Part shown: positions 1 through 64,000 of the stretch, piece after piece
How positions within the stretch are numbered: the stretch's first letter is position 1
Layout: each line of letters begins with the position of its first letter
Assembly: GCA_963732095.1 (NCBI GenBank)
Contig: CAVSZA010000022.1
Span: forward strand, 117,167-181,166
Source of the DNA: an uncultured Alphaproteobacteria bacterium
GTDB lineage: Bacteria > Pseudomonadota > Alphaproteobacteria > ATCC43930 > CGMCC-115725
Direction of reading: 5' to 3'
Length of the DNA: 64,000 bases
Made by a program: the position numbers and the translations under genes
The notes under the pieces: generated by a model
The model's database searches: none
The model's input: only the letters and a program-made list of their open reading frames with translations
Told to the model about the DNA's origin: nothing

Positions 1-954
1 CTGCGTTTCCTTGAAGTTCGCCCAGATCCAGATGTCGTCGGGCACGAACATCGTAAGGTTTGCACCCGGCTGCGCGTACTGGCCGACAGCGGCGCTGAGC
101 TGAACGACGCGGCCCGGCTGGTCTGCCGTAACCGTGGTATAGGAAAGGTTGAGCTGCGCCTGTTCGCGCTGCGCTTTGGCTTGCGCCAGGCTGGCGACGG
201 CGCTGGCGCGTTGGGCCCTCAGCGCCTCGACTTGCCGCTGCGCCAGTTTGAGGGTCGCTTGCGCACTGTCGACTGCGGCCTGCTGCTGATTCAGCTGTGA
301 GGTGTATTTCTGGGCGTTTTGAACGGTGCCGGCGAGTTGTGTCTGCGCCAGGTCTTGATAGCGCACCGCTTGCTGCTGCGCGAACACCAGCGCCGCCTGC
401 TGCTGCGCCAGCTGTGCCTGGTCGGCGGTGATCTGGGCCTGCTGCACACTCATCTGCGCATCGACATTGTTGATGCTGGCTCGCGCGGCGGCGACCTGCG
501 CCACCGCCTGGGCGAGGGCTGCGCGATAAGTCCGGTCGTCGATACGGGCGATGATCCGGCCGGTGGCGACGTGCTCGTTATCGGTTACCGGGACCGCCGT
601 GATGTAGCCCGACACTTCGGGGGCGATGGCGAATTGCCGCGACGCTATGTAGGCGTCGTCGGTGGCCTCGAAATGACAGGAATTGTCCCAATAAAGGTAG
701 CCGCCCGTTGCTACCAGCAGCAGGCAAACCGTCGTGAGGGCGAAGACAGCCGGGCGCAGACTATTCCTGCCTTTGCGTGACAGCTCATCAGCATCGGGCT
801 CGTGGGTTTCAACATCCGCATCCTTCCGGGGCCACCGCTCCAGCACCTTCGGCGCCGCACCGTCAGGCCACGCACCATGGTCCGCCCCCGGCTCAAATTG
901 CGCGGTTTCCGCCGCGCTTCGAGCGTCCGCTCTCTGATCTTCCAGGTCCAGCAT
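1..954 (-). CDS. HlyD/EmrA-family efflux membrane-fusion protein; 3' end lies outside the window
   Basis: Absent from the ORF track because it runs off the left edge. The reverse frame is open from ATG (cat at 952-954) to position 1. My translation: MLDLEDQRADARS...LRPAVFALTTVCLLLVATGGYLYW (one TM anchor), then HFEATDDAYIASRQFAIAPEVSGYITAVPVTDNEHVATGRIIARIDD (lipoyl-like motif of EmrA/HlyD adaptors), then a long Ala/Gln coiled coil. Divergent from a LysR gene. The listed + ORF 319..780 is its shadow. Confidence 0.8.
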   Translation of the reverse strand, partial: MLDLEDQRADARSAAETAQFEPGADHGAWPDGAAPKVLERWPRKDADVETHEPDADELSRKGRNSLRPAVFALTTVCLLLVATGGYLYWDNSCHFEATDDAYIASRQFAIAPEVSGYITAVPVTDNEHVATGRIIARIDDRTYRAALAQAVAQVAAARASINNVDAQMSVQQAQITADQAQLAQQQAALVFAQQQAVRYQDLAQTQLAGTVQNAQKYTSQLNQQQAAVDSAQATLKLAQRQVEALRAQRASAVASLAQAKAQREQAQLNLSYTTVTADQPGRVVQLSAAVGQYAQPGANLTMFVPDDIWIWANFKETQ

Positions 955-1068
955 CGTCCTCGCCCTTGCGATCTGCTTTCGCGGACCGAAATGAGTAGCG
1001 ATCGACGGAAGACAATTGCTCCTTTTGCGAACAGGCTGTCCGATATCTGCAAACAATAGGAGGGCGGG

Positions 1069-1986
1069 ATGGACCGTTTCGCCAGCATGACGACCTTCGT
1101 AAGGGTTGCCGAAGGCGGCGGGTTCTCGGCGGCTGGCCGCCGCCTAAACCTGTCAAAGGCGACGGTCAGCGACCATGTTCAGGCGCTGGAAAACGCGCTC
1201 GGGGTGCGGCTGTTAAAGCGCACCACCCGCCGGGTCAGTTTGACCGAGATCGGCCGCAGCTATTACGAGCGCTGCGTGCAAATCCTGCACGACCTGGAGG
1301 AAGCCGATGAGATCGCCGACGCCCAACAGGCAACCCCGCGCGGCCAGCTCCGCGTTCACTGCCAACATGGCGTCGTGCAGTTCGTTACACCGGTCGTCGT
1401 CGACTTTCTCGCCCGCTACCCTGAAGCGTCGATCGATCTGCGCTCCGGTCACGCGATGATCGATATGGTAGAGGAGGCGTTCGACCTAGCAATCAGCGCG
1501 TTTCCGCCGCCCGATGCGACCCTTGTCAGACGGCGCTTGGCGACATTCAGCCTGGTGCTATGTGGCGCCCCGGCCTATCTCGAACGACATCCGGCGCCGC
1601 AATCCCCAGCAGACCTCGCTGGTCACAACTGCCTGCGCTACCCATACGCGCCGGAGTTCACGGAGGGGTGGCACTTCCTGGACGCCAGTGGCAATCCGGT
1701 TGTGGTGCGCGTATCGGGAAACCTGATCAGCGGCAGCCCAGATACAGGGCGCGCCGCTGCGGTAGCCGGCATCGGCCTGGTGCTGACGGCGCCGTTCATG
1801 GTTGCCGATTTGCTTGCCTCAGGGGCGCTGGTGCCGCTGCTGCCCAGTTATCGAACGCAGGAGTTTGAGATCGATGCGTTCTATCCTCATCGCCGGCACT
1901 TGAGCGCCAAGGTACGCGCGTTCATCGACATGCTGGTCACCTGGTTCGTCGAACACGAGCACCAACTCAAACCAAGCGGAAGCTAA
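1069..1986 (+). CDS. LysR-family transcriptional regulator
   Basis: N-terminus MDRFASMTTFVRVAEGGGFSAAGRRLNLSKATVSDHVQALENALGVRLLKRTTRRVSLTEIG is the canonical LysR wHTH. About 300 aa with a substrate-binding domain. Divergent from the efflux adaptor gene. Confidence 0.9.
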   Translation: MDRFASMTTFVRVAEGGGFSAAGRRLNLSKATVSDHVQALENALGVRLLKRTTRRVSLTEIGRSYYERCVQILHDLEEADEIADAQQATPRGQLRVHCQHGVVQFVTPVVVDFLARYPEASIDLRSGHAMIDMVEEAFDLAISAFPPPDATLVRRRLATFSLVLCGAPAYLERHPAPQSPADLAGHNCLRYPYAPEFTEGWHFLDASGNPVVVRVSGNLISGSPDTGRAAAVAGIGLVLTAPFMVADLLASGALVPLLPSYRTQEFEIDAFYPHRRHLSAKVRAFIDMLVTWFVEHEHQLKPSGS

Positions 1987-2187
1987 AGGCTACTCTGGGG
2001 TAAGCGACGCCCGAGGCGAGGGTCTGCAGTGGGGCATTAGCGCCCGAAGTCGAACGGCCTGCGCGAGTGACCGCTTCGGGGTCGACAGCCGACCAAAGCG
2101 CTTGCCATCGATTCTGGCGCGCCGCTCATTCGCGATCAGCCCACCGCCGTCTATAAGCGCACCTCCGACGAGCACGGAAGGCTCGGT

Positions 2188-2745
2188 ATGGAGCGCCAAC
2201 GCTTTACTCCACTGCAGCGCCTGCTGCATTGGCTCATGGCGCTCTGCATCTTGGCGATGCTGTTCATCGGCGTCGCCATGGTGTCGACTGTCAAGCCGAA
2301 GCATCTGACGCTTGTTTCGATCCACAAACCGCTCGGTATCGCAATTCTGGTGCTCGCGCTGGTCCGGCTGGCGGTGCGCCCGCGCTATCGCAGCCGCCGC
2401 TGCCGGCCGACCTGTCCGAACCGATGAAGCTCGCGGCCAAGCTGTCCCATTACGCGCTCTACGCCCTGATGATCGGCATGCCGCTCCTCGGCTGGGGGGA
2501 TGCTGTCGGCGGCCTCCTACCCGGTCGTGCTGTTTGGGGGCGTGCACCTTCCAGCGATCCTGCCGTAGAGCGACGGCCTGCATACACTGCTGTGGAATGC
2601 GCACTTCTACGTTGGTTTCGTGTTCTTTGCGCTGATCCTGCTGCATGTCGCGGCGGCGCTCTTCCACGCGCTCGTGAGGCGCGACGGGGTATTCGACGCA
2701 ATGGCGCCGGTGCCGGCTCACGACGAGGTCGCGCCCGCGCAGTGA
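2188..2745 (+). pseudogene. cytochrome b561 (CybB/YceJ-like), disrupted by two frameshifts and one in-frame stop
   Basis: Three pieces reassemble a full b561. Frame 1: MERQRFTPLQRLLHWLMALCILAMLFIGVAM...HKPLGIAILVLALVRLAVRPRY. Frame 3: QPPLPADLSEPMKLAAKLSHYALYALMIGMPLLGW. Frame 1 again: MLSAASYPVVLFGGVHLPAILP-TAG-SDGLHTLLWNAHFYVGFVFFALILLHVAAALFHALVRRDGVFDAM. Lesions: -1 near 2389-2391, +1 in the G6 run 2494-2499, TAG at 2566-2568. Confidence 0.75.
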
Positions 2746-2920
2746 CTGGCCGTTCCGGGGTTTTGACTGCAGAGTGAGGCAGTTTCGGGAGCGCAGCGCG
2801 CTGGACCGCGTCGCAATTAACCTTGAATTTTATTCGCTTAACGATCAATTCAATGCGGAAATTAACTTTTCGAGGCTAGGCTCATCCATCGACAAAATGG
2901 TTTAACTACAGGAGTTTGAA

Positions 2921-3079
2921 ATGAAGGCCCTGACCTCGTTGCTGAGAGACGAACGCGGCGTTACGGCCATCGAATACAGCTTGATCGCGGCGTTGATTGC
3001 AGTCGCAGCCATTGGCTCGTTTACATTGATCGGCACGACTATCAGCACCACCTTCAGCACTGTCGCCAGCAAGCTGTAG
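2921..3079 (+). CDS. flp: Flp/Fap-family type IVb pilin (52 aa)
   Basis: Below the ORF-track size cutoff. AGGAG at 2910-2914, ATG 2921, TAG 3077-3079. Translation MKALTSLLRDERGVTAIEYSLIAALIAVAAIGSFTLIGTTISTTFSTVASKL carries the Flp signature (G-x-TAIEY-x-LIAALIAV) and a hydrophobic core. Confidence 0.8.
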   Translation: MKALTSLLRDERGVTAIEYSLIAALIAVAAIGSFTLIGTTISTTFSTVASKL

Positions 3080-3534
3080 CCGCCAATTCGCAGCCGGCGC
3101 CCACACCGAATTGTCCGAGGTCTCCACCGGATAGACCACGCCGACCAATACGGAGCCGGCGCTTCCAATCCTGGTGCGTCGCAGTTCACAGCGTCGCGGT
3201 CGCGACGGCCTCCTTTCAGGGGATTGCCCGTCGTACCAAGCGCAAGCTCGAAGCGAGCGACGCGACGAGCAGCCAGACCCGTTACGATCTGAAGGATGGC
3301 GCGCCGGCATTTGCCGCCGGAAGAGGCCGATCGAATCAAGGCGCAACGGGCGGCGTAGTCGCCCGCGAGACCGGAACCTGCTCGAATACTTCTGCGGGCT
3401 GACCAACGGGTGGTGCGCCGATTACGGCCGCCACGGCGCCGCGACCGAATCCTCGAGCCTCGCTACCGTGCCCAGCCCGCAGACCGTTTTCGCGGAAAGA
3501 GGAACGGTCTAATATAACATGGCGAGGGTCCAGC

Positions 3535-5998
3535 ATGCGCCGGTCGCCAGACTTAGGGAGGAATAGGCCCGCTATGGCCGTTGCCGCTAGCGAGGTTGGC
3601 GAAACTGAAAAGATCGCAGCTTCTGTCGAAGCCAAGGTTAACCAACAAAGCTCACCGGAATTCGATATCCGATCGGCACTGGAAGCCGGAGAGATTGGCG
3701 TTTGGGATTGGGACCTCACAAAGGATCGCATGTGCTGGTCCGAGCAAATGTTCCGCAATATGGCGCTGGATCTGGGTCGGAGCGGCGATCTTTATCAGCG
3801 TCTTCTAGCGGCGATACATCCGACTGATCGAAAGAGCGTCGCGGCGGCGTTTGCGGAATTCCGCAAATGTCCGGGTCCTATGCGGGTCGAAGCCAGGCTC
3901 GTTTGGCCCGGCGACGAACCGCATTGGATCGTGTTTCTCGGGCGAACGGAACCCGGAGCGGATGGGGCGCCGACGCGCATGCACGGCATCACGATCGACA
4001 GCACCCGGCGCCGCAAGAACGAGGAGACGAGCGCGGCGGCATTGTCCGAAAGCGGGCGCCGGCTGAGCGAGTTGAACACCAGACTGGAGCAGCTTGCCGA
4101 GCGCCAACAGCGTCAGCTCGGCGCCAGCCGCGCGCAGATTCAAGCGATCTTCGACAATTCGCCGGATTGGCTGACGCTGTTTCGCGCCACCGCCGATGGC
4201 CGCTTTGTGTACGTGGATCTCAATCGTGCAACCGAGCGTGCCTATGGTCTCGGTTACGAGCAGGTCGTCGGCCGCACCGTCGAAGAAATCCTCGGTCCCC
4301 AGCAGGCTGAACTGCCGCTCCGCCTGATGCGGGCCTGCATCCATAGCGGTGAAAATCAACGCTATACGGCGCGGCGGACGATGGCCGGCGTAACCCGGTC
4401 GATCGACGTCATGTTTGTGCGCGTCCCCGAGCAGCTGGACGGCGATTACCACATCATGGCCACAGCCCGGGACATCACCGAGCGTGACGAAATAGAGGAG
4501 CGCCTGCGCCGCGAAAGGCTGCTCTTCGAGCTGATCATCGAAAATACGTCGGAAGGCATAATCGTCGTCGACAACCAAATGCGGCACTTGGTGTGGAACG
4601 CCGCTATCGAACATATCAACGGCCAGCCTCGCAGCGCTGTGCTGGGGAAGACCGTCTTCGAGATATTCCCACAATTCTCCGATCATCCCGTCGGGCATGC
4701 CTGGCATGAGGCGCTGACGGGACGTCGGGCGGAGATGCGCGACTATCGGTTTTTCTCGGAAACGCGCCGCGCCGAAATCATCTACGACGCCGATTTCACG
4801 CCGCTCTACGACCAGCGCGGCTCGATCATTGGGGCGATCTGCATATTGCGCGAGACAACCGAGCGCCACCGGATGGAGCATCTGTCGAAGCTGGAGACCG
4901 TCGCCCAGCTTACCGGCGGTGTCGCCCACGATTTCAATAATCTGCTGACGGCGGCCATGGGCTGCCTCGAGATGATTCTCCGCGGCGGCAAGAGTGAACG
5001 CATCGCTTCTCTGGCTGAGATGGCGCTTCGATCGCTAAACCGCGGAGTGCAGTTGACCCAGCAGCTTCTCGCGTTCGCGCGGCGCCAGACGCTGCGCCCG
5101 GTTTCGGCAGACCTAAATGCATTGCTGACAGAGATCGAGGTCCTGATCCGTCGCGCGGTCGGCGAGACAATCGATGTCGTCATCGACGTCGCGCCCGAGC
5201 TGCCCCGCTGCGAAGTCGATCCGGCCCAATTCGAAGCTGCCGTGATGAACCTCGTCATCAACGCGCGGGACGCCATGCCGGAAAGCGGTCGCGTCAAGAC
5301 TCACTATCCGCAAGGTCGAGACGGGACAGATCCCGGCAGATATCGACCTTCGCTCGGGCGATTACGTCGCGTTCGCGGTCGAGGACAACGGCGAAGGAAT
5401 GAGACCGGAGGTCGCGGCTCGCGCGTTCGAGCCGTTCTATACGACCAAGGAGATCGGCAAGGGATCTGGGCTCGGTTTGTCAATGGTGTACGGTTTTGCC
5501 AAACAATCGGGTGGCGGGGTTCACATCGAAAGCGCAGTTGGCAGGGGCACGTCTGTGACCCTCTATCTACCGACCGCTTCATTCACCGCAGAAAACGCCC
5601 AGCGGAACCGCGCGCCGGATGAGCCGCGGCAAGGTGCAGGCTCGATCCTCGTCGTCGAGGATGACGCTCAGGTTCGTGACGTGTCGGTCGAAATTCTCCA
5701 AGACCTCGGGTATCGCACATTGGTGGCTCGAAACGGCCAGGAAGCGCTCGAAGCGTTGCTGCGCCACGACCGGATCGACCTGTTGTTTACCGACTTGGTC
5801 ATGCCGGGCGGCATGTCGGGGGTCGCACTCGCGCGACAGGCGCAGGTGATACGCCCCGGCTTGCGCGTCCTGGTGACGACCGGTTATGCCGGGCTGGAAG
5901 CCGCCGCCACCGATGATTTCCCGATCATCGCAAAACCGTTCCGCTCGGCGGAGCTGAGCCTCGCCATTGCCCGGCTGATCGGTCATAGCCCTGATTAG
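3535..5998 (+). pseudogene. multi-PAS hybrid sensor histidine kinase/response regulator, split by one frameshift in the ATPase domain
   Basis: ORF 3535..5622 carries PAS repeats, HisKA (VAQLTGGVAHDFNNLLT) and the N-box (AVMNLVINARDAMPESGRV), then degenerates. ORF 5399..5998 in another frame continues correctly: LTIRKVETGQIPADIDLRSGDYVAFAVEDNGEGMRPEVAARAFEPFYTTKEIGKGSGLGLSMVYGF, then the REC domain (ILVVEDD...DLLFTDLVMPGGMSG...KPF). One extra base near 5296-5300. Confidence 0.8.
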
Positions 5999-6125
5999 CC
6001 GTAGAGTATCAATGCGGCCCGCGTAGGGCTGGTAGAAATCGCGGCCCGGCGCGAACAACAGCACCGGCACCTTCGCCGAAGCCGGATCGGTGTCGGCTTG
6101 GTGGCGACGGCACAACCATCTGGGC

Positions 6126-6605
6126 CTACCCCCTTTTCCTCGGGCTGTCGTGAATGGCAGCCCCAAAGGGATCGTTTCCCGCGGATTCGAGGGTCGTTGC
6201 GCTTCCCATCAGCTGCTCGAGCTGGCCCGGAGACAACCACCTGCGGAGGGAGTTGAATTCGAACCCCGGCACGTTACGCGCTAGAACACGTAAGAGACGA
6301 CGGATCACAGGAAAATCCGCCGGCCCGTAGAAAGCGATGTCGCATGCAAGGTCGATTTCGTGCTCGAGCGCGACGTCGAGCAAGGCGCAGAAGTCTTCCA
6401 GCGTCGTCGCCGGCGCATCCCGGATTTCGGCGACGAGCGAATTGATATCGAGCAGCAGCCGCGCTTGCCGCTCGCGCATTGGTGCAAGGTCGGCCCTCCT
6501 CGCCCGGGCGGCGTCGATTGCAATGGCGAGCTCATGGTGCTCGTCCTCGAGCTCAGCCCATCGCTTGTGCAGCACGGAGGCTGAGGAGCGCAGGCATTCA
6601 GTCAC
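6126..6605 (-). CDS. hypothetical protein (159 aa)
   Basis: Only plausible non-shadow ORF in this interval. Composition is normal and acidic/helical (MTECLRSSASVLHKRWAELEDEHHELAIAIDAARARRADL...). I recognise no motif. Confidence 0.5.
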   Translation of the reverse strand: MTECLRSSASVLHKRWAELEDEHHELAIAIDAARARRADLAPMRERQARLLLDINSLVAEIRDAPATTLEDFCALLDVALEHEIDLACDIAFYGPADFPVIRRLLRVLARNVPGFEFNSLRRWLSPGQLEQLMGSATTLESAGNDPFGAAIHDSPRKRG

Positions 6606-6893
6606 GGTTTATCCTCCCCTTGTCCCTGATCGGGATCGACACGCGCGACGGTGCGACCGTCGAGCCGATTAGTAGGAGCCATTTGCGTGCAGAGTTAAAG
6701 TTCAAAGCCGCCACCGACCGCCGATGCCGCGGGATCAGGTTTACCCGGCGATACCTTCGTGAGATATAGCGCGGGTGCCAATCGCGACCGCTCGCTCACT
6801 CGCAAGAGATGACACTTTGTTTGCGCGCGTACTTATAATACGGTTAACGCATCCCGGCGTAGGGAGGGCCGGCAAAGGGATACGGCGCCCGAG

Positions 6894-9116
6894 ATGTCCG
6901 CTTCGCGTCATCCGGGACGCCCGGAAAGGGCGAAGGCGGTGACATCGAATCTTGGCCCGACTGAGGAATACATCGCTCCTTATGCAGGCGGGTGGGTGCC
7001 GCGGGCGTTGCCAAGAATTTATCTGGTCGGCGCCATGCGGGCGATCGCGCCCGGCGGGGCCGATTTTTTGCCCCGCGGACGGAAAACACGCGGGTTACTG
7101 GCCTGTTTGTGCCTCGCGCAAGGCGAGCGCATCTCGAGAAGTCGTCTTGTCGGCCTGTTATGGGACCGCTCGGCCGACGCGCAGGCCCGGATGAGCTTGC
7201 GGCAATCACTTTCGGAGCTCAACGGCATCGTCAATCGCCACGTTTCGGGCCTCGTGGAGATCGGTCGCGACAGCGTCCGCATCGATGTGCGGAAGTGCTG
7301 GATCGACGCGCTCGCGATCCTCGATGCGAGCGCCGACGCGACCGCGGACTCCAGCAACCTCGTCCAACCGTATAGCGAACGTCTCCTCGAGGATCTCGAC
7401 GGGATCACGCCCTCGTTCGATCACTGGCTCGCAGGCGAGCGAACGCGCTTCGAGGATCGCGTGCGAAAAATTTTAGAGGCGGAGCTCGACCGCCTGACCG
7501 AGCAGAACGCGAAACCGGAAGTGCGCGCAGCGGCCGCGCGGCGACTGATCAACTTCGAGCCGACACATGAGGGCGCCGTGCGCAGCCTGATGAAGGCTTT
7601 TGCGCAAATGGGCGATCGCGCCCAGGCGATTCGCGAATTCGAGCGCTGTCGGCAGGCGCTGGTGACTGTGCTCGACTTGCCCCCCTCCGAGGAGACCACT
7701 GCCGTCTACGAAGCCATACGCGTCGAATCGCCCCAGAAGGCTTCCCCGTCGATCTTAGCGGGACCTGCGGGGGCCGAAGCGAGTGAGACCCCGGCGGGTT
7801 TGCTTACTACGCCTCCCGCACGCTGGAACGTCGAAAAGCAAAGCGATCCCTCCGCCGCTCACGCGTACGACTCCGGGCATGAGCGTCGGCGTGAACCCTC
7901 GATCGCAGTGCTGCCGTTTCGCAACATCACCGGCGATCCGGCACACGACTTCGTCGCCGAAGGGCTCGTCGAGGATCTCATTGAAGCATTATCTCGCGTC
8001 CCAAATTTTTTCGTGATCTCTCGGCTGTCGACACTGGCTTTCAGAAACCAGGATCGGCACCCGCGCGAGATCGGCAATGTGCTGGGGGTCCGCTACGTTC
8101 TCTCGGGCAGTTTGCGGGTCCTCGGGGACCGGCTACGTTTGACGATCGAACTGACCGACACGCAATTGGAAGCGGCGCTGTGGTTATCGAGGCTGGATGA
8201 AAGATTTCTCGACCTCTTCGAGGTTCAGGACCGCTTGTGCGAGATGATTGTCCAAAAGGTCGCGCCCCACCTGCACGCAGCCGAGATGAAGCGCATCCGC
8301 GTCAAGCGGCCGGACAGCCTGGAAGCCTATGACCTCTTTCTGCGCGCGCAAGAGAACATGCACAATTCCTCGCGCCCGGTCTTCGAGACGTCGGAAGCGC
8401 TGTTCGACGCAGCGCTCGCGAAGGATCCGCATTACGCGGCTGCTCTTGCCTGGCGGGCTTATTGGCATGTTCTGCGTGTCGGACAGGGGTGGTCGCCTGA
8501 TCCGGCGAACGACGCGGCACAGGCGGACCACTTTGCGCGGTCGGCAATCGAATGCAACAGCATGGAACCGATGGCGTTCGCCGTTCACGGCCATATCGCG
8601 TCCTATCTGTACAAGGACTTCGATCTTGCATTCCGCCGTTTCGACACGGCGCTGCGCATCAACGCCAATGCTGCGTCGGTGTGGCTGTGGAGTGCCGCGG
8701 CACATGCCTGGTTGGGCAATGGTTCCCAGGCCATTGACGAGATCAACAAGGCGATGGCGCTCTCGCCCTACGACCCGTTGATGTACGCTTATAGCGGCAT
8801 TGCCGGAATGGCCTACCTCGCCGGCGGCCAATACGAGCGGGCGATCGAGTGTGCTCTTCGGTCCCTGCGGGAAAACCGAACTTACACACACGCATATCGG
8901 TTACTTGTAATGGCCTTGGTGCTCGCTGGCCGGGAGGACGAAGCACGAGTACCCGCGCGCCGGCTGCTCGAGCTCGAGCCTGGGTTGACAGTAGCAAGCT
9001 TCCGGCGTCGTTATCCCGGCAGTGCCAGCCCGCAGGCCGATCTCTTTTGCGACGCCCTCGCGAGCGCCGGGGTCCCGATTTCTGCTCCAAATGATGCGAT
9101 AACGACGCGGAAATAA
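6894..9116 (+). CDS. BTAD/SARP-type winged-helix regulator fused to a TolB-N-like module and C-terminal TPR repeats
   Basis: The N-terminal region (GRKTRGLLACLCLAQGERISRSRLVGLLWDRSADAQARMSLRQSLSELN) resembles a wHTH, followed by a BTAD-like helical region (EGAVRSLMKAFAQMGDRAQAIREFERCRQAL). IAVLPFRNITGDPAHDFVAEGLVEDLIEALSRVPNFFVISRLS is the TolB-amino-terminal-like motif. A TPR-like C-terminus follows. Confidence 0.75.
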   Translation: MSASRHPGRPERAKAVTSNLGPTEEYIAPYAGGWVPRALPRIYLVGAMRAIAPGGADFLPRGRKTRGLLACLCLAQGERISRSRLVGLLWDRSADAQARMSLRQSLSELNGIVNRHVSGLVEIGRDSVRIDVRKCWIDALAILDASADATADSSNLVQPYSERLLEDLDGITPSFDHWLAGERTRFEDRVRKILEAELDRLTEQNAKPEVRAAAARRLINFEPTHEGAVRSLMKAFAQMGDRAQAIREFERCRQALVTVLDLPPSEETTAVYEAIRVESPQKASPSILAGPAGAEASETPAGLLTTPPARWNVEKQSDPSAAHAYDSGHERRREPSIAVLPFRNITGDPAHDFVAEGLVEDLIEALSRVPNFFVISRLSTLAFRNQDRHPREIGNVLGVRYVLSGSLRVLGDRLRLTIELTDTQLEAALWLSRLDERFLDLFEVQDRLCEMIVQKVAPHLHAAEMKRIRVKRPDSLEAYDLFLRAQENMHNSSRPVFETSEALFDAALAKDPHYAAALAWRAYWHVLRVGQGWSPDPANDAAQADHFARSAIECNSMEPMAFAVHGHIASYLYKDFDLAFRRFDTALRINANAASVWLWSAAAHAWLGNGSQAIDEINKAMALSPYDPLMYAYSGIAGMAYLAGGQYERAIECALRSLRENRTYTHAYRLLVMALVLAGREDEARVPARRLLELEPGLTVASFRRRYPGSASPQADLFCDALASAGVPISAPNDAITTRK

Positions 9117-9193
9117 GGCGAGCCCAATCCCACCGCGGTATTCCGAGCTGCGAGCGGGTTCTGGCGAGTAGGGAGAGTTGCGGAGGTATTGCA

Positions 9194-9925
9194 ATGAGTG
9201 CAGTTGAGACCGACCCGGTGAAACAGCAGGTCGCCGCGCATTGGGGTCGGCGGGCGGCGCATTTCGACGAGGATTTCGGACACAGTATCCGCACCGCCGC
9301 GGAGCGATCTGCGTGGAATCGCATTTTCGATCTCGTTGTGGCCAGGCGGAGTGGGCTGGATGTGCTCGATGCGGGCTGCGGCACGGGGTTTCTAAGCCTC
9401 GAACTCGCGTCCCGCGGGCACCGGGTGACCGGTGTCGATTTTGCCCCTGCGATGCTGGCCGAGGCGCGCCGCAAGGCCGCGGAGCAGGGCGCGTCGATCC
9501 GTTTCGAGGAAGGCGATGCAGAGCAGCTGCCGTTCACCGCCGGAAGCTTCGATCTCGTCGTCAGCCGGCATGTGCTGTGGACCTTGCCGCACCCGGAGGC
9601 GGCAATCGACGAGTGGATTCGGGTGCTGCGACCCGGCGGGCGGCTCGCCGTCATCGACGGGCAGTTCGACCCCAACTTTTCGGTACATCAAAACGAGAAT
9701 GCCCGAACCAGCAACGAATACGCCGTGATCGGCGACCGTTTGCCTTTCCTGGGCGGCCGCCCGCGCGAGGAAATCGAGGCTCTGCTCCGCGCGCACGGGC
9801 TAATGGATGTCGGCAGCGACCCGGTGCTCGATCTGGTCGAAGCGCAGGCCGACCGCATGGTCGGGGAGGGCAGGGAACGTCAGACGCGCCGCCGCTATGT
9901 CGCGTGGGGCGAGGTGGCGCGCTGA
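9194..9925 (+). CDS. class I SAM-dependent methyltransferase
   Basis: GGAGG at 9182-9186. Motif I VLDAGCGTGFLSLELASRGHRVTGVDFAPAML and post-I/II (FDLVVSRHVLWTLPHPEAAIDEWIRVLRPGGRL). Confidence 0.85.
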   Translation: MSAVETDPVKQQVAAHWGRRAAHFDEDFGHSIRTAAERSAWNRIFDLVVARRSGLDVLDAGCGTGFLSLELASRGHRVTGVDFAPAMLAEARRKAAEQGASIRFEEGDAEQLPFTAGSFDLVVSRHVLWTLPHPEAAIDEWIRVLRPGGRLAVIDGQFDPNFSVHQNENARTSNEYAVIGDRLPFLGGRPREEIEALLRAHGLMDVGSDPVLDLVEAQADRMVGEGRERQTRRRYVAWGEVAR

Positions 9926-9936
9926 GCTTTCGGGGC

Positions 9937-10620
9937 ATGCTGCTCCGCGTCCGCTCCATTGTCTATCTGGCCCAACGAATCAACGGCTACGAGCTGGTGG
10001 ACCCGGACGAACGCGATCTGCCCGGGTTCTCGGCCGGGGCGCATGTCTCGGTGCGGGTCGGCCACGGGCCGGTGCGCGACTTCTCGCTGCACAACGATCC
10101 CACCGAACGCGCGCGCTATTGCATCGCTGTGCTGCGAGAGCCGGAAGGGCAGGGATCCCGCGAATGGCATGAGCAGGTGCGCGTCGGCGAAATCGTCGAG
10201 GCTTCGGTGCCGCGCAACAATTTCCCGCTGGCCGCCGAGGCGGAGCACCATCTGCTGATCGCCGGCGGTATCGGCATCACGCCGATCATGTCGATGGTCG
10301 CGGAATTGCGCCGGCGCCGCGCCGATTTCCGTCTGCATTACTGCACCCGTTCGCCCGAGGAGACGGCGTTCCTCGACGATCTCGCGATCCTCGCCGCGCT
10401 GGGGTGGGTGCAGTTCCACCACGACGGCGGCGACCCGGCCAAGGGGCTCGATCTCGCCGCGACATTGCGCGAATACCGCGCCGGCACTCACCTCTATTAC
10501 TGCGGCCCAGCCGGCATGATGGCGGCAGCCGAAGCGGCTGCAAGACATTGGCCGGTCGGAACGGTCCACTGCGAGTATTTTGCGGGACCAAAGGCAGTGC
10601 CGCCAATTCTTGGAAAGTAA
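9937..10620 (+). CDS. PDR/VanB-family oxidoreductase, FAD/NAD(P) domains only; C-terminal [2Fe-2S] domain appears to be missing
   Basis: The listed 459-aa ORF 9241..10620 is only credible from ATG 9937 (MLLRVRSIVYLAQRINGYELV...). Motifs: AGAHVSVRVGHGPVRDFSLHNDP..RYCIAVLRE, HLLIAGGIGITPIMSMV, LYYCGPAGMM, VHCEYF. The protein stops about 10 aa after VHCEYF, where family members continue into a ferredoxin domain. The stop lies 2 bp from the convergent dctA stop. Confidence 0.65.
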   Translation: MLLRVRSIVYLAQRINGYELVDPDERDLPGFSAGAHVSVRVGHGPVRDFSLHNDPTERARYCIAVLREPEGQGSREWHEQVRVGEIVEASVPRNNFPLAAEAEHHLLIAGGIGITPIMSMVAELRRRRADFRLHYCTRSPEETAFLDDLAILAALGWVQFHHDGGDPAKGLDLAATLREYRAGTHLYYCGPAGMMAAAEAAARHWPVGTVHCEYFAGPKAVPPILGK

Positions 10621-10622
10621 AG

Positions 10623-11927
10623 TCAGGCCAAAGCCTTCTCGGGCGCGTCTGCTCCACCATCGCTGGTGCCGGCGAGGTGCCGTTGCAGCTGTGCCATATC
10701 GAGCGCACTCTCCCATTTGGCGACGACCACCGTCGCGACGCCGTTGCCGACGAGATTGGTCAACGCCCGCGCTTCGGACATGAAGCGGTCGATGCCGAGG
10801 ATCAGTGCGATGCTGGCGACCGGGATCGTGCCGACGCTCGACAAGGTGGCGGCGAGAACAATAAAGCCGCTGCCGGTGACGCCCGCCGCCCCCTTCGAGG
10901 TCAGCAGCAGTACCGCCATGATCCCGAGCTGTTGCGCCAGTGACAGATCGGTATTGGTCGCCTGGGCGAGGAACAAAGTCGCCATCGTCAAATAGATGCA
11001 GGTGCCGTCGAGGTTGAACGAATAGCCGGTCGGGATGACCAGCCCGACAACCAACTCGTCACACCCCAAAATCTCCATCTTGGCGATCATCCGCGGCAGT
11101 ACCGCCTCGGAGGAGGAGGTGCCGAGCACAATTAAGAGCTCCTCTTTGATGTAACGGATGAAGCGCAGAATGCTGAACCCGGTCAGCCGGGCGATCGTCC
11201 CCAGCACGACAAAAACAAAGATCAGGCAGGTCGTGTAGAACGCCGCCATCAGCTCGGCGAGCGAGGCCAGCGATCCAATGCCGTATTTCCCGATTGTGAA
11301 CGCCATTGCGCCAAACGCGCCGAGCGGGGCCGCCCGCATGACGATCCCGACAATGCCGAAGAAGACCTGCGCGGCGCTCTCGATCACCGACAGAACTGGC
11401 TTGCCCCGTTCGCCGGCCATGTGGAGCGCGAACGCGAACAGTATCGAGATGAACAGCACCTGGAGGATCTCGCCCTCGGAAAAGGCGCCGACGACGGTTG
11501 CCGGAATGATGTGGAGCAGATAGTCGACGGTGTTCTGCGACTTGGCTTGGGTCGCATAACTCTGGATCGATTTGGTGTCGATGGCGCTCGGGTCGACGTT
11601 CATCCCGCTGCCGGGCTGCCAGAGATTGACGATTATGAGCCCGACGATGAGCGCCAGGGTCGTGACCACCTCGAAATAGACGATCGCCTTCAGGCCGACC
11701 CGGCCGACTTTTTTCATGTCGTTCATGCTGGCGATGCCGTGCACGACCGTGCAGAAGATGATCGGCGCGATCAGCATCTTGATGGCCTTGATGAAGGCCT
11801 CGCCGAGCGGCTGCATCTTGACCGCCAGCGCCGCATAGAAATGACCGAGCAGGATCCCGATCAGGATCGCGCAGACGACCTGGAAATAGAGATGATGATA
11901 GAGCGGCTTGCGCGCTGCGGCAGCCAC
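10623..11927 (-). CDS. dctA: C4-dicarboxylate transporter DctA (dicarboxylate/amino acid:cation symporter)
   Basis: 434 aa. N-terminus [25 protein letters not shown]...[29 protein letters not shown] is typical DctA/DAACS. Confidence 0.9.
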
Positions 11928-11941
11928 GGTTTAGCGCTGTC

Positions 11942-12880
11942 TCAAGCCTTTCTACGCCGCGATGCAGCAGGGGCGGCGGGCTCCGCCGCAGGCTCTTCCT
12001 TCTTCTTGCGTCCGCCCGATACCGGCAGCAGCAGCGCTCTCTGCCGCCGGTCGGAGGCGGCCGGCGCGCGGGTCGGTTTGGTCGCGGCTTCCTTGGCCGG
12101 CGCCGGCTCCTTCTCCTCCTGCGCCAAGCTGCGCTTTAGCGCGTCCATCAGATTGATGACCTTTGGCGGCTCGGCGACCTCGCGTGGCGCGACGCCCTGA
12201 CCCTTGGTCTTTTGAGCCACGAGCTCGCGCAAGGCATCCTGATAGCGGTCGCGGAAGCTCGTCGGATCGAATTGTCCGGACCGGCGGTCGATGATCGTCT
12301 CGGCGATGCCCACCATGTCGGGATCGATCTCACCCTTGGCCGGCGGGCCGAACTCGGCGGGGCGGACTTCGTCGGCGCTGCGCACCGTCGACATGACGAG
12401 ACCGCCGTCGCGCGGCTCGACCAGCACCAGCCGCTCGCGTCCCGACATCGTCACCCGGCCCAATCCAACCTTGTTCTTGTGCTCCATCGCCTCGCCGATC
12501 ACGCGGAAGGTTTCGGCGGCGAGCTCACCATCCGGATACACGTAGTAGGGCGTGTCGAGATAGACCGGATCGACAGCGTCGCGGTCGACAAAGCGCTCGA
12601 GGTCGATGATCTTCGACGATTCGATCTGCAAGGCCTTCAGTTCATCGTCGTCGATCGTCACATAGCGGCCTCGCTCGTACTCGTACCCTTTGACGATCTG
12701 GTCGCGGTCGACGACCTCTCCGGTTTGCGAGTCGATGAGCTGCTGCTGCACGCGGTTGCCGGTCTCGCTGTTGAGCTGATTGAACCGGACGCGTTTCGCC
12801 TCGGTCGTGGCGGGGACCAGAGCAACCGGGCAGCTCACGAGGGATAGGCGGAGAAACCCGTTCCAGCTGGCTCGTGGCAT
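11942..12880 (-). CDS. ku: Ku protein (NHEJ DNA-end binding)
   Basis: [74 protein letters not shown] is the bacterial Ku core. Lys/Ala-rich basic tail. Immediately downstream of ligD. Confidence 0.9.
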
Positions 12881-12942
12881 GACGCACTCCTCAAACGAAC
12901 CTCAACGAAGCCACATCGCACCGGCCGTCGCAATCATTAACA

Positions 12943-15552
12943 TCATATCCCGGTCTGCCGGCGCACCGCAGCACTTATCGATTGGCGGATTTTTCGGATT
13001 TCTGCCCAGGGGTCGGCGGGGAGCGCCGAAAGTCGTTGCGGCACAGTCTCAACGGTGAACTCGTCGGGCCTCACGCCCTGTTCGACCTCCTCCCAGGAGA
13101 CCGGGGTCGAGACCGGGGCGCCCGGCCGCGCACGCGGACTATAAGCCCCGACCGCGGTTGCGCCGCGGCCGTTGCGCAGATAATCGATGTAGATGCGGCC
13201 CCGCCGCGCTCTCTTGGCCATATTCGCCGTGAAGTCCTGCGGGCGTTGCGCGACGAGGCTGTCGGCAACCCATTTTGCGAAGGCCTTTACCTGGTCCCAG
13301 CCAAGCTTGGGTGTCAGCGGGATCACTACATGCAGGCCCTTGCCCCCTGTCGTCTTTGCAAAGCTCTGGAGGCCGATCCCGGCGAGTGCCTCGCGCACAT
13401 CGACAGCGGCTTCGGTCACGCGCTGCCACGGCAGCCCCTCGTCGGGGTCGAGATCCATCGTGACCCGATCGGGCATTTCGAGCTTGTCGATCTGCGAGCC
13501 CCAGGGATGGATCTCGAGCACGCCCATCTGCACCAACGCGATGAGGCCCGGCAGATCATCGCTGTAGGGATAGATCTCCGGTTCCGCGCCGTCCTTGAGT
13601 TCGAATCGCTTTAACGCCGCAGGAGCCTCGTCGCCAATATGCTTCTGGTAAAACGTCTTCTGCCCGGCCGCCGGCGAGCGCACCAATGTCAGGAGCCGGT
13701 GCGCCAATTGCGGCAAGGCCCAGTCGCTCACCGCCGTATAATACCGCGCGACATCGAGCTTGGTGAGGTTCGTGCCGGGATAGAGGATGCGGTCGGGATG
13801 GGTGAGCCGGACCCCCTCGAATAGGAGGCTTCCGTCGCGAGCGCGTTCCGGTTCGTCGGTTTCCGCCTCCTTTGAAGGGGCTTGCTTGGGCCGCGCCGGG
13901 GTTTTCTTCGGCTTTGCGGCAGGCTCCACTGCGGCTCGTGATTTCGGGTCATAAACCACGTCTCTCGCGTCCTTATCCTCGCGCAGGCCCTGGAACGAAG
14001 CTTGGCGCACAATTGCATCTGCCGTCCACGTCGCGAATTCGACTTCGGCGACGAGGCGCGGCTCGATCCAATGCACGCCTTTGCGCGAGACCCCTTTGGG
14101 TAAGGTGACGGTTGGATCCGGTCGTGCCAGAGACTCGAGGTGTCGATGCACCTGGATCAACTGGCCGGTGTTGAAACCGGTGCCGACGCGGCCCGCATAG
14201 CGCAACTTTCCCTGTGGGTCATAGTAGCCCACGAGCAGCGCCCCGAAGCCCTCCCGGCTGCCTTCGGGATCCGTATAGCCGACGATCACGAACTCCTCGC
14301 GATTGCGGCATTTGGATTTGAGCCAGCTGCGGCTTCGCCCCGGCCGGTAAGGCTCGGTCCGCCGTTTCGAAACGATCCCTTCCAGCGCAAAATTGCATGC
14401 CTGACTGAGAAACGCCGGTCCGCGGCCGATCTGGTGATCGCTGTAGCGGAGCATACCTTGCTGGTTCGGCGATATGATCTCGGCGAGCGCGGCCTTCCGG
14501 TCCTCCAGTGCCGCGCCGGTCAGATCCCAGCCGTCGCGATACAACAGATCGAACGCGAAGAAGTTGAGTGCGCCCGTCTTCCCGCTAGAGATCGCGTCCT
14601 GCAGTCCGGAAAAGCTCGTCGTGCCTTCCGGCTCCAGATGAACGAGCTCGCCGTCGATCACCGCGGAGTTGAGCGGCAGTTCGCCAAGGCGATCCGCGAG
14701 CGCCGGGAATTTGGCGGTCCAATCGAGACCGCCGCGAGTGATTAGCCGGACCTCGCCATCCTCGATCCGGGCGAGCAGGCGGTATCCGTCGTATTTGATC
14801 TCGTGCAGCCATTCGGGTCCGTCCGGCGCCTGGCTTGCCAGGGTCGCGAGCTGCGGCTGCAGTTTGTCGGGCATGCGGCGTTTGCGAGCGCCGGGAATGT
14901 CTTGCACCGCGATGATCTGCACCGGCGGCTTTTCGTTGTCACCCCGGTTTGACTGCCAGACCCAGTCGCGATCCGTGGCAATCGTGTCGAGCGAACGGCC
15001 GCTGGCGACACTGAGCGGATTGTCGGCGACGACGGCGTCGCCGCTCTGCGGCACCGCTGCCGCGTCCCGCTCCTTGATCAGCAGCCAGTTTTCGTGGCGC
15101 TCGTTGGCGGCCTTTCCTCCCATCCGAACCAAAGCCCAATTACCGTGCAATTTCTCGCCCTTGAGGGTGAATTTGAGCGATCCTTTCCGATACGCCGCCT
15201 CCGGGTCCGAATTGAGCGGGACCCAAATGCCTCGATCCCAGAGCAGCACGGTTCCACCGCCGTATTCGCCTTCCGGGATGACCCCCTCGAACGCGCCGTA
15301 ATCGAGCGGATGGTCCTCGACATGGACCGCCAGCCGCTTCTCCCCCGGATCGAGGCTCGGGCCCTTCGGCACCGCCCAGCTTTTCAGGACGCCGTCGAGC
15401 TCGAGGCGAAAATCATAATGAAGTCGCCTCGCCGCATGCTTCTGGATGACAAAGGAGAGCCCGGCGCCGGTTTTATCGTGAGGCGCCCCGGCGCCTGCCG
15501 GCTCTGGCGTCTTGCGGAAATCCCGTTTGCGTCTGTATTCCTCGAGCGCCAT
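12943..15552 (-). CDS. ligD: ATP-dependent DNA ligase LigD (phosphoesterase-ligase-polymerase)
   Basis: The ORF track starts at 15627; the better start is ATG 15552 (MALEEYRRKRDFRKTPEP). PE domain (FVIQKHAARRLHYDFRLE), ligase adenylation motif (LHEIKYDGYRLL), and a C-terminal primase-polymerase domain (RLTHPDRILYP...). Confidence 0.9.
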   Translation of the reverse strand: MALEEYRRKRDFRKTPEPAGAGAPHDKTGAGLSFVIQKHAARRLHYDFRLELDGVLKSWAVPKGPSLDPGEKRLAVHVEDHPLDYGAFEGVIPEGEYGGGTVLLWDRGIWVPLNSDPEAAYRKGSLKFTLKGEKLHGNWALVRMGGKAANERHENWLLIKERDAAAVPQSGDAVVADNPLSVASGRSLDTIATDRDWVWQSNRGDNEKPPVQIIAVQDIPGARKRRMPDKLQPQLATLASQAPDGPEWLHEIKYDGYRLLARIEDGEVRLITRGGLDWTAKFPALADRLGELPLNSAVIDGELVHLEPEGTTSFSGLQDAISSGKTGALNFFAFDLLYRDGWDLTGAALEDRKAALAEIISPNQQGMLRYSDHQIGRGPAFLSQACNFALEGIVSKRRTEPYRPGRSRSWLKSKCRNREEFVIVGYTDPEGSREGFGALLVGYYDPQGKLRYAGRVGTGFNTGQLIQVHRHLESLARPDPTVTLPKGVSRKGVHWIEPRLVAEVEFATWTADAIVRQASFQGLREDKDARDVVYDPKSRAAVEPAAKPKKTPARPKQAPSKEAETDEPERARDGSLLFEGVRLTHPDRILYPGTNLTKLDVARYYTAVSDWALPQLAHRLLTLVRSPAAGQKTFYQKHIGDEAPAALKRFELKDGAEPEIYPYSDDLPGLIALVQMGVLEIHPWGSQIDKLEMPDRVTMDLDPDEGLPWQRVTEAAVDVREALAGIGLQSFAKTTGGKGLHVVIPLTPKLGWDQVKAFAKWVADSLVAQRPQDFTANMAKRARRGRIYIDYLRNGRGATAVGAYSPRARPGAPVSTPVSWEEVEQGVRPDEFTVETVPQRLSALPADPWAEIRKIRQSISAAVRRQTGI

Positions 15553-15745
15553 GCTGACCAGCCATATTCCGGGGCCGATTAGACACATATTGTTCGGCCA
15601 CCGTGGGATCAAAGCGGGTGCGAGCATAAGCAGGAGGTTGTCTCGGGGTTGTTCCCCGTACGTTCACTTAGAGTTAATTCGTAAATGCTAGAACAAAACG
15701 AGCACCGAAGTCGTATCGGTGCCGAGTGCCGAGTGGGAGATGCAT

Positions 15746-16585
15746 ATGGGTTATCTCGCTGTGGGTGCCGCGTTATTCGCGGTCGTGGCATTGGCGTCGA
15801 CATCGGCGCCGGCGGCCGATTGCGGAGTGGACGCAGACGAGGCGAACGCCAAGTGCTACCCAACGCTGCAGGCCGCCGTTGATGCGGCGCTCGCCGCCGA
15901 TCTCCCCCTGGTCTTGCCGCGCGGCACCTATCGGATCAGAGCGCCGCTCGTCATCGACTACTCGCACCATGCCGGGACCGGTTTCGAACTGACCGCGCGC
16001 GGCGCGACGATCGACGGGACGGCCGTGGGCGGGCCCGCCCTCATCGTCGAATGCGCGGCGGATTGTTTCTACTTTCATCAGGAGGGAACGCTTTTCGTCA
16101 ATGCCGACACCGACGGCCCTGCCGTGGTGTTCGGCAAAGCCGATTTCTCCGACCCTCAGAACTCCGGCAAGCTCGACCATCTGATCGTCAACAATCGTAA
16201 CACCGGCCAACTCGCGACGGGCTGTCAATTCAACTACGTCCTCAACTGGGACATAAACGCGGTCTGCGTTTCTGCCGGCGGCGGATCCGGGATCGATCTC
16301 GAACAGCTGCAATTCAGCACTCTTCGCGGCGCTGCCTCGGCAACGGCGGGAACGGCGATCACACTCGGCTCAGGCTATATTTTTGCCAACACCTTCGAAG
16401 GTCTCGACCTCGAAGCCTCTCCGGTCTGCATCTCCGACATGTCGCCGCGCACCACGAACAACACCTGGACCTCTCCCTATCTCAACTGCCCAACCGGTCT
16501 CGTCTACTCGCGGGACACGACGACATTCGGGCAGATCCGTTGGCAATTGGGCGCAGACGTGCAAACCCCCTACACCCAACACTAG
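15746..16585 (+). CDS. secreted hypothetical protein, probable right-handed beta-helix fold
   Basis: GGGAG at 15734-15738, then ATG 15746. Signal peptide MGYLAVGAALFAVVALASTSAPA. Repetitive G/N/T-rich segments (IVNNRNTGQLATGCQFNYVLNWDINAVCVSAGGGSGIDLEQLQF...) resemble pectate-lyase-type beta-helix proteins. The fold call is inference. Confidence 0.6.
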   Translation: MGYLAVGAALFAVVALASTSAPAADCGVDADEANAKCYPTLQAAVDAALAADLPLVLPRGTYRIRAPLVIDYSHHAGTGFELTARGATIDGTAVGGPALIVECAADCFYFHQEGTLFVNADTDGPAVVFGKADFSDPQNSGKLDHLIVNNRNTGQLATGCQFNYVLNWDINAVCVSAGGGSGIDLEQLQFSTLRGAASATAGTAITLGSGYIFANTFEGLDLEASPVCISDMSPRTTNNTWTSPYLNCPTGLVYSRDTTTFGQIRWQLGADVQTPYTQH

Positions 16586-16644
16586 GAAGATCGCACCCGC
16601 GCTCGGCGCAAATTGGCCGTGTCATTGCGAGGCGCGCCTTCGCG

Positions 16645-16694
16645 GCGAAGCAATCTTGACCCACCGAGGGCTCAGCGGCGCGAGATTGCTTCGC
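16645..16694. repeat. intergenic palindromic element (12-bp perfect inverted repeat, 26-nt spacer)
   Basis: GCGAAGCAATCT (16645-16656) and AGATTGCTTCGC (16683-16694) are exact reverse complements. Preceded by gtcattgcgagg, which resembles the 'cattgcgag...gaagcaatc' dispersed repeat family I recall from Bradyrhizobiaceae intergenic regions. Confidence 0.6.
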
Positions 16695-16784
16695 TGTGGG
16701 AGAGCGATCTAGTCATGGCCCATTAGCCAAAGGCCAGCTAAGCTGCCGGGAATCAATCCCAGCCACAGCAATCGAATTGCAGCC

Positions 16785-17951
16785 ATGAAGATCCGATCGG
16801 TCGACGCGTATTGGGTGCACATTCCGATCCCGCCCGAGAAACAGCACACCAGCGATTTCGGGCGGACAACCTCGTTCGATGCGACGTTGGTGCGCATCGA
16901 CACCGAATGCGGCTTGACCGGGTGGGGCGAGGCCAAGTCTCAGGTCGGCAGCATGGCGGCCAACCAAGCGCTGACCGCGATGATCAACGAGGAATTCGCG
17001 CCGCTGCTGGTCGGCGAAGACCCCCGAGACATTACGAGGTTATGGGAAACCCTCTACAACGGGAGCCGCGCCCATTACGCATTGAAGGAAGGGCGGGTCT
17101 TTCCCGTGCTGGGGCGGCGCGGCATCACGATCTCGGCGTTGAGCGGCATCGATTGCGCGCTGTGGGACATTCTGGGCAAATCGCTCGGTGTCCCGGTGTG
17201 GCGCCTGCTCGGCGGCCGCACATCCCCGACGATGCCCGCCTATGCCTCGGGCGGCTGGGCGGGGCCGGACAGGATCGGCGAGCAGCTGTTGGGGTATGTC
17301 GAGGCCGGCGGGTTCCGCGCCGTTAAGATGCGGGTCGGCGTCATCGACAGCGATCCGCGCCACTCGGCGCGCCGGGTGGCTGCGGCCCGCGCCGCACTCG
17401 GCCCCGATTGCGGGTTGATGGTCGATGCGCACGGCACCTTCTCGGTGGCGGAGGCCAAGCGCTTCTGCCGCCTCGTCGAGGATTGCAACCTCGCCTGGTT
17501 CGAGGAGCCGGTGACCGCCGACGACAAGGCCGGGTGCGCCCAGGTACGCGCCGCGACGGACATCCCGATCGCCGCCGGAGAAAGCGAATTCACGCGGCAT
17601 GATTTCCGCGATCTGGCGATGCTGGCGGCGGTCGATATTTTCCAGCCCGATCTGGCGATCTGCGGCGGCGTCACCGAGGCGATGCGGATTTCGGCCCTGG
17701 CCAGCGCGCACAACCTCAAGCTCGCGCCGCATCTTTGGGCCGGCGCTCCAGCGTTTGCCGCCGGGCTGCATGTTGCCGCCGCGTCGCCCGCCGGGTTCAT
17801 CGTCGAGTACTCCCTCGGCGCCAACCCGCTGCTGCACGATCTCGTAGAAGAGTTGTTCCCCGTCCGGGATGGGGAGATCGAAATCCCCGACCGGCCCGGC
17901 CTCGGCATAACCGTGCGCGAGGATTTCCTTGCCGCGCATACCGTAAAATGA
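16785..17951 (+). CDS. mandelate racemase/muconate lactonizing enzyme family protein (enolase superfamily, sugar-acid dehydratase-like)
   Basis: 388 aa. MKIRSVDAYWVHIPIP...LVRIDTECGLTGWGEA (capping domain), LMVDAHGTF, WFEEP and the IPIAAGESEF barrel metal ligands. Confidence 0.85.
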   Translation: MKIRSVDAYWVHIPIPPEKQHTSDFGRTTSFDATLVRIDTECGLTGWGEAKSQVGSMAANQALTAMINEEFAPLLVGEDPRDITRLWETLYNGSRAHYALKEGRVFPVLGRRGITISALSGIDCALWDILGKSLGVPVWRLLGGRTSPTMPAYASGGWAGPDRIGEQLLGYVEAGGFRAVKMRVGVIDSDPRHSARRVAAARAALGPDCGLMVDAHGTFSVAEAKRFCRLVEDCNLAWFEEPVTADDKAGCAQVRAATDIPIAAGESEFTRHDFRDLAMLAAVDIFQPDLAICGGVTEAMRISALASAHNLKLAPHLWAGAPAFAAGLHVAAASPAGFIVEYSLGANPLLHDLVEELFPVRDGEIEIPDRPGLGITVREDFLAAHTVK

Positions 17952-18925
17952 AGGCGCTGTTTCTCGGCAACGTCGCGGCCGACACCGCAAACGGCATCAG
18001 GAACCGCCTGCCGCCCGGTCTGAACGTCGCGATCCTTGGCGATCCGCAGCAGCTGATGCGATCGCCCGAAGCTGCTTCCGATGCCGACCTCGTCGTCACC
18101 AACATCTGGCGCGCCGAATACCCGCCGGCGTCCCGTGTGAAGCTGGTGCAATCGGTCGCCACCGGCATCGAGCTGATCGACCTCGCCGCCCTGCCGCCCC
18201 GCGTTACGGTTTGCAACGCCTTCGGCCACGAGACGGCGATCGCCGAATACATCCTGATGGTTATGCTGGTCTGGAGCCACCGGTTTCGGGAAATCGAGGG
18301 TGACTTTCGCACCCGCTCGTCGTGGCAATCCAGCTGGGTGCAGAGCGGGGCGCCGCATGGCGAGATCCTCGGCCGCACGGTCGGGATTGTCGGGCTCGGC
18401 CGGGTCGGGCACGAGGTCGCGCGCCGCGCCGCCGCGTTCGGCTGCCGCATCATCGCGGCGAACCGCAGCACACGGGAGCCGGGGAGGGGGGTCGAGCAAG
18501 TCTTTCCGCTGAGCGAACTCGACAATATGCTCGCCGAGTGCGATTACGTCGTGCTGTGCACCGCGCTCGCCCCGGAGACCGAGAGGTTGATCGACGCGCG
18601 CCGGCTCGCGCTGATGAAACGCTCGGCATTTCTGGTCAACATCGCTCGCGGCACGGTCATCGACGAGGGCGCAATTTATGCAGCGCTGCGCGACCGCACC
18701 ATCGGCGGAGCGGCGCTCGACGTGTGGTGGCGGTATCCGGACGCAAGCGATCCGGAACGCCGCCCGTCGCGTTATCCGTTTCACGAATTGCCGAACGTTA
18801 TCATGACGCCGCATTGCTCTGGCTGGACCGAGGGCATGGTGGCGCGGCGTTGGGCCGAAGTGGCGGGCAACATCAACCGCTTCGTTCGCGGCGAGCCGCT
18901 GCAGAACGTCGTGGTCACGACCTGA
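17948..18925 (+). CDS. D-isomer-specific 2-hydroxyacid dehydrogenase family protein
   Basis: ATGA start/stop overlap with the upstream gene (ATG 17948). NAD motif GRTVGIVGLGRVGHEVARRAAAFGCRI. Also LVNIARGTVIDEGAL-like and MTPHCSG motifs. Confidence 0.85.
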   Translation: MKALFLGNVAADTANGIRNRLPPGLNVAILGDPQQLMRSPEAASDADLVVTNIWRAEYPPASRVKLVQSVATGIELIDLAALPPRVTVCNAFGHETAIAEYILMVMLVWSHRFREIEGDFRTRSSWQSSWVQSGAPHGEILGRTVGIVGLGRVGHEVARRAAAFGCRIIAANRSTREPGRGVEQVFPLSELDNMLAECDYVVLCTALAPETERLIDARRLALMKRSAFLVNIARGTVIDEGAIYAALRDRTIGGAALDVWWRYPDASDPERRPSRYPFHELPNVIMTPHCSGWTEGMVARRWAEVAGNINRFVRGEPLQNVVVTT

Positions 18926-18936
18926 GGGGAAGCCGC

Positions 18937-20413
18937 ATGGCCGACGATATCGCTTTTATGCCGGCGACTCACCTGCTCGCCCTTTACCGAAGCAGGCAGC
19001 TGTCGCCCGTCCAAGTCATCGAGCACACATTGCGCCGGCTCGAGACTTATGAAAGCGCGATCAATGCCTTCGTCCTCTATGATCCAGAGACGGCTTTGGC
19101 AATGGCTCGGGCGTCCGAGGCGCGCTGGCAAAGGGGCGAGCCGCAGGGTTTACTCGACGGTGTGCCGGTCGCGCTGAAGGACACGCTGCTGACCCGAGGC
19201 TGGCCCCGTCTGTTGGGCTCGCGCACCATCGATCCCAGCCAGGCTTGGGACGAGGACGCGCCGGTGCCCGGCCGGCTCCGGGCCAACGGCGCGGTGTTCT
19301 TCGGCAAGACGACGACCCCCGAATTCGGCTGGAAAGGGGTCACCGATTCGCCGCTCAGCGGGGTCACCCGCAACCCGTGGAACCTGGAACGAACCCCAGG
19401 CGGCAGCAGCGGGGGCAGTGCCGCCGCGGTTCTGGCCGGCATCGGTCCTCTCGCGGTCGGCACCGACGCCGGCGGCTCGATCCGCATCCCGGCGTCATTC
19501 TGCGGTATTGTCGGCCATAAGCCGACCTTCGGGCGCGTGGCGGCGTATCCGCCCTCGGCCTTTGGTGACGTCGCGCATGTCGGGCCGATGACGCGCAGCG
19601 TCGGCGATGCGGCGCTGATGCTCGACGCAATAAAGGGGCCCGACTCGCGCGACTGGCACAGTCTGCCCGATGACGGGATCGCTTATCGCGAACGCGTCCG
19701 CGAAGGCTCGATCAAGGGCAGGCGTGTCGCGCTGTCGCCGACCCTCGGCTACGCCGAGCCTGCGCCGGCGGTCCGCGCGGCGGTCGAGCGCGCCGCCGAG
19801 ACCTTCGCCGAATTGGGTGCGGTCGTCGAGGAGTTCGGATCCCTTCTCGGAATCGCCGATGCCGATTTTCCAGTCACTCGCCCTCGGCGGTTTCTGGGCG
19901 TTGCTGCGCGCGCAGAAGCCCGAAGCCGTGGCGCTGATGGACCCCGGTCTCGTCGAAATGTGCCGGCGCGGCGAGGCCGTGACCCAGGAGCAATATGTCG
20001 AGGCGGTCGCACAGCGTGTGGCGCTGGGCCAAAGGCTGCGGCTGTTCTTCGATCGTTACGATCTGCTGCTGTCCCCGACCATGCCGATCCCCGCGGCCTA
20101 TGCCGACCCGCGCGCCGACGAGTTGCCGAATCCGGGAAATGCGTGGAGCTGGGTCACCTATACCTACGTCTTCAACTTGACCAAGAACCCGTCCTGCTCG
20201 ATTCCGTGCGGTTTTGCCGATGGGCTGCCGATCGGGCTGATGGTGACGGGCCCGCTATATGACGACCTTGGTGTGCTGCGGGCCTGTCGGGCCTATGAAG
20301 AAGCTGCCGGCGCCGTTTGGCCGAGTCCGGAACTGAGCGGGTGCCTCGACAAGATCGCCCGCCCGGCCGACACTGCGGTCAAGGCCAAGATACCGGCAAG
20401 CCGGAGCTTATGA
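18937..20413 (+). pseudogene. amidase (amidase-signature family), one frameshift
   Basis: From ATG 18937: MADDIAFMPATHLLALYRSRQLSPVQV..., AS signature GGSSGGSAAAVLAGIGPLAVGTDAGGSIRIPASFCG. Sense ends after AELGAVVEEF. The C-terminal third continues in ORF 19670..20413 (DPFSESPMPIFQSLALGGFWALL...LLSPTMPIPA...NLTKNPSCSIPCGFADGLPIGLMVTGP). One extra base near 19834-19838. Confidence 0.8.
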
Positions 20414-20424
20414 AGGAGGAAGGG

Positions 20425-20538
20425 ATGGCGAACAAGGAGCAGAAACGGAAGACCCGTGAGGCCAAAAAACCGAAACAGAAAAAGAAAGAATCGCCAAAAA
20501 CGCCGGCCAGCAAGGTGCAACAGGTTACCAGGACTTGA
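20425..20538 (+). CDS. small lysine-rich basic protein (37 aa), hypothetical
   Basis: AAGGAGGA at 20413-20420, then ATG 20425. MANKEQKRKTREAKKPKQKKKESPKTPASKVQQVTRT. The strong SD supports translation; function unknown. Confidence 0.4.
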   Translation: MANKEQKRKTREAKKPKQKKKESPKTPASKVQQVTRT

Positions 20539-20558
20539 TAACTCGCTGCTCGTGGGGC

Positions 20559-21056
20559 TCAGCCCTCGATCGGCGGACCGTAACCCGTGCGTGCTTCGAT
20601 TGCATGCACATCTGAAGGGCGCTCGAAGGGCTCTGGCGCCGGCTCGCCGGGCCGGCGCGGACGGCCGATTGCAGCAAAGAAATCATCGAGGCCGGGCGGC
20701 AGATAGGTCCACGTCATCTTCAGGTCGTCCGGCCCGTCATTGATGATCTTGTGTCGCACTCCCGGTCCCGCATAGACGGTGGTACCGGGAACAAACGGGT
20801 GCGCCACCCCGTCGACGAGAATGGTTCCCTTTCCGGCAAAGCAGAACAGGATTTCCTGGTTTGGGTCGTGCGAATGCTCGCGCACATATCCTCCAGGCGC
20901 AATGACCTGGACACCCATCGCGACGTTCTCGGGGCCGGCGTGCTTGGGGCTCAGCTTGATAATCGAATAGCCGTTGGCCCAGATCGGCTGCCAGTACGAT
21001 TGCCCCTCTTCCGGCTGCAGGACGATGCCCGGTGCGTTTGCGGCTTTTTCGCTCAT
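20559..21056 (-). CDS. cupin domain-containing protein
   Basis: GGYVREHSHDPNQEILFCFAGKGTILVDGVAHPFVPGTTVYAGPGVRHKIIN matches the two cupin motifs G(X)5HXH...G(X)5PXG...H. Confidence 0.8.
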   Translation of the reverse strand: MSEKAANAPGIVLQPEEGQSYWQPIWANGYSIIKLSPKHAGPENVAMGVQVIAPGGYVREHSHDPNQEILFCFAGKGTILVDGVAHPFVPGTTVYAGPGVRHKIINDGPDDLKMTWTYLPPGLDDFFAAIGRPRRPGEPAPEPFERPSDVHAIEARTGYGPPIEG

Positions 21057-21100
21057 GACATCTCCACCCGATCGATCCGTGTCCAGTCTGACTCACAATC

Positions 21101-23545
21101 TCAATCATCCGCAACGTCGGCCATGGCGGGGCTGACTTGAGCGGCCGGCTCGAGCGCCGCCTCGATGACGTCTTCGACCCGCTCGGCCCAGACGAAGCCT
21201 AGACTGTTGCGTGCGCTCTCGGGAATGTCTTCGTAATCCTTACGGTTGCGGGCCGGAAGAATAACCGTCGAAAGAGACGCCCGGGCGGCGGCGACGACTT
21301 TTTCCTTGATGCCGCCGACCGGCAGCACGAGCCCGCGCAAGCTGATCTCCCCGGTCATCGCCGTGTCGCTGCGCACGGTGCGATTGGTCAATAGCGAGAC
21401 GAGGGCGGTGAACATCGCCACACCCGCGCTCGGCCCGTCCTTTGGGATGGCGCCGGCGGGGACGTGGATGTGGATGTCGCTCTTTTCGAACATCCCGGGA
21501 TCGAGCCCGAGACCCGCCGCCCTGCCTTCGACGAGGCTCAGCGCCGCCTGTGCACTCTCCTTCATGACCTCACCCAGCTGGCCGGTCAGGATCAGCCGTC
21601 CATGGCCGGGGTTGCGGGCCGCTTCGATAAAGAGGATGTCGCCGCCGACCGGTGTCCAGGCGAGCCCGGTGGCGACGCCGGGGATGCTGGTGCGCATTGC
21701 AACCTCGCCTTCAAAGCGTGGCGCCCCGAGGATTTCGGACAGATTTTCCGGCTCGATCCGGACATGCTGAGCTGTGCCTTCGGCAACGCTCATAGCGGCA
21801 TTGCGCAACACCGCTCCGATTTCCCGCTCGAGCTGGCGCACGCCGGCTTCGCGAGTGTAGTCGCGGATAATGGAGTGGATCGCTGCGTCTGTAATTTCTA
21901 TCTGCTCGGCGGTCAACCCATTGGCCTTGAGCTGGCGGTCGACGAGATAGCGGCGGGCGATCTCGAACTTTTCGTCCTCGACGTAGCCCGGTAGGTCGAT
22001 CACCTCCATGCGGTCGCGCAATGGCCCTGGAATGCTGTCGAGGACGTTCGCCGTCGTAATGAACATGACCTTCGAGAGATCGAACGGCACCCCGAGATAA
22101 TTGTCGCGAAAAGTCGAGTTCTGCTCGGGGTCGAGCACCTCGAGGAGGGCGGAAGACGGGTCGCCTTGGATGCCGCGGCCGAGCTTGTCGATCTCGTCGA
22201 GCATCATGACGCAATCTCGCGCCCCGGCCCGGCGGATCCCCTGGATGATGTTCCCCGGCAATGCTCCGATATAGGTGCGGCGGTGCCCGCGGATCTCGGC
22301 CTCATCGTGGGTGCCCCCAAGGCTGACCCGAACGAATTTGCGGCCCGTCGCCCTGGCGATGCTCTGTCCCAATGAGGTCTTGCCGACACCAGGGGGACCG
22401 ACAAAACACAGGATCGGGCTGCGGCCGCCCGGGTTCAGCTGCTGGATCGCGAGATATTCGAGGATGCGCCGCTTGATCTTTCTGAGGCCGTAATGGTCGG
22501 CGTCTAGGATGCGCCGCGCCTCCGCGATGTCGACCGACTTCCCCAATTCGACCGACCACGGGAGTTCCGTCAGCCATTCGAGATAGGTGCGAGCCATCGA
22601 GTACTCACCCGACGCCTCCGGCATCCGGTCGAGCCGGGCAAGCTCCCTTTTTACATGCTCCTCGACCTCGGGCGGCATCTTCGCCTCGGCGATCTTCTTC
22701 GTCAGCTCCGCGATTTCCTGAGCCTTGGCGTCCTCGCCCTCGCCGAGCTCCTTCTGGATCGTCCTCATCTGCTCGCGCAGCAGGAATTCGCGCTGGCGAT
22801 CGTCGATCTTGCCTTTGGTCTGCTCGCTGATCTGCCGCGACAGCCGCAGAACCTCGATCCGATACGCCAGCAATTCCGATACTCGCACGAGCCGGCGCTC
22901 GATATCGACCGTCTCCAGGATCTCCTCTTTTTCTTGCGGCGTGATGTCCATGAAACTCGCGATCAAATCGGCGAGTGCCGCGGCCGAGGGCACCGATTGC
23001 ACGGCGCCGACGAGCTCGGCCGGGGTCTGCGGCAACAGCTGCAACACCTCGAGCGCTTGGTTGCGCAAATTGAGGAGCCGCGCGGCGACATCCGTTGTCG
23101 TTGCCTCGGTCTCCTCTATCCGCTCGATCCGGGCGGCGAGAAACGGGTAGCCGTCGAGAAAATCGAGAATGCGAAAGCGCCGCTCGCCTTGGCAGATCGC
23201 GTGGTGACCGCCGTCGGGGCTCGTGACATAACGCAGCAGGCTGGCTTCGGTGCCCATGCGATGCAGATCGACCGGGATCGGGTCGTCGATGCCGGGGTCG
23301 CGCTGCAACACCAGCCCGACGGTCCGGTTGAGCCGCATCGCCGTCTGCGCCGCCACCACCGAACGCTGCCGACCGAGCGTGATCGGCAACACCGTGCCGG
23401 GGAACAGAACAAGGTTGCGGGTCGGGATAAGGATCAGCGCGTCCTCCGGTAATGCCGCGACGGCGGCCGATCCCATTTCGACACTGCCGGGGGGCGGGGG
23501 CGCAGCGCTGCCCGAGGTACGTAGTTCCCGGTCCTCCAAAGGCAT
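21101..23545 (-). CDS. lon: ATP-dependent Lon protease (endopeptidase La)
   Basis: The ORF track starts at TTG 23560. ATG 23545 (MPLEDRE...) has GAGGA upstream. LON N-domain (LILIPTRNLVLFPGTVLPITLG), Walker A FVGPPGVGKTSLGQSIA, S16 catalytic-Ser motif PKDGPSAGVAMFTALVSLL. Confidence 0.9.
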   Translation of the reverse strand: MPLEDRELRTSGSAAPPPPGSVEMGSAAVAALPEDALILIPTRNLVLFPGTVLPITLGRQRSVVAAQTAMRLNRTVGLVLQRDPGIDDPIPVDLHRMGTEASLLRYVTSPDGGHHAICQGERRFRILDFLDGYPFLAARIERIEETEATTTDVAARLLNLRNQALEVLQLLPQTPAELVGAVQSVPSAAALADLIASFMDITPQEKEEILETVDIERRLVRVSELLAYRIEVLRLSRQISEQTKGKIDDRQREFLLREQMRTIQKELGEGEDAKAQEIAELTKKIAEAKMPPEVEEHVKRELARLDRMPEASGEYSMARTYLEWLTELPWSVELGKSVDIAEARRILDADHYGLRKIKRRILEYLAIQQLNPGGRSPILCFVGPPGVGKTSLGQSIARATGRKFVRVSLGGTHDEAEIRGHRRTYIGALPGNIIQGIRRAGARDCVMMLDEIDKLGRGIQGDPSSALLEVLDPEQNSTFRDNYLGVPFDLSKVMFITTANVLDSIPGPLRDRMEVIDLPGYVEDEKFEIARRYLVDRQLKANGLTAEQIEITDAAIHSIIRDYTREAGVRQLEREIGAVLRNAAMSVAEGTAQHVRIEPENLSEILGAPRFEGEVAMRTSIPGVATGLAWTPVGGDILFIEAARNPGHGRLILTGQLGEVMKESAQAALSLVEGRAAGLGLDPGMFEKSDIHIHVPAGAIPKDGPSAGVAMFTALVSLLTNRTVRSDTAMTGEISLRGLVLPVGGIKEKVVAAARASLSTVILPARNRKDYEDIPESARNSLGFVWAERVEDVIEAALEPAAQVSPAMADVADD

Positions 23546-23556
23546 GGCAGGTATCC

Positions 23557-23952
23557 TCAAGACTTGTGCAGCTGCAGCATCAGGCAGCCATTGGCTAGAT
23601 GCCGGCCGGAGAGTTCGAGCCGGGCCGGCGGCAACTCGATCCGTCGCTGAAAATGCCCGTGTGGAATCTCCAGCCGATGGATCCGGGCATTCGTCAAATC
23701 ACCGGGTAAGGGGCGTTCGCCGCTGACGATCAACACGCCGGCACTGAGGGTTACCTGCACCTGGTCGGGGTCCACCCCCGGCAGGGCGATCACGATCGTG
23801 AGCGCATTGTCGGTCTCAAAAATGTCGACCGGAGCTTCCCAGCAGGGCGCGGTGTGGGCGCGGTGAAAGAATTGGCGGTGGAGCCGCTGAGCGCGCTCCA
23901 TCGCCTCGTAAGCCTGCGCCCACATCAGCCTGTCGAGCTGTCGGTTTGGCAT
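23557..23952 (-). CDS. Hsp20/alpha-crystallin family small heat-shock protein
   Basis: GGAG, a 6-nt spacer, then ATG 23952 (MPNRQLDRLMW...). ACD core PVDIFETDNALTIVIALPGVDPDQVQVTLSAGVLIVSGER...HRLEIPHGHFQRRIELP. Its stop lies 11 nt upstream of the lon ATG. Confidence 0.85.
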   Translation of the reverse strand: MPNRQLDRLMWAQAYEAMERAQRLHRQFFHRAHTAPCWEAPVDIFETDNALTIVIALPGVDPDQVQVTLSAGVLIVSGERPLPGDLTNARIHRLEIPHGHFQRRIELPPARLELSGRHLANGCLMLQLHKS

Positions 23953-24045
23953 TATCAACTCCGCGAGGTGCGGCCCGGCCGGCGAGGGCCGCATCGCTCA
24001 TATAGGGTGCAAAACTGAGAGGAGAGAGAATTTCTTAACCCGCTG

Positions 24046-24702
24046 CTATGGACAACCGAACTCGTCGAGGCATCGTTCCAAAGCGCCGCGCTCAGCCCGC
24101 CGGGTGAGGGTCGCGCGCGGCTCGATCAACGGCGCCTGAATTCGAGCCTCGGTGACGATCACATCCATAGGGATGTCGAACGACTGCGGGAATATCGTCT
24201 CCATCTGCGACATCTCGAAGCCAACTCCGATCGCCAGCGGCCGCGGTGACAAGGCTGCCAAGGTTCGGTCGAAGTAGCCGCCGCCATAGCCGAGGCGATA
24301 GCATTGCCGGTCAAATCCGACGAGCGGCGCAAGCACGGCTTGCGGCACCACGACCTCGCGCGCCTCCGGCATCGGGATGTTCCACACTCCGTCGACCAGA
24401 GCTTCGCCCGGTCGCCAAGCACGGTATTCGAGCGGGCCCTTCTTATCGACAACGGCCGGCAGCGCCACTGCAAATCCTTGCGCTATCACCCATTCGATCA
24501 AAGCTCGAGGATCGAATTCCGCCTGGAACGGCCAGTAGACGCCAAGCGTCCTGACCGGCCGCTCCAGCAGCAGTGTGCGCAGTCTTGCCTCGACCTCGCC
24601 ACCCCAGTGGCGGCGCTCGACGGGCGGCGTGGCGGTGCGCAGCGCCAATAGGCGCTGCCGCTCCGACCGCCGCCAAGCCTTCAGCTCGGCGCCGTCCATC
24701 AC
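24046..24702 (-). CDS. 5-formyltetrahydrofolate cyclo-ligase family protein
   Basis: Motifs LGVYWPFQAEFD, AVALPAV, LAPLVGFDRQCYRLGYGGGYFDRTLA are typical 5-FCL. Directly downstream of fhs. Confidence 0.8.
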   Translation of the reverse strand: MMDGAELKAWRRSERQRLLALRTATPPVERRHWGGEVEARLRTLLLERPVRTLGVYWPFQAEFDPRALIEWVIAQGFAVALPAVVDKKGPLEYRAWRPGEALVDGVWNIPMPEAREVVVPQAVLAPLVGFDRQCYRLGYGGGYFDRTLAALSPRPLAIGVGFEMSQMETIFPQSFDIPMDVIVTEARIQAPLIEPRATLTRRAERGALERCLDEFGCP

Positions 24703-24713
24703 TCGATCGTTGC

Positions 24714-26414
24714 TCAGAAGAGCCCCGTAATGCGGCCCTCCGCATCAACCGCGATATTATTTGCGGCCGGCACCTGCGGCAGGCCCGGCAAAGTCATGAT
24801 ATCGCCGCAGATTACGACCACGAACTCCGCGCCGGCCGACAGTCGCAATTCCCGCACTGTCAGAGTATGGTCGCTGGGTGCGCCTTTGGCGTTGGGATCG
24901 GTCGTAAAGCTGAACTGGGTTTTGGCGATGCACACGGGAAAATGGCCGAAGCCCTGGTCTTCCAACTGTTTGAATTGGTCGCGGACCGTCTGGCCGGCCT
25001 CGATGTCGCTGGCGCCGTAGATGCGCTGGGCAATCGTGCGGACCTTTTCCAAAAGCGGCATTTCGTTCGGATACAGAAAACGGAGTTTTGCCGTGCCGCT
25101 CTCGGCGAGAGCAACGACGGCACGGGCCAGCTCGACCGCTCCCTCTCCACCCTGGGCCCAATGGTCGGCGACGATCGCCTCGACACCCTCGCGCGCGCAG
25201 AGCTGCTTCAGCAGGTCGAGTTCCGCCGTGGTGTCGGCGCTGAAGCGATTGACCGAGACGACCGCCGGCACGCCAAACTGACGCAAGTTCCGCAAGTGAC
25301 GGGCGAGGTTGGCAAATCCGCCTTCCAGCGCCCCGAGGTTTTCCTGCCGCAAAGCGTCGCGAGCGACGCCCCCGTGCATTTTCAAGGCCCGCACGGTCGC
25401 CACGACGACGGCGGCGTCCGGCCTCAACCCGGCCTTGCGGCATTTGATGTCGAAGAATTTTTCGGCTCCAAGATCCGCGCCGAACCCCGCCTCGGTGACG
25501 ACGTAATCCGCGAGCTTCAACGCCGCGGTCGTCGCAATCACCGAATTGCAGCCATGCGCGATGTTGGCGAATGGGCCGCCATGGATGAAAACCGGGTTGT
25601 TCTCGATCGTCTGCACCAAGTTGGGCGCGAGCGCATCCTTCAGTAAGGCTGCCATCGACCCGGCCGCTTTGATATCGGCGGCCTGTACCGCCTTGCGCTC
25701 CCGCGTCTGGCCGACGACGATGTTGCCGAGCCGCCGCTGCAGGTCCTGAAGATCGGTCGCCATGCAAAACGTCGCCATCACTTGCGAGGCGGCGGTGATG
25801 TCGAAACCGTCCTCGCGCGGATAGCCGTTGGCGACGCCCCCCAGGGAGGAGACGACCGAGCGCAGCGCACGGTCGTTCATGTCTATCGCGCGACGCCAGC
25901 TGACCCGGCGCGGGTCAATACGGGGTTCGAGCCCATAATAGATGTGGTTGTCAACCATTGCCGCGAGCAGGTTGTTGGCCGCTCCGATCGCGTGCAGGTC
26001 GCCAGTGAAGTGCAGGTTGATATCCTCCATCGGCACGACCTGCGCGTAGCCGCCGCCCGCCGCGCCGCCCTTGACGCCGAAGCAGGGACCCATGCTTGCC
26101 TCGCGGAGGCAGAGCACGGCTTTTTTGCCGATCAGGTTAAGCGCGTCGCCGAGTCCGACAGTCGTTGTAGTCTTACCTTCGCCGGCCGGCGTCGGAGTGA
26201 TCGCCGTGATGAGGATCAGCTTGGCAGGCCGATCGGGAAGCGAGCGAATGTAGTCGAGTTAAATCTTCGCCTTGTATTTGCCATAAGGCGAGACCGCATC
26301 ATCCGGGATCCCCAGCTTTTCCGCGGCGATGGCGCCGATCGGCCGCATCGTCGCGGCCTGAGCTATCTCGATGTTGGATTTCGGGTTTTTGTGTTGCTCG
26401 GCTCCGCGCGCCAC
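24714..26414 (-). pseudogene. fhs: formate--tetrahydrofolate ligase, otherwise full length, with one in-frame TAA
   Basis: GAAGGAGA, 6 nt, then GTG 26414. [54 protein letters not shown](26259-26261)[87 protein letters not shown]... runs in the same frame to 24714. Family members have Ser at this position (KAKISLD); TCA to TAA is one substitution. Confidence 0.85.
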
Positions 26415-26578
26415 GGCGTTTCTCCTTCTGCGATGACGCCGCGTCTTAACCCCTCGGGGCCCGACGGGCAACCTTCCTCCACGTATTCGTTTGGCACGGG
26501 GAGGTGACGTAACGGGCTTCTGACCGGTTACCCCCGAGGATATATTAACTTCGGCTCACGAACACTCAGAGGTGCCTG

Positions 26579-27028
26579 ATGATTGACACAAAGACTGGCC
26601 GAGCCGCCGGTTTCGGCGCCGCGGCAATGATTGCCGCGCTCGGCCTCGCTGCCGCCGTTTCAGCCCCCACCCCAGCCGAGGCTCGAGTGTTCATCGGCTT
26701 CGGCTTTGGTTTTCCGATAGGGTTTCCGTTCTATTATCCTCCCTACCCCTATTATCCGCCGCCGGCTTATTACCCGCCGCCACCCTACGACCTCGGCCCG
26801 GCGTCCTATCCGGCGCCCGGGACACCATCTCAGCCGTCAGCCGGCTATGCGCCCTCCGGACTTGCCGGGAGCCCCTCGATCACCTAAACGCCGCGGCGCG
26901 GCTGGACGAACGCGCAGGGACAATATTGCCGGGAGTACCGGACCACCGGGCCGGGGGGCAATCGTGCGACCGAGCGTTACGGAACCGCCTGCCGGGACGC
27001 GAGCGGCCAATGGCGGATTGGTAACTGA
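26579..27028 (+). pseudogene. secreted Pro/Tyr-rich protein with conserved Cys-motif C-terminus, interrupted by an in-frame TAA
   Basis: ORF 26579..26887 has a signal peptide (AAMIAALGLAAAVSAPTPAEA), then FGFGFPIGFPFYYPPYPYYPPPAYYPPPPYDLGP.... Past TAA 26885-26887 the same frame reads TPRRGWTNAQGQYCREYRTTGPGGNRATERYGTACRDASGQWRIGN-TGA (27026-27028). The C-R-E-Y...Y-G-T-A-C-R..G.W pattern is a C-terminal motif I recall from small rhizobial surface proteins. This is recollection, not a search. Confidence 0.55.
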
Positions 27029-27048
27029 GAATTGGGAGTTATCGGCAT

Positions 27049-27234
27049 TTAACGTGCTGCTTCGACCGGCACGCGGAGTTCGACGGACAACGGCAGACCG
27101 CCATGGGCTTCGCCGAGCCTGCCGAGCCGCTCGGCCAGTTGGGCCAATGTCGCGCCGCGCGCCAGATCGAAAGATAGTCTCGAATTTTGGAATACCGCCG
27201 TCACTCGGTTCGGCTTCTGCGCGCTGTTGCTCAT
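27049..27234 (-). CDS. small hypothetical protein (61 aa)
   Basis: GAGGGGGA lies 7 nt upstream of ATG 27234. MSNSAQKPNRVTAVFQNSRLSFDLARGATLAQLAERLGRLGEAHGGLPLSVELRVPVEAAR. Divergent from the Gly/His-repeat protein gene. Confidence 0.4.
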   Translation of the reverse strand: MSNSAQKPNRVTAVFQNSRLSFDLARGATLAQLAERLGRLGEAHGGLPLSVELRVPVEAAR

Positions 27235-27448
27235 TATGGAATCCCCCTCAATTGGGTATAACTGTCAGATAAACTGCCGAACGCGCAATTTAATCCGTAA
27301 AAATTTGTATCAATTCGCATCCGCCTTTGATCCCGGAAGAAAGCGCAGACGCCGTAACTTTGCTTAACAAAAATTTACTCGAATGCCATGCCGCCAACCA
27401 CACATACGATCCGAGCGAGCAATGTTTACGATTGGGATGGAGTAGTCG

Positions 27449-27931
27449 ATGGATCAGGTAAGCGGCAGCGCAGCCGGGCCCAAGACCGGCAAGGCTCTCG
27501 GGTGTATTGCAGCGGCGCTGCTATTTGCCGCCGCGATTGGCCTGCCGCAGGCGGCCGATGCCGCACATGGTGGCGGTGGCGGCGGTGGCTTCCATGGCGG
27601 TGGCGGCGGATTTCACGGCGGCGGCGGTGGCTTCCATGGCGGTGGCTTCCATGGCGGCGGGTTTCACGGCGGCGGCTTCCATGGCGGATTTCACGGCGGC
27701 GGGTTCCACCGCGGCTTTGGCGTCGGGTTTGGATTGGGGGGTCTCTACGCACCCTACGGTTACGGTTGGGATTATTCTTATCCCTACGATGACACTTACG
27801 GCTATCCGGACTATGGCTACTACCAGCAGCCCTACGCTACGCAGTATTGGTATTACTGCTCCAACCCCGCTGGCTATTACCCGTATGTGAGCCAGTGCAA
27901 TACCGGCTGGCAGACGGTCCCGGCAAGCTGA
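27449..27931 (+). CDS. secreted Gly/His/Phe-repeat protein with Tyr-rich two-Cys C-terminal motif
   Basis: GGATGGAG before ATG 27449. Signal peptide ...ALGCIAAALLFAAAIGLPQAADA. Mature protein AHGGGGGGGFHGGGGGFHGGGGGFHGGGFHGGGFHGGGFHGGFHGGGFHRGFGVGFGLGG, then YAPYGYGWDYSYPYDDTYGYPDYGYYQQPYATQYWYYCSNPAGYYPYVSQCNTGWQTVPAS. Confidence 0.75.
   Translation: MDQVSGSAAGPKTGKALGCIAAALLFAAAIGLPQAADAAHGGGGGGGFHGGGGGFHGGGGGFHGGGFHGGGFHGGGFHGGFHGGGFHRGFGVGFGLGGLYAPYGYGWDYSYPYDDTYGYPDYGYYQQPYATQYWYYCSNPAGYYPYVSQCNTGWQTVPAS
27566..27709 (+). repeat. degenerate in-frame tandem repeat (12-27 bp units) encoding H-G(n)-F
   Basis: Successive units cat/cac-(ggc/ggt/ggg)n-ttc/ttt encode nine His separated by 2-7 Gly plus Phe. 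The units are contiguous with no spacers and lie wholly inside the CDS. Confidence 0.85.
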
Positions 27932-27959
27932 GTTATCAGCCGCGCGGGTGACGCTCGCG

Positions 27960-29252
27960 CTACTCGGCGGCGTTTTTGCCGCCGTAGCGGCGCATGCGCA
28001 GGTCGGCTTGCTCCTTGTGGCCCCAGAAGCGTTCGATGGCGCAGAGGCGGCTGCAATATTCGCCGACCATCGCGCTGGCCTCGGGCGTCTTGATCTCCTG
28101 ATAGGTGCAGGTCTTCAGGAACTTGCCGACCCAGAGGCCGCCGGTGTAGCGCGCGGCGCCTCTGGTCGGCAGCGTGTGGTTCGTGCCGATCACCTTGTCG
28201 CCATAGGACACGTTGGTCTCGGGGCCGAGAAACAGGGCGCCGTAGTTCTCCAGCCTTTCCAGATAGCGGCGCGGCTGAGATGTCAGCACCTCCACATGCT
28301 CGGCGGCGATACGGTCGGCCTCCGCGACCATCTCGTCCTCGTCGGCGCAGAGAATAACCTCGCCGTAGTCGCGCCAGGCCACTCCCGCGATGTCGGCGGT
28401 GCGCAATTGGGTGAGCTGCCTGTCGATTTCGGCGATCGCGGCATGGGCCAGGTTTTCCGAGGTGGTCAGGAGGGTCGCCGGCGAGGTCGGGCCGTGCTCG
28501 GCCTGACCCAACAGGTCGGTCGCGCACATCTCAGCGTCGGCGGTCTCGTCGGCGATGACCAGGATCTCGGTCGGCCCGGCGAAGAGGTCGATGCCAACCC
28601 GGCCGTAGAGCTGGCGCTTGGCCTCGGCGACATAAGCATTGCCGGGCCCCACCAGCATGTCGACCGGCCTGAAGCTCGCGGTGCCGAGCGCCATCGCCGC
28701 GACTGCCTGGACGCCGCCCAATACCTGGATGTCGTCGGCGCCGCCGAGATGCATCGCGGCGATCGTCTCGGGATGCGGGCCGCCCTGGTTCGGCGGCGTG
28801 CAGGCGGTGATGTGTCCGACGCCGGCGACGCGCGCCGTCACGATGCTCATATGCGCCGAGGCGACCATCGGATAGCGGCCGCCCGGCACATAGCACCCGA
28901 CGCTGCCGACCGGGATGTGCCGGTGCCCGAGCACGACCCCCGGCAATGTCTCAACCTCGACATCGCGCATCGAGGCGCGCTGGATCTCGGCGAAATGGCG
29001 GACCTGCGCCTGCGCGAATTTGATGTCCTCGATCGTCTGCGGCGCGACCTTGGCGACCAGTGCCGCAACCTCGTCCTCGGCGAGGCGGAAGCGCGGCGGC
29101 GACCATTTATCGAACCGCTCGGACATTTCGCGCACCGCGGCGTCGCCCCGTTTGGCAACATCGGCAATGATGGTTTCGACCGTATTGCGGATCTTGGCGT
29201 CGGCCTCTTCCTGCTGGCCGGCCAACGCCGCCCTCTTGATGTGCCGGGACAT
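27960..29252 (-). CDS. histidinol dehydrogenase family protein (HisD-like paralogue)
   Basis: 430 aa. [94 protein letters not shown] are HisD-family motifs. It stands alone with no other his genes nearby, so the substrate is uncertain. Confidence 0.8.
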
Positions 29253-29321
29253 TCATTCCTCCTATTCGAGCAGTGAAGGCTAAAAAAAAATGGTTCCAGC
29301 CGTGAAACATCTCACACTGCT

Positions 29322-29593
29322 GAGCGGCCATTCGAACTTCAGCAACGCGGCGCCCTGCGGCTTGTTGACCGAGAAATAGGGCGAGTTGTTCACGTTGAGC
29401 CGGCCGAGATTGCCCTGCACGTTCGCGCTCAGCGAAACTTTCGGGGCCAGAGCGGAGCGTGCGGCCGCGGTCTCGGCATCCGTCGCGCGCAGCTTCGCCA
29501 CGTCGGCGAGCAGGTCGAGCCGCCGCCACAGCGACGCGCGTCGCCGGGTTGCAGCGCTGGGCGATAATCGATCAGCTTGACGAGCGAATAGAC
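29322..29593 (-). pseudogene. decayed fragment of an outer-membrane efflux factor gene, paralogous to 33376..34890
   Basis: 29322-~29531 aligns near-identically with 33760-~33970 (ORF 29280..29501 reads AKLRATDAETAAARSALAPKVSLSANVQGNLGRLNVNNSPYFSVNKPQGAALLKFEWPL against the intact gene's AKLRATDAEIVAARSALAPKV...KFEWPL). 29529-29593 aligns with 34595-34659. About 0.62 kb internal to the intact gene is absent, and both gene ends are missing. Confidence 0.8.
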
Positions 29594-29636
29594 GTCAATT
29601 CATGGGTTTTCCTCGGATGAGTACATCTGCAACAAG

Positions 29637-29649
29637 GACATAGATACAC
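29637..29649. repeat. 13-bp direct repeat GACATAGATACAC, left copy
   Basis: Exact match to 30494-30506. The two copies bracket the truncated transposase gene, and the bases on both sides of each copy differ. Confidence 0.9.
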
Positions 29650-29656
29650 TCTTCAT

Positions 29657-30481
29657 TTGGGTTTCGACCTCGCCAACACGGTCTATGCGCTCGACTCGAC
29701 GACCATCGATCTTTGCTTGGCGGTCTTTCCGTGGGCGCATTTCCGCACGACCAAGGCGGCGGTCAAGATGCACACGCTATTGGACTTACGCGGTAATATC
29801 CCGAGCTTCATCCACGTCTCGGATGGCAAGCTGCACGACGTTCACGCGCTCGACTTGCTGCTCCCAGAGGCGGGCGCGATATACGTCATGGATCGCGGCT
29901 ATGTCGATTTCGCCCGACTCCATGTGCTGCACCTGGCCGGAGCCTTCTTCGTCACCCGCGCCAAATCGAACATGGATGCCCATCGGGTCTATTCGGCCCC
30001 GACTGACCGTACGACCGGCATCATCTGCGATCAGGCCATCGCTTTGGACGGTCACTATACCAGCCAGCATTACCCCGAACGCCTCCGGCGCATCCGCTTC
30101 CGGGACGCCGAAACGGGAAAGAGACTGGTGTTCCTCACCAACCAGTTCGGCTTGCCGGCCACGACGATCTGCGCGCTCTACAAAGGCCGCTGGCAGGTCG
30201 AGCTGTTCTTCAAATGGATCAAACAGCACTTGCGGATCAAACGCTTCTTCGGGACATCCGAAAATGCCGTGAAGACGCAAATCTGGATCGCCGTCTCAGT
30301 CTACGTCCTCGTCGCCATTATCAAGAAGCGGCTCGCCCTGGACGCCTCGCTCTACACATTGCTACAGATCCTCTCGGTCACCCTCTTCGAGAAAATCCCG
30401 ATACATCAAGCACTTGCTCGCGACAATTTCAGATGCGATACTTTGCAAATAACTAACCAATTGAATCTATTCGCTTATTGA
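29657..30481 (+). mobile_element. IS4-family (DDE) transposase gene fragment, 5'-truncated
   Basis: 274 aa: LGFDLANTVYALDSTTIDLCLAVFPWAHFRTTKAAVKMHTLLDLRGNIPSFIHVSDGKLHDV...YVMDRGYVDFARL...FFVTRAKSN...YKGRWQVELFFKWIKQHLRIKRFFGTSENAVKTQIWIAVSVYVL. Full-length relatives carry roughly 100 more N-terminal residues. Here the frame opens only at 29621 with no credible start, and I could identify no terminal inverted repeats. Local GC is visibly lower. Confidence 0.8.
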
Positions 30482-30493
30482 CCGGACAGCAGT

Positions 30494-30506
30494 GACATAG
30501 ATACAC
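30494..30506. repeat. 13-bp direct repeat GACATAGATACAC, right copy
   Basis: Exact match to 29637-29649. Lies 12 bp after the transposase stop codon. Confidence 0.9.
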
Positions 30507-30662
30507 AATTCAAGCTGCACCAATATTTCGTTACCAGCGGAAGACGTTCCATTCTTAGCTAAGAACCAACTTATCCTTATGCACATCACTCCTGCCGAAG
30601 CCATGGCCAAGATCACTCTTCAATGATTTGGCATCACGGATCGTTTCATTGGGCAGCCGACG

Positions 30663-31289
30663 TCAGAATTGCCTTGCCAGTTCGGCGGCCTCCTTTTTGC
30701 CGGCATCGATCATGTCGACCGCAAGGCCATCCCACGTATGTTCGAGCGTGAGCGTCACGACTTCCCTGACACCGATAAATCGCAACCAGAATTCGACATA
30801 CCCGCTCAGATACTGGAACCCGGGCTGCGGAACTGTTTCAAATCCGGCCTCGTCGCTTTGCCCTCGAACGAAGGCGACAAACGCCTTATCGATGTCGAGC
30901 GAGGGGCCGTAGCGCTTACGGTCAAACGTAAACAACATATTGCGCTGACAAGTCAGGTCGATCAGTTGCTTCAGTTTGTAAGGGAAAGAGAAATTCCACA
31001 TCGGCACCCCCATGACGATGCGATCCGCCCTCTGGAAACGTGACGCGAGCTCGCGGATTTTCTTCCAAGCGGTGGCCTCGGCCGGTGTCATCGGCTCGCC
31101 CGAAACACCTTTATACTTCGCGTTTATCGTCTCCGCGTCGAACTCCGGAAGCCATTCCTGCCAGACATCCAGTGTGTCGACGACGATGTCATCTGCCTGC
31201 GTCATGTATTCGCGAAGAAAAGCGTCGACGAGCGCGCGCGAAGCAGATTTATCCTTCCGCGGCGAGGTTACTATGTTGAGGATACGCAT
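30663..31289 (-). CDS. azoR: FMN-dependent NADH-azoreductase / flavodoxin-like-fold NAD(P)H oxidoreductase
   Basis: MRILNIVTSPRKDKSASRALVDAFL..., RADRIVMGVPMWNFSFPYKLKQLIDL are AzoR/ACP-phosphodiesterase-type motifs. Confidence 0.8.
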   Translation of the reverse strand: MRILNIVTSPRKDKSASRALVDAFLREYMTQADDIVVDTLDVWQEWLPEFDAETINAKYKGVSGEPMTPAEATAWKKIRELASRFQRADRIVMGVPMWNFSFPYKLKQLIDLTCQRNMLFTFDRKRYGPSLDIDKAFVAFVRGQSDEAGFETVPQPGFQYLSGYVEFWLRFIGVREVVTLTLEHTWDGLAVDMIDAGKKEAAELARQF

Positions 31290-31315
31290 GATATCGCCCT
31301 TCGGCTGTAATGTTG

Positions 31316-32113
31316 TCAGGCCTGCTGTCCCGCGGCTTCGAGGATCAGGTGCGCGATTTCGTCAGGATGGGAGATCAGCGCGAGATGGCTCGCCTTCACC
31401 TCGATGGTCTTGGCGCCCATGCGCTTGGCCATGAATCGCTCGAGGTCCGGATTGATCGTGCGGTCCTCGGTCGAAACGGCGTAATAGCTCGCCTTTGATC
31501 GCCAGGCCGCGTTCGCGGTCTTGCCGGTGAGCAAGGCCTTGTGAAACGGCTGCTGCACTGCATAGAGCACCTTTGCTTTCGCTTCCGGCAGGTCGCCCGC
31601 GAAATCACGCAGGAAAGCCTCCTCGGAAAGGCGTCCCTGATCGCCGTCGAAGATGACGCCGGCCGTCGCCGGCGGCGGCGGATAGCTCTTGGCGAGCGCC
31701 GTGTAATCCTCGCCGGCATCCGGCGCGCGCGCCGCCACATAGACGAGCGCCGAGACGTTCGGATGCATGCCGGCCTCTGTGACGATCATGCCGGAGAAGG
31801 AATGGCCGACCAGAACCGTCGGGCCATCCTGCCGTGCCAGCACGCGCTCGGCCGAAGCGACCGCTTCAGGCAGCGTGGTCAGCGGATTTTGCACGGCGGT
31901 CACGTTGAGGCCGGCCGCCTGCAATCGCGCGATCACCTCGGACCAGCAGGAACCGTCGGCGAACAGCCCATGCACGAGCACGACGTTGCGGGCCATCGGC
32001 GGAGTTTCGTTTGCGGCCATGCCGCGAGTGGAGATCAGCGAGGCCGCTGCGCCGGCAAGAGCGGTCGAAAAAGTGCGTCTGTTCATCATCATGATGTCTC
32101 TTCGTTTGATCAT
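31316..32113 (-). CDS. alpha/beta hydrolase with Tat-type signal peptide
   Basis: The credible start is within MIKRRDIMMMNRRTFSTALAGAAASLISTRGMA (32113 or 32092). VVLVHGLFADGSCW and the nucleophile elbow VGHSFSG. The upstream part of ORF 31316..32203 is probably not translated. Confidence 0.8.
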   Translation of the reverse strand: MIKRRDIMMMNRRTFSTALAGAAASLISTRGMAANETPPMARNVVLVHGLFADGSCWSEVIARLQAAGLNVTAVQNPLTTLPEAVASAERVLARQDGPTVLVGHSFSGMIVTEAGMHPNVSALVYVAARAPDAGEDYTALAKSYPPPPATAGVIFDGDQGRLSEEAFLRDFAGDLPEAKAKVLYAVQQPFHKALLTGKTANAAWRSKASYYAVSTEDRTINPDLERFMAKRMGAKTIEVKASHLALISHPDEIAHLILEAAGQQA

Positions 32114-32397
32114 GAGCTGCTTTCGATTGTCCCCCTCGATCGCCACGCGGTCGCCGGGCCGATGATCGCTCCAAGCAGCTGGGTCGCGCGCTCCGCGGGA
32201 CACAGCTTCCCGCTTGCGCCCCAGACTGCGGCAGCTCGCGCCAGCCGCGAAGGCTGATCGCTTCCGCGCCGTGACGGATCTGACATAACGAACCTCCTTC
32301 GCTTGCTGCTGTCCTCTGGGAGCGAAGGTGGGAGGCCGTAATTGATTATAGGAACGATTTTTTATAATATGACTGATCGTAATTAGGGATCAAATCC

Positions 32398-33258
32398 GTG
32401 CTGGATTTCGAGCTGTTGCGCGCCTTCGTTGCCGTGGCTGATTGCGGCGGCTTCCATCGGGCGGCCGAACGGCTCAACCTGACGCAGTCGACGGTGAGCC
32501 AGCAGATCAAGCGGCTCGAGCAAGAGACCGAGCGTCCCTTGTTCCGGCGGACGACACGCAGCGTTACGCTGACGGATGACGGGGAGATGTTGCTCGGCGA
32601 CGCGCGTCGCCTGCTGCAACTCGAAGAAGCCGCCCGTCTGCGCCTGGCGGCGCCGCGCCTGTCCGGCACGGTGCGTCTTGGTGTGGTCGAGGAGGTCGCA
32701 GGCGGCTCGCTGCCTTCCGCCCTCGGTCGCTTCGCCGCGCTCCATCCCGGTGTGAAACTCGAGGTGCAGATCAGCGTCAGCGCGGAGTTGATCGAACAGC
32801 TCGATGCGGGACGGCTGGATGTGGTGTTCGCCAAGCGTCCGCTCGGAACGTCGAAAGGGCGTCTGGTGTGGCGAGAACCGCTGGTCTGGGCCGCGGCCGA
32901 CACGTTCGATCTCGTTCCCGGCGCAGCGCTGCCGCTGGCGCTCTATCGCGGCCGGTCGGTCTCACGCGAGGCAGCGTTGGCTGCGCTCCGAGACGTCGAG
33001 CTCACCTGGGAGATCGTCTACACCAGCCCGAGCCTGACAGGCGTGCGCGCGGCCGCGCTTGCGGGCCTCGCCATTACGCCGCTTCCGGCGAGCGCAGTCA
33101 TCGCAGGCTTGCGCATTCTCGATGCCGAGGAAGGCTTGCCGCGTCTACCCGATCTCGAGTTCGCCATCTACGAAAAAGCAAGGCCGGACAACGCCGCAGC
33201 GGCGCTCGCCGCAGCTCTGCTGGCGCTCGCGCAAAGCCCATGGCGCCCGACGATTTGA
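32398..33258 (+). CDS. LysR-family transcriptional regulator
   Basis: GTG start. MLDFELLRAFVAVADCGGFHRAAERLNLTQSTVSQQIKRLEQETERPLFRRTTRSVTLTDDG. Divergent from the hydrolase-azoR pair. Confidence 0.9.
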   Translation: MLDFELLRAFVAVADCGGFHRAAERLNLTQSTVSQQIKRLEQETERPLFRRTTRSVTLTDDGEMLLGDARRLLQLEEAARLRLAAPRLSGTVRLGVVEEVAGGSLPSALGRFAALHPGVKLEVQISVSAELIEQLDAGRLDVVFAKRPLGTSKGRLVWREPLVWAAADTFDLVPGAALPLALYRGRSVSREAALAALRDVELTWEIVYTSPSLTGVRAAALAGLAITPLPASAVIAGLRILDAEEGLPRLPDLEFAIYEKARPDNAAAALAAALLALAQSPWRPTI

Positions 33259-33375
33259 TATGGCCAAGTATTCAAACCCGCCCGAAGTCGGTTGTGAACG
33301 CGCCGAAAGCGGCCGTTCCATGGTACCCGATCGAACTGCGATAGGCTAGGCGCCAACCCGTTCCGCGCCGCAGCA

Positions 33376-34890
33376 TTATCGCGGTGTCGCAGTCGCGAAA
33401 TCCGTGCTTGACGTCAGTTCGCCCGTCGCGAAGGCAAGCGCCGCTGCGTTGATCAGCGACTGCGTGTGTGCTCGGGCCACCGCAGCGCGCGCCGTGGCGA
33501 GCCCCGTCTGCGCGGACGTTGCGTCGGTCAGTGTGCCGACGCCGTGCGCGTAGGAGCCGCTGGCGCTGTGGAAGGCGGCCTCGGATGCGGTCTGCAGTGC
33601 GATCGCGGCATCGTATTGCTGTAGCCCCGTATCGACCTGGTCGTAGGCGAGCGCCACCTCGCGCAAAGCCTGGTCGACGCGCTCATTCAGCCCGGCCGCG
33701 GCCTCTTCGCGCTTCGACTGGGCGAGGCTCAGCTTGTTCTGCAGCAATCCGCCTGTGTAGAGCGGCCATTCGAATTTCAGCAACGCGGCGCCCTGCGGCT
33801 TGTTGACGGAGAAATAGGGCGAGTTGTTCACGTTGAGCCGGCCGAGATTGCCCTGCACATTCGCGCTCAGCGAAACTTTGGGGGCCAGAGCAGAGCGTGC
33901 GGCCACGATTTCGGCATCCGTCGCGCGCAGCTTCGCCACGTCGGCGAGCAGGTCGGGCCGCCGCCGCAGCGCCTCGCTGAGCACGTCGTCGACAGTGCGT
34001 GCCGTGCGCTGTGGCAGCGGGTGCGCGGACGCGTCCGCCACGCGCAGCTTCGTGGTCGGCGGCAGGTCCATCGCCGCGAGCAGCGTGTACATCGCGTCGT
34101 GCTGCGCGGTATTGGCCTGCGCGAGATCGTACTGCGCCTGCGCCGTCGCGCGCCGGGCGAGCTGCACGTCAACGATGGTGTCGAGGCCACGGCCGAACAG
34201 CGCCTCGGCAGATTGCTGCACCACCTGCGCATCCGCCAAGCCTTGCTGCGCGGCGCGTACAGCGGCGTCGGCGCCGTCCAGCGTGAAATAGGCGCGGGCC
34301 ACGTTGAAGATCAGTTGCTGATGCGCCGCCGTGAACGCCACGTTCCCGGCGATCGAAAGCTGACCAGCCGCTTCGACTGCGGCTGCGCGGCCGCCGAAAT
34401 CGAGCAGCAGATAGTTTACGGCGAGTTGAGGTATAAACTCCTGAGCGTTGTAGATGATAAATCCTTGGGGAACGAAATTGCTGGGGAATGGTGTTACGAA
34501 GTGCTCCCAGCCGGCAACCGCGCTTGCCGTCAGCGCCGGAAGATAGGCGGCGCGCGCGATGCCGACATTGATCGCCGACTGCCGCGCCTGTTCCCAGGCG
34601 ACGCGCGTCGCCGGGTTGCGGCGCTGCGCGATATCGATCAGCTCGACGAGCGAATAGACATGGTTGGGGTCGATGTCGGCGGGCGACGGCAACTGGACTG
34701 CCGTGTTTTCTGGTACCGCGAACCGCCGGGCCCCGACAGCGGCGGTTGCAGGGGCTGTCGGCGCTTCTTTGGAGGCCTCGAATTGCCACGGGGTATCGGG
34801 CGAAGCCGGCGCGAGGTCGCGCGTGTCATTGCAGGCGCCGAGCAGCGCGCATCCGGCCAGGGCACTGCGTCGGAACCTAGCCGGTAGCAT
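33376..34890 (-). CDS. efflux transporter outer-membrane factor lipoprotein (NodT/OprM family)
   Basis: Lipobox region RSALAGCALLGAC. Two OEP repeats (YLPALTASAVAGWE..., ALAPKVSLSANVQGNLG...). Last gene of the efflux operon. Confidence 0.9.
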   Translation of the reverse strand: MLPARFRRSALAGCALLGACNDTRDLAPASPDTPWQFEASKEAPTAPATAAVGARRFAVPENTAVQLPSPADIDPNHVYSLVELIDIAQRRNPATRVAWEQARQSAINVGIARAAYLPALTASAVAGWEHFVTPFPSNFVPQGFIIYNAQEFIPQLAVNYLLLDFGGRAAAVEAAGQLSIAGNVAFTAAHQQLIFNVARAYFTLDGADAAVRAAQQGLADAQVVQQSAEALFGRGLDTIVDVQLARRATAQAQYDLAQANTAQHDAMYTLLAAMDLPPTTKLRVADASAHPLPQRTARTVDDVLSEALRRRPDLLADVAKLRATDAEIVAARSALAPKVSLSANVQGNLGRLNVNNSPYFSVNKPQGAALLKFEWPLYTGGLLQNKLSLAQSKREEAAAGLNERVDQALREVALAYDQVDTGLQQYDAAIALQTASEAAFHSASGSYAHGVGTLTDATSAQTGLATARAAVARAHTQSLINAAALAFATGELTSSTDFATATPR

Positions 34891-37063
34891 TCAACGCATC
34901 TTCGACCGGCGCTGTCACTGGCCGCGGTTGCGGACCAACCTCGTCGAGAATTTTGCGGATGTCCTGGTGCAGCAGGCGGTACCATGTCTCCAAAGCCGTG
35001 AGCTGATCACTCCGGCCGGATGGAGTCGGCGGTTCCGGAAGACCGGCGACCACTTCGCCCGCTCCCTCGCCGCTGCGCGTCCACGACGCTGCTTGCCGAA
35101 ACCATCCTGCCAGCGCCTGGTGATGCGCGCCAAGCGCGTCACGCATCTTCTCCGGGAGGTCGTGCCCGGCTCGATCGGCACGCAGATCGAGGATTGCCGA
35201 CACCGGAATGAACAGCCGACCGACCTGCTCCACCACAGTCGCGTCTATGGGCCGCCTCCGGACGGCGCGCCGCACCTCGCTTGTCTCGAACGGATCGTTG
35301 ACCAGGACCGCGCGCGCCTGCGCGATCGCCTGCCCGAACGACATCTCGGCCGCGGACCGGGCGGCCTGCGAAGGCTCGCCATGGGGGCGAGCACCCAAAC
35401 CCACCAGCACCGCCAGTTGTTCCAATGCTCTGGCGAGGTTCGTGCGCACAATATTGGCCACGCTCACCGGCCAAATCGTCGTGAATATTACGAAGATCAC
35501 GATATTGCCGAAGAGGATGCCGATGGTGCGGTCCCTCGCGGTATACATGTCGATCGTCGGGCCGTAGCCCTGCAGCACGACAAGATAGAAGGCGAGGCTG
35601 ACCTGCAGGCCGGCATAGGCGATGCGCTCGCTGCCGCTGGCGATCCAGGCGGCGAGCAAGGTCACCGGTGCCAGCAGTAGGAGCAGATCGCCAAGATCGG
35701 TCATCAGCGGCATCAGCAGCAGGATCGCGCCGAGGCCGAGCGCCGCACCGATCAGGCACCCGATGAAGCGCAGCGTCGCCTTGTGGATCGTGTCGCCGAC
35801 GGTGCCGAGCGCGACGAAGAAGCAAGTGATGACGCAGGTGTGGATGCCCGGCCAATCAGCAAGGTTCATGGCGAAATAGCAGATCAGCACCGCCAGCGTG
35901 ACCTTGAGGGCGAAGCGGGCGTGTTCCGGGTTGGTGAAGGCATCCGCCGCCAGCAGCCGAGGCGGGGCCCTCGCCGCGCCATGCGGTCCGTGCTCTACGG
36001 CCGTTCCAGCCAGCGTTTCCCGGATCGCTTGCAGTCTGCGCGAGATCGCGTCGGCCAACGGTCGGGCGGCGCCCGTCGCGGCGATCATGACCGGTTCGGC
36101 GCTCGGGGCTTCGCCGTATTGCAGCGCGCGCTCCGCCTCGCAACAGGCGCCCGATGCGGGGAGAAGGGTATTGCGAGCGTCGCTCCCGACGCGCAACCAA
36201 GAGAGCAGCAGGAGGCCGAGCCGGCCGATGTCGTCGATCAGCGACGCGGCCCAGACCGGGCGGCGCCGTCGGCGGTGCAGCAATCCGGCGAGATGGTGCA
36301 GCTTGTGCAGCTGTGCTGTGCCCTCGAAGGCTTGGGCTTCGAGGCGGCGTTCCGCTCCGCTCTCGCCGGCGCAAAAACGTGCTGCCGTTGCCAGTCGCTC
36401 GGCCAGCGCCTGGTACAGCAAGCGCGCCGGGTCGCGCCCGGTCAGCAGGTTGGCGACGATTACCAGTAAGATGGGGAGGGCAACGGCCAGGCTCAGCCAG
36501 AGGAGAAAACGCACCAGCGCCTCTGTCGGCGGGCCGAAGACGATCTCCGGCAACGCGAACTGCTCCGCATTGGCCGCGGTTGCCGGCTGCAGCGCGAGGC
36601 CGAGCACCTGGTCACCCAAGGTCAGACCGTAGGCAACGATGAAACCGGCAACGAAGAACACCGGTCCCGGCGTCGCGGTCCGCGACAGAAACATCGCGAC
36701 AAAGGTCATTGCCGCCATCAGCGGAATCCGCAGCGCCGGTTCCGACAGGCTGAGCATGAAGACCGCGATCGCCACGAAAATCGCCAGGACGACGGCGATG
36801 CCTGCGAGCAGCGCGGTCAGGATCGTCGTGACCGCCTCGCGACCCGATACGAACAGGACAATATAGCCCGAGAGGGCAATTTCGGAGATGCGAAACGTTT
36901 CCGCTATCGCGACGACGCTGAGGAGCACGACGACAATGCGCAGACAGTCGCCGAGCCGTCCGGGCGTCGGACGCAGCTCACGATACAGCAGTGCAACGAG
37001 GTCGCGCGCATCCCCTTCGTCCACCTCCGGCACCCGGCCGCGATGCGCGGCATGCGGCTTCAT
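34877..37063 (-). CDS. FUSC/AaeB-family efflux protein (fusaric-acid-resistance-like inner-membrane protein)
   Basis: 728 aa with two polytopic hydrophobic halves separated by a soluble region, the typical FUSC architecture. 4-bp overlap with the upstream adaptor gene and 14-bp overlap with the OMF gene. Confidence 0.8.
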   Translation of the reverse strand: MKPHAAHRGRVPEVDEGDARDLVALLYRELRPTPGRLGDCLRIVVVLLSVVAIAETFRISEIALSGYIVLFVSGREAVTTILTALLAGIAVVLAIFVAIAVFMLSLSEPALRIPLMAAMTFVAMFLSRTATPGPVFFVAGFIVAYGLTLGDQVLGLALQPATAANAEQFALPEIVFGPPTEALVRFLLWLSLAVALPILLVIVANLLTGRDPARLLYQALAERLATAARFCAGESGAERRLEAQAFEGTAQLHKLHHLAGLLHRRRRRPVWAASLIDDIGRLGLLLLSWLRVGSDARNTLLPASGACCEAERALQYGEAPSAEPVMIAATGAARPLADAISRRLQAIRETLAGTAVEHGPHGAARAPPRLLAADAFTNPEHARFALKVTLAVLICYFAMNLADWPGIHTCVITCFFVALGTVGDTIHKATLRFIGCLIGAALGLGAILLLMPLMTDLGDLLLLLAPVTLLAAWIASGSERIAYAGLQVSLAFYLVVLQGYGPTIDMYTARDRTIGILFGNIVIFVIFTTIWPVSVANIVRTNLARALEQLAVLVGLGARPHGEPSQAARSAAEMSFGQAIAQARAVLVNDPFETSEVRRAVRRRPIDATVVEQVGRLFIPVSAILDLRADRAGHDLPEKMRDALGAHHQALAGWFRQAASWTRSGEGAGEVVAGLPEPPTPSGRSDQLTALETWYRLLHQDIRKILDEVGPQPRPVTAPVEDALNATG

Positions 37064-38079
37064 TTGTCGATCACGACTACTGCCGTGGCGCCAAAGCGCA
37101 TCAGGTCGTCGGGCGGCGTGTCGAGCAGGACGCGCACCGGGAAGCGTGCCGCGATCCGCACCCAGTTGAGGGTGCGCTCGACATGCGGCAGGCCGCCAAT
37201 CGTGGCGCTCACATCCGACGCCACACCCCAGCCGAGGCTGTCGACCTGGCCGCGCAGCGGCCGGCTTGGTTGCGCCATCACGTAGACGGTCGCGCGCTGC
37301 CCCGGCTCCATTCCGGCGAGGTCCGTCTCGCGGAAATTGCCGATCGCATACCAGTGCTCGGTGTCGATGATCGTGAACAGCGGGTGGCCGGTGGCGGCGA
37401 ACTCCCCAGCGGCGATGTCGAGCGCGGTGATCCGGCCATCGCAGGGTGCACGCACGACCGTCTTGTTGAGGTCGCGCTCTGCGAGCGCGAGTGTCGCGCG
37501 TGCGCCCTCCAACTCTGCCTCGGTGGGCTTGGTGTTGGTGATGGCCTGGCGCGCCTCGTCCGCCTGCAGCTGTGCCTGCTGCAGCGCGATCTGCGCGGTG
37601 CGCTGCGCTGTGCGCGCCTGGTCGACCTGTTGCGCGGTGACGAAGCCCTGCCCGAGCAGCGGCTGCAGCCGCCCCAGCGTGCTCGAAGCGAGAGACCGCT
37701 GCGCCTCGGCGCTGCCGATGCCGCGTTCGGCGGCGCCGGCCTTGGAGGTCTGCGCCGCAACCTGGTCGGCGGTCAGGGCAAGCTTCGCTTCCAGGCCGCG
37801 CACCGCCGCGTGAGCTTGATCCACGCGCATTCGGTATGGGTCCGGGTCGATCCGGAACAGCACGTCGCCCTTGCGCACCGCCTGGTTGTCGCGCACGTCG
37901 AGCTCGACGATCCGGCCGCTGACGTCCGGCGCCATGTGAACCAGGTCGGCCTGCAGATAGGCATCGTCAGTGCGCGGCCGCTGATCGATCCGGCGCGTTG
38001 CGAGCACCCCGGTCACCAGGACGCCGGCCAGCGCGATGAGGCTGACGAGGATGCCGAGCGCCTTGCGAACGGCTAACAT
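37060..38079 (-). CDS. HlyD-family efflux adaptor (AaeA-like)
   Basis: N-terminal TM (ILVSLIALAGVLVTGVLA), DDAYLQADLVHMAPDVSGRIVELDVRDNQAVRKGDVLFRIDPDPY lipoyl motif, coiled coil, beta-barrel C-terminus. Confidence 0.9.
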   Translation of the reverse strand: MLAVRKALGILVSLIALAGVLVTGVLATRRIDQRPRTDDAYLQADLVHMAPDVSGRIVELDVRDNQAVRKGDVLFRIDPDPYRMRVDQAHAAVRGLEAKLALTADQVAAQTSKAGAAERGIGSAEAQRSLASSTLGRLQPLLGQGFVTAQQVDQARTAQRTAQIALQQAQLQADEARQAITNTKPTEAELEGARATLALAERDLNKTVVRAPCDGRITALDIAAGEFAATGHPLFTIIDTEHWYAIGNFRETDLAGMEPGQRATVYVMAQPSRPLRGQVDSLGWGVASDVSATIGGLPHVERTLNWVRIAARFPVRVLLDTPPDDLMRFGATAVVVIDK

Positions 38080-38082
38080 CGC

Positions 38083-38274
38083 TCAGTGACCGAACCAGAG
38101 GAGCCAGGCGAGCAACGTGGCGGACACCGCGAGCGCAGCGTAGGTCAGCAGCGGTGCGACGACGTAGTCGTTGACGCCGGCCACCGCGAGAACCTGCCGG
38201 ATGATGACGGCGGCGACGATGCCGACCGCCGCGCACAGCATCCAGGCCGGAAAGTAGGAACCGAACAGATCCAT
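38083..38274 (-). CDS. DUF1656/AaeX-like small membrane protein (63 aa)
   Basis: The credible part of ORF 38083..38439 starts at MDLFGSYFPAWMLCAAVGIVAAVIIRQVLAVAGVNDYVVAPLLTYAALAVSATLLAWLLWFGH. Two TM helices, with the position and size of AaeX upstream of aaeA-like genes. Confidence 0.7.
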   Translation of the reverse strand: MDLFGSYFPAWMLCAAVGIVAAVIIRQVLAVAGVNDYVVAPLLTYAALAVSATLLAWLLWFGH

Positions 38275-38760
38275 TGTCGGCGCGTAACTGCACCCGGCGA
38301 CCGGTAGCGCGATCGCGAATCGCCACAAGCCGAGCGGAGCGCGGCGGTGTCGATCGCGCCGGATCGGTGTGCCAATCCCGACAGCCGGCGAACTCCCATT
38401 CCAGACACGATCAACCGACATGCCGCCATCACCGGACATAATCGATCTCGGAATTATCTAGCGCGTCCGGCGAACCTGTTAGTTTTTTTTAAACGCTAAT
38501 CGGCCTGCGATCACCCCGTCAGCGCACGAGAACACCAAATCTTCACCCATGAGGACGGATCATGAGCGCCCAGCCGGCTTGCCTTACCGTGAAGATGTAG
38601 GCCTCCGACGCCAAACCGTAGCATGCCGCGCCCTCGCCTCCAACGCGCCCATCATCCGCCAGTGGCGTTCCAGTATGAGTCCCGGCACACCGCAGGTGCT
38701 CATCGAGCCGGGGTCGCAAAGAGCACGATTTGTGCTATAGTGCTTACTGGTGCGAGACCG

Positions 38761-39046
38761 ATGGACCGCGGCAAAGCCATTGCCAAGCTCAAGCAGCACG
38801 AAGCCGAGTTGAAGCGGCTCGGCGTCGAGCACCTCTACTTGTTCGGCTCGACCGCGCGGCGCGTGAAGACTCGGATATTGACCTCTTCTTTGTCATCCTG
38901 ACCGGTCTCTCGGACTTTTCGAGTTGATGGATGTAAAAGAGGCCGCCGCTCGCATTCTTGGGCGAAAAACCGATATCATGACGCGGCGCAGCTTGCATCC
39001 GGTTCTCCGCGAGCGAATCGAGGCCTCGGCGCTGCAAGTGTTCTGA
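38761..39046 (+). pseudogene. MNT-type nucleotidyltransferase antitoxin, two frameshifts
   Basis: Frame a: MDRGKAIAKLKQHEAELKRLGVEHLYLFGSTAR. Frame b: AAREDSDIDLFFV (the GS...D.D nucleotidyltransferase motif). Frame c: ELMDVKEAAARILGRKTDIMTRRSLHPVLRERIEASALQVF-TGA. Shifts near 38850-38860 and 38915-38921. Confidence 0.7.
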
Positions 39047-39380
39047 TGGCGATGCCGCCTCAGATCGCACGGCTGACGGACATCATCGAGGCCGTCGAGC
39101 TGATCCGCAGCGAAATGGTAGGCGTGACGCTCCAGACCTTCGAACCTGACAAGCGCAAGCGGTGGCTCGTCGAGCGCGGCGTTGAAATTATCTCAGAGGC
39201 CAGCCGGCATCTGAGTGACGAGCTAAAAGAAAGGCATCCGGAAATTCCATAGTCGAAGGTCGCGGGGAGCGGCAACGTGCTGCGGCACGAATACGAGCGC
39301 ATTACTACGACGTGTTGTGGCGCGTTATGCGTGACGACTTACCGCCCCGCAATACGCCAACATCGCTTGTTCGGCCATGA
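39046..39380 (+). pseudogene. HepT/DUF86-type toxin, in-frame TAG plus one frameshift
   Basis: TGATG overlap with the MNT gene. MAMPPQIARLTDIIEAVELIRSEMVGVTLQTFEPDKRKRWLVERGVEIISEASRHLSDELKERHPEIP-TAG(39250-39252)-SKVAGSGNVLRHEYERI, then with one base restored near 39303-39304, DYDVLWRVMRDDLPP.... Family members read HPEIPW (TGG to TAG) and carry the RxxxxHxY motif (NVLRHEY). Confidence 0.7.
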
Positions 39381-39523
39381 CGGCTCATTCATGGCGCCCG
39401 CGACCAGCTGCGGCGTCGGGCGCACCGCAACGCTCACGATAATCGGCGGAACCTTTTGGTGGGCCGGGCAATGCCGTAGATCGTACCGCGCAATGGACCG
39501 GTGCAAGCGCAGTTGTGGCCGCG

Positions 39524-39973
39524 TTAGTCGGGTGGGCGGCGCATCGCCATCAGCTCCATCTCCCGCAGATGTACGGCCTCCGCCGAGACCAGGCGCATCG
39601 CATATTCCTCGAGGACGACGGACTTATCTTTCACAAGGGCGAGCAATTGGCGATAGAGTTCCACGCCGGCCTCCTCGCGCTGGATTGATTCAGCCAGGAT
39701 CTCGTCGATCGTATTGTGCTGTGTGGTCGGCAGCGGCGCGATACCGAGAGCCGGCCTCTTGTGTAATCGCATGATCATTTGACCCGCCTCTTGCGCGTGT
39801 GCCAGCGACTCCGTCGCGTTGTCGCGCAGCCAGGAAGTGATCGGAATGCGTGCGTGACCGTAGATCATAAAAGAGTAATGCGTGTAGTAAATGACCGCGG
39901 CAAGCTCCATCTGCAGAATTCGGTTGAGTTGCGCGACGACGGCATCGACGTCAAATGGGAAAGTCCTTGCCAT
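39524..39973 (-). CDS. ferritin-like (bacterioferritin/Dps-type four-helix-bundle) protein
   Basis: GAAGGAGA, 6 nt, then ATG 39973. MARTFPFDVDAVVAQLNRILQMELAAVIYYTHYSFMIYGH...ESLAHAQEAGQMIMRLH...EEAGVELYRQLL has the ferritin-like E/H spacing. Confidence 0.7.
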   Translation of the reverse strand: MARTFPFDVDAVVAQLNRILQMELAAVIYYTHYSFMIYGHARIPITSWLRDNATESLAHAQEAGQMIMRLHKRPALGIAPLPTTQHNTIDEILAESIQREEAGVELYRQLLALVKDKSVVLEEYAMRLVSAEAVHLREMELMAMRRPPD

Positions 39974-40146
39974 CGCGGTTCTCCTTCGCCTTGGGCTCTT
40001 CCTCACCGGCCGCTACGATACTATCGGATTCGGCCGGCTGGCAACGAGCGGGCGGGTCATGCCTGACGGCCGGGTCGGGAACGAGTACGATAGCGGCGGC
40101 GCGCACTCGGCGCGGCGCTGAAATCGACAGAACAAGGCCGACAACG

Positions 40147-40656
40147 ATGGGCTCGCTTTTATCGTTTCGCGATTGGATCAATGTGGCGAGCTTGATGTTG
40201 ATGCTGTCGGCGAACGCTTGCGCGATCTCGCCTGCGCCGCAGGTCACGGCGCCGCCGCCAGGCCAGGCCCGCATCTGGTTCTACCGTCTGTGGGACCCGT
40301 CTGAGAGCGTCAACCTCGCCAATATCGACATGAACGGGGTGTATGTCGGCTCGGTCGAGCCTGGTGGCGCGTTCTATCGCGACGTTGCCCCCGGCGCCTA
40401 CCATATAGTGCCCCAGAACCGATATCTCGACTACGGCCAAAACACCATTGTGGCGGTCGTCTCGGGCGAGCAGGTCTTCATCTCGGTGCTTGATTTGGGC
40501 AGTTGGGCGACTGCCGTGAGCGGTGGTCAATGGTATGTTCGTCGCGACGCGTGGTATGCGCGGCTCGTTCCGCCGCAATATGCCTTGGCCCAGATCGCTA
40601 ACCCGGCCCTTGTGCCGCGTCCCACCGCTCGCCCGGCGGCGGCGTTCAGCGACTGA
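40147..40656 (+). CDS. DUF2846-like exported protein (possible lipoprotein)
   Basis: The credible start is ATG 40147 (MGSLLSFRDWINVASLMLMLSANAC...). RIWFYRLWDPSESVNLANIDMNGVYVGSVEPGGAFYRDVAPGAYHIV resembles DUF2846. Recollection, not a search. Confidence 0.55.
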   Translation: MGSLLSFRDWINVASLMLMLSANACAISPAPQVTAPPPGQARIWFYRLWDPSESVNLANIDMNGVYVGSVEPGGAFYRDVAPGAYHIVPQNRYLDYGQNTIVAVVSGEQVFISVLDLGSWATAVSGGQWYVRRDAWYARLVPPQYALAQIANPALVPRPTARPAAAFSD

Positions 40657-40881
40657 ACGGCGTTTGCCCCGCTCGTTCTGATTAGGGGGATGAGTCCGAG
40701 AACTCACGGATGCAATCGAGCTGACCCACTGCATGCACGAAGCGTCCCTGGGGCGGTCCGTGCCAATCAGCGACTGGCAAAAAGATTTATCGAGTTCCGT
40801 CCGCGCTTTTTACGCAGTTTTACGCTCCTTAACTCGGCTTGCAGCGTCAGCGGCCCACTTGTAGCTGCATGACAGCCTCCG

Positions 40882-41146
40882 ATGGCAAGGGAGCCAACAG
40901 TATGGCCTTCTCGCACTTGTCATCGCGGCCAGCACCGCTCTCGCCGCTACTACTGCGGTCGCGGCGCCCGAACGTGTTCGCGGCACAGTCGTCGCCGTCA
41001 GCGGTGACACGCTGACAGCGCGCACTGCGCTTGGTCAAAATGCACCGGTTATGCTCCCCGACAAGACCCGCTACCTCAAAGTGGCACCTTCGATCCTCGA
41101 TCATGTCGATCCGGGCGCCCGGCGGTGCCTCGATCAAACGGAGTAG
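40882..41146 (+). pseudogene. DUF5666-like periplasmic protein remnant (frameshifted, C-terminally truncated)
   Basis: ATG 40882 (MAREPTV) is out of frame with the following YGLLALVIAASTALAATTAVAAPERVRGTVVAVSGDTLTARTALGQNAPVMLPDKTRYLKVAPSILDHVDPGA (signal peptide plus the RVRGT..V.G..L.V. pattern). Sense shifts frame again near 41115 and is lost before the next gene at 41203. Relatives are about 180-200 aa. Confidence 0.5.
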
Positions 41147-41202
41147 TTCAGTCGAGCCTTTTGCGCCCACACGCGACTTCACTTCACCGAGGAGGGACGT
41201 CC

Positions 41203-41934
41203 ATGACAATTTTGAGCCAATGCGGTGTGATCCGGCTGTTGGCCCTTGGCGTATTGTTGATCCTCCCTGCGACTGCTGGGGCGCAACAGCGCCCGCCGAT
41301 CGTCGAGAAGCTCGCCAAGACTTATGGTCTCGAGTTGTTCGGGCAAATCGAAGCGATCCGCTATACCTTCAACGTACAGTCCCCAGGACGCGATCTCTCT
41401 CGATCATGGATTTGGGAGCCCAAAACCGACCAGGTCACCTATGAGGGGAAAGATAAGTCGGGCAAGCCGGTGAAGGTTACGTACCTGCGTTCTCAGCTCG
41501 GGGGTCAGTCGGCCGAGGTAAAGGAGGACATCGATCCGGGCTTCCTAAATGATAATTATTGGCTCATCCTGCCATTTCATATTGCTTGGGACACCAGCGC
41601 TACAGTGGAAGATGCCGGCATGCAGAAACTGCCGCTGGGCAATGGTTCCGCCGAAAAGGTCGTCGTGAATTACCCTTCCGGCGGCGGCTATTCGCAGGGT
41701 GATACCTGGGAACTCTACGTCGGCCCCGACGGTCGCATCGAAGAGATGGGCTATCACGCGGGAGGACCGGTCAAGCATGACCTCATTGCGACCTGGGCTG
41801 ACTACAAGAAAGCGGGACCGCTGCTCGTCTCACTGGAGCACCGCGCAACAAACAACGGCCAGCCGGCGCACATTTTCTTCTCGAATGTGGCCGTCAAGCT
41901 GGTGGGGTCAAACACCTGGCTGGACGCGCAATAA
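41203..41934 (+). CDS. secreted hypothetical protein (243 aa)
   Basis: GGAGGGA upstream of ATG 41203. Signal peptide MTILSQCGVIRLLALGVLLILPATAGA. Ordinary globular composition; no motif recognised. Confidence 0.65.
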   Translation: MTILSQCGVIRLLALGVLLILPATAGAQQRPPIVEKLAKTYGLELFGQIEAIRYTFNVQSPGRDLSRSWIWEPKTDQVTYEGKDKSGKPVKVTYLRSQLGGQSAEVKEDIDPGFLNDNYWLILPFHIAWDTSATVEDAGMQKLPLGNGSAEKVVVNYPSGGGYSQGDTWELYVGPDGRIEEMGYHAGGPVKHDLIATWADYKKAGPLLVSLEHRATNNGQPAHIFFSNVAVKLVGSNTWLDAQ

Positions 41935-41948
41935 GCGGAGGGTCTCCA

Positions 41949-42608
41949 ATGAAACACGACCCGATCTCCGACGTCCTCAATTTCCTGCAGCAGCCGGCCT
42001 TCGTGTCCGGTCCGACGTGGCCTACCGCGGTGTTTTGGGTGCTCGTGCTCGCCAGCCTGGCGATCGCGGTTTATGCCTTCGCGACGATCCCGGGTCAGCG
42101 CCGCGTGAATCACCTCTGGAACTGGGTCTTTCGCTTTCTAATCGGCTGCATGTGGTGGCAACAAACGCTGTGGAAGCTACCGCCCTATTATACCGATCAT
42201 CCCGACCAACCGTTCGGCGCGACCGGTCTTGCCTATTGGATGGGGCTAATGGGCAAGTCTGCGGCAATTCCACAGCAGGCCGAGTTTGTCAACAACATCG
42301 TGTTGCCGCATTTCTACCTGTTCGCGCCGGTCGTCTATTCGCTTGAAGTGCTGACGGCAGTGTCGCTGATGCTGGGGATATTTGTCCGGTTTTGGGGTGT
42401 CATCGGTGCGCTGCAGATCCTCAACCTCTGGCTCGGCCTCTACAATGCCGCGGGGGAATGGCCGTGGACATATTTTTTCCTGCTCGTGCTGCAGTCGATC
42501 TTTGCGGTCCACCGCTATGGGCGCAGCCTCGGCCTCGATGCTGTTATTGTTGCGCGATCGGGGGCCCGGCACACGGTCGCAAGCACCCTCTTCGCCGAAG
42601 TCACATGA
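41949..42608 (+). CDS. DoxX/DoxD-like integral membrane protein
   Basis: GGAGGG upstream. Four to five predicted TM segments (VFWVLVLASLAIAVYAF, FRFLIGCMWWQQTLWKLP, LFAPVVYSLEVLTAVSLMLGIFVRFWGVIGAL...). The family call is tentative. Confidence 0.55.
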   Translation: MKHDPISDVLNFLQQPAFVSGPTWPTAVFWVLVLASLAIAVYAFATIPGQRRVNHLWNWVFRFLIGCMWWQQTLWKLPPYYTDHPDQPFGATGLAYWMGLMGKSAAIPQQAEFVNNIVLPHFYLFAPVVYSLEVLTAVSLMLGIFVRFWGVIGALQILNLWLGLYNAAGEWPWTYFFLLVLQSIFAVHRYGRSLGLDAVIVARSGARHTVASTLFAEVT

Positions 42609-42885
42609 GGCGTCCCGTTGTCAGCGCCGGCCGGGTCGCGGCAGCGCTTTTCCAGCCCTGATACGTCGGGACGGAGTGTTTTTGGGCCATGGCGGGGATC
42701 TGACCCAGAGCCGTCTGACCGAGAGCCGGTAGCCGCCCCGCGCCAAACTGTGAGCCACCGCGGACAGGGACCCCACCCCGCAATCGCTCTGTGTTCCTGA
42801 TTCTTCTGATGAAAAGATCATCGTGTTGCACGAAGCCTTTCACCGGTCGCCGCATTCGAATGCGCCGGCAAAACGAGGACGGGGC

Positions 42886-43581
42886 ATGAAACTGACAACG
42901 CTTACCCAGGACGAGCGGCTGCGGACGCTACTCGCGAGGGCGCTAGACCTCAGCGGAGCGGGGCGAGTGGCGGCTCCGGTCGTCGATCTTCTGCTTCGCC
43001 TCGCCTTGGCAAAAGCGTTCTTTGCCCCGGGAATGTTCCCCGGCATTGGTGCTGCCGATTTCCCTGCGGCGTGGCCGATGATCATTGTGCAGGTGATTGG
43101 ACCGGTGCTCATGGCCATAGGGCTTCAAGTCAGGCCAATTGCGCTGCTGATGCTGGTGCTAACGTTGCGGGCGCAGTTTTCGGGCGCAGCGCAAGAGGAG
43201 CACTTGTTCGGGGCAGCATTGTTTGGCTGGTACGTCGTGCACGGTCCCGGTTCGCTGTCGCTCGACCGCCTGCTGAGCAAGGGTATGAGGCATAGTCCAC
43301 TGCCGCTGGCAGCGGTCGCGATCGCTGCGGGAGATTGGGTCAGGCGTACGATCGGCCCGCTCTATGTGCTCGCAATCCGGCTCTGGTTGGCCGCTGCCCT
43401 CGCCGTGCCCGTCTCATCCCATACCATGCTCCCGGCCATGCAAGAAGCAGGTGAGGTTCATGTGTCCTCCTTGGCACTGAAGGCGCCCGAGGACGTCGGC
43501 AGGCGTACTCAGGTGTCGAGCAGGCCCGACACGAACACGTCCTCTATGGTGAAGCGCCGCTTGGTCAGCCCCTGCTCGTGA
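42886..43581 (+). CDS. DoxX-family membrane protein; 3' end uncertain
   Basis: ATG 42886 (MKLTTLTQDERLRTLL...). LLLRLALAKAFFAPG..., IGLQVRPIALLMLVLTL..., HGPGSLSLDRLL is a DoxX-type pattern. The last 73 nt overlap the convergent gene 43509..44510, so the true C-terminus may be earlier or lost. Confidence 0.5.
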   Translation: MKLTTLTQDERLRTLLARALDLSGAGRVAAPVVDLLLRLALAKAFFAPGMFPGIGAADFPAAWPMIIVQVIGPVLMAIGLQVRPIALLMLVLTLRAQFSGAAQEEHLFGAALFGWYVVHGPGSLSLDRLLSKGMRHSPLPLAAVAIAAGDWVRRTIGPLYVLAIRLWLAAALAVPVSSHTMLPAMQEAGEVHVSSLALKAPEDVGRRTQVSSRPDTNTSSMVKRRLVSPCS

Positions 43582-44510
43582 TGATAGCGCAGCACGGCGT
43601 CGATCGCGACGCGATTGGCCTCGATGCCGTACGGCCACCAGTCGTCACCGAGAACCTCTCGATCGTCCTCGATCAGCTTGGTGAGCCACGGCAGCATCAT
43701 GGTCATGTTGTTGAAGGTCATGCCCGTCACATATTGCGCTGCCATCTGGTCCTTGGCTGCGCAAAACCCCCTGTAGACAGCCTTCACCAGCTCGGGCTGT
43801 TCGATAGCGAGTTCGCGTGTGACGACGACAGCGTGCATGATCGGAAAGATCCCGGTACGTCGGTAATAATCGCGCTCGACCGCCTCATAATCCTCGAACA
43901 GCCGGCCGACCTTCGGCGACTTCTCCAGTACGGCCTTCGGCACGTCGGCCGAGATCAGCGCATCAATCTCGCCCGCCTCCAGCATTGCGCCGAGATCGAC
44001 GCCTTTGCCGGCATATTCCACCTCTACCCCGTCGGGCACCGGACGCGGCACGAAGTCAACGGGATTCATGGGAAAGTCGATCCCGCCGATGATCCAGCGG
44101 CTCTGCTCGGGCTTAACGCCAAAGTCGTCGAACAGGATGCCTTTCGGTATCACGCCGGCATCGTGGCCGTAGAGCGCGAGTTCGCCGATCAGCTTACCGG
44201 CGAGGTCTCCCGGTCGTTCGATGCCGCTCGCTTTGTTGATGTAGATCGCGCCATGCCGGAACGAGCGCACCGGGAAGACCGGAATCGCCAGAAACGGCGA
44301 CTCCCCGTCCTCGAAGGTGCGCAGGAAATAGGTCATGCCGAGTTCCGACACGTCGTAGGCGCGCTGGCGGATCATTGCCTCGAAGATCTCGGGTACGATG
44401 CGGGCGGTCTGGAAGGTGGCATCGACGCCGTCTATCTTGACGGTGCCGTCCGCCAGCAGCCGGGTGCGGTCATAGTTCCAGAAGGCGATGTCGAGCTTGC
44501 GGTCGGTCAT
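43509..44510 (-). CDS. PhtD-like (4,5-dihydroxyphthalate decarboxylase family / NMT1-type periplasmic-binding fold) protein
   Basis: MTDRKLDIAFWNYDRTRLLADGTVKIDGVDATFQTARIVPEIFEAMIRQRAYDVSELGMTYFL...FLAIPVFPVRSFRHGAIYINKASGIERPGDLAGK matches the family usually annotated this way. Recollection. Confidence 0.65.
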   Translation of the reverse strand: MTDRKLDIAFWNYDRTRLLADGTVKIDGVDATFQTARIVPEIFEAMIRQRAYDVSELGMTYFLRTFEDGESPFLAIPVFPVRSFRHGAIYINKASGIERPGDLAGKLIGELALYGHDAGVIPKGILFDDFGVKPEQSRWIIGGIDFPMNPVDFVPRPVPDGVEVEYAGKGVDLGAMLEAGEIDALISADVPKAVLEKSPKVGRLFEDYEAVERDYYRRTGIFPIMHAVVVTRELAIEQPELVKAVYRGFCAAKDQMAAQYVTGMTFNNMTMMLPWLTKLIEDDREVLGDDWWPYGIEANRVAIDAVLRYHHEQGLTKRRFTIEDVFVSGLLDT

Positions 44511-44855
44511 GGCATCCTCTTTTCTGTTAATATAATCGCATTTTCATACCTAAGGTTTCAGTAAGACATTCCGGACCACCTCCTGGTAGACCACGCAATG
44601 AAAATGAATGCCCGTCAACGAGCGGATCTCGTCCGAACCCCCTGTGCCTCGCCGTCATCTCGTGGCAGCCCCAGGTCCGCGTGAAGCTCGTCGAGAAGCG
44701 TTACCGCTGCAGCGATCCTGGATGACGTTATGGTGAGATTGTCGAACCTGCCGCGGAAAACTGCTGCTTGGGGGAACGAGGTCCGGTCCGCGGAGTTCGA
44801 GTAATCGACACAACCGTGGAGCACCGCCAGGGGCCCTGGGCATGGAGCTGTTCAA

Positions 44856-45701
44856 ATGAGCACCGCGATCCGCCCTCTCGTTCTCGTGGTCGGTGCATCC
44901 GGCAAGTTCGCCGGCCACGTTGTCCCCGCTGTCGCGCAGCGGGGCGTACGCGTCCGCGGCATGGTTCGCAAACCGGAGGAACAAGCCGATGTGCGTGGGC
45001 GCGGTGCTGACGAATTAGTCGTCGCGGATCTTACGGAGCTGTCGAGCCTGAAGCGCGCCTTCGAGGACGTCGAGCGCGTATTCTAGATCGCCCCTGCCTT
45101 CATGCCGAATGAGGCGGATGTCGGTTGCCGCTTCGTCAAGGCCGCCGCCGAGGCCGGAATAAAGCGGATCGTCTTTTCCTCGGTGGTCCACCCGGTGGTC
45201 GCAGGCCTAACAAACCACATCGCCAAGGCGCCGGTCGAGGAAGCGATCCTCGACAGCGGCATCGAATACACGTTCCTCCACGCCGCGCTTTATTTCCAGA
45301 ATTTCTCCGCGGGCTGGAACGAGGTGGTGCGGACCGGTGTGCTTGCCGAGCCATGGTCATGCGACACGCGCTTCAGCCGGGTCGACTACCGGGATGTGGC
45401 CGAGGTCGCGGCGATCGCGCTCACCGAGGACTGCCTGCTCTACGGCACCTTCGAACTCGCCGCCGACGGCTGGCTCGATCGTCACGAGGTGGCGGCGCTG
45501 ATCGGCGCGGCGCTAGGCCGCGACATTCGCGCCGAGCGGATCGACCCGGCGACGCGTGGCGACGCGCCGCCGCCGATGCAGGCTATGTTCGCGCACTACG
45601 ACCGGGTCGGCCTAAGGGCCAATCCGCTTGTGCTCCGCACCGTCCTCGGCCGCGAGCCCCGCACGCTCGCCGACTTCTTTCAGGAACTCGCGGCGGCATG
45701 A
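44856..45701 (+). pseudogene. NmrA-family NAD(P)-binding protein with one in-frame TAG
   Basis: MSTAIRPLVLVVGASGKFAGHVVPAVAQRGVRVRGMVRKPEEQ...AFEDVERVF-TAG(45084-45086)-IAPAFMPNEADVGCRFVKAAAEAGIKRIVFSSVVHP... is one continuous frame (both ORF-track pieces 44856..45086 and 45102..45701 share it). Relatives have Tyr here (VFYIAP). Confidence 0.75.
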
Positions 45702-45719
45702 GCTGAACGGAGCAATGAC

Positions 45720-46815
45720 ATGACCGACCTGTTCACACCGATGGATCTGCATGGTCTTCGCCTCCCCAACCGCATCTGGATGTCGGCGATGACGCGCACG
45801 CGCGCCAGCGACGACAACGCGCCGACACCGCTGATGGCCGACTATTACGCCCAGCGCGCCGACGCCGGCCTCATCGTGACCGAGTGCACGGCGGTCTCCG
45901 AGCAGGGCAAGGGCACCATCAACGGCCCCGGCATCTGGCGGCAGGACCAGATCGCGGGCTGGCGGAGGATTACGGACGCGGTCCATGCCGCGGGCGGCCG
46001 CATTTATTGCCAGCTCTGGCACTGCGGCCGCGTTGCGCATCCTGACATGCGCGGCGGTGCATTGCCGGTCGCGCCATCGCCGCTGCCGGCCCAGGGCAGG
46101 TTCAAGTTCCCAGATCGGGAGGTAGATTTCCCCGTGCCGCGGGAGCTCACAGCCGACGAGATCCCGGCTATCATCGACGATTTCGCGAGAGCGACACGCA
46201 ATGCTCGCAACGCCGGATTCGATGGGGTCGAGCTGCATGGCGCCAATGGCTATCTTCATGACAGTTTCTGCAGGATGTCAGCAACCAACGCACTGATGAC
46301 TGGGGCGGCTCGATCGAGAAGCGCGCGCGGCTGATGCTGGAAACGGTCGATGTTATGATCGCTGCCTGGTCGGCGGAGCGGGTTGGGGTGCGACTCGGTC
46401 CCTCGATCTCGCTGTACGGCATGGGTGACAGCATCCCTTCGCCACCTTCGGCCATGTCGTGCGCGAGCTCGACCGCCGGCGCATCGGCTGCCTCACCATG
46501 CTCGAACCCAACAAGGACGATCTGGAGAAGGGCGTCGCGATCGAGAAGGTCGCGAAGACGTTCCGACCAATGACCTCGGCGCCATTCATCGCCAACACGG
46601 GTTTCAACAAGGATAGCGGCAATCAGGCGATCGAGGGCGGTGAGGCCGACGCCGTCGCCTATGGGGTGCTCTTCCTTGCCAATCCCGACCTTACCGAACG
46701 GTTCTGGCGCGATGCCCGGATGAACGAGCCCGATCCCGCTACCTTCTACGGTCGCGGACCGAAGGGCTATATCGATTATCCCGCGCTTCCTGGTCAGAAG
46801 GCGAGCGTCGGTTAA
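45720..46815 (+). pseudogene. Old Yellow Enzyme-family NADH:flavin oxidoreductase (NemA-like), two frameshifts
   Basis: Frame 0: MTDLFTPMDLHGLRLPNRIWMSAMTRTRA...LIVTECTAVS...GFDGVELHGANGYLHD. Frame 2: FLQDVSNQRTDDWGGSIEKRARLMLETVDVMIAAWSAERVGVRLGPS...GMGDS. Frame 1: DPFATFGHVVRELDRRRIGCLTMLEP...ADAVAYGVLFLANPDLTERF.... Single-base losses near 46261-46264 and 46430-46433. Confidence 0.8.
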
Positions 46816-46937
46816 CGGCTTGGGGTTCGCGGTCCGCCGCGTCCCGCGGGAAATCCGGTAGAAGATCGGCAAACACCGGGAGGGCCCGTTCGGCAACATT
46901 CGCCCATGCTATCCGCGTGTATCCAGTACTATCCCAC

Positions 46938-48485
46938 TCACTCCCACTCGATCGTGCCGGGGGGTTTGGAGGTGACGTCGTAGACGACGCGGTTGATGCC
47001 GCGCACTTCGTTGATGATGCGGGTGGCGGTGCGGCCGAGAAATTCGTGCGGGAACGGGAAGTAGTCGGCGGTCATGCCGTCGGTCGAGGTTACCGCGCGC
47101 AAGGCGCAGACGAAATCGTAGGACCGGCTGTCGCCCATCACGCCGACGCTCCTGACCGGCAGCAATACGGCGAAGGCCTGCCAGATCGCGTTGTAGAGAC
47201 CGGCGTTGCGGATCTCCTCCAGGAAGACCGCGTCGGCTTTGCGCAGGATGTCGAGCTTTGCGCGGGTGACCTCGCCGGGGATGCGGATCGCCAGACCCGG
47301 GCCGGGGAACGGGTGGCGCTCGACAAACCCGTCGGGCAGGCCCAACTCGCGGCCTAATTCGCGGACCTCGTCCTTGAACAGCTCGCGCAAGGGCTCGACC
47401 AGCCGCAATTTCATGCGCGCGGGTAGGCCGCCGACATTGTGGTGCGATTTGATCGTGACCGAGGGGCCGCCGAGCGGGCTCACCGACTCGATCACGTCGG
47501 GGTAGAGGGTGCCTTGCGCCAGGAACTCGACATTGCCGATCTTGTGCGCCTCTTCGTCGAAGACGTCGATGAAGGTGGCGCCGATGGTCTTGCGCTTTTC
47601 TTCGGGGTCGGTGAGGCCGGTGAGCTCGCCTAGGAACAGGCTGCTCGCCTCGCGATGGATCAGCGGGATATTGTAATGCCCGCGGAACAGGTCGACGACT
47701 TCATTAGCCTCGCCCGCCCGCAATAGACCGGTGTCGACAAAGATGCAGGTCAGCTGATCGCTGATCGCCTCGTGCAGCAGCACCGCCGTGACCGCGGAGT
47801 TGACCCCGCCGGAGAGGCCGCACACGACGTGTCCCCCGCCCACCTGACGGCGGATCTTGTCGATCGCCTGGCTGCGGAACAGCGCCATCGTCCAATCGCC
47901 GCGGCAGCCGGCTACCTTGTGCGTGAAGTTGCGTAGCAGCTGCGCGCCTTGCGGCGTGTGCACGACCTCGGGATGGAACAGCACGCCGTAAAAACGGCGG
48001 CTGTCGTCGGCGATCGCCGCATACGGCGCCCCATCGCTAGACGCTACCGCGCGGAAGCCGGGTGGCAAGGCATCGACCCGGTCACCATGGCTCATCCACA
48101 CCTGCTCGCGCCCGCCTTTCGGCCACAGACCGTCGAACAGCCGACATTCATCGAGGACATCGACAAAGGCCCGGCCGAATTCCTGATGCTCGCTCAACGT
48201 AACGCGGCCGCCGAGCTGGGCGCACATCGTCTGCATGCCGTAGCAGATCCCCAGCACCGGCATGCCGAGCTGGAAGACGATCTCAGGGGCGCGCGGCGAG
48301 GCGGCCTCGGTCAGCGAGGCGGGACCGCCCGACAGAATGATCCCGCGTGGGGCAAAATCGCGGACCCGATCTTCGGAAATCGTAAAGGGCTGGATCTCGC
48401 AGTAGACCCCGCTCTCGCGCACGCGGCGCGCGATCAGCTGGGTGACTTGGCTGCCGAAATCGAGGATCAGGATGCGGTCGGGCAT
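46938..48485 (-). CDS. guaA: GMP synthase (glutamine-hydrolysing)
   Basis: The real start is ATG 48485 ([34 protein letters not shown]). The upstream 134 codons of ORF 46938..48887 overlap rsmB and are Arg/Pro shadow. GATase (GICYGMQ), ATP-PPase (LSGGVNSAV), C-terminal ...KPPGTIEWE. Confidence 0.95.
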
Positions 48486-49864
48486 GGATGGCGCTCGAAG
48501 ATCGCAACAAAAAAGCCGTCGGTGCCGTGCTGGGCGGGGGTCAGCCGAAGATAATCCTCCCCGCCTGGCGAGGCGCCGCCGATCGTCGCTCCCCACGCGC
48601 GCGCGACGGGCAGCAGCGAGAAATCCGGCTCCGCGGCGAGAAACGCCTCGGCCTGCTCCTCGTCTTCCTCGCGCAGCAATGAGCAGGTCGCGTAGAGGAG
48701 GCGCCCGCCGGGTCGGACGAGGCGCGCGGCGCTGCGCAGGATCAGCTGTTGGCGTTCTATGAGTTCGGCCAGGTCCTCGGGGCGCATGCGCCATTTGGCG
48801 TCGGGGTTGCGGCGCCAAGTGCCGGTGCCCAGGCAAGGGACGTCGGCGAAGACTCGGTCGAAGCCGGCTTTGTGATGCTTTACCCATTTATCGCGCTCGC
48901 CGCTCAACGCACGGCGCTCCACATTGGTAACGCCGGCTCGGCGCAGCCGGCGCGCTGCGCGATCGAGGCGGGGCTGCGACACTTCACAGGCGACGAGCTT
49001 GCCACGGTTGTCCATGCCGGCCGCCAGTGCCAAGGTCTTGCCGCCCGCCCCGGCGCAGAAGTCGACGACCCGCATCCCGGGTCTCGCATCGGCGAGAAGC
49101 GCAGCGATCTGTGAGCTTTCGTCCTGCACCTCGACGAGGCCCTGCTTGAAGGCGGCCAGCTTGCCGAGCGGCACCCGCTCACGCAGGCGCAGCCCGAGCG
49201 GCGATAACGGTGTCGGCTCCGCGGCAATGCCCTCAGCGTCAAGCGCGCGGCGAGCCGTCTCGCGGTCGCCTTTGAGCAGATTGACTCGCAAATCGGTCGG
49301 CGCGGGACCATTGAGGGCCGCCATCTCGTGTTCCAGCCCCTTGCCGAACACCCGCTCCAGATACGGCTCGAGCCACTTCGGCAAATCATTGGCCACCGCC
49401 CGCGGCATCTCCGGGTGGCGCAAGGTCCGGGTCGCGAGATCGCGGATGAAGCCTTCTTCGGTGTGATCCAGCCGAGCCGGACGAAAGCGGTCGCTGTCAC
49501 AGCATGCGAGGATCGCGTCGGGTCGCCATCCCTCGACCAGAACCAAGCCGGCCAAGACGCGGCTGCGGGATCCGGTCGGGACCCGATGCTTCGCAATCCA
49601 CCAGTCGAGCGCCGCTCTATGCCGCAGCACAGCATAGACGTGGCCGGCGATGCGCGCCCGGTCCTTGGCGCCGATGTAGCGCCGCCGACGAAAGTATTCG
49701 GCCGCGATATCGTCGGCCGGACGATCTTCGGTATCGATCGCCGTAAGAATGTCGATCGCGGCGGCGACCTGTGCCCCGGGCGTCAAGGGGCGACTGCGGT
49801 TCGTGGACTCAACGGTCCTGCGGGTAGTTGGGAGCTTCGCGGGTGACGGCGACGTCGTGGACAT
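48467..49864 (-). CDS. rsmB: RsmB/NOL1/NOP2/Sun-family RNA m5C methyltransferase
   Basis: SAM motif [16 protein letters not shown], catalytic [20 protein letters not shown] and [11 protein letters not shown] 49864 overlaps guaB by 56 nt. An alternative TTG at 49786 ([14 protein letters not shown]) would avoid the overlap. Confidence 0.85.
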
Positions 49865-51272
49865 GACTTTCGCGTAACCCCGCGCCGGTGATCCGCACGA
49901 AGGTGCAGTTCTTTTGCATCTCGCGGATCGTGCGGTTGCCGGTATAGCCCATCGCTGCCCGCAACCCGCCGATCAGCTGGTGGACGATATTGCCGACCGG
50001 ACCCTTATGCGGCACCCGTCCCTCGACTCCCTCCGGCACGAGCTTCAATGTGCTGGCCACTTCCTGCTGGAAATAGCGGTCGGCCGAGCCGCGCGCCATC
50101 GCCCCGATCGAGCCCATCCCGCGGTAGTATTTGTAGCTGCGGCCCTGATAGAGAAAGACCTCGCCCGGGCTCTCGTCGGTGCCGGCGAACAGCGAGCCGA
50201 GCATCGCGCAGTCGGCCCCGGCCGCGACAGCCTTGGCGAGATCGCCGGAAAACTTGATGCCGCCATCCGAAATCACCGGCACCCCGGTCTTTCGGCATTC
50301 GGCGACAGTGTCGACGATCGCCGTGAATTGCGGCACCCCGACTCCCGCCACCATGCGGGTTGTGCAAATCGAGCCCGGACCGATGCCGACCTTGATCGCG
50401 TCGGCCCCCGCTTCGACCAAGGCCCGCGCGCCCTCCGCCGTCGCGACATTGCCGGCGATCACCTGCGTGTAGTTCGACAGCCGGCGAACCTCGCTCAGGG
50501 TGCGCAATACCCGGTCGGAGTGACCGTGCGCGGTATCGACAACCAAAACGTCGAGACCGGCGGCGAACAGCGCTTCGGCGCGCTCGATGCCCTCGCTACC
50601 GGTCCCGGTCGCCGCTGCGACCCGCAGTCGGCCATGCTCATCCTTACAGGCCGTCGGGTAGCGCTGCGCTTTCTCGATGTCCTTTACGGTTATCAGACCC
50701 ACACATCGATAGGCTTCGTCGACCACAAGCAGCTTCTCGATGCGATGTTGGTGCAGGAGACGCTTGGCGTCTTCGCGCGCAACACCCTCGCGCACGGTGA
50801 TAAGGCCGTTCCTGGTCATCAGCTCGGCGACCGGCTGGCGCGGGTCGTCGGCGAATCGCACGTCGCGGTTCGTCAGAATGCCGGCGAGCCGACCGGAGCC
50901 GCGCTCGACGACCGGGATCCCAGAGATCTTGTGGTCCGCCATCAGCCGCAGCGCGTCGGCCAACGTCTCGTCCGGGTGAATCGTGACCGGGTTTACGACC
51001 ATGCCGGCCTCGAATTTCTTGACCTTGCGGACTTCGTCGGCCTGCTGATCGACGCCCATGTTGCGGTGGATGACGCCAATTCCGCCGGTCTGCGCCATTC
51101 CGATCGCGAGCGCGCTTTCGGTCACAGTATCCATCGCCGCCGAGACCAGCGGGATACCGAGCTCGATCTCGCGGGTGAGGCGGGTCCGAGTATCGGTCTC
51201 CCCGGGCATGATCGCGGACGCCGCAGGGACGAGCATCACGTCGTCAAAGGTCAGAGCTTGCCGAATTTCCAT
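49809..51272 (-). CDS. guaB: IMP dehydrogenase
   Basis: 487 aa. [17 protein letters not shown]..., CBS pair, [14 protein letters not shown] catalytic loop, [15 protein letters not shown]. Confidence 0.95.
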
Positions 51273-51472
51273 CGGCGCCTCCTTTCCGATGGCGACGCAC
51301 TATACACCACAACGCCGCCGCAAGAAGAAATAGGCGCCGGCCCGTCCGGCCAGCGCCTATCACGAAGATGGTCATCCCGCCCCTTTTCGGCGAGACGCAA
51401 GAGAGCCGATTATGGTGTAGGGCTCGAGAGCCCGCGTCTGCGGTTAACGCGGGCGCTCCGGAATGCGGCTAG

Positions 51473-52246
51473 CTAGGCCTTCTTCCCGACCAGCGCGAAC
51501 ATCGCGCCCTGCGGGTCCTTGCCCTGGATGATCCAATCGCCGCCCGGCACCTGCATCGGGCCGTTGAGAATTTGGCCTCTACCGGTCTTCACGCGGTCGA
51601 CTGCCGCGTCGATATCGGCGACGTTGATGTAGTAGAGCCAGTTGGGGACCGGTACCATGGGCGGCTTGTTCATCATGCCGCCGACAGCTTGCCCGCCCAC
51701 CGAGAAGATCTGGTAAGTCCCCATTTCCCCCATATCCATTGCGTCGGCCTTCTGCCAGCCAAACAGCTCGCTATAGAACGCGAACGCCTTCTGCCAATCG
51801 GCGGCCGACAGCTCATGCCAGCTGACATGGCCCGGCGTGCCGGGCTCGGGAAGCGGCGCGTCGCAGGTGTTCGGGGAGTTGAACAGCGCAAATACCGCAC
51901 TCTGCGGATCGGCGACGACCGAAAAGCGGCCGACATTTGGAATGTCCGTCGGCGGAACATGCACGGCGCCGCCGAGCCGCTTGATTCGTTCGGCGGTGGC
52001 GTCGACGTCATCGACCGCGACATATCCGATCCAGCTCGGCGGCGCTCCCATTTTCCGGGCGTCCTCCGGCTGCGCCATCATCCCGCCGACCGGCATCTGT
52101 CCGGTGGTGAACATCGTGTAAGCCATGCCGGGAACCGGGCCGTCCTGCGTGCCCCAGCCGACCACTTTGGTATAGAAAGCCTTCGCGGCCTCGGTATCGC
52201 TCGCCATCAGCTCGTACCAAACAAAACGGCCCTTTTGATCAGCCAT
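51473..52246 (-). CDS. VOC (glyoxalase/bleomycin-resistance fold) family protein, two-domain
   Basis: Two repeats of FVWYELMASD...AKAFYTKVVGW / VSWHELSAADWQKAFAFYSELFGW, the typical VOC duplicated module. Confidence 0.8.
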   Translation of the reverse strand: MADQKGRFVWYELMASDTEAAKAFYTKVVGWGTQDGPVPGMAYTMFTTGQMPVGGMMAQPEDARKMGAPPSWIGYVAVDDVDATAERIKRLGGAVHVPPTDIPNVGRFSVVADPQSAVFALFNSPNTCDAPLPEPGTPGHVSWHELSAADWQKAFAFYSELFGWQKADAMDMGEMGTYQIFSVGGQAVGGMMNKPPMVPVPNWLYYINVADIDAAVDRVKTGRGQILNGPMQVPGGDWIIQGKDPQGAMFALVGKKA

Positions 52247-52333
52247 GTCTGCGTCTCCATGAGAGTTGGTTCGAAAAAATGCGGCCTCCCGTCGGTCAGG
52301 TTGATATCAACGCTTTGGGCTGCTCGTCAACCC

Positions 52334-53368
52334 TTACGCCCCGGCTCCGACTTTGATCGGCGCCAAGTAGGCTGCGCTGTCGTAGAGGTGACAGGCGACC
52401 AAACTGCCCCCCACATCGCTGAGGATCGGCTCCTGCTGCGCGCAGCGGCCCATGGCGTGTGGGCAACGCGGGTGGAAGCGGCACCCCGATGGAGGGTTGA
52501 GCGGGCTCGGCACTTCGCCGGGCAGGATGATCTCCTCGCGCCGCTCGTCGGGGTGGCTCGGCAACGCCGCCGAGAACAGCGCCTCGGTGTAGGGATGCTT
52601 TGGAGCGCGGGCGAGGGTACGAGCCTCGCCGCTCTCGACAATCTTGCCGAGATACATGACCACGATCTCGTGGCTCATATGCGCGACCGCGGCCAGGTCG
52701 TGGGCGATGAAAAGATACGATAGCCCGAGTTCGGCCTGCAAATCGCGCAGCAGGTTGAGGATCTGTGCCCGGATCGAGACGTCGAGGGCGGAGACCGGCT
52801 CGTCGAGCACGACGAGCTTTGGCGACAGCGCCAGAGCCCGCGCGATGGCGATGCGCTGCCGTTGCCCGCCGGAGAATTCGTGCGGGAAGAGGTCTGCGGC
52901 CCGCTCTGGTAAGCCAACGAGGTCGAGCAGTTGCAGGACGCGCCGGCGAACTTCGCTCGTCGGCGAAGACTCGTTGGTGACGAGCGGCTCGGCGATGATC
53001 GCGCTGACCCGCATGCGCGGGTTGAGCGAGGCGTAGGGATCCTGAAAGACCGCCTGGACCGATTTCCGGTAGTGCCGGCGTCCGGCACGTTTCAGTTCCT
53101 TCAGGTCCTCACCTTCGAAGCGAATCACGCCGCCGGTCGGCTCTTCCAGGCCGAGCACGAGCTTTGCCGTCGTCGTCTTGCCGCACCCGCTTTCGCCGAC
53201 GACACCGAGAGTGCGACCGCGTTCGATCGTGAAGGAGATCCCGTCGACCGCGCGCACGACGCCTCGATCGCCGCCGAAGATCCCGCGTTTCGCCTGGAAA
53301 TGCTTGCTGAGCCCCGCCGCTTCGAGAACGACCCTCACGCCGCCGCGCTCCCCGCGGCCAGCCAGCAT
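52334..53368 (-). CDS. ABC transporter ATP-binding protein (DppF/OppF type)
   Basis: Credible from [24 protein letters not shown] (ATG 53368; alternative GTG 53338 forms a GTGA overlap with the upstream stop). Walker [10 protein letters not shown], signature [15 protein letters not shown], oligopeptide C-terminal motif [11 protein letters not shown]. Confidence 0.9.
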
Positions 53369-54381
53369 CGCGCCGTCCTGCCCCTCGCCTCGCTGAATTC
53401 CGGGGGAGCCGCTTCGCGGCACCGGTCGAAGGCGCGTGGGCAGCGTGGGGCAAAAGAGCATCCGGGGGGCAATGCCGCCAAATCGGGCGGCTGGCCCTCG
53501 ATCGCGATGAGCCGCTGTGAGGTGTCTGTCATCCGCGGGATCGAATTGAGCAGGGCCTCGGTATAGGGGTGGGCAGGCGAATTGAAGATCTGCGATACCG
53601 GTCCCGACTCGACGACGCGCCCGGCATACATCACCGCGAGCTGGTCGCACATCTTGGCGACGATGCCGAGATTGTGGGTGATGAAGATCAGCGCGAGGTG
53701 GTATTCCCGTTGCAGCTCGCGAAGCAGATTGAGGTATTGCGCCTGGATCGTCAGGTCGAGGCTCGTGGTCGGCTCGTCGGCGATCAACAGGCGCGGCTCG
53801 CACGAGATGCCGATGGCGCCGACGATGCGCTGGCGCATGCCGCCCGACATCTCATGCGGGTACTGCGTCACCCGGGTTTCCGGCGACGGGATGCGCACTG
53901 CCTTCAGCAGGTCTTTCGCGCGGCTCCAGGCGGTGGCGCGCGAGGCCCCGTCATGCATCCGGATCGGCTCGCCGACCTGGTCGCCGATCGTGAACAGGGG
54001 GTTCAGCGAAGCCATCGGGTCCTGCAGGATCATCGCGATCCGCTTGCCGCGCACGTGGCGCATCTCGGCATCGGATTTCTCCAGGAGATCTTCTCCGGCG
54101 AACAGCATTTTGCCGCTGACGATGCGGGCTGCCGGCGGCAGGATCCGCAGGATAGTCAGCGCCAACGTGCTTTTGCCGGAGCCGGACTTGCCGACGATCC
54201 CCAAGGTTTCGCCGGCATGAATGCGCAGCGACACGTCATCGACCGCGCGGACCACTCGGGTGCCCTGCGCCGAGACGTAATGGGTCGACAGGTTCTGCAG
54301 CTCGAGCAGCGGGGCGGCCGCTGCCGGCAGACCCCGTCGAGTTGGCTCATAACTGGCGGAGCTGGGGATCGAGCTTGACAC
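53335..54381 (-). CDS. ABC transporter ATP-binding protein (DppD/OppD type)
   Basis: Walker [10 protein letters not shown], signature [14 protein letters not shown]-terminal [14 protein letters not shown] start at 54381 is uncertain (35-nt overlap with the permease gene). Confidence 0.9.
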
Positions 54382-55240
54382 GGAGCCAGTCGCCGAGAAG
54401 GTTTGCGGAAAGAACCATCAGCATGATGCAGCAGCCCGGGAATATGGTCAGCCACCAGCGGCCGACCATCAGGCCTTGCTTGCCGTCGGAGAGCATCAGC
54501 CCCCAGGCCGGCTGAGGCGGAGGTACGCCGACCCCGAGGAAAGACAGTGTCGCTTCGGTGATGATGACGACGCCCAGCATCAGAGTGCCGAGCACGATAG
54601 CGGAGTTGATGACGTTCGGCAGGATGTGGCGCAGCATGATCGTCCATTTCGAACAGCCCGCGACAATGGCGAGGCGAACAAACTCTCGCTCCTTTAACGA
54701 CAGCACCTCACCGCGAATGACGCGCGCGTAGCGGGTCCAATAGGTAATTCCGAGAATAAGCACGATGTTCCACATGCTTGGTCCGACAATCGCAGCGAGG
54801 AAAATCGCGAAGGTCAGTGCCGGCAAGGCGAGCCAGGTGTCGGTCAGCCGCATGATGACCTGGTCGACCCAGCCGCCGAGATAGCCCGAAATAATGCCGA
54901 GTCCGGTGCCGACCACCCCGGCGAAAATCACTGCAGTGAAGCCGACGATCATCGACACTCTGGCGCCGAAGATCAGCCGCGAGAGCACGTCGCGGCCCAG
55001 CTGGTCGGTGCCGAGGAGGTATTTGGTGCTGCCGCCGGTCTGCCAGAACGGCGGTTTGAAGCGCGCGACGAGGCTGCCGACCTCAGGATTATGCGGCGCA
55101 AGCACGTTGGCGAAGATCGCGACAAAAGCGACACCAAGGAGGATCACGGTCGGGATCAGCGGAAAATCGCCGAGCCGGAACGAGACCCGACGCCAGCGCA
55201 AGCGCGGCGGCAGGACGACGGTTTCGGCTTGGGTGCTCAT
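54347..55240 (-). CDS. ABC transporter permease (DppC/OppC type)
   Basis: 297 aa, polytopic. N-terminal DppC-like segment LGTDQLGRDVLSRLIFGARVS and the EAA-loop region. Confidence 0.9.
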   Translation of the reverse strand: MSTQAETVVLPPRLRWRRVSFRLGDFPLIPTVILLGVAFVAIFANVLAPHNPEVGSLVARFKPPFWQTGGSTKYLLGTDQLGRDVLSRLIFGARVSMIVGFTAVIFAGVVGTGLGIISGYLGGWVDQVIMRLTDTWLALPALTFAIFLAAIVGPSMWNIVLILGITYWTRYARVIRGEVLSLKEREFVRLAIVAGCSKWTIMLRHILPNVINSAIVLGTLMLGVVIITEATLSFLGVGVPPPQPAWGLMLSDGKQGLMVGRWWLTIFPGCCIMLMVLSANLLGDWLRVKLDPQLRQL

Positions 55241-55246
55241 TGGCCT

Positions 55247-56167
55247 TTACCTCTCCAGCCGGATGCGGGGGTCGATCACGGCGTACAGGATGTCGACGAG
55301 CAAATTGACCGTTACGATCATGGCGCCGCCCATGATTACGACGCCCTGAACCACCGGGAAGTCGCGGAACGTAATGCCTTCGTAGAGAAGCCGCCCGATG
55401 CCGGGCCAGGCGAACACGGTCTCTACGACGACGGCCACATTGACCATGATCACCAGATTGATGCCGGCCAATGTCAGCACTGGGATCAAGGCGTTCTTGA
55501 ATGCATGCTTGGCGATGACCAGAGATTCCGGCAATCCCTTTATCCGGGCGAGCTTGACATATTCCGACCCCAGCACTTCGAGCATCGAAGATCGCGTGAG
55601 CCGCATATGAGCGGCAGCGAAATACCAGCCGAGCGCAAAGGCCGGCATGATCAGGTGCAGCGGCGTGCCGGCGCCCGAGGACGGCAGCCACCCCAGATAA
55701 ACCGAGAACACCAAAATCAGGACCAGGCCGACCCAGAAGGACGGCAGCGACAGGCCAAGCAGTGCGAACACTTTTCCTGCACTGTCCCAAAAGCGCCCGA
55801 CCCGTACCGCCGCAAGGATGCCGCTCGGAATGCCGATAAGCAGGGACAGGCCCATCGCAACGACCGCCAGGATCAGCGAGTTGGGCAGCCGGGACAGGTA
55901 GATCTCCATGACCGGCATCCGATAATAGAACGATTGCCCGAGATCGCCGCGCAACAGGCTCGACATGAAGATCCCGTATTGCACCCAAAGCGGCCGATCG
56001 AGGCCGAACTGGTGGTGAATTGCGGCAATGTCCGCTTCGCTCGCGCCGGGCTCGACAAGCAGCGCCGCCGGATCGCCGGTTACGCGGACAAAGAAAAAGA
56101 TCGTCAGCGACAAAAGAAACAGCGAGAGCAGCGAATAACCGACCCGCCTACCGATGTACTGTTTCAT
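55247..56167 (-). CDS. ABC transporter permease (DppB/OppB type)
   Basis: MKQYIGRRVGYSLLSLFLLSLTIFFFVRVTGDP is the canonical DppB N-terminus. 306 aa. Confidence 0.9.
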   Translation of the reverse strand: MKQYIGRRVGYSLLSLFLLSLTIFFFVRVTGDPAALLVEPGASEADIAAIHHQFGLDRPLWVQYGIFMSSLLRGDLGQSFYYRMPVMEIYLSRLPNSLILAVVAMGLSLLIGIPSGILAAVRVGRFWDSAGKVFALLGLSLPSFWVGLVLILVFSVYLGWLPSSGAGTPLHLIMPAFALGWYFAAAHMRLTRSSMLEVLGSEYVKLARIKGLPESLVIAKHAFKNALIPVLTLAGINLVIMVNVAVVVETVFAWPGIGRLLYEGITFRDFPVVQGVVIMGGAMIVTVNLLVDILYAVIDPRIRLER

Positions 56168-56218
56168 GATGCCCTCGGCCCTCGACCACAGACTGACGGG
56201 ATTGGCCTTATCACTACT

Positions 56219-56360
56219 CCCTCTCTGCCCTCGGGGGCGGAGAGGGTCGGGGTGAGGTGGGGGTATCCCCGGCTCCGGATTGCGGAGCCACCCACCTCAC
56301 CCTCCCGGCCGCTGCTGCGCCCGGGCCCCTCCCTCTCCCCCCTGAAGGGCGGAGAGGGGC
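56219..56360. repeat. cluster of three REP-like GC-rich palindromes between binding-protein and permease genes
   Basis: (1) 56219-56246 CCCTCTCTGCC/ctcggg/GGCGGAGAGGG (11 bp, one G-T). (2) 56250-56302 GGGTGAGGTGGG...CCCACCTCACCC (12 bp perfect) enclosing GGCTCCG/gattg/CGGAGCC (56271-56289). (3) 56325-56360 GCCCCTCCCTCTCC.../tgaa/...GGAGAGGGGC (imperfect). The listed ORF 56164..56445 is a translation artefact of this element. Confidence 0.8.
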
Positions 56361-56444
56361 CAAGGATCGGGTCTCGCAATTCCCGGCTTTGCGGCAATAA
56401 CGGGAAACCTGCTGCCACTGGAGCAGTCATTCCAGGGTTAGGCA

Positions 56445-58027
56445 CTACGCACCCTTGATCGTAATGTCCTCGAAGGGCGCCGTATAGGCAAAGCCTGCGA
56501 TCAAGCCGAAAGCAGATTCGCCGACCCGTGGGCCGACGCCGTTGAGAAAGCCGAGCTGCCAGATCGGCGCGTAGATCGACTTCTCGTAGACCAGCTGCTG
56601 CATTTTATCGAGGATTGCCGCGCGCTTCTCGTGATCGATCTCGCCGGCCTGCTGCGGGAAGAGCTCGTCAATGTCGGGATAGCTGCCGTAGGCATAGGCG
56701 CCACCCTTGACGACGAACGAGGCGAGTTGGGTCGCGGCATTGCCGAAGGCGCCGCTCGCTCCTTGTATGATTCCCCGCGTGTACTTCTTGTCGGCATAGC
56801 CCGCGAAGAAGCCGGCGCGCTCGATTGGTTGGAGCTGGGTGCGGATGCCGATCTGCTGGAGGTTGTCGACCGAGACTTCGGCCATGTTCGAGTACGAACT
56901 ATCGCAATACAAAAGTCCGGCGTCGAAACCGTTCGCAAAGCCCGCCTCCGCCAATAATTTTTTCGCCTTGCCGGGATCGTACACGGCGGCCGGCGGCTGC
57001 CAGTAATAGTCGAAAGTGTAAGGAATGACGCTGTTGGTGATTTTACAGTAGCCGAGGAACAATGCTTGGCTCATTCCCTCGCGGTCGATAGCGAGATTGG
57101 CGGCTTGCCGAACCTGCAGTTTGTTCCACGGCGATTTCGGGTCCCATTGCTCAGGGAAGTAGAGCCAATTCGGCGCCTGCAGGACCACGGGCTTGAGGGC
57201 GAGGCCGGGCGTGCGACGGAGCTCCTCAGCGAGTTCGCTGCGGATCGAATAGGCGATATCCACCTCGCCGCGCTTGAGGGCGGCAAGCCGCGTCGCCTCG
57301 TCCGGGATCACCTTCATGACGAGGCGCTTTACGCTGGGAGTCTTGCGCCAATAGTCGTCGAAGGCTTCGAGAACCAGCTCAACGCCGGGCGTGAACGAGA
57401 TAAATTTGTAGGGGCCGGCGCCGATCGGCGCCTTTTTGAAGCCCTCGTCCCCGACCTGCTCAACATATTTCTCGGCACGATCCAGCCGGAGCCGGAAGCG
57501 GTCGAATAAAAGGTGATGAAGTCCGGCCACGGCTTCTTCAGCTTGAAGCGGACATGCTGCGGGTCGGGTGTCTCGATCGCCGCCACATTGTCCTTCATCA
57601 GCTGATGTGCTGCGCCGTGGTAGCGCTCGAAAGAGAACTTTACATCTTCGGCGGTTACCGGCTCGCCATTGTGAAACTTCACCCCCTTGCGCAACACGAA
57701 ATCATAGCCGAGCCCGTCCGGCGACGCCGACCACGACTTGGCGAGGCACGGCGTCTGGGTTTTGCCGGGCATCGGCTTCACCATTGCGTCGTGCAGCGCG
57801 TACAGCACCATGTAGGGGGTAATAAGCGCTTCCGTCTCGGCAGGGTCGAACCAGGTCGGCGCCAAGGAGACGTGGATCGCCCAGGTCAATTCGCCAGTCG
57901 GCGCGGCGGCCCATGCGATCCCGGGAGCGCTGCTTGCAAAGCCGAGGGCCGTTAACGCGAGAACGTCCCGACGCGTCAGATCAGTTTGCTTCGAAATGCC
58001 GTTTCGCGTGCTGCCGCGCGACCCCAT
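56445..58027 (-). pseudogene. ABC substrate-binding protein, family 5 (DppA/OppA-like), copy 1, one frameshift
   Basis: GGAGGAGG upstream of ATG 58027 (MGSRGSTRNGISKQTDLTRRDVLALTALGFASSAPGIAWA, Tat-like). Sense runs to ...GSGWIVP, then continues in ORF 56445..57530 as KYVEQVGDEGFKKAPIGAGPYKF.... Compared with the paralogue's ATATTTCTTGGGCACGA, one base is missing at 57471-57475. Confidence 0.8.
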
Positions 58028-58125
58028 CGAACCTCCTCCACATCGCGGCCTCTTTAGCGAGCCTTGCTCCGAACCTAGACGACCACTTCGAAAATGTCTC
58101 CACGATTCTAGCGAGATGAGACGGG

Positions 58126-59673
58126 TCATGTGCCGTTGACCGTGATGTCTTCGTAAGGCCCGGTGTAGGCGAAATCCTTGATCAAATCGAACCCGGACTC
58201 GCCGACCCGGGGTCCGACGCCGTTGATGAACGCCAGCTGCCATATCGGCGCGACCACCGATTTGTCGTGCACCAGCTGCTGCATTCTCTCAAGCACCGCC
58301 GCTCGTCGCTTGTGGTCGAGCTCTGCGGCCTGCTGCGGCGCCAATGCATCGATGTCGGGATAGCTGCCATAGACATAGGTCCCACCTTTGACGATGAAGG
58401 CGTCGAGGCGCGTGGCAGCATTGCCAAAGGCGCCGCTGCCGCATTGGATGAGGTTCTTGTACGCCTTGTCGCCCCAGCCCTTCAAAAACGCGGCGCGCTC
58501 GATGGGACGCAGGCTAGCGCGAATTCCAACCTCCTGGAGGTTATTGAGCACGGCTTCGCCGACATTCGCGTAGGACGAGTTGCAATAATAATCGCCGGCA
58601 TCGAAGCCGCCGGGATGCCCCGCCTCAGCGAGCAACTGCTTGGCCTTGGCCTGATCGTAAACGGCTGGCGGCGGCTGCCAGTAGAAATCGTAACCGACAG
58701 GAACGATGCTGTTGGTGAGTTTCGAGTAGCCAAGCGTCAGCGCCTCGTTGATCGTCTCGCGGTCGAGGGCAAGATTGGCAGCCTGCCGCACCCGCTCGTC
58801 ATGCCAAGGCGATTGCGGGTCCCACTGATCGGCGAAATAGAGCCAGAAGGTCGCCGGCGAAGCCACCGGCTTGAGGGTAAGCCCCGGTGTGCTGCGCAGC
58901 TCCTCGGCCAGCTCGCCGCGGATCGAGTACACGATGTCGACCTCGCCGCGCTTCAGTGCCGCCAGCCGGGTCAACTCTTCCGGTATGACCTTGAACACCA
59001 GGCGTTTGACACTGGGAGGCTTGCGCCAGTACTGGTCGAACGCCTCGAATACCAATTCGACGCCGGGCGTGAACGAGACAAACTTGTAGGGGCCGGCGCC
59101 AATGGGCGCCTTTTTGAACCCGTCGTCTCCGACCCGCTCGATGTACTTCTTGGGCACGATCCAGCCGGCTCCAGTGGCCGTCGCGTAAAATGTCAGAAAA
59201 TCGGGCCACGGCGCTTTGAGGGTGAAGCGGATGTGCCGCGGATCGGGGGTTTCGATATTCGCCACCCGGTCCTGCACCAGCGAGTGCGAGGCGCCGCGGT
59301 ACCGCTCGAACGAGAATTTGACGTCCTCGGCAGTGATCGGGTCGCCGTTGTGAAATTTTACCCCCTGGCGCAGCACGAAATCATAAGAGCGCCCGTCCTC
59401 GGCCGCCGAGAACGACTCGGCCAGGCACGCTGCCAGCGGTTGGCCCGGCATCGGCTTCACCATTGCGTCGTGGAGCGCGTACAGGATCATGAACGGCGTG
59501 ATGAGCCCTGGTGTCTCGGCTGGATCGAACCAGGTGGGCGCCAATGAGACATGGATGCCCCATGTCAGCTGCCCCTGCGACCCCGCCGCCTGCGTCAAGC
59601 CAGGAGCGCCGGCGATCAGGCCCAACGCGCTCAGCGCGAGAAGCTCCCGCCGGGTCAGCTTGGATTTTGCCAT
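58126..59673 (-). CDS. ABC substrate-binding protein, family 5, copy 2
   Basis: GGAGGAGG then ATG 59673 (MAKSKLTRRELLALSALGLIAGAPGLTQA). Co-linear with copies 1 and 3 (GQLTWGIHVSLAPTWFDPAET...). Confidence 0.9.
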   Translation of the reverse strand: MAKSKLTRRELLALSALGLIAGAPGLTQAAGSQGQLTWGIHVSLAPTWFDPAETPGLITPFMILYALHDAMVKPMPGQPLAACLAESFSAAEDGRSYDFVLRQGVKFHNGDPITAEDVKFSFERYRGASHSLVQDRVANIETPDPRHIRFTLKAPWPDFLTFYATATGAGWIVPKKYIERVGDDGFKKAPIGAGPYKFVSFTPGVELVFEAFDQYWRKPPSVKRLVFKVIPEELTRLAALKRGEVDIVYSIRGELAEELRSTPGLTLKPVASPATFWLYFADQWDPQSPWHDERVRQAANLALDRETINEALTLGYSKLTNSIVPVGYDFYWQPPPAVYDQAKAKQLLAEAGHPGGFDAGDYYCNSSYANVGEAVLNNLQEVGIRASLRPIERAAFLKGWGDKAYKNLIQCGSGAFGNAATRLDAFIVKGGTYVYGSYPDIDALAPQQAAELDHKRRAAVLERMQQLVHDKSVVAPIWQLAFINGVGPRVGESGFDLIKDFAYTGPYEDITVNGT

Positions 59674-59769
59674 AGCCTCCTCCATTCAGCCGGCCCTATT
59701 TTCGAGCCTTGCACATAAGGTAGGCCAGCAATGCGCCAATGTCACGGCTCTAGCAAGAAGCCCCTGGCG

Positions 59770-61362
59770 TTACGCTCCTTTCAACGTGATGTCCTCGTAG
59801 GGCGCGGTGTAGGGGAAGCGGGCGATCAACCCGAATCCTGATTCTCCGACGCGTGGGCCGACGCCGTTGATAAAGGCCAATTGCCAGATCGGCGCGTAGA
59901 TCGTCCGCTCGTACACCGCCTGCTGCATTTTGTGCAGGATCACTTCGCGCTTCTTATGGTCGAGTTCGACTGCCTGCTGCTGATAGAGCTGGTCGAGATC
60001 AGGGTAGTTGCCGTAAACAAAAACGCCGCCCTTGGCTAAATGAGCTTCGAGGCGGGTTGCGGCGTTGCCAAAAGCGCCCGGACCCGCCTGAATGATGTTC
60101 TTGAACGTCCTTTCGGCGTATCCCTTGATAAAGGCCGCCCGCTCGATCGGCCGAAGTTTTGGGCGAATTCCGACCGCCTGCAAGTTATCGAGCACCGCCT
60201 CGCCGATGTTCGCGTACGAAGAGTCGCAATAATAATCGCCAGCGTCGAAGCCGTTGGGGTAACCCGCCTCGGCGAGCAGCTGCTTCGCCTTTTCCGGGTC
60301 GTAGACCGGGGCCGGCGGCTGCCAGAAGAACTCGTAATGGTCCGGAACGAGCGGGTTGCCGGTGATCAGCGAATAGCCGAGGGTCAATGCCTCGTTTGTG
60401 CCCTGACGGTCGATCGCCAGACTGGCGGCCCGCCGCACCCGCTCGTCATGCCACGGTGATTTCGGATCCCACTGGTCGGGGAAATAGAGGCAAAACACGC
60501 CCTGCACGACCGCCGGCTTCAAAGTGAGCCCCGGCGTGCGCTGGAGTTCCTCGGCGAGCTCGCCGCGGACCGAATAGACGATGTCGATCTCGCCGCGTTT
60601 GAGAGCGGCCAGCCGCGTGCTCTCGTCGGGGATCACCTTGAAGACCAGCCGTTTCACATTAGGCACCTTGCGCCAATACTGGTCGAACGCCTCCAATACC
60701 AGCTCGACGCCCGGATTGAACGAGACGAATTTGTAAGGCCCGGCGCCGATCGGCGCCTTTTTGAACCCGTCCTCCCCGACTTTTTCGACATATTTCTTGG
60801 GCACGATCCAGCCGGCGGCGGTCGCGCTCGCATAGAAAGTCAGGAAGTCCGGCCACGGCCTTTTGAGCTTGAAGCGAACGTGCCGGGCGTCGGGGATCTC
60901 CACTGCGGCGACCCGCTCCATCATCAAATCATGCGAGGCGCCGCGATAGCGTTCGAACGAAAATTTGACGTCCTCCGCCGTCACCGGGTCGCCATTGTGG
61001 AACAGCGTGCCCTGGCGCAACGTGAAATCATAGGTGAGACCGTCTTCCGACGCAGACCACGCCTCGGCAAGGCTTGGCGCCGGAGACTGGCCCGGCATCA
61101 ATTTCACCATCGCGTCGTGCAGCGCGTAGAGCACCATGAACGGCGTGATGATCCCCGAGACGTCTGCCGGGTCGAACCACACCGGCGCGAGCGACACATG
61201 CACGCCCCAGGTCAACAGCCCGTTCGGTCCTGCGGCGATTGCCGAGCCCGGCGCGCCGGCGACCAGACCAAGCGCGGCAAGGGCGAGGATATCGCGGCGC
61301 CTCATGCCAGCGGTATCCACATAGGGGGCAAGCTTGTCGCGATCGTGCACAAACGACTGCAT
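59770..61362 (-). CDS. ABC substrate-binding protein, family 5, copy 3
   Basis: The ORF-track start 61374 is TTG. ATG 61362 follows GGAGG, and ATG 61305 (MRRRDILALAALGLVAGAPGSAIA) is also possible. Full-length paralogue of copy 2. Confidence 0.9.
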   Translation of the reverse strand: MQSFVHDRDKLAPYVDTAGMRRRDILALAALGLVAGAPGSAIAAGPNGLLTWGVHVSLAPVWFDPADVSGIITPFMVLYALHDAMVKLMPGQSPAPSLAEAWSASEDGLTYDFTLRQGTLFHNGDPVTAEDVKFSFERYRGASHDLMMERVAAVEIPDARHVRFKLKRPWPDFLTFYASATAAGWIVPKKYVEKVGEDGFKKAPIGAGPYKFVSFNPGVELVLEAFDQYWRKVPNVKRLVFKVIPDESTRLAALKRGEIDIVYSVRGELAEELQRTPGLTLKPAVVQGVFCLYFPDQWDPKSPWHDERVRRAASLAIDRQGTNEALTLGYSLITGNPLVPDHYEFFWQPPAPVYDPEKAKQLLAEAGYPNGFDAGDYYCDSSYANIGEAVLDNLQAVGIRPKLRPIERAAFIKGYAERTFKNIIQAGPGAFGNAATRLEAHLAKGGVFVYGNYPDLDQLYQQQAVELDHKKREVILHKMQQAVYERTIYAPIWQLAFINGVGPRVGESGFGLIARFPYTAPYEDITLKGA

Positions 61363-61499
61363 CTCCTCCTCCAACGCAGACGCCCCTTAGTGCTGGGCTT
61401 GTCCCGACTTTAGACCAGCTTTTGAACGAGTGTCTCCCGCATTCTTCCAGCCTATGGCAATGGCTCGTAAACCCAGATTTGGATCGCTATTTTCGCGAG

Positions 61500-61688
61500 A
61501 TGAAGGTAAGGGAGGTTTTACGGTTGCTCTATGACGACGGCTGGTATGTGGTCGCGACGAGGGGAAGTCATCGTCAGTTCAAACATCCGACGAAATCTGG
61601 CCGGGTCACGGTTGCCGGCAAGCCCAGCGATGATCTAGCTGCCGGAACCCTCGGCAGCATTCTGAAGCAGGCTGGCCTCAAACAGTGA
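61500..61688 (+). CDS. hicA: HicA-family mRNA interferase toxin
   Basis: MKVREVLRLLYDDGWYVVATRGSHRQFKHPTKSGRVTVAGKPSDDLAAGTLGSILKQAGLKQ is the canonical HicA (GSHRQFKHP...VTV.GK...GTL.SILKQAGL). The upstream part of ORF 61239..61688 is not credible. Confidence 0.9.
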   Translation: MKVREVLRLLYDDGWYVVATRGSHRQFKHPTKSGRVTVAGKPSDDLAAGTLGSILKQAGLKQ

Positions 61689-61695
61689 GGAATCC

Positions 61696-61908
61696 ATGCG
61701 ATATGCAGTAGTCATCGAAAAGGCCGAGAACAATTATTCAGCTTATGTGCCGGATTTGCCCGGATGCATTGCCACAGGTGCAACGGCCGAGGAAGCAGAG
61801 CAACTGATCAGAGAGGCGATAGAATTCCACTTGACGGGCTTACGGGAAGACGGCCTGCCTATTCCGCAGCCATCGAGTCAGGTCGAATATATCGAGGTGG
61901 CCACATGA
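61696..61908 (+). CDS. hicB: HicB-family antitoxin (short form, no appended DNA-binding domain visible)
   Basis: MRYAVVIEKAENNYSAYVPDLPGCIATGATAEEAEQLIREAIEFHLTGLREDGLPIPQP is the HicB RNase-H-like fold motif. 7 nt after hicA. Confidence 0.9.
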   Translation: MRYAVVIEKAENNYSAYVPDLPGCIATGATAEEAEQLIREAIEFHLTGLREDGLPIPQPSSQVEYIEVAT

Positions 61909-62009
61909 CATTACCAATTCTCGGTAATTAGCCGCGACCCCACCGGCTTCGCGCGAGCCAGCAAATTGGGCTAGGACGCCGCGAGTGCATTACTGCAGGG
62001 GAGGGCCTC

Positions 62010-62835
62010 ATGACGACCGACCGCATGGAGCATCCGATCGTCCACTTCGTCGGCAGCATCTCGTTGCCGGACGCCGAAGCCGTGTTCCGCACGCTCGCCG
62101 AAGCGGTTGGGCCCTATCTGCTGCGCTTGCCCGACGGCGAGACCGGCATCCGCAAGACCTGGATCCGCTTTTTGCAGCAGGTTCTTGCCGAAAACCCGGC
62201 GATCGAGGTCGCCACCGACGTGCCGCCCTTCAAATTCACGCAATGGGACGGCAAGGTACTGCGCGAAATCCCGCGGCTGCGCATCAAGCCGGCGCCAAGC
62301 CCGATCCCAGCACGTTCAAGCGGCTGCAGACAGCCGCTGTCATTCCCGCGAATGTGAAGTTCCAGGTCTCGCTACCGACGCCGATCGCGCCAACCTACAA
62401 CAACATGGTGCCGGCGGACCGGCCGATGCTGTTGCCCGCGCTCACGGAGCACCTCATCGGCGAGGTCGAGAAGATCGCTAGAGCAATCCCCAATTATCGC
62501 CTCGCCGTGCAATGGGATGTGAGCCAGGAAGCTATGGCAGCCCCGCCGACGAGCACGTCGTTCAGCCCAAAAACATGGGCATCATGGTCGAGATGGCCAA
62601 TGCGATCGGCGGCAGGGTCAAGCCTCCGATCCAATTCTTTCATATGCCGGTGCCCAAGAGCGGGACCGATGACGGCTATTCCGCGCCGCTCGAAAATCTG
62701 CGCCTGGGCGCGGAGACTGCGCTTTACCTAGGCCTCATCCATCACGACGACGCGCGAGGCGATGCGGCGCGGCTGCCCTCGCTCCCAGCGGCACACGTTG
62801 ACGGCCCAACTCGCTGCTTAGACGCAGCTGCTGAT
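62010..62835 (+). pseudogene. hypothetical protein gene broken by at least two frameshifts; 3' end uncertain
   Basis: GGGGAGGG then ATG 62010. Sense passes through three frames: MTTDRMEHPIVHFVGSISLPDAEAVFRTLAEAVGPYLLRLPDGETGIRKTWIRFLQQVLAENPAIEVATDVPPFKFTQWDGKVLREIPRLRIKP, then AKPDPSTFKRLQTAAVIPANVKFQVSLPTPIAPTYNNMVPADRPMLLPALTEHLIGEVEKIARAIPNYRLAVQWDVSQE, then YGSPADEHVVQPKNMGIMVEMANAIGGRVKPPIQFFHMPVPKSGTDDGYSAPLENLRLGAETALYLGLIHHDD. Shifts near 62288-62292 and 62525-62540. Confidence 0.55.
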
Positions 62836-64000
62836 TACTCGAACAGTGGAAGGCGCGTCTGGGCGAATTCCTCCACTGCTTCGACGAGCTTGTCGTGGTC
62901 GGTTTCGTCGAGGGCGATGGAGAGGGCGAACATGCCGCGTTTGGCGAACCAGATGCCACGCGCGAGGAGGTCGAAATAGAAGAGGTCGCGCAATGTGCCA
63001 TTGCCGCGTTCAGCGTCTTCCTGTGAGCGGATCGGACCATCGGTCATGTGCACTGCGATCATCGAGCCGAGCCCGGTGAACTGCATTGCAAGCCGATGTC
63101 GGTGTGCCACTGCATTGAGCCGCTCGCGCAAGTGATCGCCCGCGGCATTGAGGGCACGGGCGCGCTCGGGTGTGTAGATCTCGGTCAGACCGACGAGCCC
63201 GGCATTCATCGTCAGCACATTGTTGTTGAAGGTGCCGGCGTGCTGGAAGGCGTCGGGCCGACGCGGGTCGAAGCGCTCCATCAGATCGGCGCGCCCACCA
63301 AAAGCGCCAAAGCTCATGCCGCCGCCGACATATTTGCCCAATGTCGTCAGGTCGGCCAGGACGCCGTGAGCTTCCTGCAATCCGCCTGGCGCCAGGCGCG
63401 AGGTCATGACCTCGTCAAAGATCAACAGCGCCCCGCTTTCGCTTGCCAATGCCCGTAACCCGGCGAGAAACGAGCGCTCCGCCGGGATGCAGCCGGTGGT
63501 GCCCTGCATCGGCTCGATCAGGATCGCAGCGAGCTTGCCTCGGTGCGGCCGCACCAACGCCTCGACCGCATCGAGGTCGTTGTATTTTCCGAGCAGATAC
63601 TCGAAAGGCGCATTGAGCGCACTGCCATGGCCGCGGAAATAAAACACGCCGCCATGATACCCGCCCTTGAACACCAGGACCTTCGGCCGGCCGGTGATCG
63701 CCCGCGCCGCACTGACCGCCATCAGATTGGCCTCGGTTCCGGAATTGGTGAAGCGCACCAGTTCGATCGACGGGAAGCGCGCGCAGATTGCCGCGGCAAA
63801 GCGCGCCTCGGTCGCATTGTGCGCGCCAAAATTGAGGCCCTGATCGAGCGCCGCCTCGATCGCCCGCCGGATCGCTGGATGCGAATGGCCGAAGATCCCG
63901 GCGGTGAACTCACTGAGGAAATCGACATATTCGTGCCCGTCGATATCCCACAGCCGCGCTCCCTCGCCGCGCGCCATCGTCAACGGAAACGGATCGACAT
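62835..64000 (-). CDS. class-III (PLP) aminotransferase, glutamate-1-semialdehyde aminomutase-like; 5' end outside the window
   Basis: The frame stays open upstream of the listed Met to the window edge (...VDPFPLTMARGEGARLWDIDGHEYVDFLSEFTAGIFGHSHPAI...). FTNSGTEANLMAVSAARAITGR, LLIFDEVMTSR and LGKYVGGGMSFGAFGG (PLP-Lys region). Confidence 0.85.
   Translation of the reverse strand, partial: VDPFPLTMARGEGARLWDIDGHEYVDFLSEFTAGIFGHSHPAIRRAIEAALDQGLNFGAHNATEARFAAAICARFPSIELVRFTNSGTEANLMAVSAARAITGRPKVLVFKGGYHGGVFYFRGHGSALNAPFEYLLGKYNDLDAVEALVRPHRGKLAAILIEPMQGTTGCIPAERSFLAGLRALASESGALLIFDEVMTSRLAPGGLQEAHGVLADLTTLGKYVGGGMSFGAFGGRADLMERFDPRRPDAFQHAGTFNNNVLTMNAGLVGLTEIYTPERARALNAAGDHLRERLNAVAHRHRLAMQFTGLGSMIAVHMTDGPIRSQEDAERGNGTLRDLFYFDLLARGIWFAKRGMFALSIALDETDHDKLVEAVEEFAQTRLPLFE

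Follow-up and report, generated by a model that had tools for sequence, protein, structure and literature searches.

Broken genes in a 64-kb alphaproteobacterial window look like a mixture of decayed accessory genes and long-read errors at methylated GANTC sites

The broken genes listed for the 64,000-nt stretch of DNA analysed here (the window), from an uncultured alphaproteobacterium of soil with Stellaceae MAGs as its closest named relatives, look like a mixture of about eight decayed accessory genes and at least three apparent long-read errors at methylated GANTC sites. Two such classes, genuine accessory pseudogenes and consensus errors due to GANTC methylation, probably explain the lesions, and both phenomena are already known. 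A first-pass annotation had counted about 15 disrupted loci, and 13 of the 15 lesions were present within 3 bases of where it had placed them, but two calls were not upheld. In particular, the ‘VanB-like’ reductase said to lack its Fe-S domain is not truncated, since the orthologue also has 227 aa in six Illumina-assembled JGI contigs of relatives (L086-L091), while Pfam gave no support to a DUF5666 remnant, even at E<=10. Moreover, the proportion of loci that were really broken was about 13% (8 of ~62) and not the 25% implied by the earlier estimate of one locus in four.

The parent contig of the window, 241 kb long, would be a long-read (nanopore/Flye-type) metagenome assembly, where both the sequencing platform and the DNA methylation state are read from the signature described below. 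Several metagenome samples in JGI, ENA and Logan contain the organism, and the window was compared with assemblies made independently from other samples (JGI 3300081506, 3300050821 and 3300076036; Logan ERR11275872 and ERR11718639; ENA ERZ27253817), whose contigs were 97.8-99.9% identical to it and gapless over the lesions. Furthermore, six Illumina contigs of relatives had intact genes throughout, while the sister ‘contig_N’ assemblies harboured different frameshifts of their own, even in lon.

Table 1. Position and state of the genes considered in the window.
Feature	Position	Strand	Lesion or evidence
Cytochrome b561 pseudogene	2188..2745	+	Frameshift near 2390, compensating frameshift in G6 run 2493-2498, TAG 2566-2568
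Hybrid histidine kinase	3535..5998	+	One extra A at 5295/5296, directly 5′ of GACTC (5298-5302)
DmmA-like_N/NAD_binding_1 reductase (‘VanB-like’)	9937..10620	+	Intact, 227 aa (Pfam, orthologue size)
Amidase	18937..20413	+	Extra T at 19834 inside GAGTC, read as GAGT[T]C; base absent from L086
fhs (formate-tetrahydrofolate ligase)	24714..26414	-	TAA 26259-26261
Pro/Tyr-rich small protein, CREY...YGTAC C-terminal domain	26579..27028	+	TAC to TAA (26885-26887); private and off GANTC
Outer-membrane efflux protein (OMF) remnant, 104 aa	29283..29594	-	Pfam OEP 11-75 of 187 only
IS4-family transposase	29621..30481	+	About 60-70 N-terminal residues missing; DDE_Tnp_1 5-200/200
MNT nucleotidyltransferase antitoxin pseudogene	38761..39046	+	Two frameshifts, spread over three frames
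HepT toxin pseudogene	39046..39380	+	TAG 39250-39252, 1-base deletion at 39307
NmrA-like pseudogene	44856..45701	+	TAG 45084-45086
OYE/N-ethylmaleimide reductase pseudogene	45720..46815	+	Two -1 frameshifts, about 46265-46289 and 46432-46447
guaA	46938..48485	-	ORF open; PP-loop SGGVNS for SGGVDS via C to T at 47801 in GAGTC
SBP_bac_5 binding-protein copy 1	56445..58027	-	GGG to GG at 57474, private
Degraded hypothetical gene (62010 gene)	62010..62979	+	1-base deletion at 62289 and 45-, 121- and 78-base deletions vs L083

For six loci (cytochrome b561, MNT, HepT, NmrA, OYE reductase and the 62010 fragment), the same fragments were found in independent assemblies, and the same lesions wherever the DNA was readable. 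The two opposite frameshifts and the TAG reported for cytochrome b561 recurred in independent contigs, one of which (L099) was 99.87% identical over 1857-3376, without gaps and covering the whole pseudogene, while another (L100, 97.8%) was gapless over 1327-2522, and exact copies of the 79-aa fragment appeared on four independent contigs. Once repaired, this gene matched Pfam Ni_hydr_CYTB (1-177/179), and close relatives have an intact protein of 187 aa. The lesions proposed for the adjoining MNT and HepT genes were likewise found in independent DNA, and the repaired genes matched NTP_transf_2 (1-88/93) and HepT-like (1-112/120), respectively. The HepT TAG apparently replaces a Trp codon, with TGG taken from the HepT consensus and not from a relative's codon. 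A contig 99.86% identical over 36589-40722 (L134), where an intergenic T8/T7 at 38490 was the sole indel, had both HepT lesions in common with the window, while a more distant one (L135, 97.8%) had the TAG and kept the T at 39307; the decay of HepT is thus stepwise, the TAG coming first and the 1-base deletion later. Fragments of both genes appeared in JGI as well, that of MNT with 46 aa and that of HepT with 68 aa, the latter on three contigs.

Similarly, the NmrA stop and the two OYE shifts had been called correctly. The NmrA TAG falls between two matches to Pfam NmrA (4-74 and 83-262), OYE homology runs from frame 3 to 2 to 1 (365 aa when intact in close relatives), and the resulting splits (76 + 199 aa and 204 + 118 aa, respectively) were each repeated on three independent contigs. 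One same-strain contig (L098) aligned without gaps over 44323-48647 (4325 bases), with only 2 mismatches in the first 4159 bases (44323-48481). The last 150 bases of this contig correspond to a divergent rsmB allele. For the 62010 gene, where at least two shifts had been expected, one single-base and three longer deletions were found relative to the 352-aa counterpart in L083, and its 115-aa fragment had exact copies on three JGI contigs. The lesions in cytochrome b561, MNT, HepT, NmrA and OYE, as well as the degradation of the 62010 gene, are real and population-wide. Finally, the OMF remnant was confirmed by its partial OEP match, and the IS4 transposase (274-286 aa) lacked the N-terminus present in relatives at >=90% identity (317-345 aa) while keeping a complete DDE domain, in agreement with the 5′ truncation noted before.

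That all the lesions represent assembly or sequencing noise of a low-coverage long-read MAG is scarcely credible against these observations. The sister long-read contigs are indeed full of private 1-base insertions and split genes, and the naming of their contigs matches the MFD-LR paper, which applied one round of Medaka 1.8.0 and noted nanopore-associated errors at low coverage. However, noise is refuted for the six loci by identical lesions or fragments in contigs of other samples (JGI, Logan and MEGAHIT-style ENA), independent contigs aligned without gaps over cytochrome b561, MNT/HepT, NmrA and OYE, and neither deletions of 45-121 bases nor domain-level remnants are base-calling errors.

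Together with the efflux-protein remnant and the shortened IS4, the six loci form a class of genuine pseudogenes and remnants fixed in the natural population. These genes sit in non-syntenic accessory segments at about 2-9, 27.5-35.6 and 38.4-46.9 kb and would be dispensable, gathering lesions one by one after selection was lost. Because the verified lesions are common to strains 97.8-99.9% identical and stepwise, the mutator phase or recent niche restriction suggested earlier is not needed, and slow decay of dispensable accessory genes would account for them. The proposed concentration of lesions in accessory genes held for those verified as real, but it was not demonstrable statistically for the whole list, because only ~2.5 lesions would be expected in guaA, guaB, rsmB and lon under uniformity. 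The lesions were nevertheless more clustered than under a uniform process, with four within ~700 bases at MNT/HepT (P ~0.01, corrected for window number).

The claim of real pseudogenisation instead of assembly noise, which stood for the six loci with fragments in independent assemblies, did not stand for the kinase, the amidase and fhs, whose lesions were private and located on GANTC, the site methylated by CcrM. The private status of these three was judged against relatives 89-99% identical, below the >=99.8% of same-strain contigs. The shifts announced near 5298 in the kinase and near 19836 in the amidase were found as extra bases, and the in-frame TAA of fhs was also present, but all three are probably consensus errors and not real pseudogenes. 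In all of them, single-base repairs bring back full-length ORFs. Alignment with homologues places the kinase in frame 1 as far as 5295 and in frame 2 from 5297 onwards, an ORF of 820 aa results when one A is deleted, and a 97% relative (P0339), with its own frameshift elsewhere, reads AMPESGRVRLTIRKVE uninterrupted at this site. Removing the extra T from the amidase restores the 491 aa of the orthologue in L086 and L097, and its 184-aa C-terminal fragment was found on the window contig only, as was the 459-aa fragment of fhs. The fhs stop corresponds to a + strand G to A change at the G of GAATC, where a 97.7% identical relative (L096) has CAA, and Q52 appeared in 10/10 proteins of the 90% cluster covering codon 52, nine of them at least 98% identical. 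The argument that stop-creating substitutions are unlike sequencing error fails for this TAA, which lies at GANTC.

The changed bases were found at the ends of the motif, as G to A or, for the opposite strand, as C to T. Private substitutions on its first or last base occurred at 1964, 45016 and 47801 (vs same-strain contigs >=99.8% identical) and at 26261 (vs L096 at 97.7% and the 10 cluster proteins), and 3/9 of the substitutions relative to same-strain JGI contigs fell on GANTC ends (P = 3e-6). Furthermore, changes from GANTC in Illumina relatives to AANTC or GANTT in the window amounted to 9/18, compared to 0/11 in the reverse direction (Fisher p = 0.005), some of these sites coming from relatives at 86-91% identity, where they may be natural transitions. 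Long-read sister contigs showed the same signature in 6-7/26. Errors of this class would amount to roughly 15-25 silent or missense changes in intact genes, and guaA, lon, dctA and ligD, described as intact, had open reading frames but carried GANTC-type base changes. Among them, the guaA PP-loop change is a marker of the artefact class: SGGVDS was seen 80 times in related loci, and the same-strain L098 has D229. The kinase, amidase and fhs lesions would be consensus errors caused by CcrM-type N6-adenine methylation of GANTC, which would disturb the nanopore signal so that the flanking G is called A (or, for the opposite strand, C is called T) or a base is inserted. Nanopore assemblies are known to gather SNP errors at methylated motifs, GANTC of Alphaproteobacteria among them, and to have fewer with methylation-aware models (PMC12710330; PMC12392509).

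It is very unlikely that every lesion, including the private ones, is real, as relaxed selection or hypermutation inactivating core and accessory genes alike would require. Genuine pseudogenes are clearly present in the window, no private coding indel appeared in ~9.8 kb of same-strain Illumina contigs, and private changes lean from GC to AT and alter the protein (nonsynonymous or nonsense), as unselected new mutations would, with seven such changes against one difference in the opposite way (2529). However, all five L134 mismatches have G/C in the window, and mutational processes are not known to target the G next to the methylated A of GANTC. Moreover, other long-read contigs showed the signature and Illumina relatives did not, and this reading would have the invariant guaA PP-loop Asp destroyed and fhs Q52 lost against all 10 cluster proteins covering it. 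Private lesions could alternatively be minority alleles or strain variants in a mixed-population consensus, neither errors nor fixed pseudogenes. The species is certainly polymorphic, as fhs K9R, Q244R and L377V segregate among 12 sequences and the end of L098 carries the divergent rsmB allele, but this proposal is improbable, leaving unexplained both the coincidence of private variants with GANTC ends (P = 3e-6) and a variant at an invariant catalytic residue.

Methylation errors at GANTC do not cover every private lesion. GANTC is not the site of the private fhs changes D450N and P476T, nor of the TAA in the Pro/Tyr-rich protein or the G deletion in the binding protein, so a second process is needed: real mutation, a different methylation motif or noise from low coverage. 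The last two, both correctly reported, could belong to either class. The TAA replaces the Tyr of 28/29 relatives (TAC in L096) in a protein with a weak 17kDa_Anti_2 match (E 0.003). The G lost from binding-protein copy 1, announced near 57473, was the sole indel in 3.3 kb relative to L083, and its repair gives 527 aa; relatives at ~91% identity span this site, and the 361-aa fragment was found on the window contig only.

Compared with known systems, the window resembles the host-restricted reductive genomes of Mycobacterium leprae, Sodalis and Yersinia pestis in its high apparent fraction of frameshifts and nonsense changes. Unlike them, it has no IS expansion (one truncated IS4), its verified lesions are in accessory genes only, the core hit in fhs being probably artefactual, and the organism is present in more than one metagenome sample of JGI, ENA and Logan. 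The verified lesions are closer to ordinary pseudogenes of the flexible genome, such as decaying toxin-antitoxin pairs, IS scars and redundant oxidoreductases, with several independent lesions in each gene, orthologues that are intact in sister species, non-syntenic segments beside IS remnants, and lesions common to strains and phylogenetically nested (HepT TAG, then the 1-base deletion). Their density (~8/62 loci, 13%), which is that of one accessory-rich 64-kb window and not extrapolable to the genome, is higher than the few percent typical of free-living bacteria. The private lesions at GANTC differ from known nanopore errors in that two are gene-breaking 1-base insertions and that the signature is the basis for both platform and methylation. 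Otherwise, they resemble CcrM-associated nanopore errors (PMC12710330; PMC12392509, which cites Lohde et al. 2024 for methylation-induced consensus errors), with errors confined to a short palindromic motif typical of Alphaproteobacteria, only part of its copies hit (about 18-25% in the window), and mostly purine/pyrimidine transitions beside the modified base; Illumina assemblies of these or related strains lack such errors.

The 64-kb window has a G+C content of 63% with zero N, and its nearest named relatives were Stellaceae and uncultured alphaproteobacterial MAGs, with numerous cluster members labelled Stellaceae. A contig scan with GuaA returned best relatives of 81-83% identity among the matches listed, sharing only the gene order guaA-rsmB-guaB, and these distant homologues were used for frameshift mapping. 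Moreover, a search of a plasmid collection with the window yielded only distant matches, so that the window is regarded as chromosomal alphaproteobacterial DNA. Lesions were re-derived from six-frame translations, distant homologues, close sister loci and Pfam, and the ~62 loci were counted by us on the ORF map with the aid of sister annotations. A total of 13 of these ~62 loci were interrupted or remnant, close to the one locus in four claimed by the first-pass annotation, and 13 of the 15 items that it listed were present in the sequence, at most three bases from where it had placed them. Two items were not sustained. The 'VanB-like reductase' said to have lost its Fe-S domain is a complete 227-aa DmmA-like_N/NAD_binding_1 protein, with an orthologue of identical length in six Illumina-assembled relatives, and Pfam gave the 'DUF5666 remnant' no support, not even at E ≤ 10.

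Synteny with sister species was found in four blocks and was broken between them (see table). All verified real lesions lay in non-syntenic accessory segments, except that of the gene at 62010, which falls within the last syntenic block. Regarding the gene content, three tandem SBP_bac_5 paralogues, with ~73% nucleotide identity to one another, precede a single ABC permease/ATPase set, an arrangement kept in the sister species L083 and L084. The related loci L082, L084 and L085 carry an additional cluster of NMT1-type binding-protein and ABC transporter genes, with the oligopeptide ABC ATPases on one side and the glyoxalase gene on the other; this cluster is missing in the window and in L083. 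Furthermore, next to the OMF remnant and the IS4 element is a histidinol-dehydrogenase-like gene that was alone in its own 90% protein cluster, while most of its neighbours had hundreds of close relatives. It may be an accessory copy that was acquired recently or evolves fast.

Positions of the features discussed in the window, and genes split in long-read sister contigs
Feature	Window position	Detail	Source
Blocks syntenic with sister species	1-1955; 9170-26500; 35.6-38.4 kb; 46.9-64 kb	86-96% nucleotide identity	
GANTC-end differences	1964; 45016; 47801		contigs of at least 99.8% identity
fhs stop, GANTC end	26261		
Cytochrome b561 frameshifts	2385-2500		
dctA, GANTC-type base change	11053		site-by-site comparison
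ligD, GANTC-type base change	14666		site-by-site comparison
lon, GANTC-type base change	22545		site-by-site comparison
guaA, GANTC-type base change	47801		site-by-site comparison
guaA codon 229	47797-47801	PP-loop	
fhs codon 52	26259-26261		
Pro/Tyr-rich protein, stop	26887	TAC to TAA	
Histidinol-dehydrogenase-like gene	27960-29252		
Intergenic poly-T	38483-38490	T8 in window, T7 in L134	L134
HepT, stepwise decay	39250-39310	TAG, then lost T	L134, L135
HepT, lost T	39307		L134, L135
Segment aligned to L098	44323-48647		L098
rsmB 3' end, divergent L098 tail	48482-48632		L098
Place of the missing NMT1-type/ABC cluster	~52300		L082, L084, L085
Tandem SBP_bac_5 paralogues	56445-61374		
Binding-protein copy 1, lost base	57474	GGG to GG	
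62010 gene, bases absent from window	between 62531 and 62752	~200 bases	L082, L084
Split genes, L097 (ERZ25039553 contig_92243)		Lon (628+154 aa), MFS, ADH, LigD	
Split genes, L082		binding proteins, TauD, aminotransferase	
Split genes, L084		ABC and NMT1 genes	
Split genes, L095		adenine deaminase	

Eight of the interrupted loci are real pseudogenes or remnants, namely cytochrome b561, MNT, HepT, NmrA, OYE, the 62010 gene, the OMF remnant and the IS4 transposase. Fragment proteins were looked up as exact matches in the protein records of other assemblies, and those of cytochrome b561 (79 aa), MNT (46 aa), HepT (68 aa), NmrA (199 aa), OYE (204 aa) and the 62010 gene (115 aa) also appeared in JGI/IMG, Logan or other ENA assemblies. 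The lesions were thus reproduced in independent assemblies at the DNA level for the first five and at the fragment level for the 62010 gene. In particular, the split NmrA (76+199) and OYE (204+118) genes were found beside an intact guaA on three independent contigs (JGI 3300050821, JGI 3300081506 and Logan ERR11718639), and the same-strain JGI contig L098 aligned over this segment with zero gaps and only two mismatches in its first 4159 bases. The JGI sample 3300081506 contains the same strain, at 99.86-99.95% identity. At the rsmB end of L098, 27 of the 29 mismatches fell in the last 150 bases of the contig, after 4.16 kb with only two; this divergent tail could stem from recombination of the rsmB allele or from chimerism at the end of the contig.

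The cytochrome b561 pseudogene was spanned entirely and without gaps by the same-strain contig L099 (99.87% identity), and its first two lesions, also without gaps, by the relative L100 (97.8%). The two frameshifts are of opposite sign and ~110 bases apart, with the frame regained downstream, and both were already present in L100. MNT and HepT were both spanned by the same-strain contig L134 (99.86% identity), the sole indel being an intergenic poly-T run. This was the only indel across 9.8 kb of same-strain comparison, and either a homopolymer error or a true difference in length may underlie it. For HepT, the TAG was common to the window and the relative L135 (97.8%), in which a downstream T lost only in the window and L134 was still kept, so that the toxin gene decayed stepwise. 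In JGI 3300050821 the adjacent MNT is still annotated as a protein of 83 aa (NTP_transf_2), and its decay may therefore have come after that of HepT.

Several lesions were accumulated per gene: three in cytochrome b561, two each in MNT, HepT and OYE, and at least four in the 62010 gene. Among the latter are deletions of 45, 121 and 78 bases when compared with L083, and alignments to L082 and L084 also show a stretch missing from the window (see table). The OMF piece and IS4, which is truncated at its N-terminus, are scars at the level of domains, as judged only from Pfam coverage and from comparing lengths. None of the verified real lesions overlapped GANTC. Since independent assemblies carry six of these eight loci, assembly noise is refuted for them. 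Our first hypothesis, drawn from the split genes of sister contigs against intact JGI contigs, had been that all lesions were long-read noise, and it was dropped in view of these fragments and gapless alignments. Recoding of TAG and TAA under an alternative genetic code was also discarded, as the stops were few, both codons were involved and relatives had sense codons at those places.

The remaining interrupted genes, encoding the histidine kinase, the amidase, fhs, the Pro/Tyr-rich protein and binding-protein copy 1, had one lesion each, and the same lesion was found in no other assembly by exact fragment look-ups, nor, for fhs, in its 90% cluster. Close relatives had full-length orthologues of the amidase (491 aa), fhs (566 aa), the binding protein (527 aa) and the Pro/Tyr-rich protein (~149 aa), and intact copies of OYE (365 aa) and cytochrome b561 (187 aa). 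A one-base repair regained full length for the three private indels (kinase, amidase and binding-protein copy 1). For the kinase, the 97%-identical relative P0339 reads AMPESGRVRLTIRKVE unbroken over the lesion site, matching the repair prediction, and has its own frameshift further on. The inserted base at 5296 in the kinase adjoins GACTC, and that at 19834 in the amidase lies within GAGTC, read as GAGT[T]C. Codon 52 of fhs is TAA in the window, CAA (Gln) in the Illumina-style contig L096 (97.7% nucleotide identity) and TCG (Ser) in the long-read contig L097, and within the 90% cluster each of the 10 proteins that cover this codon has Q52, nine of them being at least 98% identical. Across 117 relatives this position is Ala or Ser which, together with the Gln, Ser and TAA variants, makes it a permissive site with several changes.

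GANTC is the target of the alphaproteobacterial CcrM methyltransferase. All differences of the window from near-identical contigs were listed and then checked for their motif context, and a site-by-site directional test replaced whole-window counts of GANTC against AANTC/GANTT, which were suggestive but confounded by differing regions. The GANTC-end differences and the fhs stop (see table) each coincided with the first G or last C of a GANTC present in the compared sequence, where the window has AANTC or GANTT instead. Against the 9.8 kb of same-strain JGI contigs, three of nine substitutions were at GANTC ends (0.35% of positions; P = 3e-6). Moreover, where GANTC was present in an Illumina relative and absent in the window, 9 of the 18 changes were G1>A or C5>T, compared with 0 of 11 in the opposite direction (Fisher p = 0.005). 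The same signature appeared in long-read sister contigs (6-7 of 26). In same-strain comparisons ~18% of GANTC sites were affected (3/17), and by our extrapolation ~15-25 such changes would be implied in the window, in core and accessory genes alike. One of them is in guaA, a core gene that had been considered intact, where the final C of GAGTC is replaced by T and the invariant SGGVDS of the GMP synthase PP-loop becomes SGGVNS; the residue is Asp in L098, and SGGVDS occurs 80 times in related loci. The guaA sequence thus probably carries an artefactual missense change.

GANTC was strongly depleted in the window (79 seen vs. ~215 expected from base composition), while AANTC and GANTT were over-represented (187 and 215, respectively, vs. 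~123 each expected). The motif is reportedly under-represented in CcrM-bearing Alphaproteobacteria. Taken together, the depletion and the excess would fit a CcrM-methylating alphaproteobacterium with partial miscalling of the motif, the depletion in itself proving nothing, and the pattern of errors gives a hint of GANTC methylation in this uncultured lineage. SNP errors in nanopore assemblies have been described to cluster at methylated motifs, GANTC among them, and to be fewer with methylation-aware models (PMC12710330; PMC12392509). Given these published errors, the coincidence with GANTC and the asymmetry against Illumina sequences, the kinase, amidase and fhs lesions are read as consensus errors at a methylation motif, which is the best explanation of what would have been the most surprising lesions, since the amidase and the sensor kinase are otherwise conserved and fhs has a stop.

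Regarding the platform, the sister contigs of the ENA assemblies ERZ25039xxx had Flye-style names ('contig_9942' and similar) and their own, different split genes (see table). In particular, L097 showed six private 1-base insertions over 6.6 kb aligned, and in six JGI contigs covering the same region all genes were intact and of identical length. Long-read sister contigs (L097, L082, L084, L095 and that of P0339) also read AANTC or GANTT at sites where the window has GANTC, and the entire set of long-read assemblies seems to share one error profile. The MFD-LR catalogue was built with Flye and one round of Medaka 1.8.0, and its contig naming matches the sister records. From this and the 'contig_N' names we infer that the window was probably assembled from nanopore reads, with neither the basecalling nor the polishing being methylation-aware.

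Other private changes were found off GANTC: the stop in the Pro/Tyr-rich protein, at a position that is Tyr in 28 of 29 relatives, the lost G in binding-protein copy 1, and D450N and P476T in fhs. For the Pro/Tyr-rich protein, a scan of metagenome contigs gave a best relative of 92%, with no conspecific among the matches listed. Real private mutation, noise from low coverage or errors at a different modified motif could account for them.

Overall, the observation made in the first-pass annotation is largely correct and its interpretation half right. Pseudogenisation is real at eight loci, six of them reproduced in independent assemblies, but the kinase, amidase and fhs lesions are read as consensus errors, and the real share is ~8 of ~62 loci (13%), below the claimed one in four. 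The proposed concentration in accessory genes holds for the verified real lesions, all of which are accessory, while fhs, the apparent core case, is motif-linked and private. A mutator burst or recent niche restriction had also been suggested. Reductive evolution or a mutator would involve hits in both core and accessory genes, which this one window did not present, and a raised genome-wide pseudogene fraction compared with sisters; the real lesions of the window are accessory and common to several strains, which is ordinary slow decay. It seems unlikely to us that the ~13% real load holds genome-wide; if it did, this widespread uncultured Stellaceae-like soil species would have an unusually heavy pseudogene burden for a free-living bacterium, which would suggest that purifying selection is weak or accessory-gene turnover high in an abundant soil lineage.

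The real pseudogenes are themselves unremarkable, comprising the dead MNT and HepT genes of a toxin-antitoxin pair, redundant oxidoreductases and scars left by IS elements. The results serve mainly as a caution: when the broken genes of a long-read MAG are counted, the outcome may mimic dramatic genome decay if part of the count is methylation-motif error, and in this window such errors also put missense changes into open frames, as in the catalytic loop of guaA. The two classes were told apart without reads, by exact matches of fragment proteins and by gap-free alignment with short-read contigs of independent origin, and the practical lesson is to mask methylation motifs when counting pseudogenes in long-read MAGs. 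Both phenomena, the decay of accessory genes and the errors at methylation motifs, are already well known.

Follow-up and report, generated by a model that had tools for sequence, protein, structure and literature searches.

A His-Gly(n)-Phe repeat array joined to a conserved two-cysteine C-terminal module in a predicted envelope protein of an uncultured alphaproteobacterium

What might a small, glycine-rich protein with regularly repeated histidines do once it has left the cytoplasm? This question is raised by an open reading frame in contig CAVSZA010000022.1 of an uncultured Alphaproteobacteria bacterium, from which we analyzed a stretch of 64,000 nucleotides (the window). The frame lies at 27449..27931 on the + strand, and its 160-aa translation in the ORF list is identical to that quoted in the initial annotation, which was made from the sequence alone. 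It is a genuine gene. From its N-terminus, the encoded protein (HGnF protein) carries a predicted Sec-type signal peptide, an array of nine H-G(n)-F units, a linker containing Gly, Tyr, Pro and Asp, and a YWYYC-x12-C-x3-W-xxVP tail. The gene and its parts, with the basis of each assignment, are as follows.

27439..27442, + strand: Shine-Dalgarno sequence GGAG, 6 nt 5' of the ATG (sequence).
27449..27931, + strand: complete coding sequence of the HGnF/WYYC-module protein, 160 aa and stop (ORF list, homologues).
27449..27562, + strand: predicted Sec signal peptide, residues 1-38 (hydropathy, AF2, family AxA motif).
27566..27718, + strand: nine-unit H-G(n)-F array, residues 40-90, predicted to be disordered (unit codons, Tandem Repeats Finder, shuffles, AF2, alignment).
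27719..27844, + strand: Gly/Tyr/Pro/Asp-rich linker, residues 91-132 (alignment, AF2).
27845..27928, + strand: WYYC module YWYYCSNPAGYYPYVSQCNTGWQTVPAS, residues 133-160 (alignment, profile search, AF2).

The ACGATTGG-ATGGAGT-GTCGATG block, which contains the Shine-Dalgarno sequence and the start codon, is kept in loci L001 and L012. A single chromosomal copy of the gene is present, syntenic in close relatives with the housekeeping genes FTHFS, MTHFS and a hisD-like gene. Compared with six relatives, the final 29 codons show more synonymous than non-synonymous differences. Therefore, the WYYC module of the HGnF protein is under purifying selection.

The protein had been described as an exported low-complexity protein without a characterised relative, and both halves of this description are supported. 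The n-region of the signal peptide contains K12 and K15, the h-region covers approximately residues 16-32, where AF2 puts a helix (residues 14-30), and the c-region is PQAADA. From the n/h/c pattern read by eye and the hydropathy profile, cleavage is predicted at A36-D37-A38/A39-H40. The family as a whole retains an AxA motif with [A/G/GP]-H-G-G-G behind it, and both invariant Cys residues are confined to the mature part. We infer that the protein would be exported by Sec and cut after Ala38 by signal peptidase I, yielding a mature envelope protein of about 122 residues. This mature protein (122 aa) contains 35% Gly, 15% Tyr, 8% Phe and 7% His; aromatic residues (Y+F+W) make up 25%, and there are four Asp, one Arg and neither Lys nor Glu. 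Neither Pfam-A 2025 nor NCBIfam r20 contained a match to the window protein at E<=1.

The nine His-Gly(n)-Phe repeats reported by the initial annotation, with Gly runs of 7, 5, 5, 3, 3, 3, 2 and 3 and a final HRGF, are present as follows.

H40-F48: unit with seven Gly.
H49-F55 and H56-F62: units with five Gly each.
H63-F67, H68-F72 and H73-F77: units with three Gly each.
H78-F81: unit with two Gly.
H82-F86: unit with three Gly.
H87-F90: HRGF unit.

Tandem Repeats Finder reported overlapping periods of 9-30 nt over 27568-27718 with 61-92% matches. Among 200,000 shuffled versions of the mature sequence, none gave eight FH dipeptides or nine H-Gn-F units (maximum, five); the repeat pattern is well beyond chance. 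The only glycine 'zipper' pattern in the protein is its poly-Gly run, and PF13441, PF13436 and PF05433 were unmatched in the Pfam search. AF2 gave the array a pLDDT of about 40, as it did residues 36-129 in the full-protein model, whose overall pLDDT of 47 makes it uninformative except in the module.

In a 62-sequence alignment the FH columns are at least 90% conserved, and the first four units keep F-H-G-G in at least 90% of the sequences. Across the family, Phe precedes about 70% of His residues, Gly-Gly follows more than 70%, and the commonest His-His spacings are 5, 7 and 8. Codons for H, F and G are mixed inside the array. The number of units varies (6-12 His among relatives at least 65% identical) and changes in frame, consistent with the slippage-driven evolution suggested earlier. 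The shortening of Gly runs from 5' to 3', noted in the same context, is present here, but the alignment shows it family-wide, so it is not special to this copy. Beyond the close family, the regions N-terminal of the module in single-module proteins have a median of 4.5% His, compared with 2.7% in flanking ORFs, and at least four His per 25 aa occur in 53% of these regions versus 25% of flanking ORFs. Moreover, [F/W]-H-G-G-G arrays stand ahead of the module in the unrelated lineages Methylomicrobium, Methylobacter, Rudaea, uncultured Betaproteobacteria and Geomesophilobacter (loci L026, L039, L054, L104, L133 and L139). Because His-rich heads extend across the superfamily and such arrays recur in unrelated lineages, and because Phe before and Gly-Gly after His are conserved with mixed codons, the sequence comparison argues that the array is under selection rather than drift.

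C-terminal to the array, a Tyr-rich segment is found throughout the family. The linker varies in both length and sequence among homologues, and its AF2 pLDDT is below 50. The tail that follows had been noted as a YWYYC...C...VP motif and was found at residues 133-158 as YWYYC-x12-C-x3-W-x2-VP. Its invariant columns in the 62-sequence alignment are W134, Y135, Y136, C137, P140, G142, Y143, Y144, P145, C150, W154 and V157, and residues 134-158 fit the motif [W]-x-[Y]-C-x2-P-x-G-Y-Y-P-Y-V-x2-C-x3-W-x2-V-P. Judged by this alignment, the tail, and not the array, is the family-defining and best conserved part, a putative two-Cys mini-domain of about 27 residues. When the module alone was modelled by AF2 with a diverse alignment, the pLDDT was 82 and strands appeared at residues 133-138, 141-143 and 154-158. 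The last 28 residues would thus form a small aromatic-rich, three-stranded unit stapled by a presumed Cys137-Cys150 disulfide.

The module has no counterpart in the databases searched. Pfam-A and NCBIfam left it unmatched in ten multi-module relatives as well, and a profile search of PDB sequences returned just chance matches to 'YYC...' in antibody CDR-H3. Foldseek with the pLDDT-82 model gave nothing at E<=0.001, a search whose sensitivity is limited by the 36-residue query. The module resembles a WW domain in its length of about 30 residues, its two Trp about 20 apart, its central aromatic 'GYY' strand, the Pro after the second Trp and the three short beta-strands of its AF2 model; however, WW domains lack a disulfide, which is presumed in the module. 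A WW assignment was rejected, with an hhalign probability of 0.8% against a manually entered WW alignment and no WW domain among the Pfam, PDB sequence and Foldseek matches.

More than 1,563 homologues share the architecture of the HGnF protein, none of them with a protein name, and they come from uncultured soil Alphaproteobacteria (Stellaceae-like). The module profile retrieves at least 2,218 protein clusters (E<=1e-3) with one, two or three tandem copies per protein. Its carriers belong to Alpha-, Beta- and Gammaproteobacteria, Geobacterales/Desulfuromonadales, NC10, Rokubacteria and Acidobacteria and include cultured strains, whose homologues RefSeq labels 'hypothetical protein'; among the cultured carriers are Janthinobacterium, Geomonas, Methylomonas and Geomesophilobacter sediminis, the last with FHGGGGG repeats. 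In members, the signal peptide at the N-terminus leads into a low-complexity head that is often rich in His, a build that the window protein fits; other heads are Pro-rich, R/D/W-rich or G/Y-rich. Taken together, multi-module relatives show no His richness (median, 2.2% His). Relatives were not matched on plasmids, and a genome search with the three-module relative P0156 gave no match. Full-text literature searches for the module and repeat motifs, and for combinations of glycine-zipper and histidine-rich, returned nothing on bacteria. On these comparisons, the WYYC-module proteins are an undescribed superfamily of small, putative envelope proteins in several bacterial phyla.

Genomic context suggests a partner for the module in most lineages. 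A glycine-zipper lipoprotein gene (PSGPSV..LPG / QRRYD.AY.QCMY / PPPPP tail) adjoins the module gene in 76 of 120 sampled pattern loci. Strains that bear this cassette include Aromatoleum toluclasticum, Nitrosomonas sp. Nm166 and Methylomonas methanica. With tblastn, the lipoprotein was matched (E<1e-4) neither in the 64-kb window nor in the HGnF-subfamily loci L001-L019. In the window, the 3' neighbour of the HGnF gene is a convergent hisD-like gene. The upstream neighbour at 26579-27028 had been taken for another secreted low-complexity protein; it is indeed of low complexity, but the gene is broken here by an in-frame TAA at 26885-26887. Another in-frame TAA lies at 26259-26261, and the two stops may mark real pseudogenes or errors of assembly. 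The orthologues of the 26579-27028 gene are intact with Tyr at 26885-26887, and its PY-rich product ends in YCREY...ACRD..G.WR, with a weak match to PF16998 (E 8.5e-4). The divergent orf61 has 92% aa identity in L001 and belongs to a family of 118 clusters. Since family members also occur where no HGnF gene is adjacent (L140, L142), orf61 is not a strict partner, and it was rejected as a dedicated partner or regulator. A LysR regulator was likewise set aside: it is absent here, and only a single subfamily (L014, L018) has it in divergent orientation to the gene.

The absence of adjacent metal-resistance genes, remarked on at the outset, extends to about 15 kb on either side. Metal-homeostasis genes were not found in 10 neighbourhoods of closer homologues, and no metal-related Pfam family was among the top 25 in 138 ORFs flanking module genes. 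A crude regex search of 107 upstream regions revealed no enrichment of Fur, Zur, CueR, CopR, PhoP or sigma-54 sites, and k-mer enrichment in these regions gave no clear de novo motif. Two conserved boxes lie in intergenic DNA.

27295..27313, no strand assigned: conserved AT-rich box CCGTAAAAATTTGTATCAA in the gap separating the HGnF gene from orf61 (same sequence in the window, L001 and L012).
27370..27381, no strand assigned: second conserved intergenic box AAAATTTACTCG (alignment).

A scan of 26400-28100 for consensus sigma-70 promoters and terminators found nothing. An EcfG general-stress promoter was considered and rejected: L001 has lost the GGAAG...CGTAAC sequence at about 27335-27358, which is not conserved, and GGAAC-N16-17-CGTT is absent from the 107 upstream regions of module genes. 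No Rfam family reached its gathering score across the window, leaving a structured RNA unsupported.

What, then, would the array bind? By analogy, our best guess is that this tethered, disordered segment binds Cu, Zn or Ni, a tentative proposal to which we give somewhat less than an even chance. The array may act as a multivalent binder or buffer of low to moderate affinity for periplasmic Cu2+, Zn2+ or Ni2+. The model is mammalian prion protein (PrP), whose HGGGW is a documented Cu(II) unit in which His and the next two Gly amides coordinate the metal at high occupancy, while at low occupancy Cu2+ is held by multiple His (PMC2663819). Similarly, several His imidazoles of the array could coordinate together at low metal load, and at high load each unit could use its own His and the backbone amides of the next glycines. 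As the Gly runs vary in length, no fixed chelate geometry is expected past H-G-G. The conserved surroundings of His in the family and the recurring [F/W]-H-G-G-G arrays lend metal binding indirect support. Against it, the array lacks the Met, Cys and acidic residues that periplasmic Cu(I)/Cu(II) proteins typically have, multi-module relatives are not His-rich, and neither metal-homeostasis genes nor metal-regulator sites turned up in the contexts described above.

The module would be the docking or anchoring half of the protein, with the co-encoded glycine-zipper outer-membrane lipoprotein as presumed partner in most lineages; docking or anchoring is its most likely role. In the HGnF lineage no partner gene lies nearby, which was counted against the docking idea. 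A more specific version, which we regard as improbable, is that the module is a new aromatic-cradle mini-domain that docks on proline-rich lipoprotein tails and thereby tethers the [F/W]HGGG array beneath the outer membrane, where the array would serve as a buffer or condensate responding to Cu(II)/Zn(II) or pH. The module is proposed to dock, in most phyla, on the glycine-zipper lipoprotein's PPPPPP tail and, here, possibly on the PPxY-rich neighbour. If the aromatic-cradle version were true, it would define a widespread, unrecognised envelope system for metal or stress, whose metal chemistry is convergent with that of PrP.

The main rival to metal binding is self-association triggered by pH or metal, which we think rather unlikely. 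The Gly/His/aromatic half would then be a switched matrix (coacervate, gel or amyloid-like) in the periplasm or at the surface: deprotonation of His near neutral pH would leave a near-uncharged G/F/Y-rich chain that condenses by aromatic and His-Tyr contacts, and the C-terminal module would nucleate or anchor the assembly. The predicted disorder, the nearly uncharged composition of the mature protein (35% Gly, 25% aromatic) and the family-wide Tyr-rich segment after the array fit this. Furthermore, squid-beak histidine-rich proteins (HBPs) coacervate on His deprotonation, their GHGLY pentarepeats doing so through His-Tyr hydrogen bonds and pi-stacking, and their GAGFA/GFA blocks favour gels (PMC10766971). 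However, there is no assembly or export machinery nearby, unlike in curli or Fap loci, the AF2 model of the array is not beta-rich, and such a matrix would not need the strict H-G-G conservation beyond aromatic spacing. Self-association is also compatible with metal binding.

A second alternative, which seems doubtful to us, is that only the module has a function, in binding or sorting, and that the array is a flexible, slippage-prone spacer with no specific ligand. The nearly invariant module beside an array of 6-12 His among relatives at least 65% identical is what a spacer would predict, and so are the quite different low-complexity heads of other module proteins and the lack of His enrichment in multi-module relatives. 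Against a spacer, at least 90% of sequences retain F-H-G-G in units one to four despite mixed codons, single-module proteins throughout the superfamily are His-enriched ahead of the module, and distant lineages also have [F/W]HGGG arrays.

Antimicrobial activity is known for some Gly/His-rich peptides, among them plant shepherins and insect holotricin, and a Gly-rich composition is shared by many microcins. A secreted antimicrobial peptide or bacteriocin-like toxin against competitors would agree with the small size and export of the protein, but it is very unlikely, since no examined locus has adjacent immunity, processing or dedicated export genes, the gene is chromosomal, single-copy and syntenic with housekeeping genes in close relatives, and plasmids gave no matches. 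Finally, we give practically no credence to a spurious ORF arising by chance in a GC-rich simple repeat or to a true gene on the opposite strand, because, although triplet-like repeats keep both strands open (27426..27752 on the - strand and 27388..27792 on the + strand), this reading is refuted by comparative sequence data: more than 1,500 homologues keep the frame, the signal peptide and the non-repetitive module, indels among relatives are in frame, synonymous differences predominate in the module, and the Shine-Dalgarno sequence and start codon are conserved.

Whether or not the array binds metal, the small, presumably disulfide-stapled domain is new to Pfam, NCBIfam and the PDB. Together with the glycine-zipper outer-membrane lipoprotein it usually forms a two-gene cassette, and it offers a testable entry to envelope biology that still lacks annotation in soil bacteria, methane and ammonia oxidisers and metal reducers. 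If the array does bind metal, the study is feasible in cultured bacteria, for example relatives in Geomesophilobacter, Methylomicrobium and Janthinobacterium.

How does the HGnF protein compare with known systems? E. coli ZraP, with Gly/His-rich termini, and Nitrosomonas europaea SmbP are small and exported by Sec, and they buffer metal stress in the envelope by binding Zn/Cu through His-rich segments. They are helical, folded and encoded in metal-regulated operons, whereas the HGnF protein has neither a sequence match to them nor a metal-linked genomic context. The 17-kDa surface antigen (PF16998) and BA14K types are small secreted alphaproteobacterial proteins with a low-complexity region and a short Cys-loop C-terminus. 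The HGnF protein shares this overall build, and its neighbour at 26579-27028 is of that type, but its own C-terminal motif is C-x12-C with WYYC/GYYPYV. Squid HBPs are likewise secreted, disordered and nearly uncharged, with Gly/His/aromatic pentapeptide repeats; they are non-homologous, carry Tyr/Leu inside the unit, where the HGnF protein has its Tyr in a separate linker, and lack the disulfide module.

The closest parallel is the (PHGGGWGQ)n octarepeat region of PrP. Both have tandem units of His, two to three Gly and an aromatic residue in a disordered N-terminal extracytoplasmic region, both are polymorphic in repeat number, and in the bacterial relatives L026, L054, L133 and L139 W replaces F. 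The proteins are non-homologous, however, the HGnF protein being bacterial and predicted to be periplasmic, and its units are of 4-9 residues, against the PrP period of 8, lack Pro and Gln and have Phe for Trp. Phe is unable to mimic the Trp indole contact of PrP. At the level of sequence, the resemblance is limited to the H-G-G-G-aromatic core. If the array binds metal, it would be a convergent bacterial counterpart of the prion octarepeat, with H-G-G-G-aromatic units in a disordered extracytoplasmic tail.

The 160-aa HGnF protein is encoded by ORF 27449..27931 on the forward strand, and the ORF and its translation agreed exactly with the initial annotation. GGAG lies 6 nt upstream of the ATG. 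The parts that precede the C-terminal mini-domain (residues 133-160, the WYYC module) are as follows.

Parts of the HGnF protein
Residues 1-38, + strand, predicted N-terminal signal segment preceding the nine H-Gn-F units
Residues 40-90 (27566-27718), + strand, H-Gn-F array of nine units
Residues 91-132, + strand, Gly/Tyr/Pro/Asp-rich stretch after the array

The protein ends in YWYYCSNPAGYYPYVSQCNTGWQTVPAS. Its N-terminus has a Sec-type n/h/c layout, with K12 and K15, a hydrophobic core at about 16-32 (mean Kyte-Doolittle hydropathy >2.3) and then PQAADA/AH, the slash marking the predicted cleavage point. AF2 predicted residues 14-30 as a helix, and the AxA-[A/G/GP]-H-G-G-G junction is kept across the HGnF family. 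From these features, we infer Sec export with putative cleavage after Ala38. The nine units described initially are present: H-G7-F, two H-G5-F, three H-G3-F, H-G2-F, H-G3-F and H-R-G-F. Tandem Repeats Finder reported overlapping periods of 9-30 nt with 61-92% matches. The mature protein comprises 35% Gly, 15% Tyr, 8% Phe and 7% His; it lacks Lys and Glu and contains a single Arg and four Asp. When its sequence was shuffled 200,000 times, no shuffle reached the observed eight FH dipeptides or nine units; the shuffle maximum was five. Codons in the array are mixed (His CAT 5/CAC 4; Phe TTC 5/TTT 4; Gly GGC 23/GGT 6/GGA 2/GGG 2). The units are thus not recent duplicates of one another; it is the amino-acid pattern that has been preserved.

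No Pfam-A or NCBIfam model matched the HGnF protein, even at E<=1. At E<=1e-3, a search of 5.8 billion proteins found at least 1,563 homologues. The ones listed range from 112 to 247 aa and carry either no name or the label 'hypothetical', and all 23 sequences that we read share the architecture. Among species-representative genomes, 10 of 11 relatives are in uncultured soil Alphaproteobacteria MAGs, many labelled Stellaceae, and the other is in a Sterolibacterium MAG. A plasmid search gave no matches. In the close relatives L001 (73% identity) and L012 (65%), the gene order is MTHFS, FTHFS (formate-tetrahydrofolate ligase), a PY-rich gene (L012 only), orf61 on the minus strand and the HGnF gene. 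FTHFS and MTHFS are also near the gene for the homologue P0006 (62% identity). Distant members occur in unrelated contexts (TetR, LysR, RND efflux, Rieske dioxygenases). All indels among relatives are in frame, and synonymous differences exceed non-synonymous ones in the last 29 codons against six relatives (e.g., 9 vs 5 and 7 vs 3). Therefore, opposite-strand and alternative-frame ORFs over the repeat are artefacts of GC-rich repetition. Together with the homologue family, this refutes the alternative that the ORF is not a gene.

In a 62-sequence alignment, invariant columns were found only in the tail (W134, Y135, Y136, C137, P140, G142, Y143, Y144, P145, C150, W154 and V157), and H40 and the F-H pairs of units 1-4 are among the columns at least 90% conserved. 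A strict regular expression for the tail matched 109 of the best 120 homologues, and in almost all of these only three residues follow the motif. In the low-complexity half of the best 120, His is preceded by Phe in ~70% of cases and followed by Gly in ~70%, with Gly at +2 in ~77%; His-His spacing peaks at 5, 7 and 8. The proposed comparison of repeat number among homologues gave 6-12 His units in proteins at least 65% identical to the window protein. This variation fits replication slippage, to which the shrinking Gly runs had been tentatively attributed. The longest run also stands first in the family consensus, so the gradient is a family trait and not peculiar to the window copy.

The tail is also found apart from the array. 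A profile of the last ~41 residues matched 2,218 clusters at E<=1e-3 (152 at E<=1e-10) among 1.84 billion representative proteins. The best 146 new matches carry one (79), two (46) or three (21) copies of the motif, and Pro-rich linkers separate tandem copies. The motif thus acts as a module in its own right, with the consensus x-W-Y-Y-C-x2-P-x-G-Y-Y-P-Y-V-x2-C-x3-W-x2-V-P, in which two Cys and one Pro are invariant. AF2 on residues 125-160 with a diverse 61-sequence module alignment gave a mean pLDDT of 82 (core ~90) and three short strands (133-138, 141-143 and 154-158); the full-length prediction was disordered outside the module (pLDDT 47). Cys137 and Cys150 would form a disulfide in the periplasm. 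No Pfam or NCBIfam model covers the module in ten multi-module proteins, where only the unrelated DUF6515 was found, elsewhere in one protein. A PDB sequence search gave only chance antibody 'YYC...' matches, and Foldseek against the PDB found nothing with this 36-residue query, which has little power. We also considered a disulfide-stapled WW-like domain (two Trp 20 apart, a GYY strand and Pro after the second Trp); membership was rejected at a profile-profile probability of 0.8%, obtained with approximate WW sequences.

A back-translated DNA pattern for WYYCxxPxGYYPYV identified at least 120 loci, a sample biased to exact motif matches and with heuristic gene calls. These span Alpha-, Beta- and Gammaproteobacteria, Geobacteraceae, Desulfuromonadaceae, NC10/Methylomirabilota, Rokubacteria and one acidobacterial MAG. 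Cultured carriers include Nevskia soli, Geomonas propionica, G. paludis, Geomesophilobacter sediminis, Methylomonas methanica, Methylomicrobium lacus, Janthinobacterium spp., Aromatoleum toluclasticum, A. evansii, Paludibacterium purpuratum and Nitrosomonas sp. Nm166 and Nm84. The proteins have one build in common (a signal peptide, a low-complexity head, a Tyr/Pro-rich stretch and the module), and RefSeq labels them 'hypothetical protein'. Glycine zippers (PF13441 and PF13436, eight members each) were the only recurrent Pfam families in 138 flanking ORFs. By tblastn with three neighbours, which is more sensitive than Pfam, a glycine-zipper lipoprotein is encoded in 76 of the 120 pattern loci listed. 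In about 15 loci inspected directly, its gene adjoins and is co-oriented with the module gene, lying downstream of it with one exception. The lipoprotein (~170-220 aa) has a lipobox, PSGPSV..LPG, a glycine zipper, the conserved Cys motifs DD..C.QYA and QRRYD.AY.QCMY, and a PPPPPP tail; its only annotations are 'glycine zipper family protein' (RefSeq) and 'hypothetical protein'. The two-gene cassette is widespread in several phyla (among loci L020-L139).

Examples of the cassette (WYYC-module protein, then glycine-zipper lipoprotein, same strand)
L045:1473-1988
L061:6336-6878
L082:1040-1615

We infer a docking role for the module from three features: it is the sole constant part, it can occur as tandem copies, and its gene usually accompanies one for an outer-membrane lipoprotein. 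By tblastn, the lipoprotein gene is absent from the 64-kb window and from all HGnF-subfamily loci; in the window, the gene downstream of HGnF is a convergent histidinol-dehydrogenase-like (hisD-like) gene.

His is frequent ahead of the module. In 105 pattern-locus proteins, this region has a median of 4.5% His vs 2.7% in flanking ORFs, and 53% of these proteins vs 25% of flanking ORFs have at least four His in some 25-residue window. At least three H-[G/S]2-7-[F/W/Y] units occur in 14 of 109 module proteins, about half of them from the HGnF family.

H-[G/S]-aromatic arrays outside the HGnF family
L039, Methylobacter
L054, Methylomicrobium, HGGGF and HGGGW
L087, L133 and L139, uncultured Betaproteobacteria, GWHGGGSG repeats
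L028, Caulobacteraceae
L104, Geomesophilobacter sediminis, FHGGGGGG

A Rudaea protein (L026) has WHGGG-type repeats yet falls below the three-unit count. Proteins with several modules are, as a group, rich in Pro but not in His (median 2.2% His); thus, His is common in the superfamily but not universal. Many proteins carry a second conserved His/Trp-rich segment before the module, WHGDI.RFHEHD...WRGG.W.HG.H.GR.GWWW..G.WY.YP.P.YPYPDPY.PP, which has no Pfam or NCBIfam match (e.g., L046 from Paludibacterium, L025, L062, L071 and L098; P0167 and P0188). Very long single-module proteins (395-429 aa) are encoded in Nitrosomonas MAG loci L023, L101, L105 and L116; their heads have acidic Gly-rich repeats (G-G-[D/F/Y]-G-G-D-F/Y), then HHGHHHGHHH, then a G/F/Y region.

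Two conserved boxes lie between the HGnF gene and the divergent orf61.

Conserved intergenic AT-rich boxes
27295-27313, CCGTAAAAATTTGTATCAA
27370-27381, AAAATTTACTCG

An EcfG-like promoter stretch upstream of the HGnF gene is not conserved, a consensus scan found neither a sigma-70-like promoter nor a terminator, and Rfam gave no match. The divergent 61-aa ORF with a strong SD noticed earlier was confirmed as orf61 (27049-27234, minus strand; SD GAGGGGGA). It is 92% identical in L001, with nearly invariant DNA, and has no Pfam match; its family comprises 118 clusters, all of 61-62 aa and only from Stellaceae-like or uncultured Alphaproteobacteria. orf61 is a real, narrowly distributed gene. 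It also occurs without an adjacent HGnF gene and is linked to the FTHFS/PY-rich gene region, not strictly to the HGnF gene. The PY-rich neighbour (26579-27028, plus strand), described as secreted and of low complexity, does have a signal peptide and a Pro/Tyr-rich region, and its C-terminus has a YCREY...ACRD.SGQWR motif and a weak PF16998 17-kDa-antigen match, but its frame is broken by TAA at codon 103 (26885-26887). L012 (148 aa) and L140 (163 aa) have unbroken orthologues with TAC (Tyr) at this position, and L001 lacks the gene. Either the window copy is a pseudogene or its sequence contains an error. FTHFS (24714-26399) likewise has an in-frame TAA (26259-26261, minus strand; ATT TAA vs ATC TCG, Ile-Ser, in L001 and L012), and otherwise reads in one frame with 86% identity to the L012 protein. 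These two TAA codons, ~620 nt apart in adjoining conserved genes, may reflect real decay or an assembly/base-calling artefact. An IS4/IS5-type DDE transposase ORF (PF01609) lies at 29657-30481 on the plus strand, just past the hisD-like gene, and in L142 and L143 an unrelated 249-aa ORF, transposase-like by eye, takes the HGnF gene's place next to orf61. This suggests that the spot is prone to rearrangement. In the subfamily with mature N-terminus GPHGGG, a gene for a 313-aa LysR-type regulator is divergent across a 135-nt gap.

LysR-type regulator pairing
L014:4924-5865
L018:3924-4865

Since this pairing is kept in two otherwise different neighbourhoods, the regulator may be dedicated to the HGnF gene in that lineage.

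As for function, we tentatively favour metal binding, at somewhat below even chances: by analogy, the disordered F-H-G-G(-G) array would bind divalent transition metals. Cu(II) binds to an N-terminal X-His, and the predicted mature N-terminus in most family members has His at position 2 or 3 (AH.., GH.., GPH..). The GPH version places His third, yet Pro at position 2 lacks an amide hydrogen, which rules out the classical NH2-X-X-His (ATCUN) Cu(II) site. In the prion-protein octarepeats, His and the amides of the two Gly after it bind Cu2+ at high occupancy, several His wrap around one Cu2+ in a low-occupancy mode, and Cu2+ affinity rises about tenfold at eight or more repeats (PMC2663819). The analogy with the array is chemically specific, and nine H-G-G units would permit both Cu2+ binding modes. 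The earlier statement that no metal-resistance genes are adjacent holds within ~15 kb in the window, where we found LigD, an MR/MLE enzyme, an amidase, Lon, MTHFS, FTHFS, hisD-like, transposase, flavodoxin-like, hydrolase and LysR genes and an OEP-FUSC-HlyD efflux set. The other fetched neighbourhoods have no metal-related neighbours, the 25 most frequent Pfam families of the 138 flanking ORFs include no metal-homeostasis family, and 107 upstream regions have no Fur, Zur, CueR, CopR or PhoP-like boxes. These absences count against metal binding.

The main rival, which we consider less probable, is self-association switched by pH or metal. Its model is the squid-beak His-rich proteins, whose GHGLY repeats coacervate upon His deprotonation (PMC10766971). 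The near absence of charged residues from the mature protein and the Tyr-rich segment adjoining the array fit it, and self-association and metal binding can both be true. That the array is a pure spacer agrees with the variable unit number, but F-H-G-G is conserved and recurs in distant lineages, and we rate this reading slightly lower still. A bacteriocin-like role is very improbable, as there is no immunity or export context.

In line with the initial remark that no characterised function was known for this architecture, full-text searches found no bacterial report of the HGnF or module motifs. Our observations establish the gene, its architecture and conservation pattern, the breadth of the module and this absence of description. 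Both the prion-like H-G-G-G-aromatic arrays and the undescribed domain, which is found across several phyla and has a conserved lipoprotein partner, are striking and can be tested in cultured bacteria, although low-complexity proteins often elude clean answers. The HGnF protein is outside every described family by sequence and fold. Its build resembles that of known small secreted proteins with a low-complexity region and a Cys-loop motif, and that of known His-rich periplasmic metal binders.
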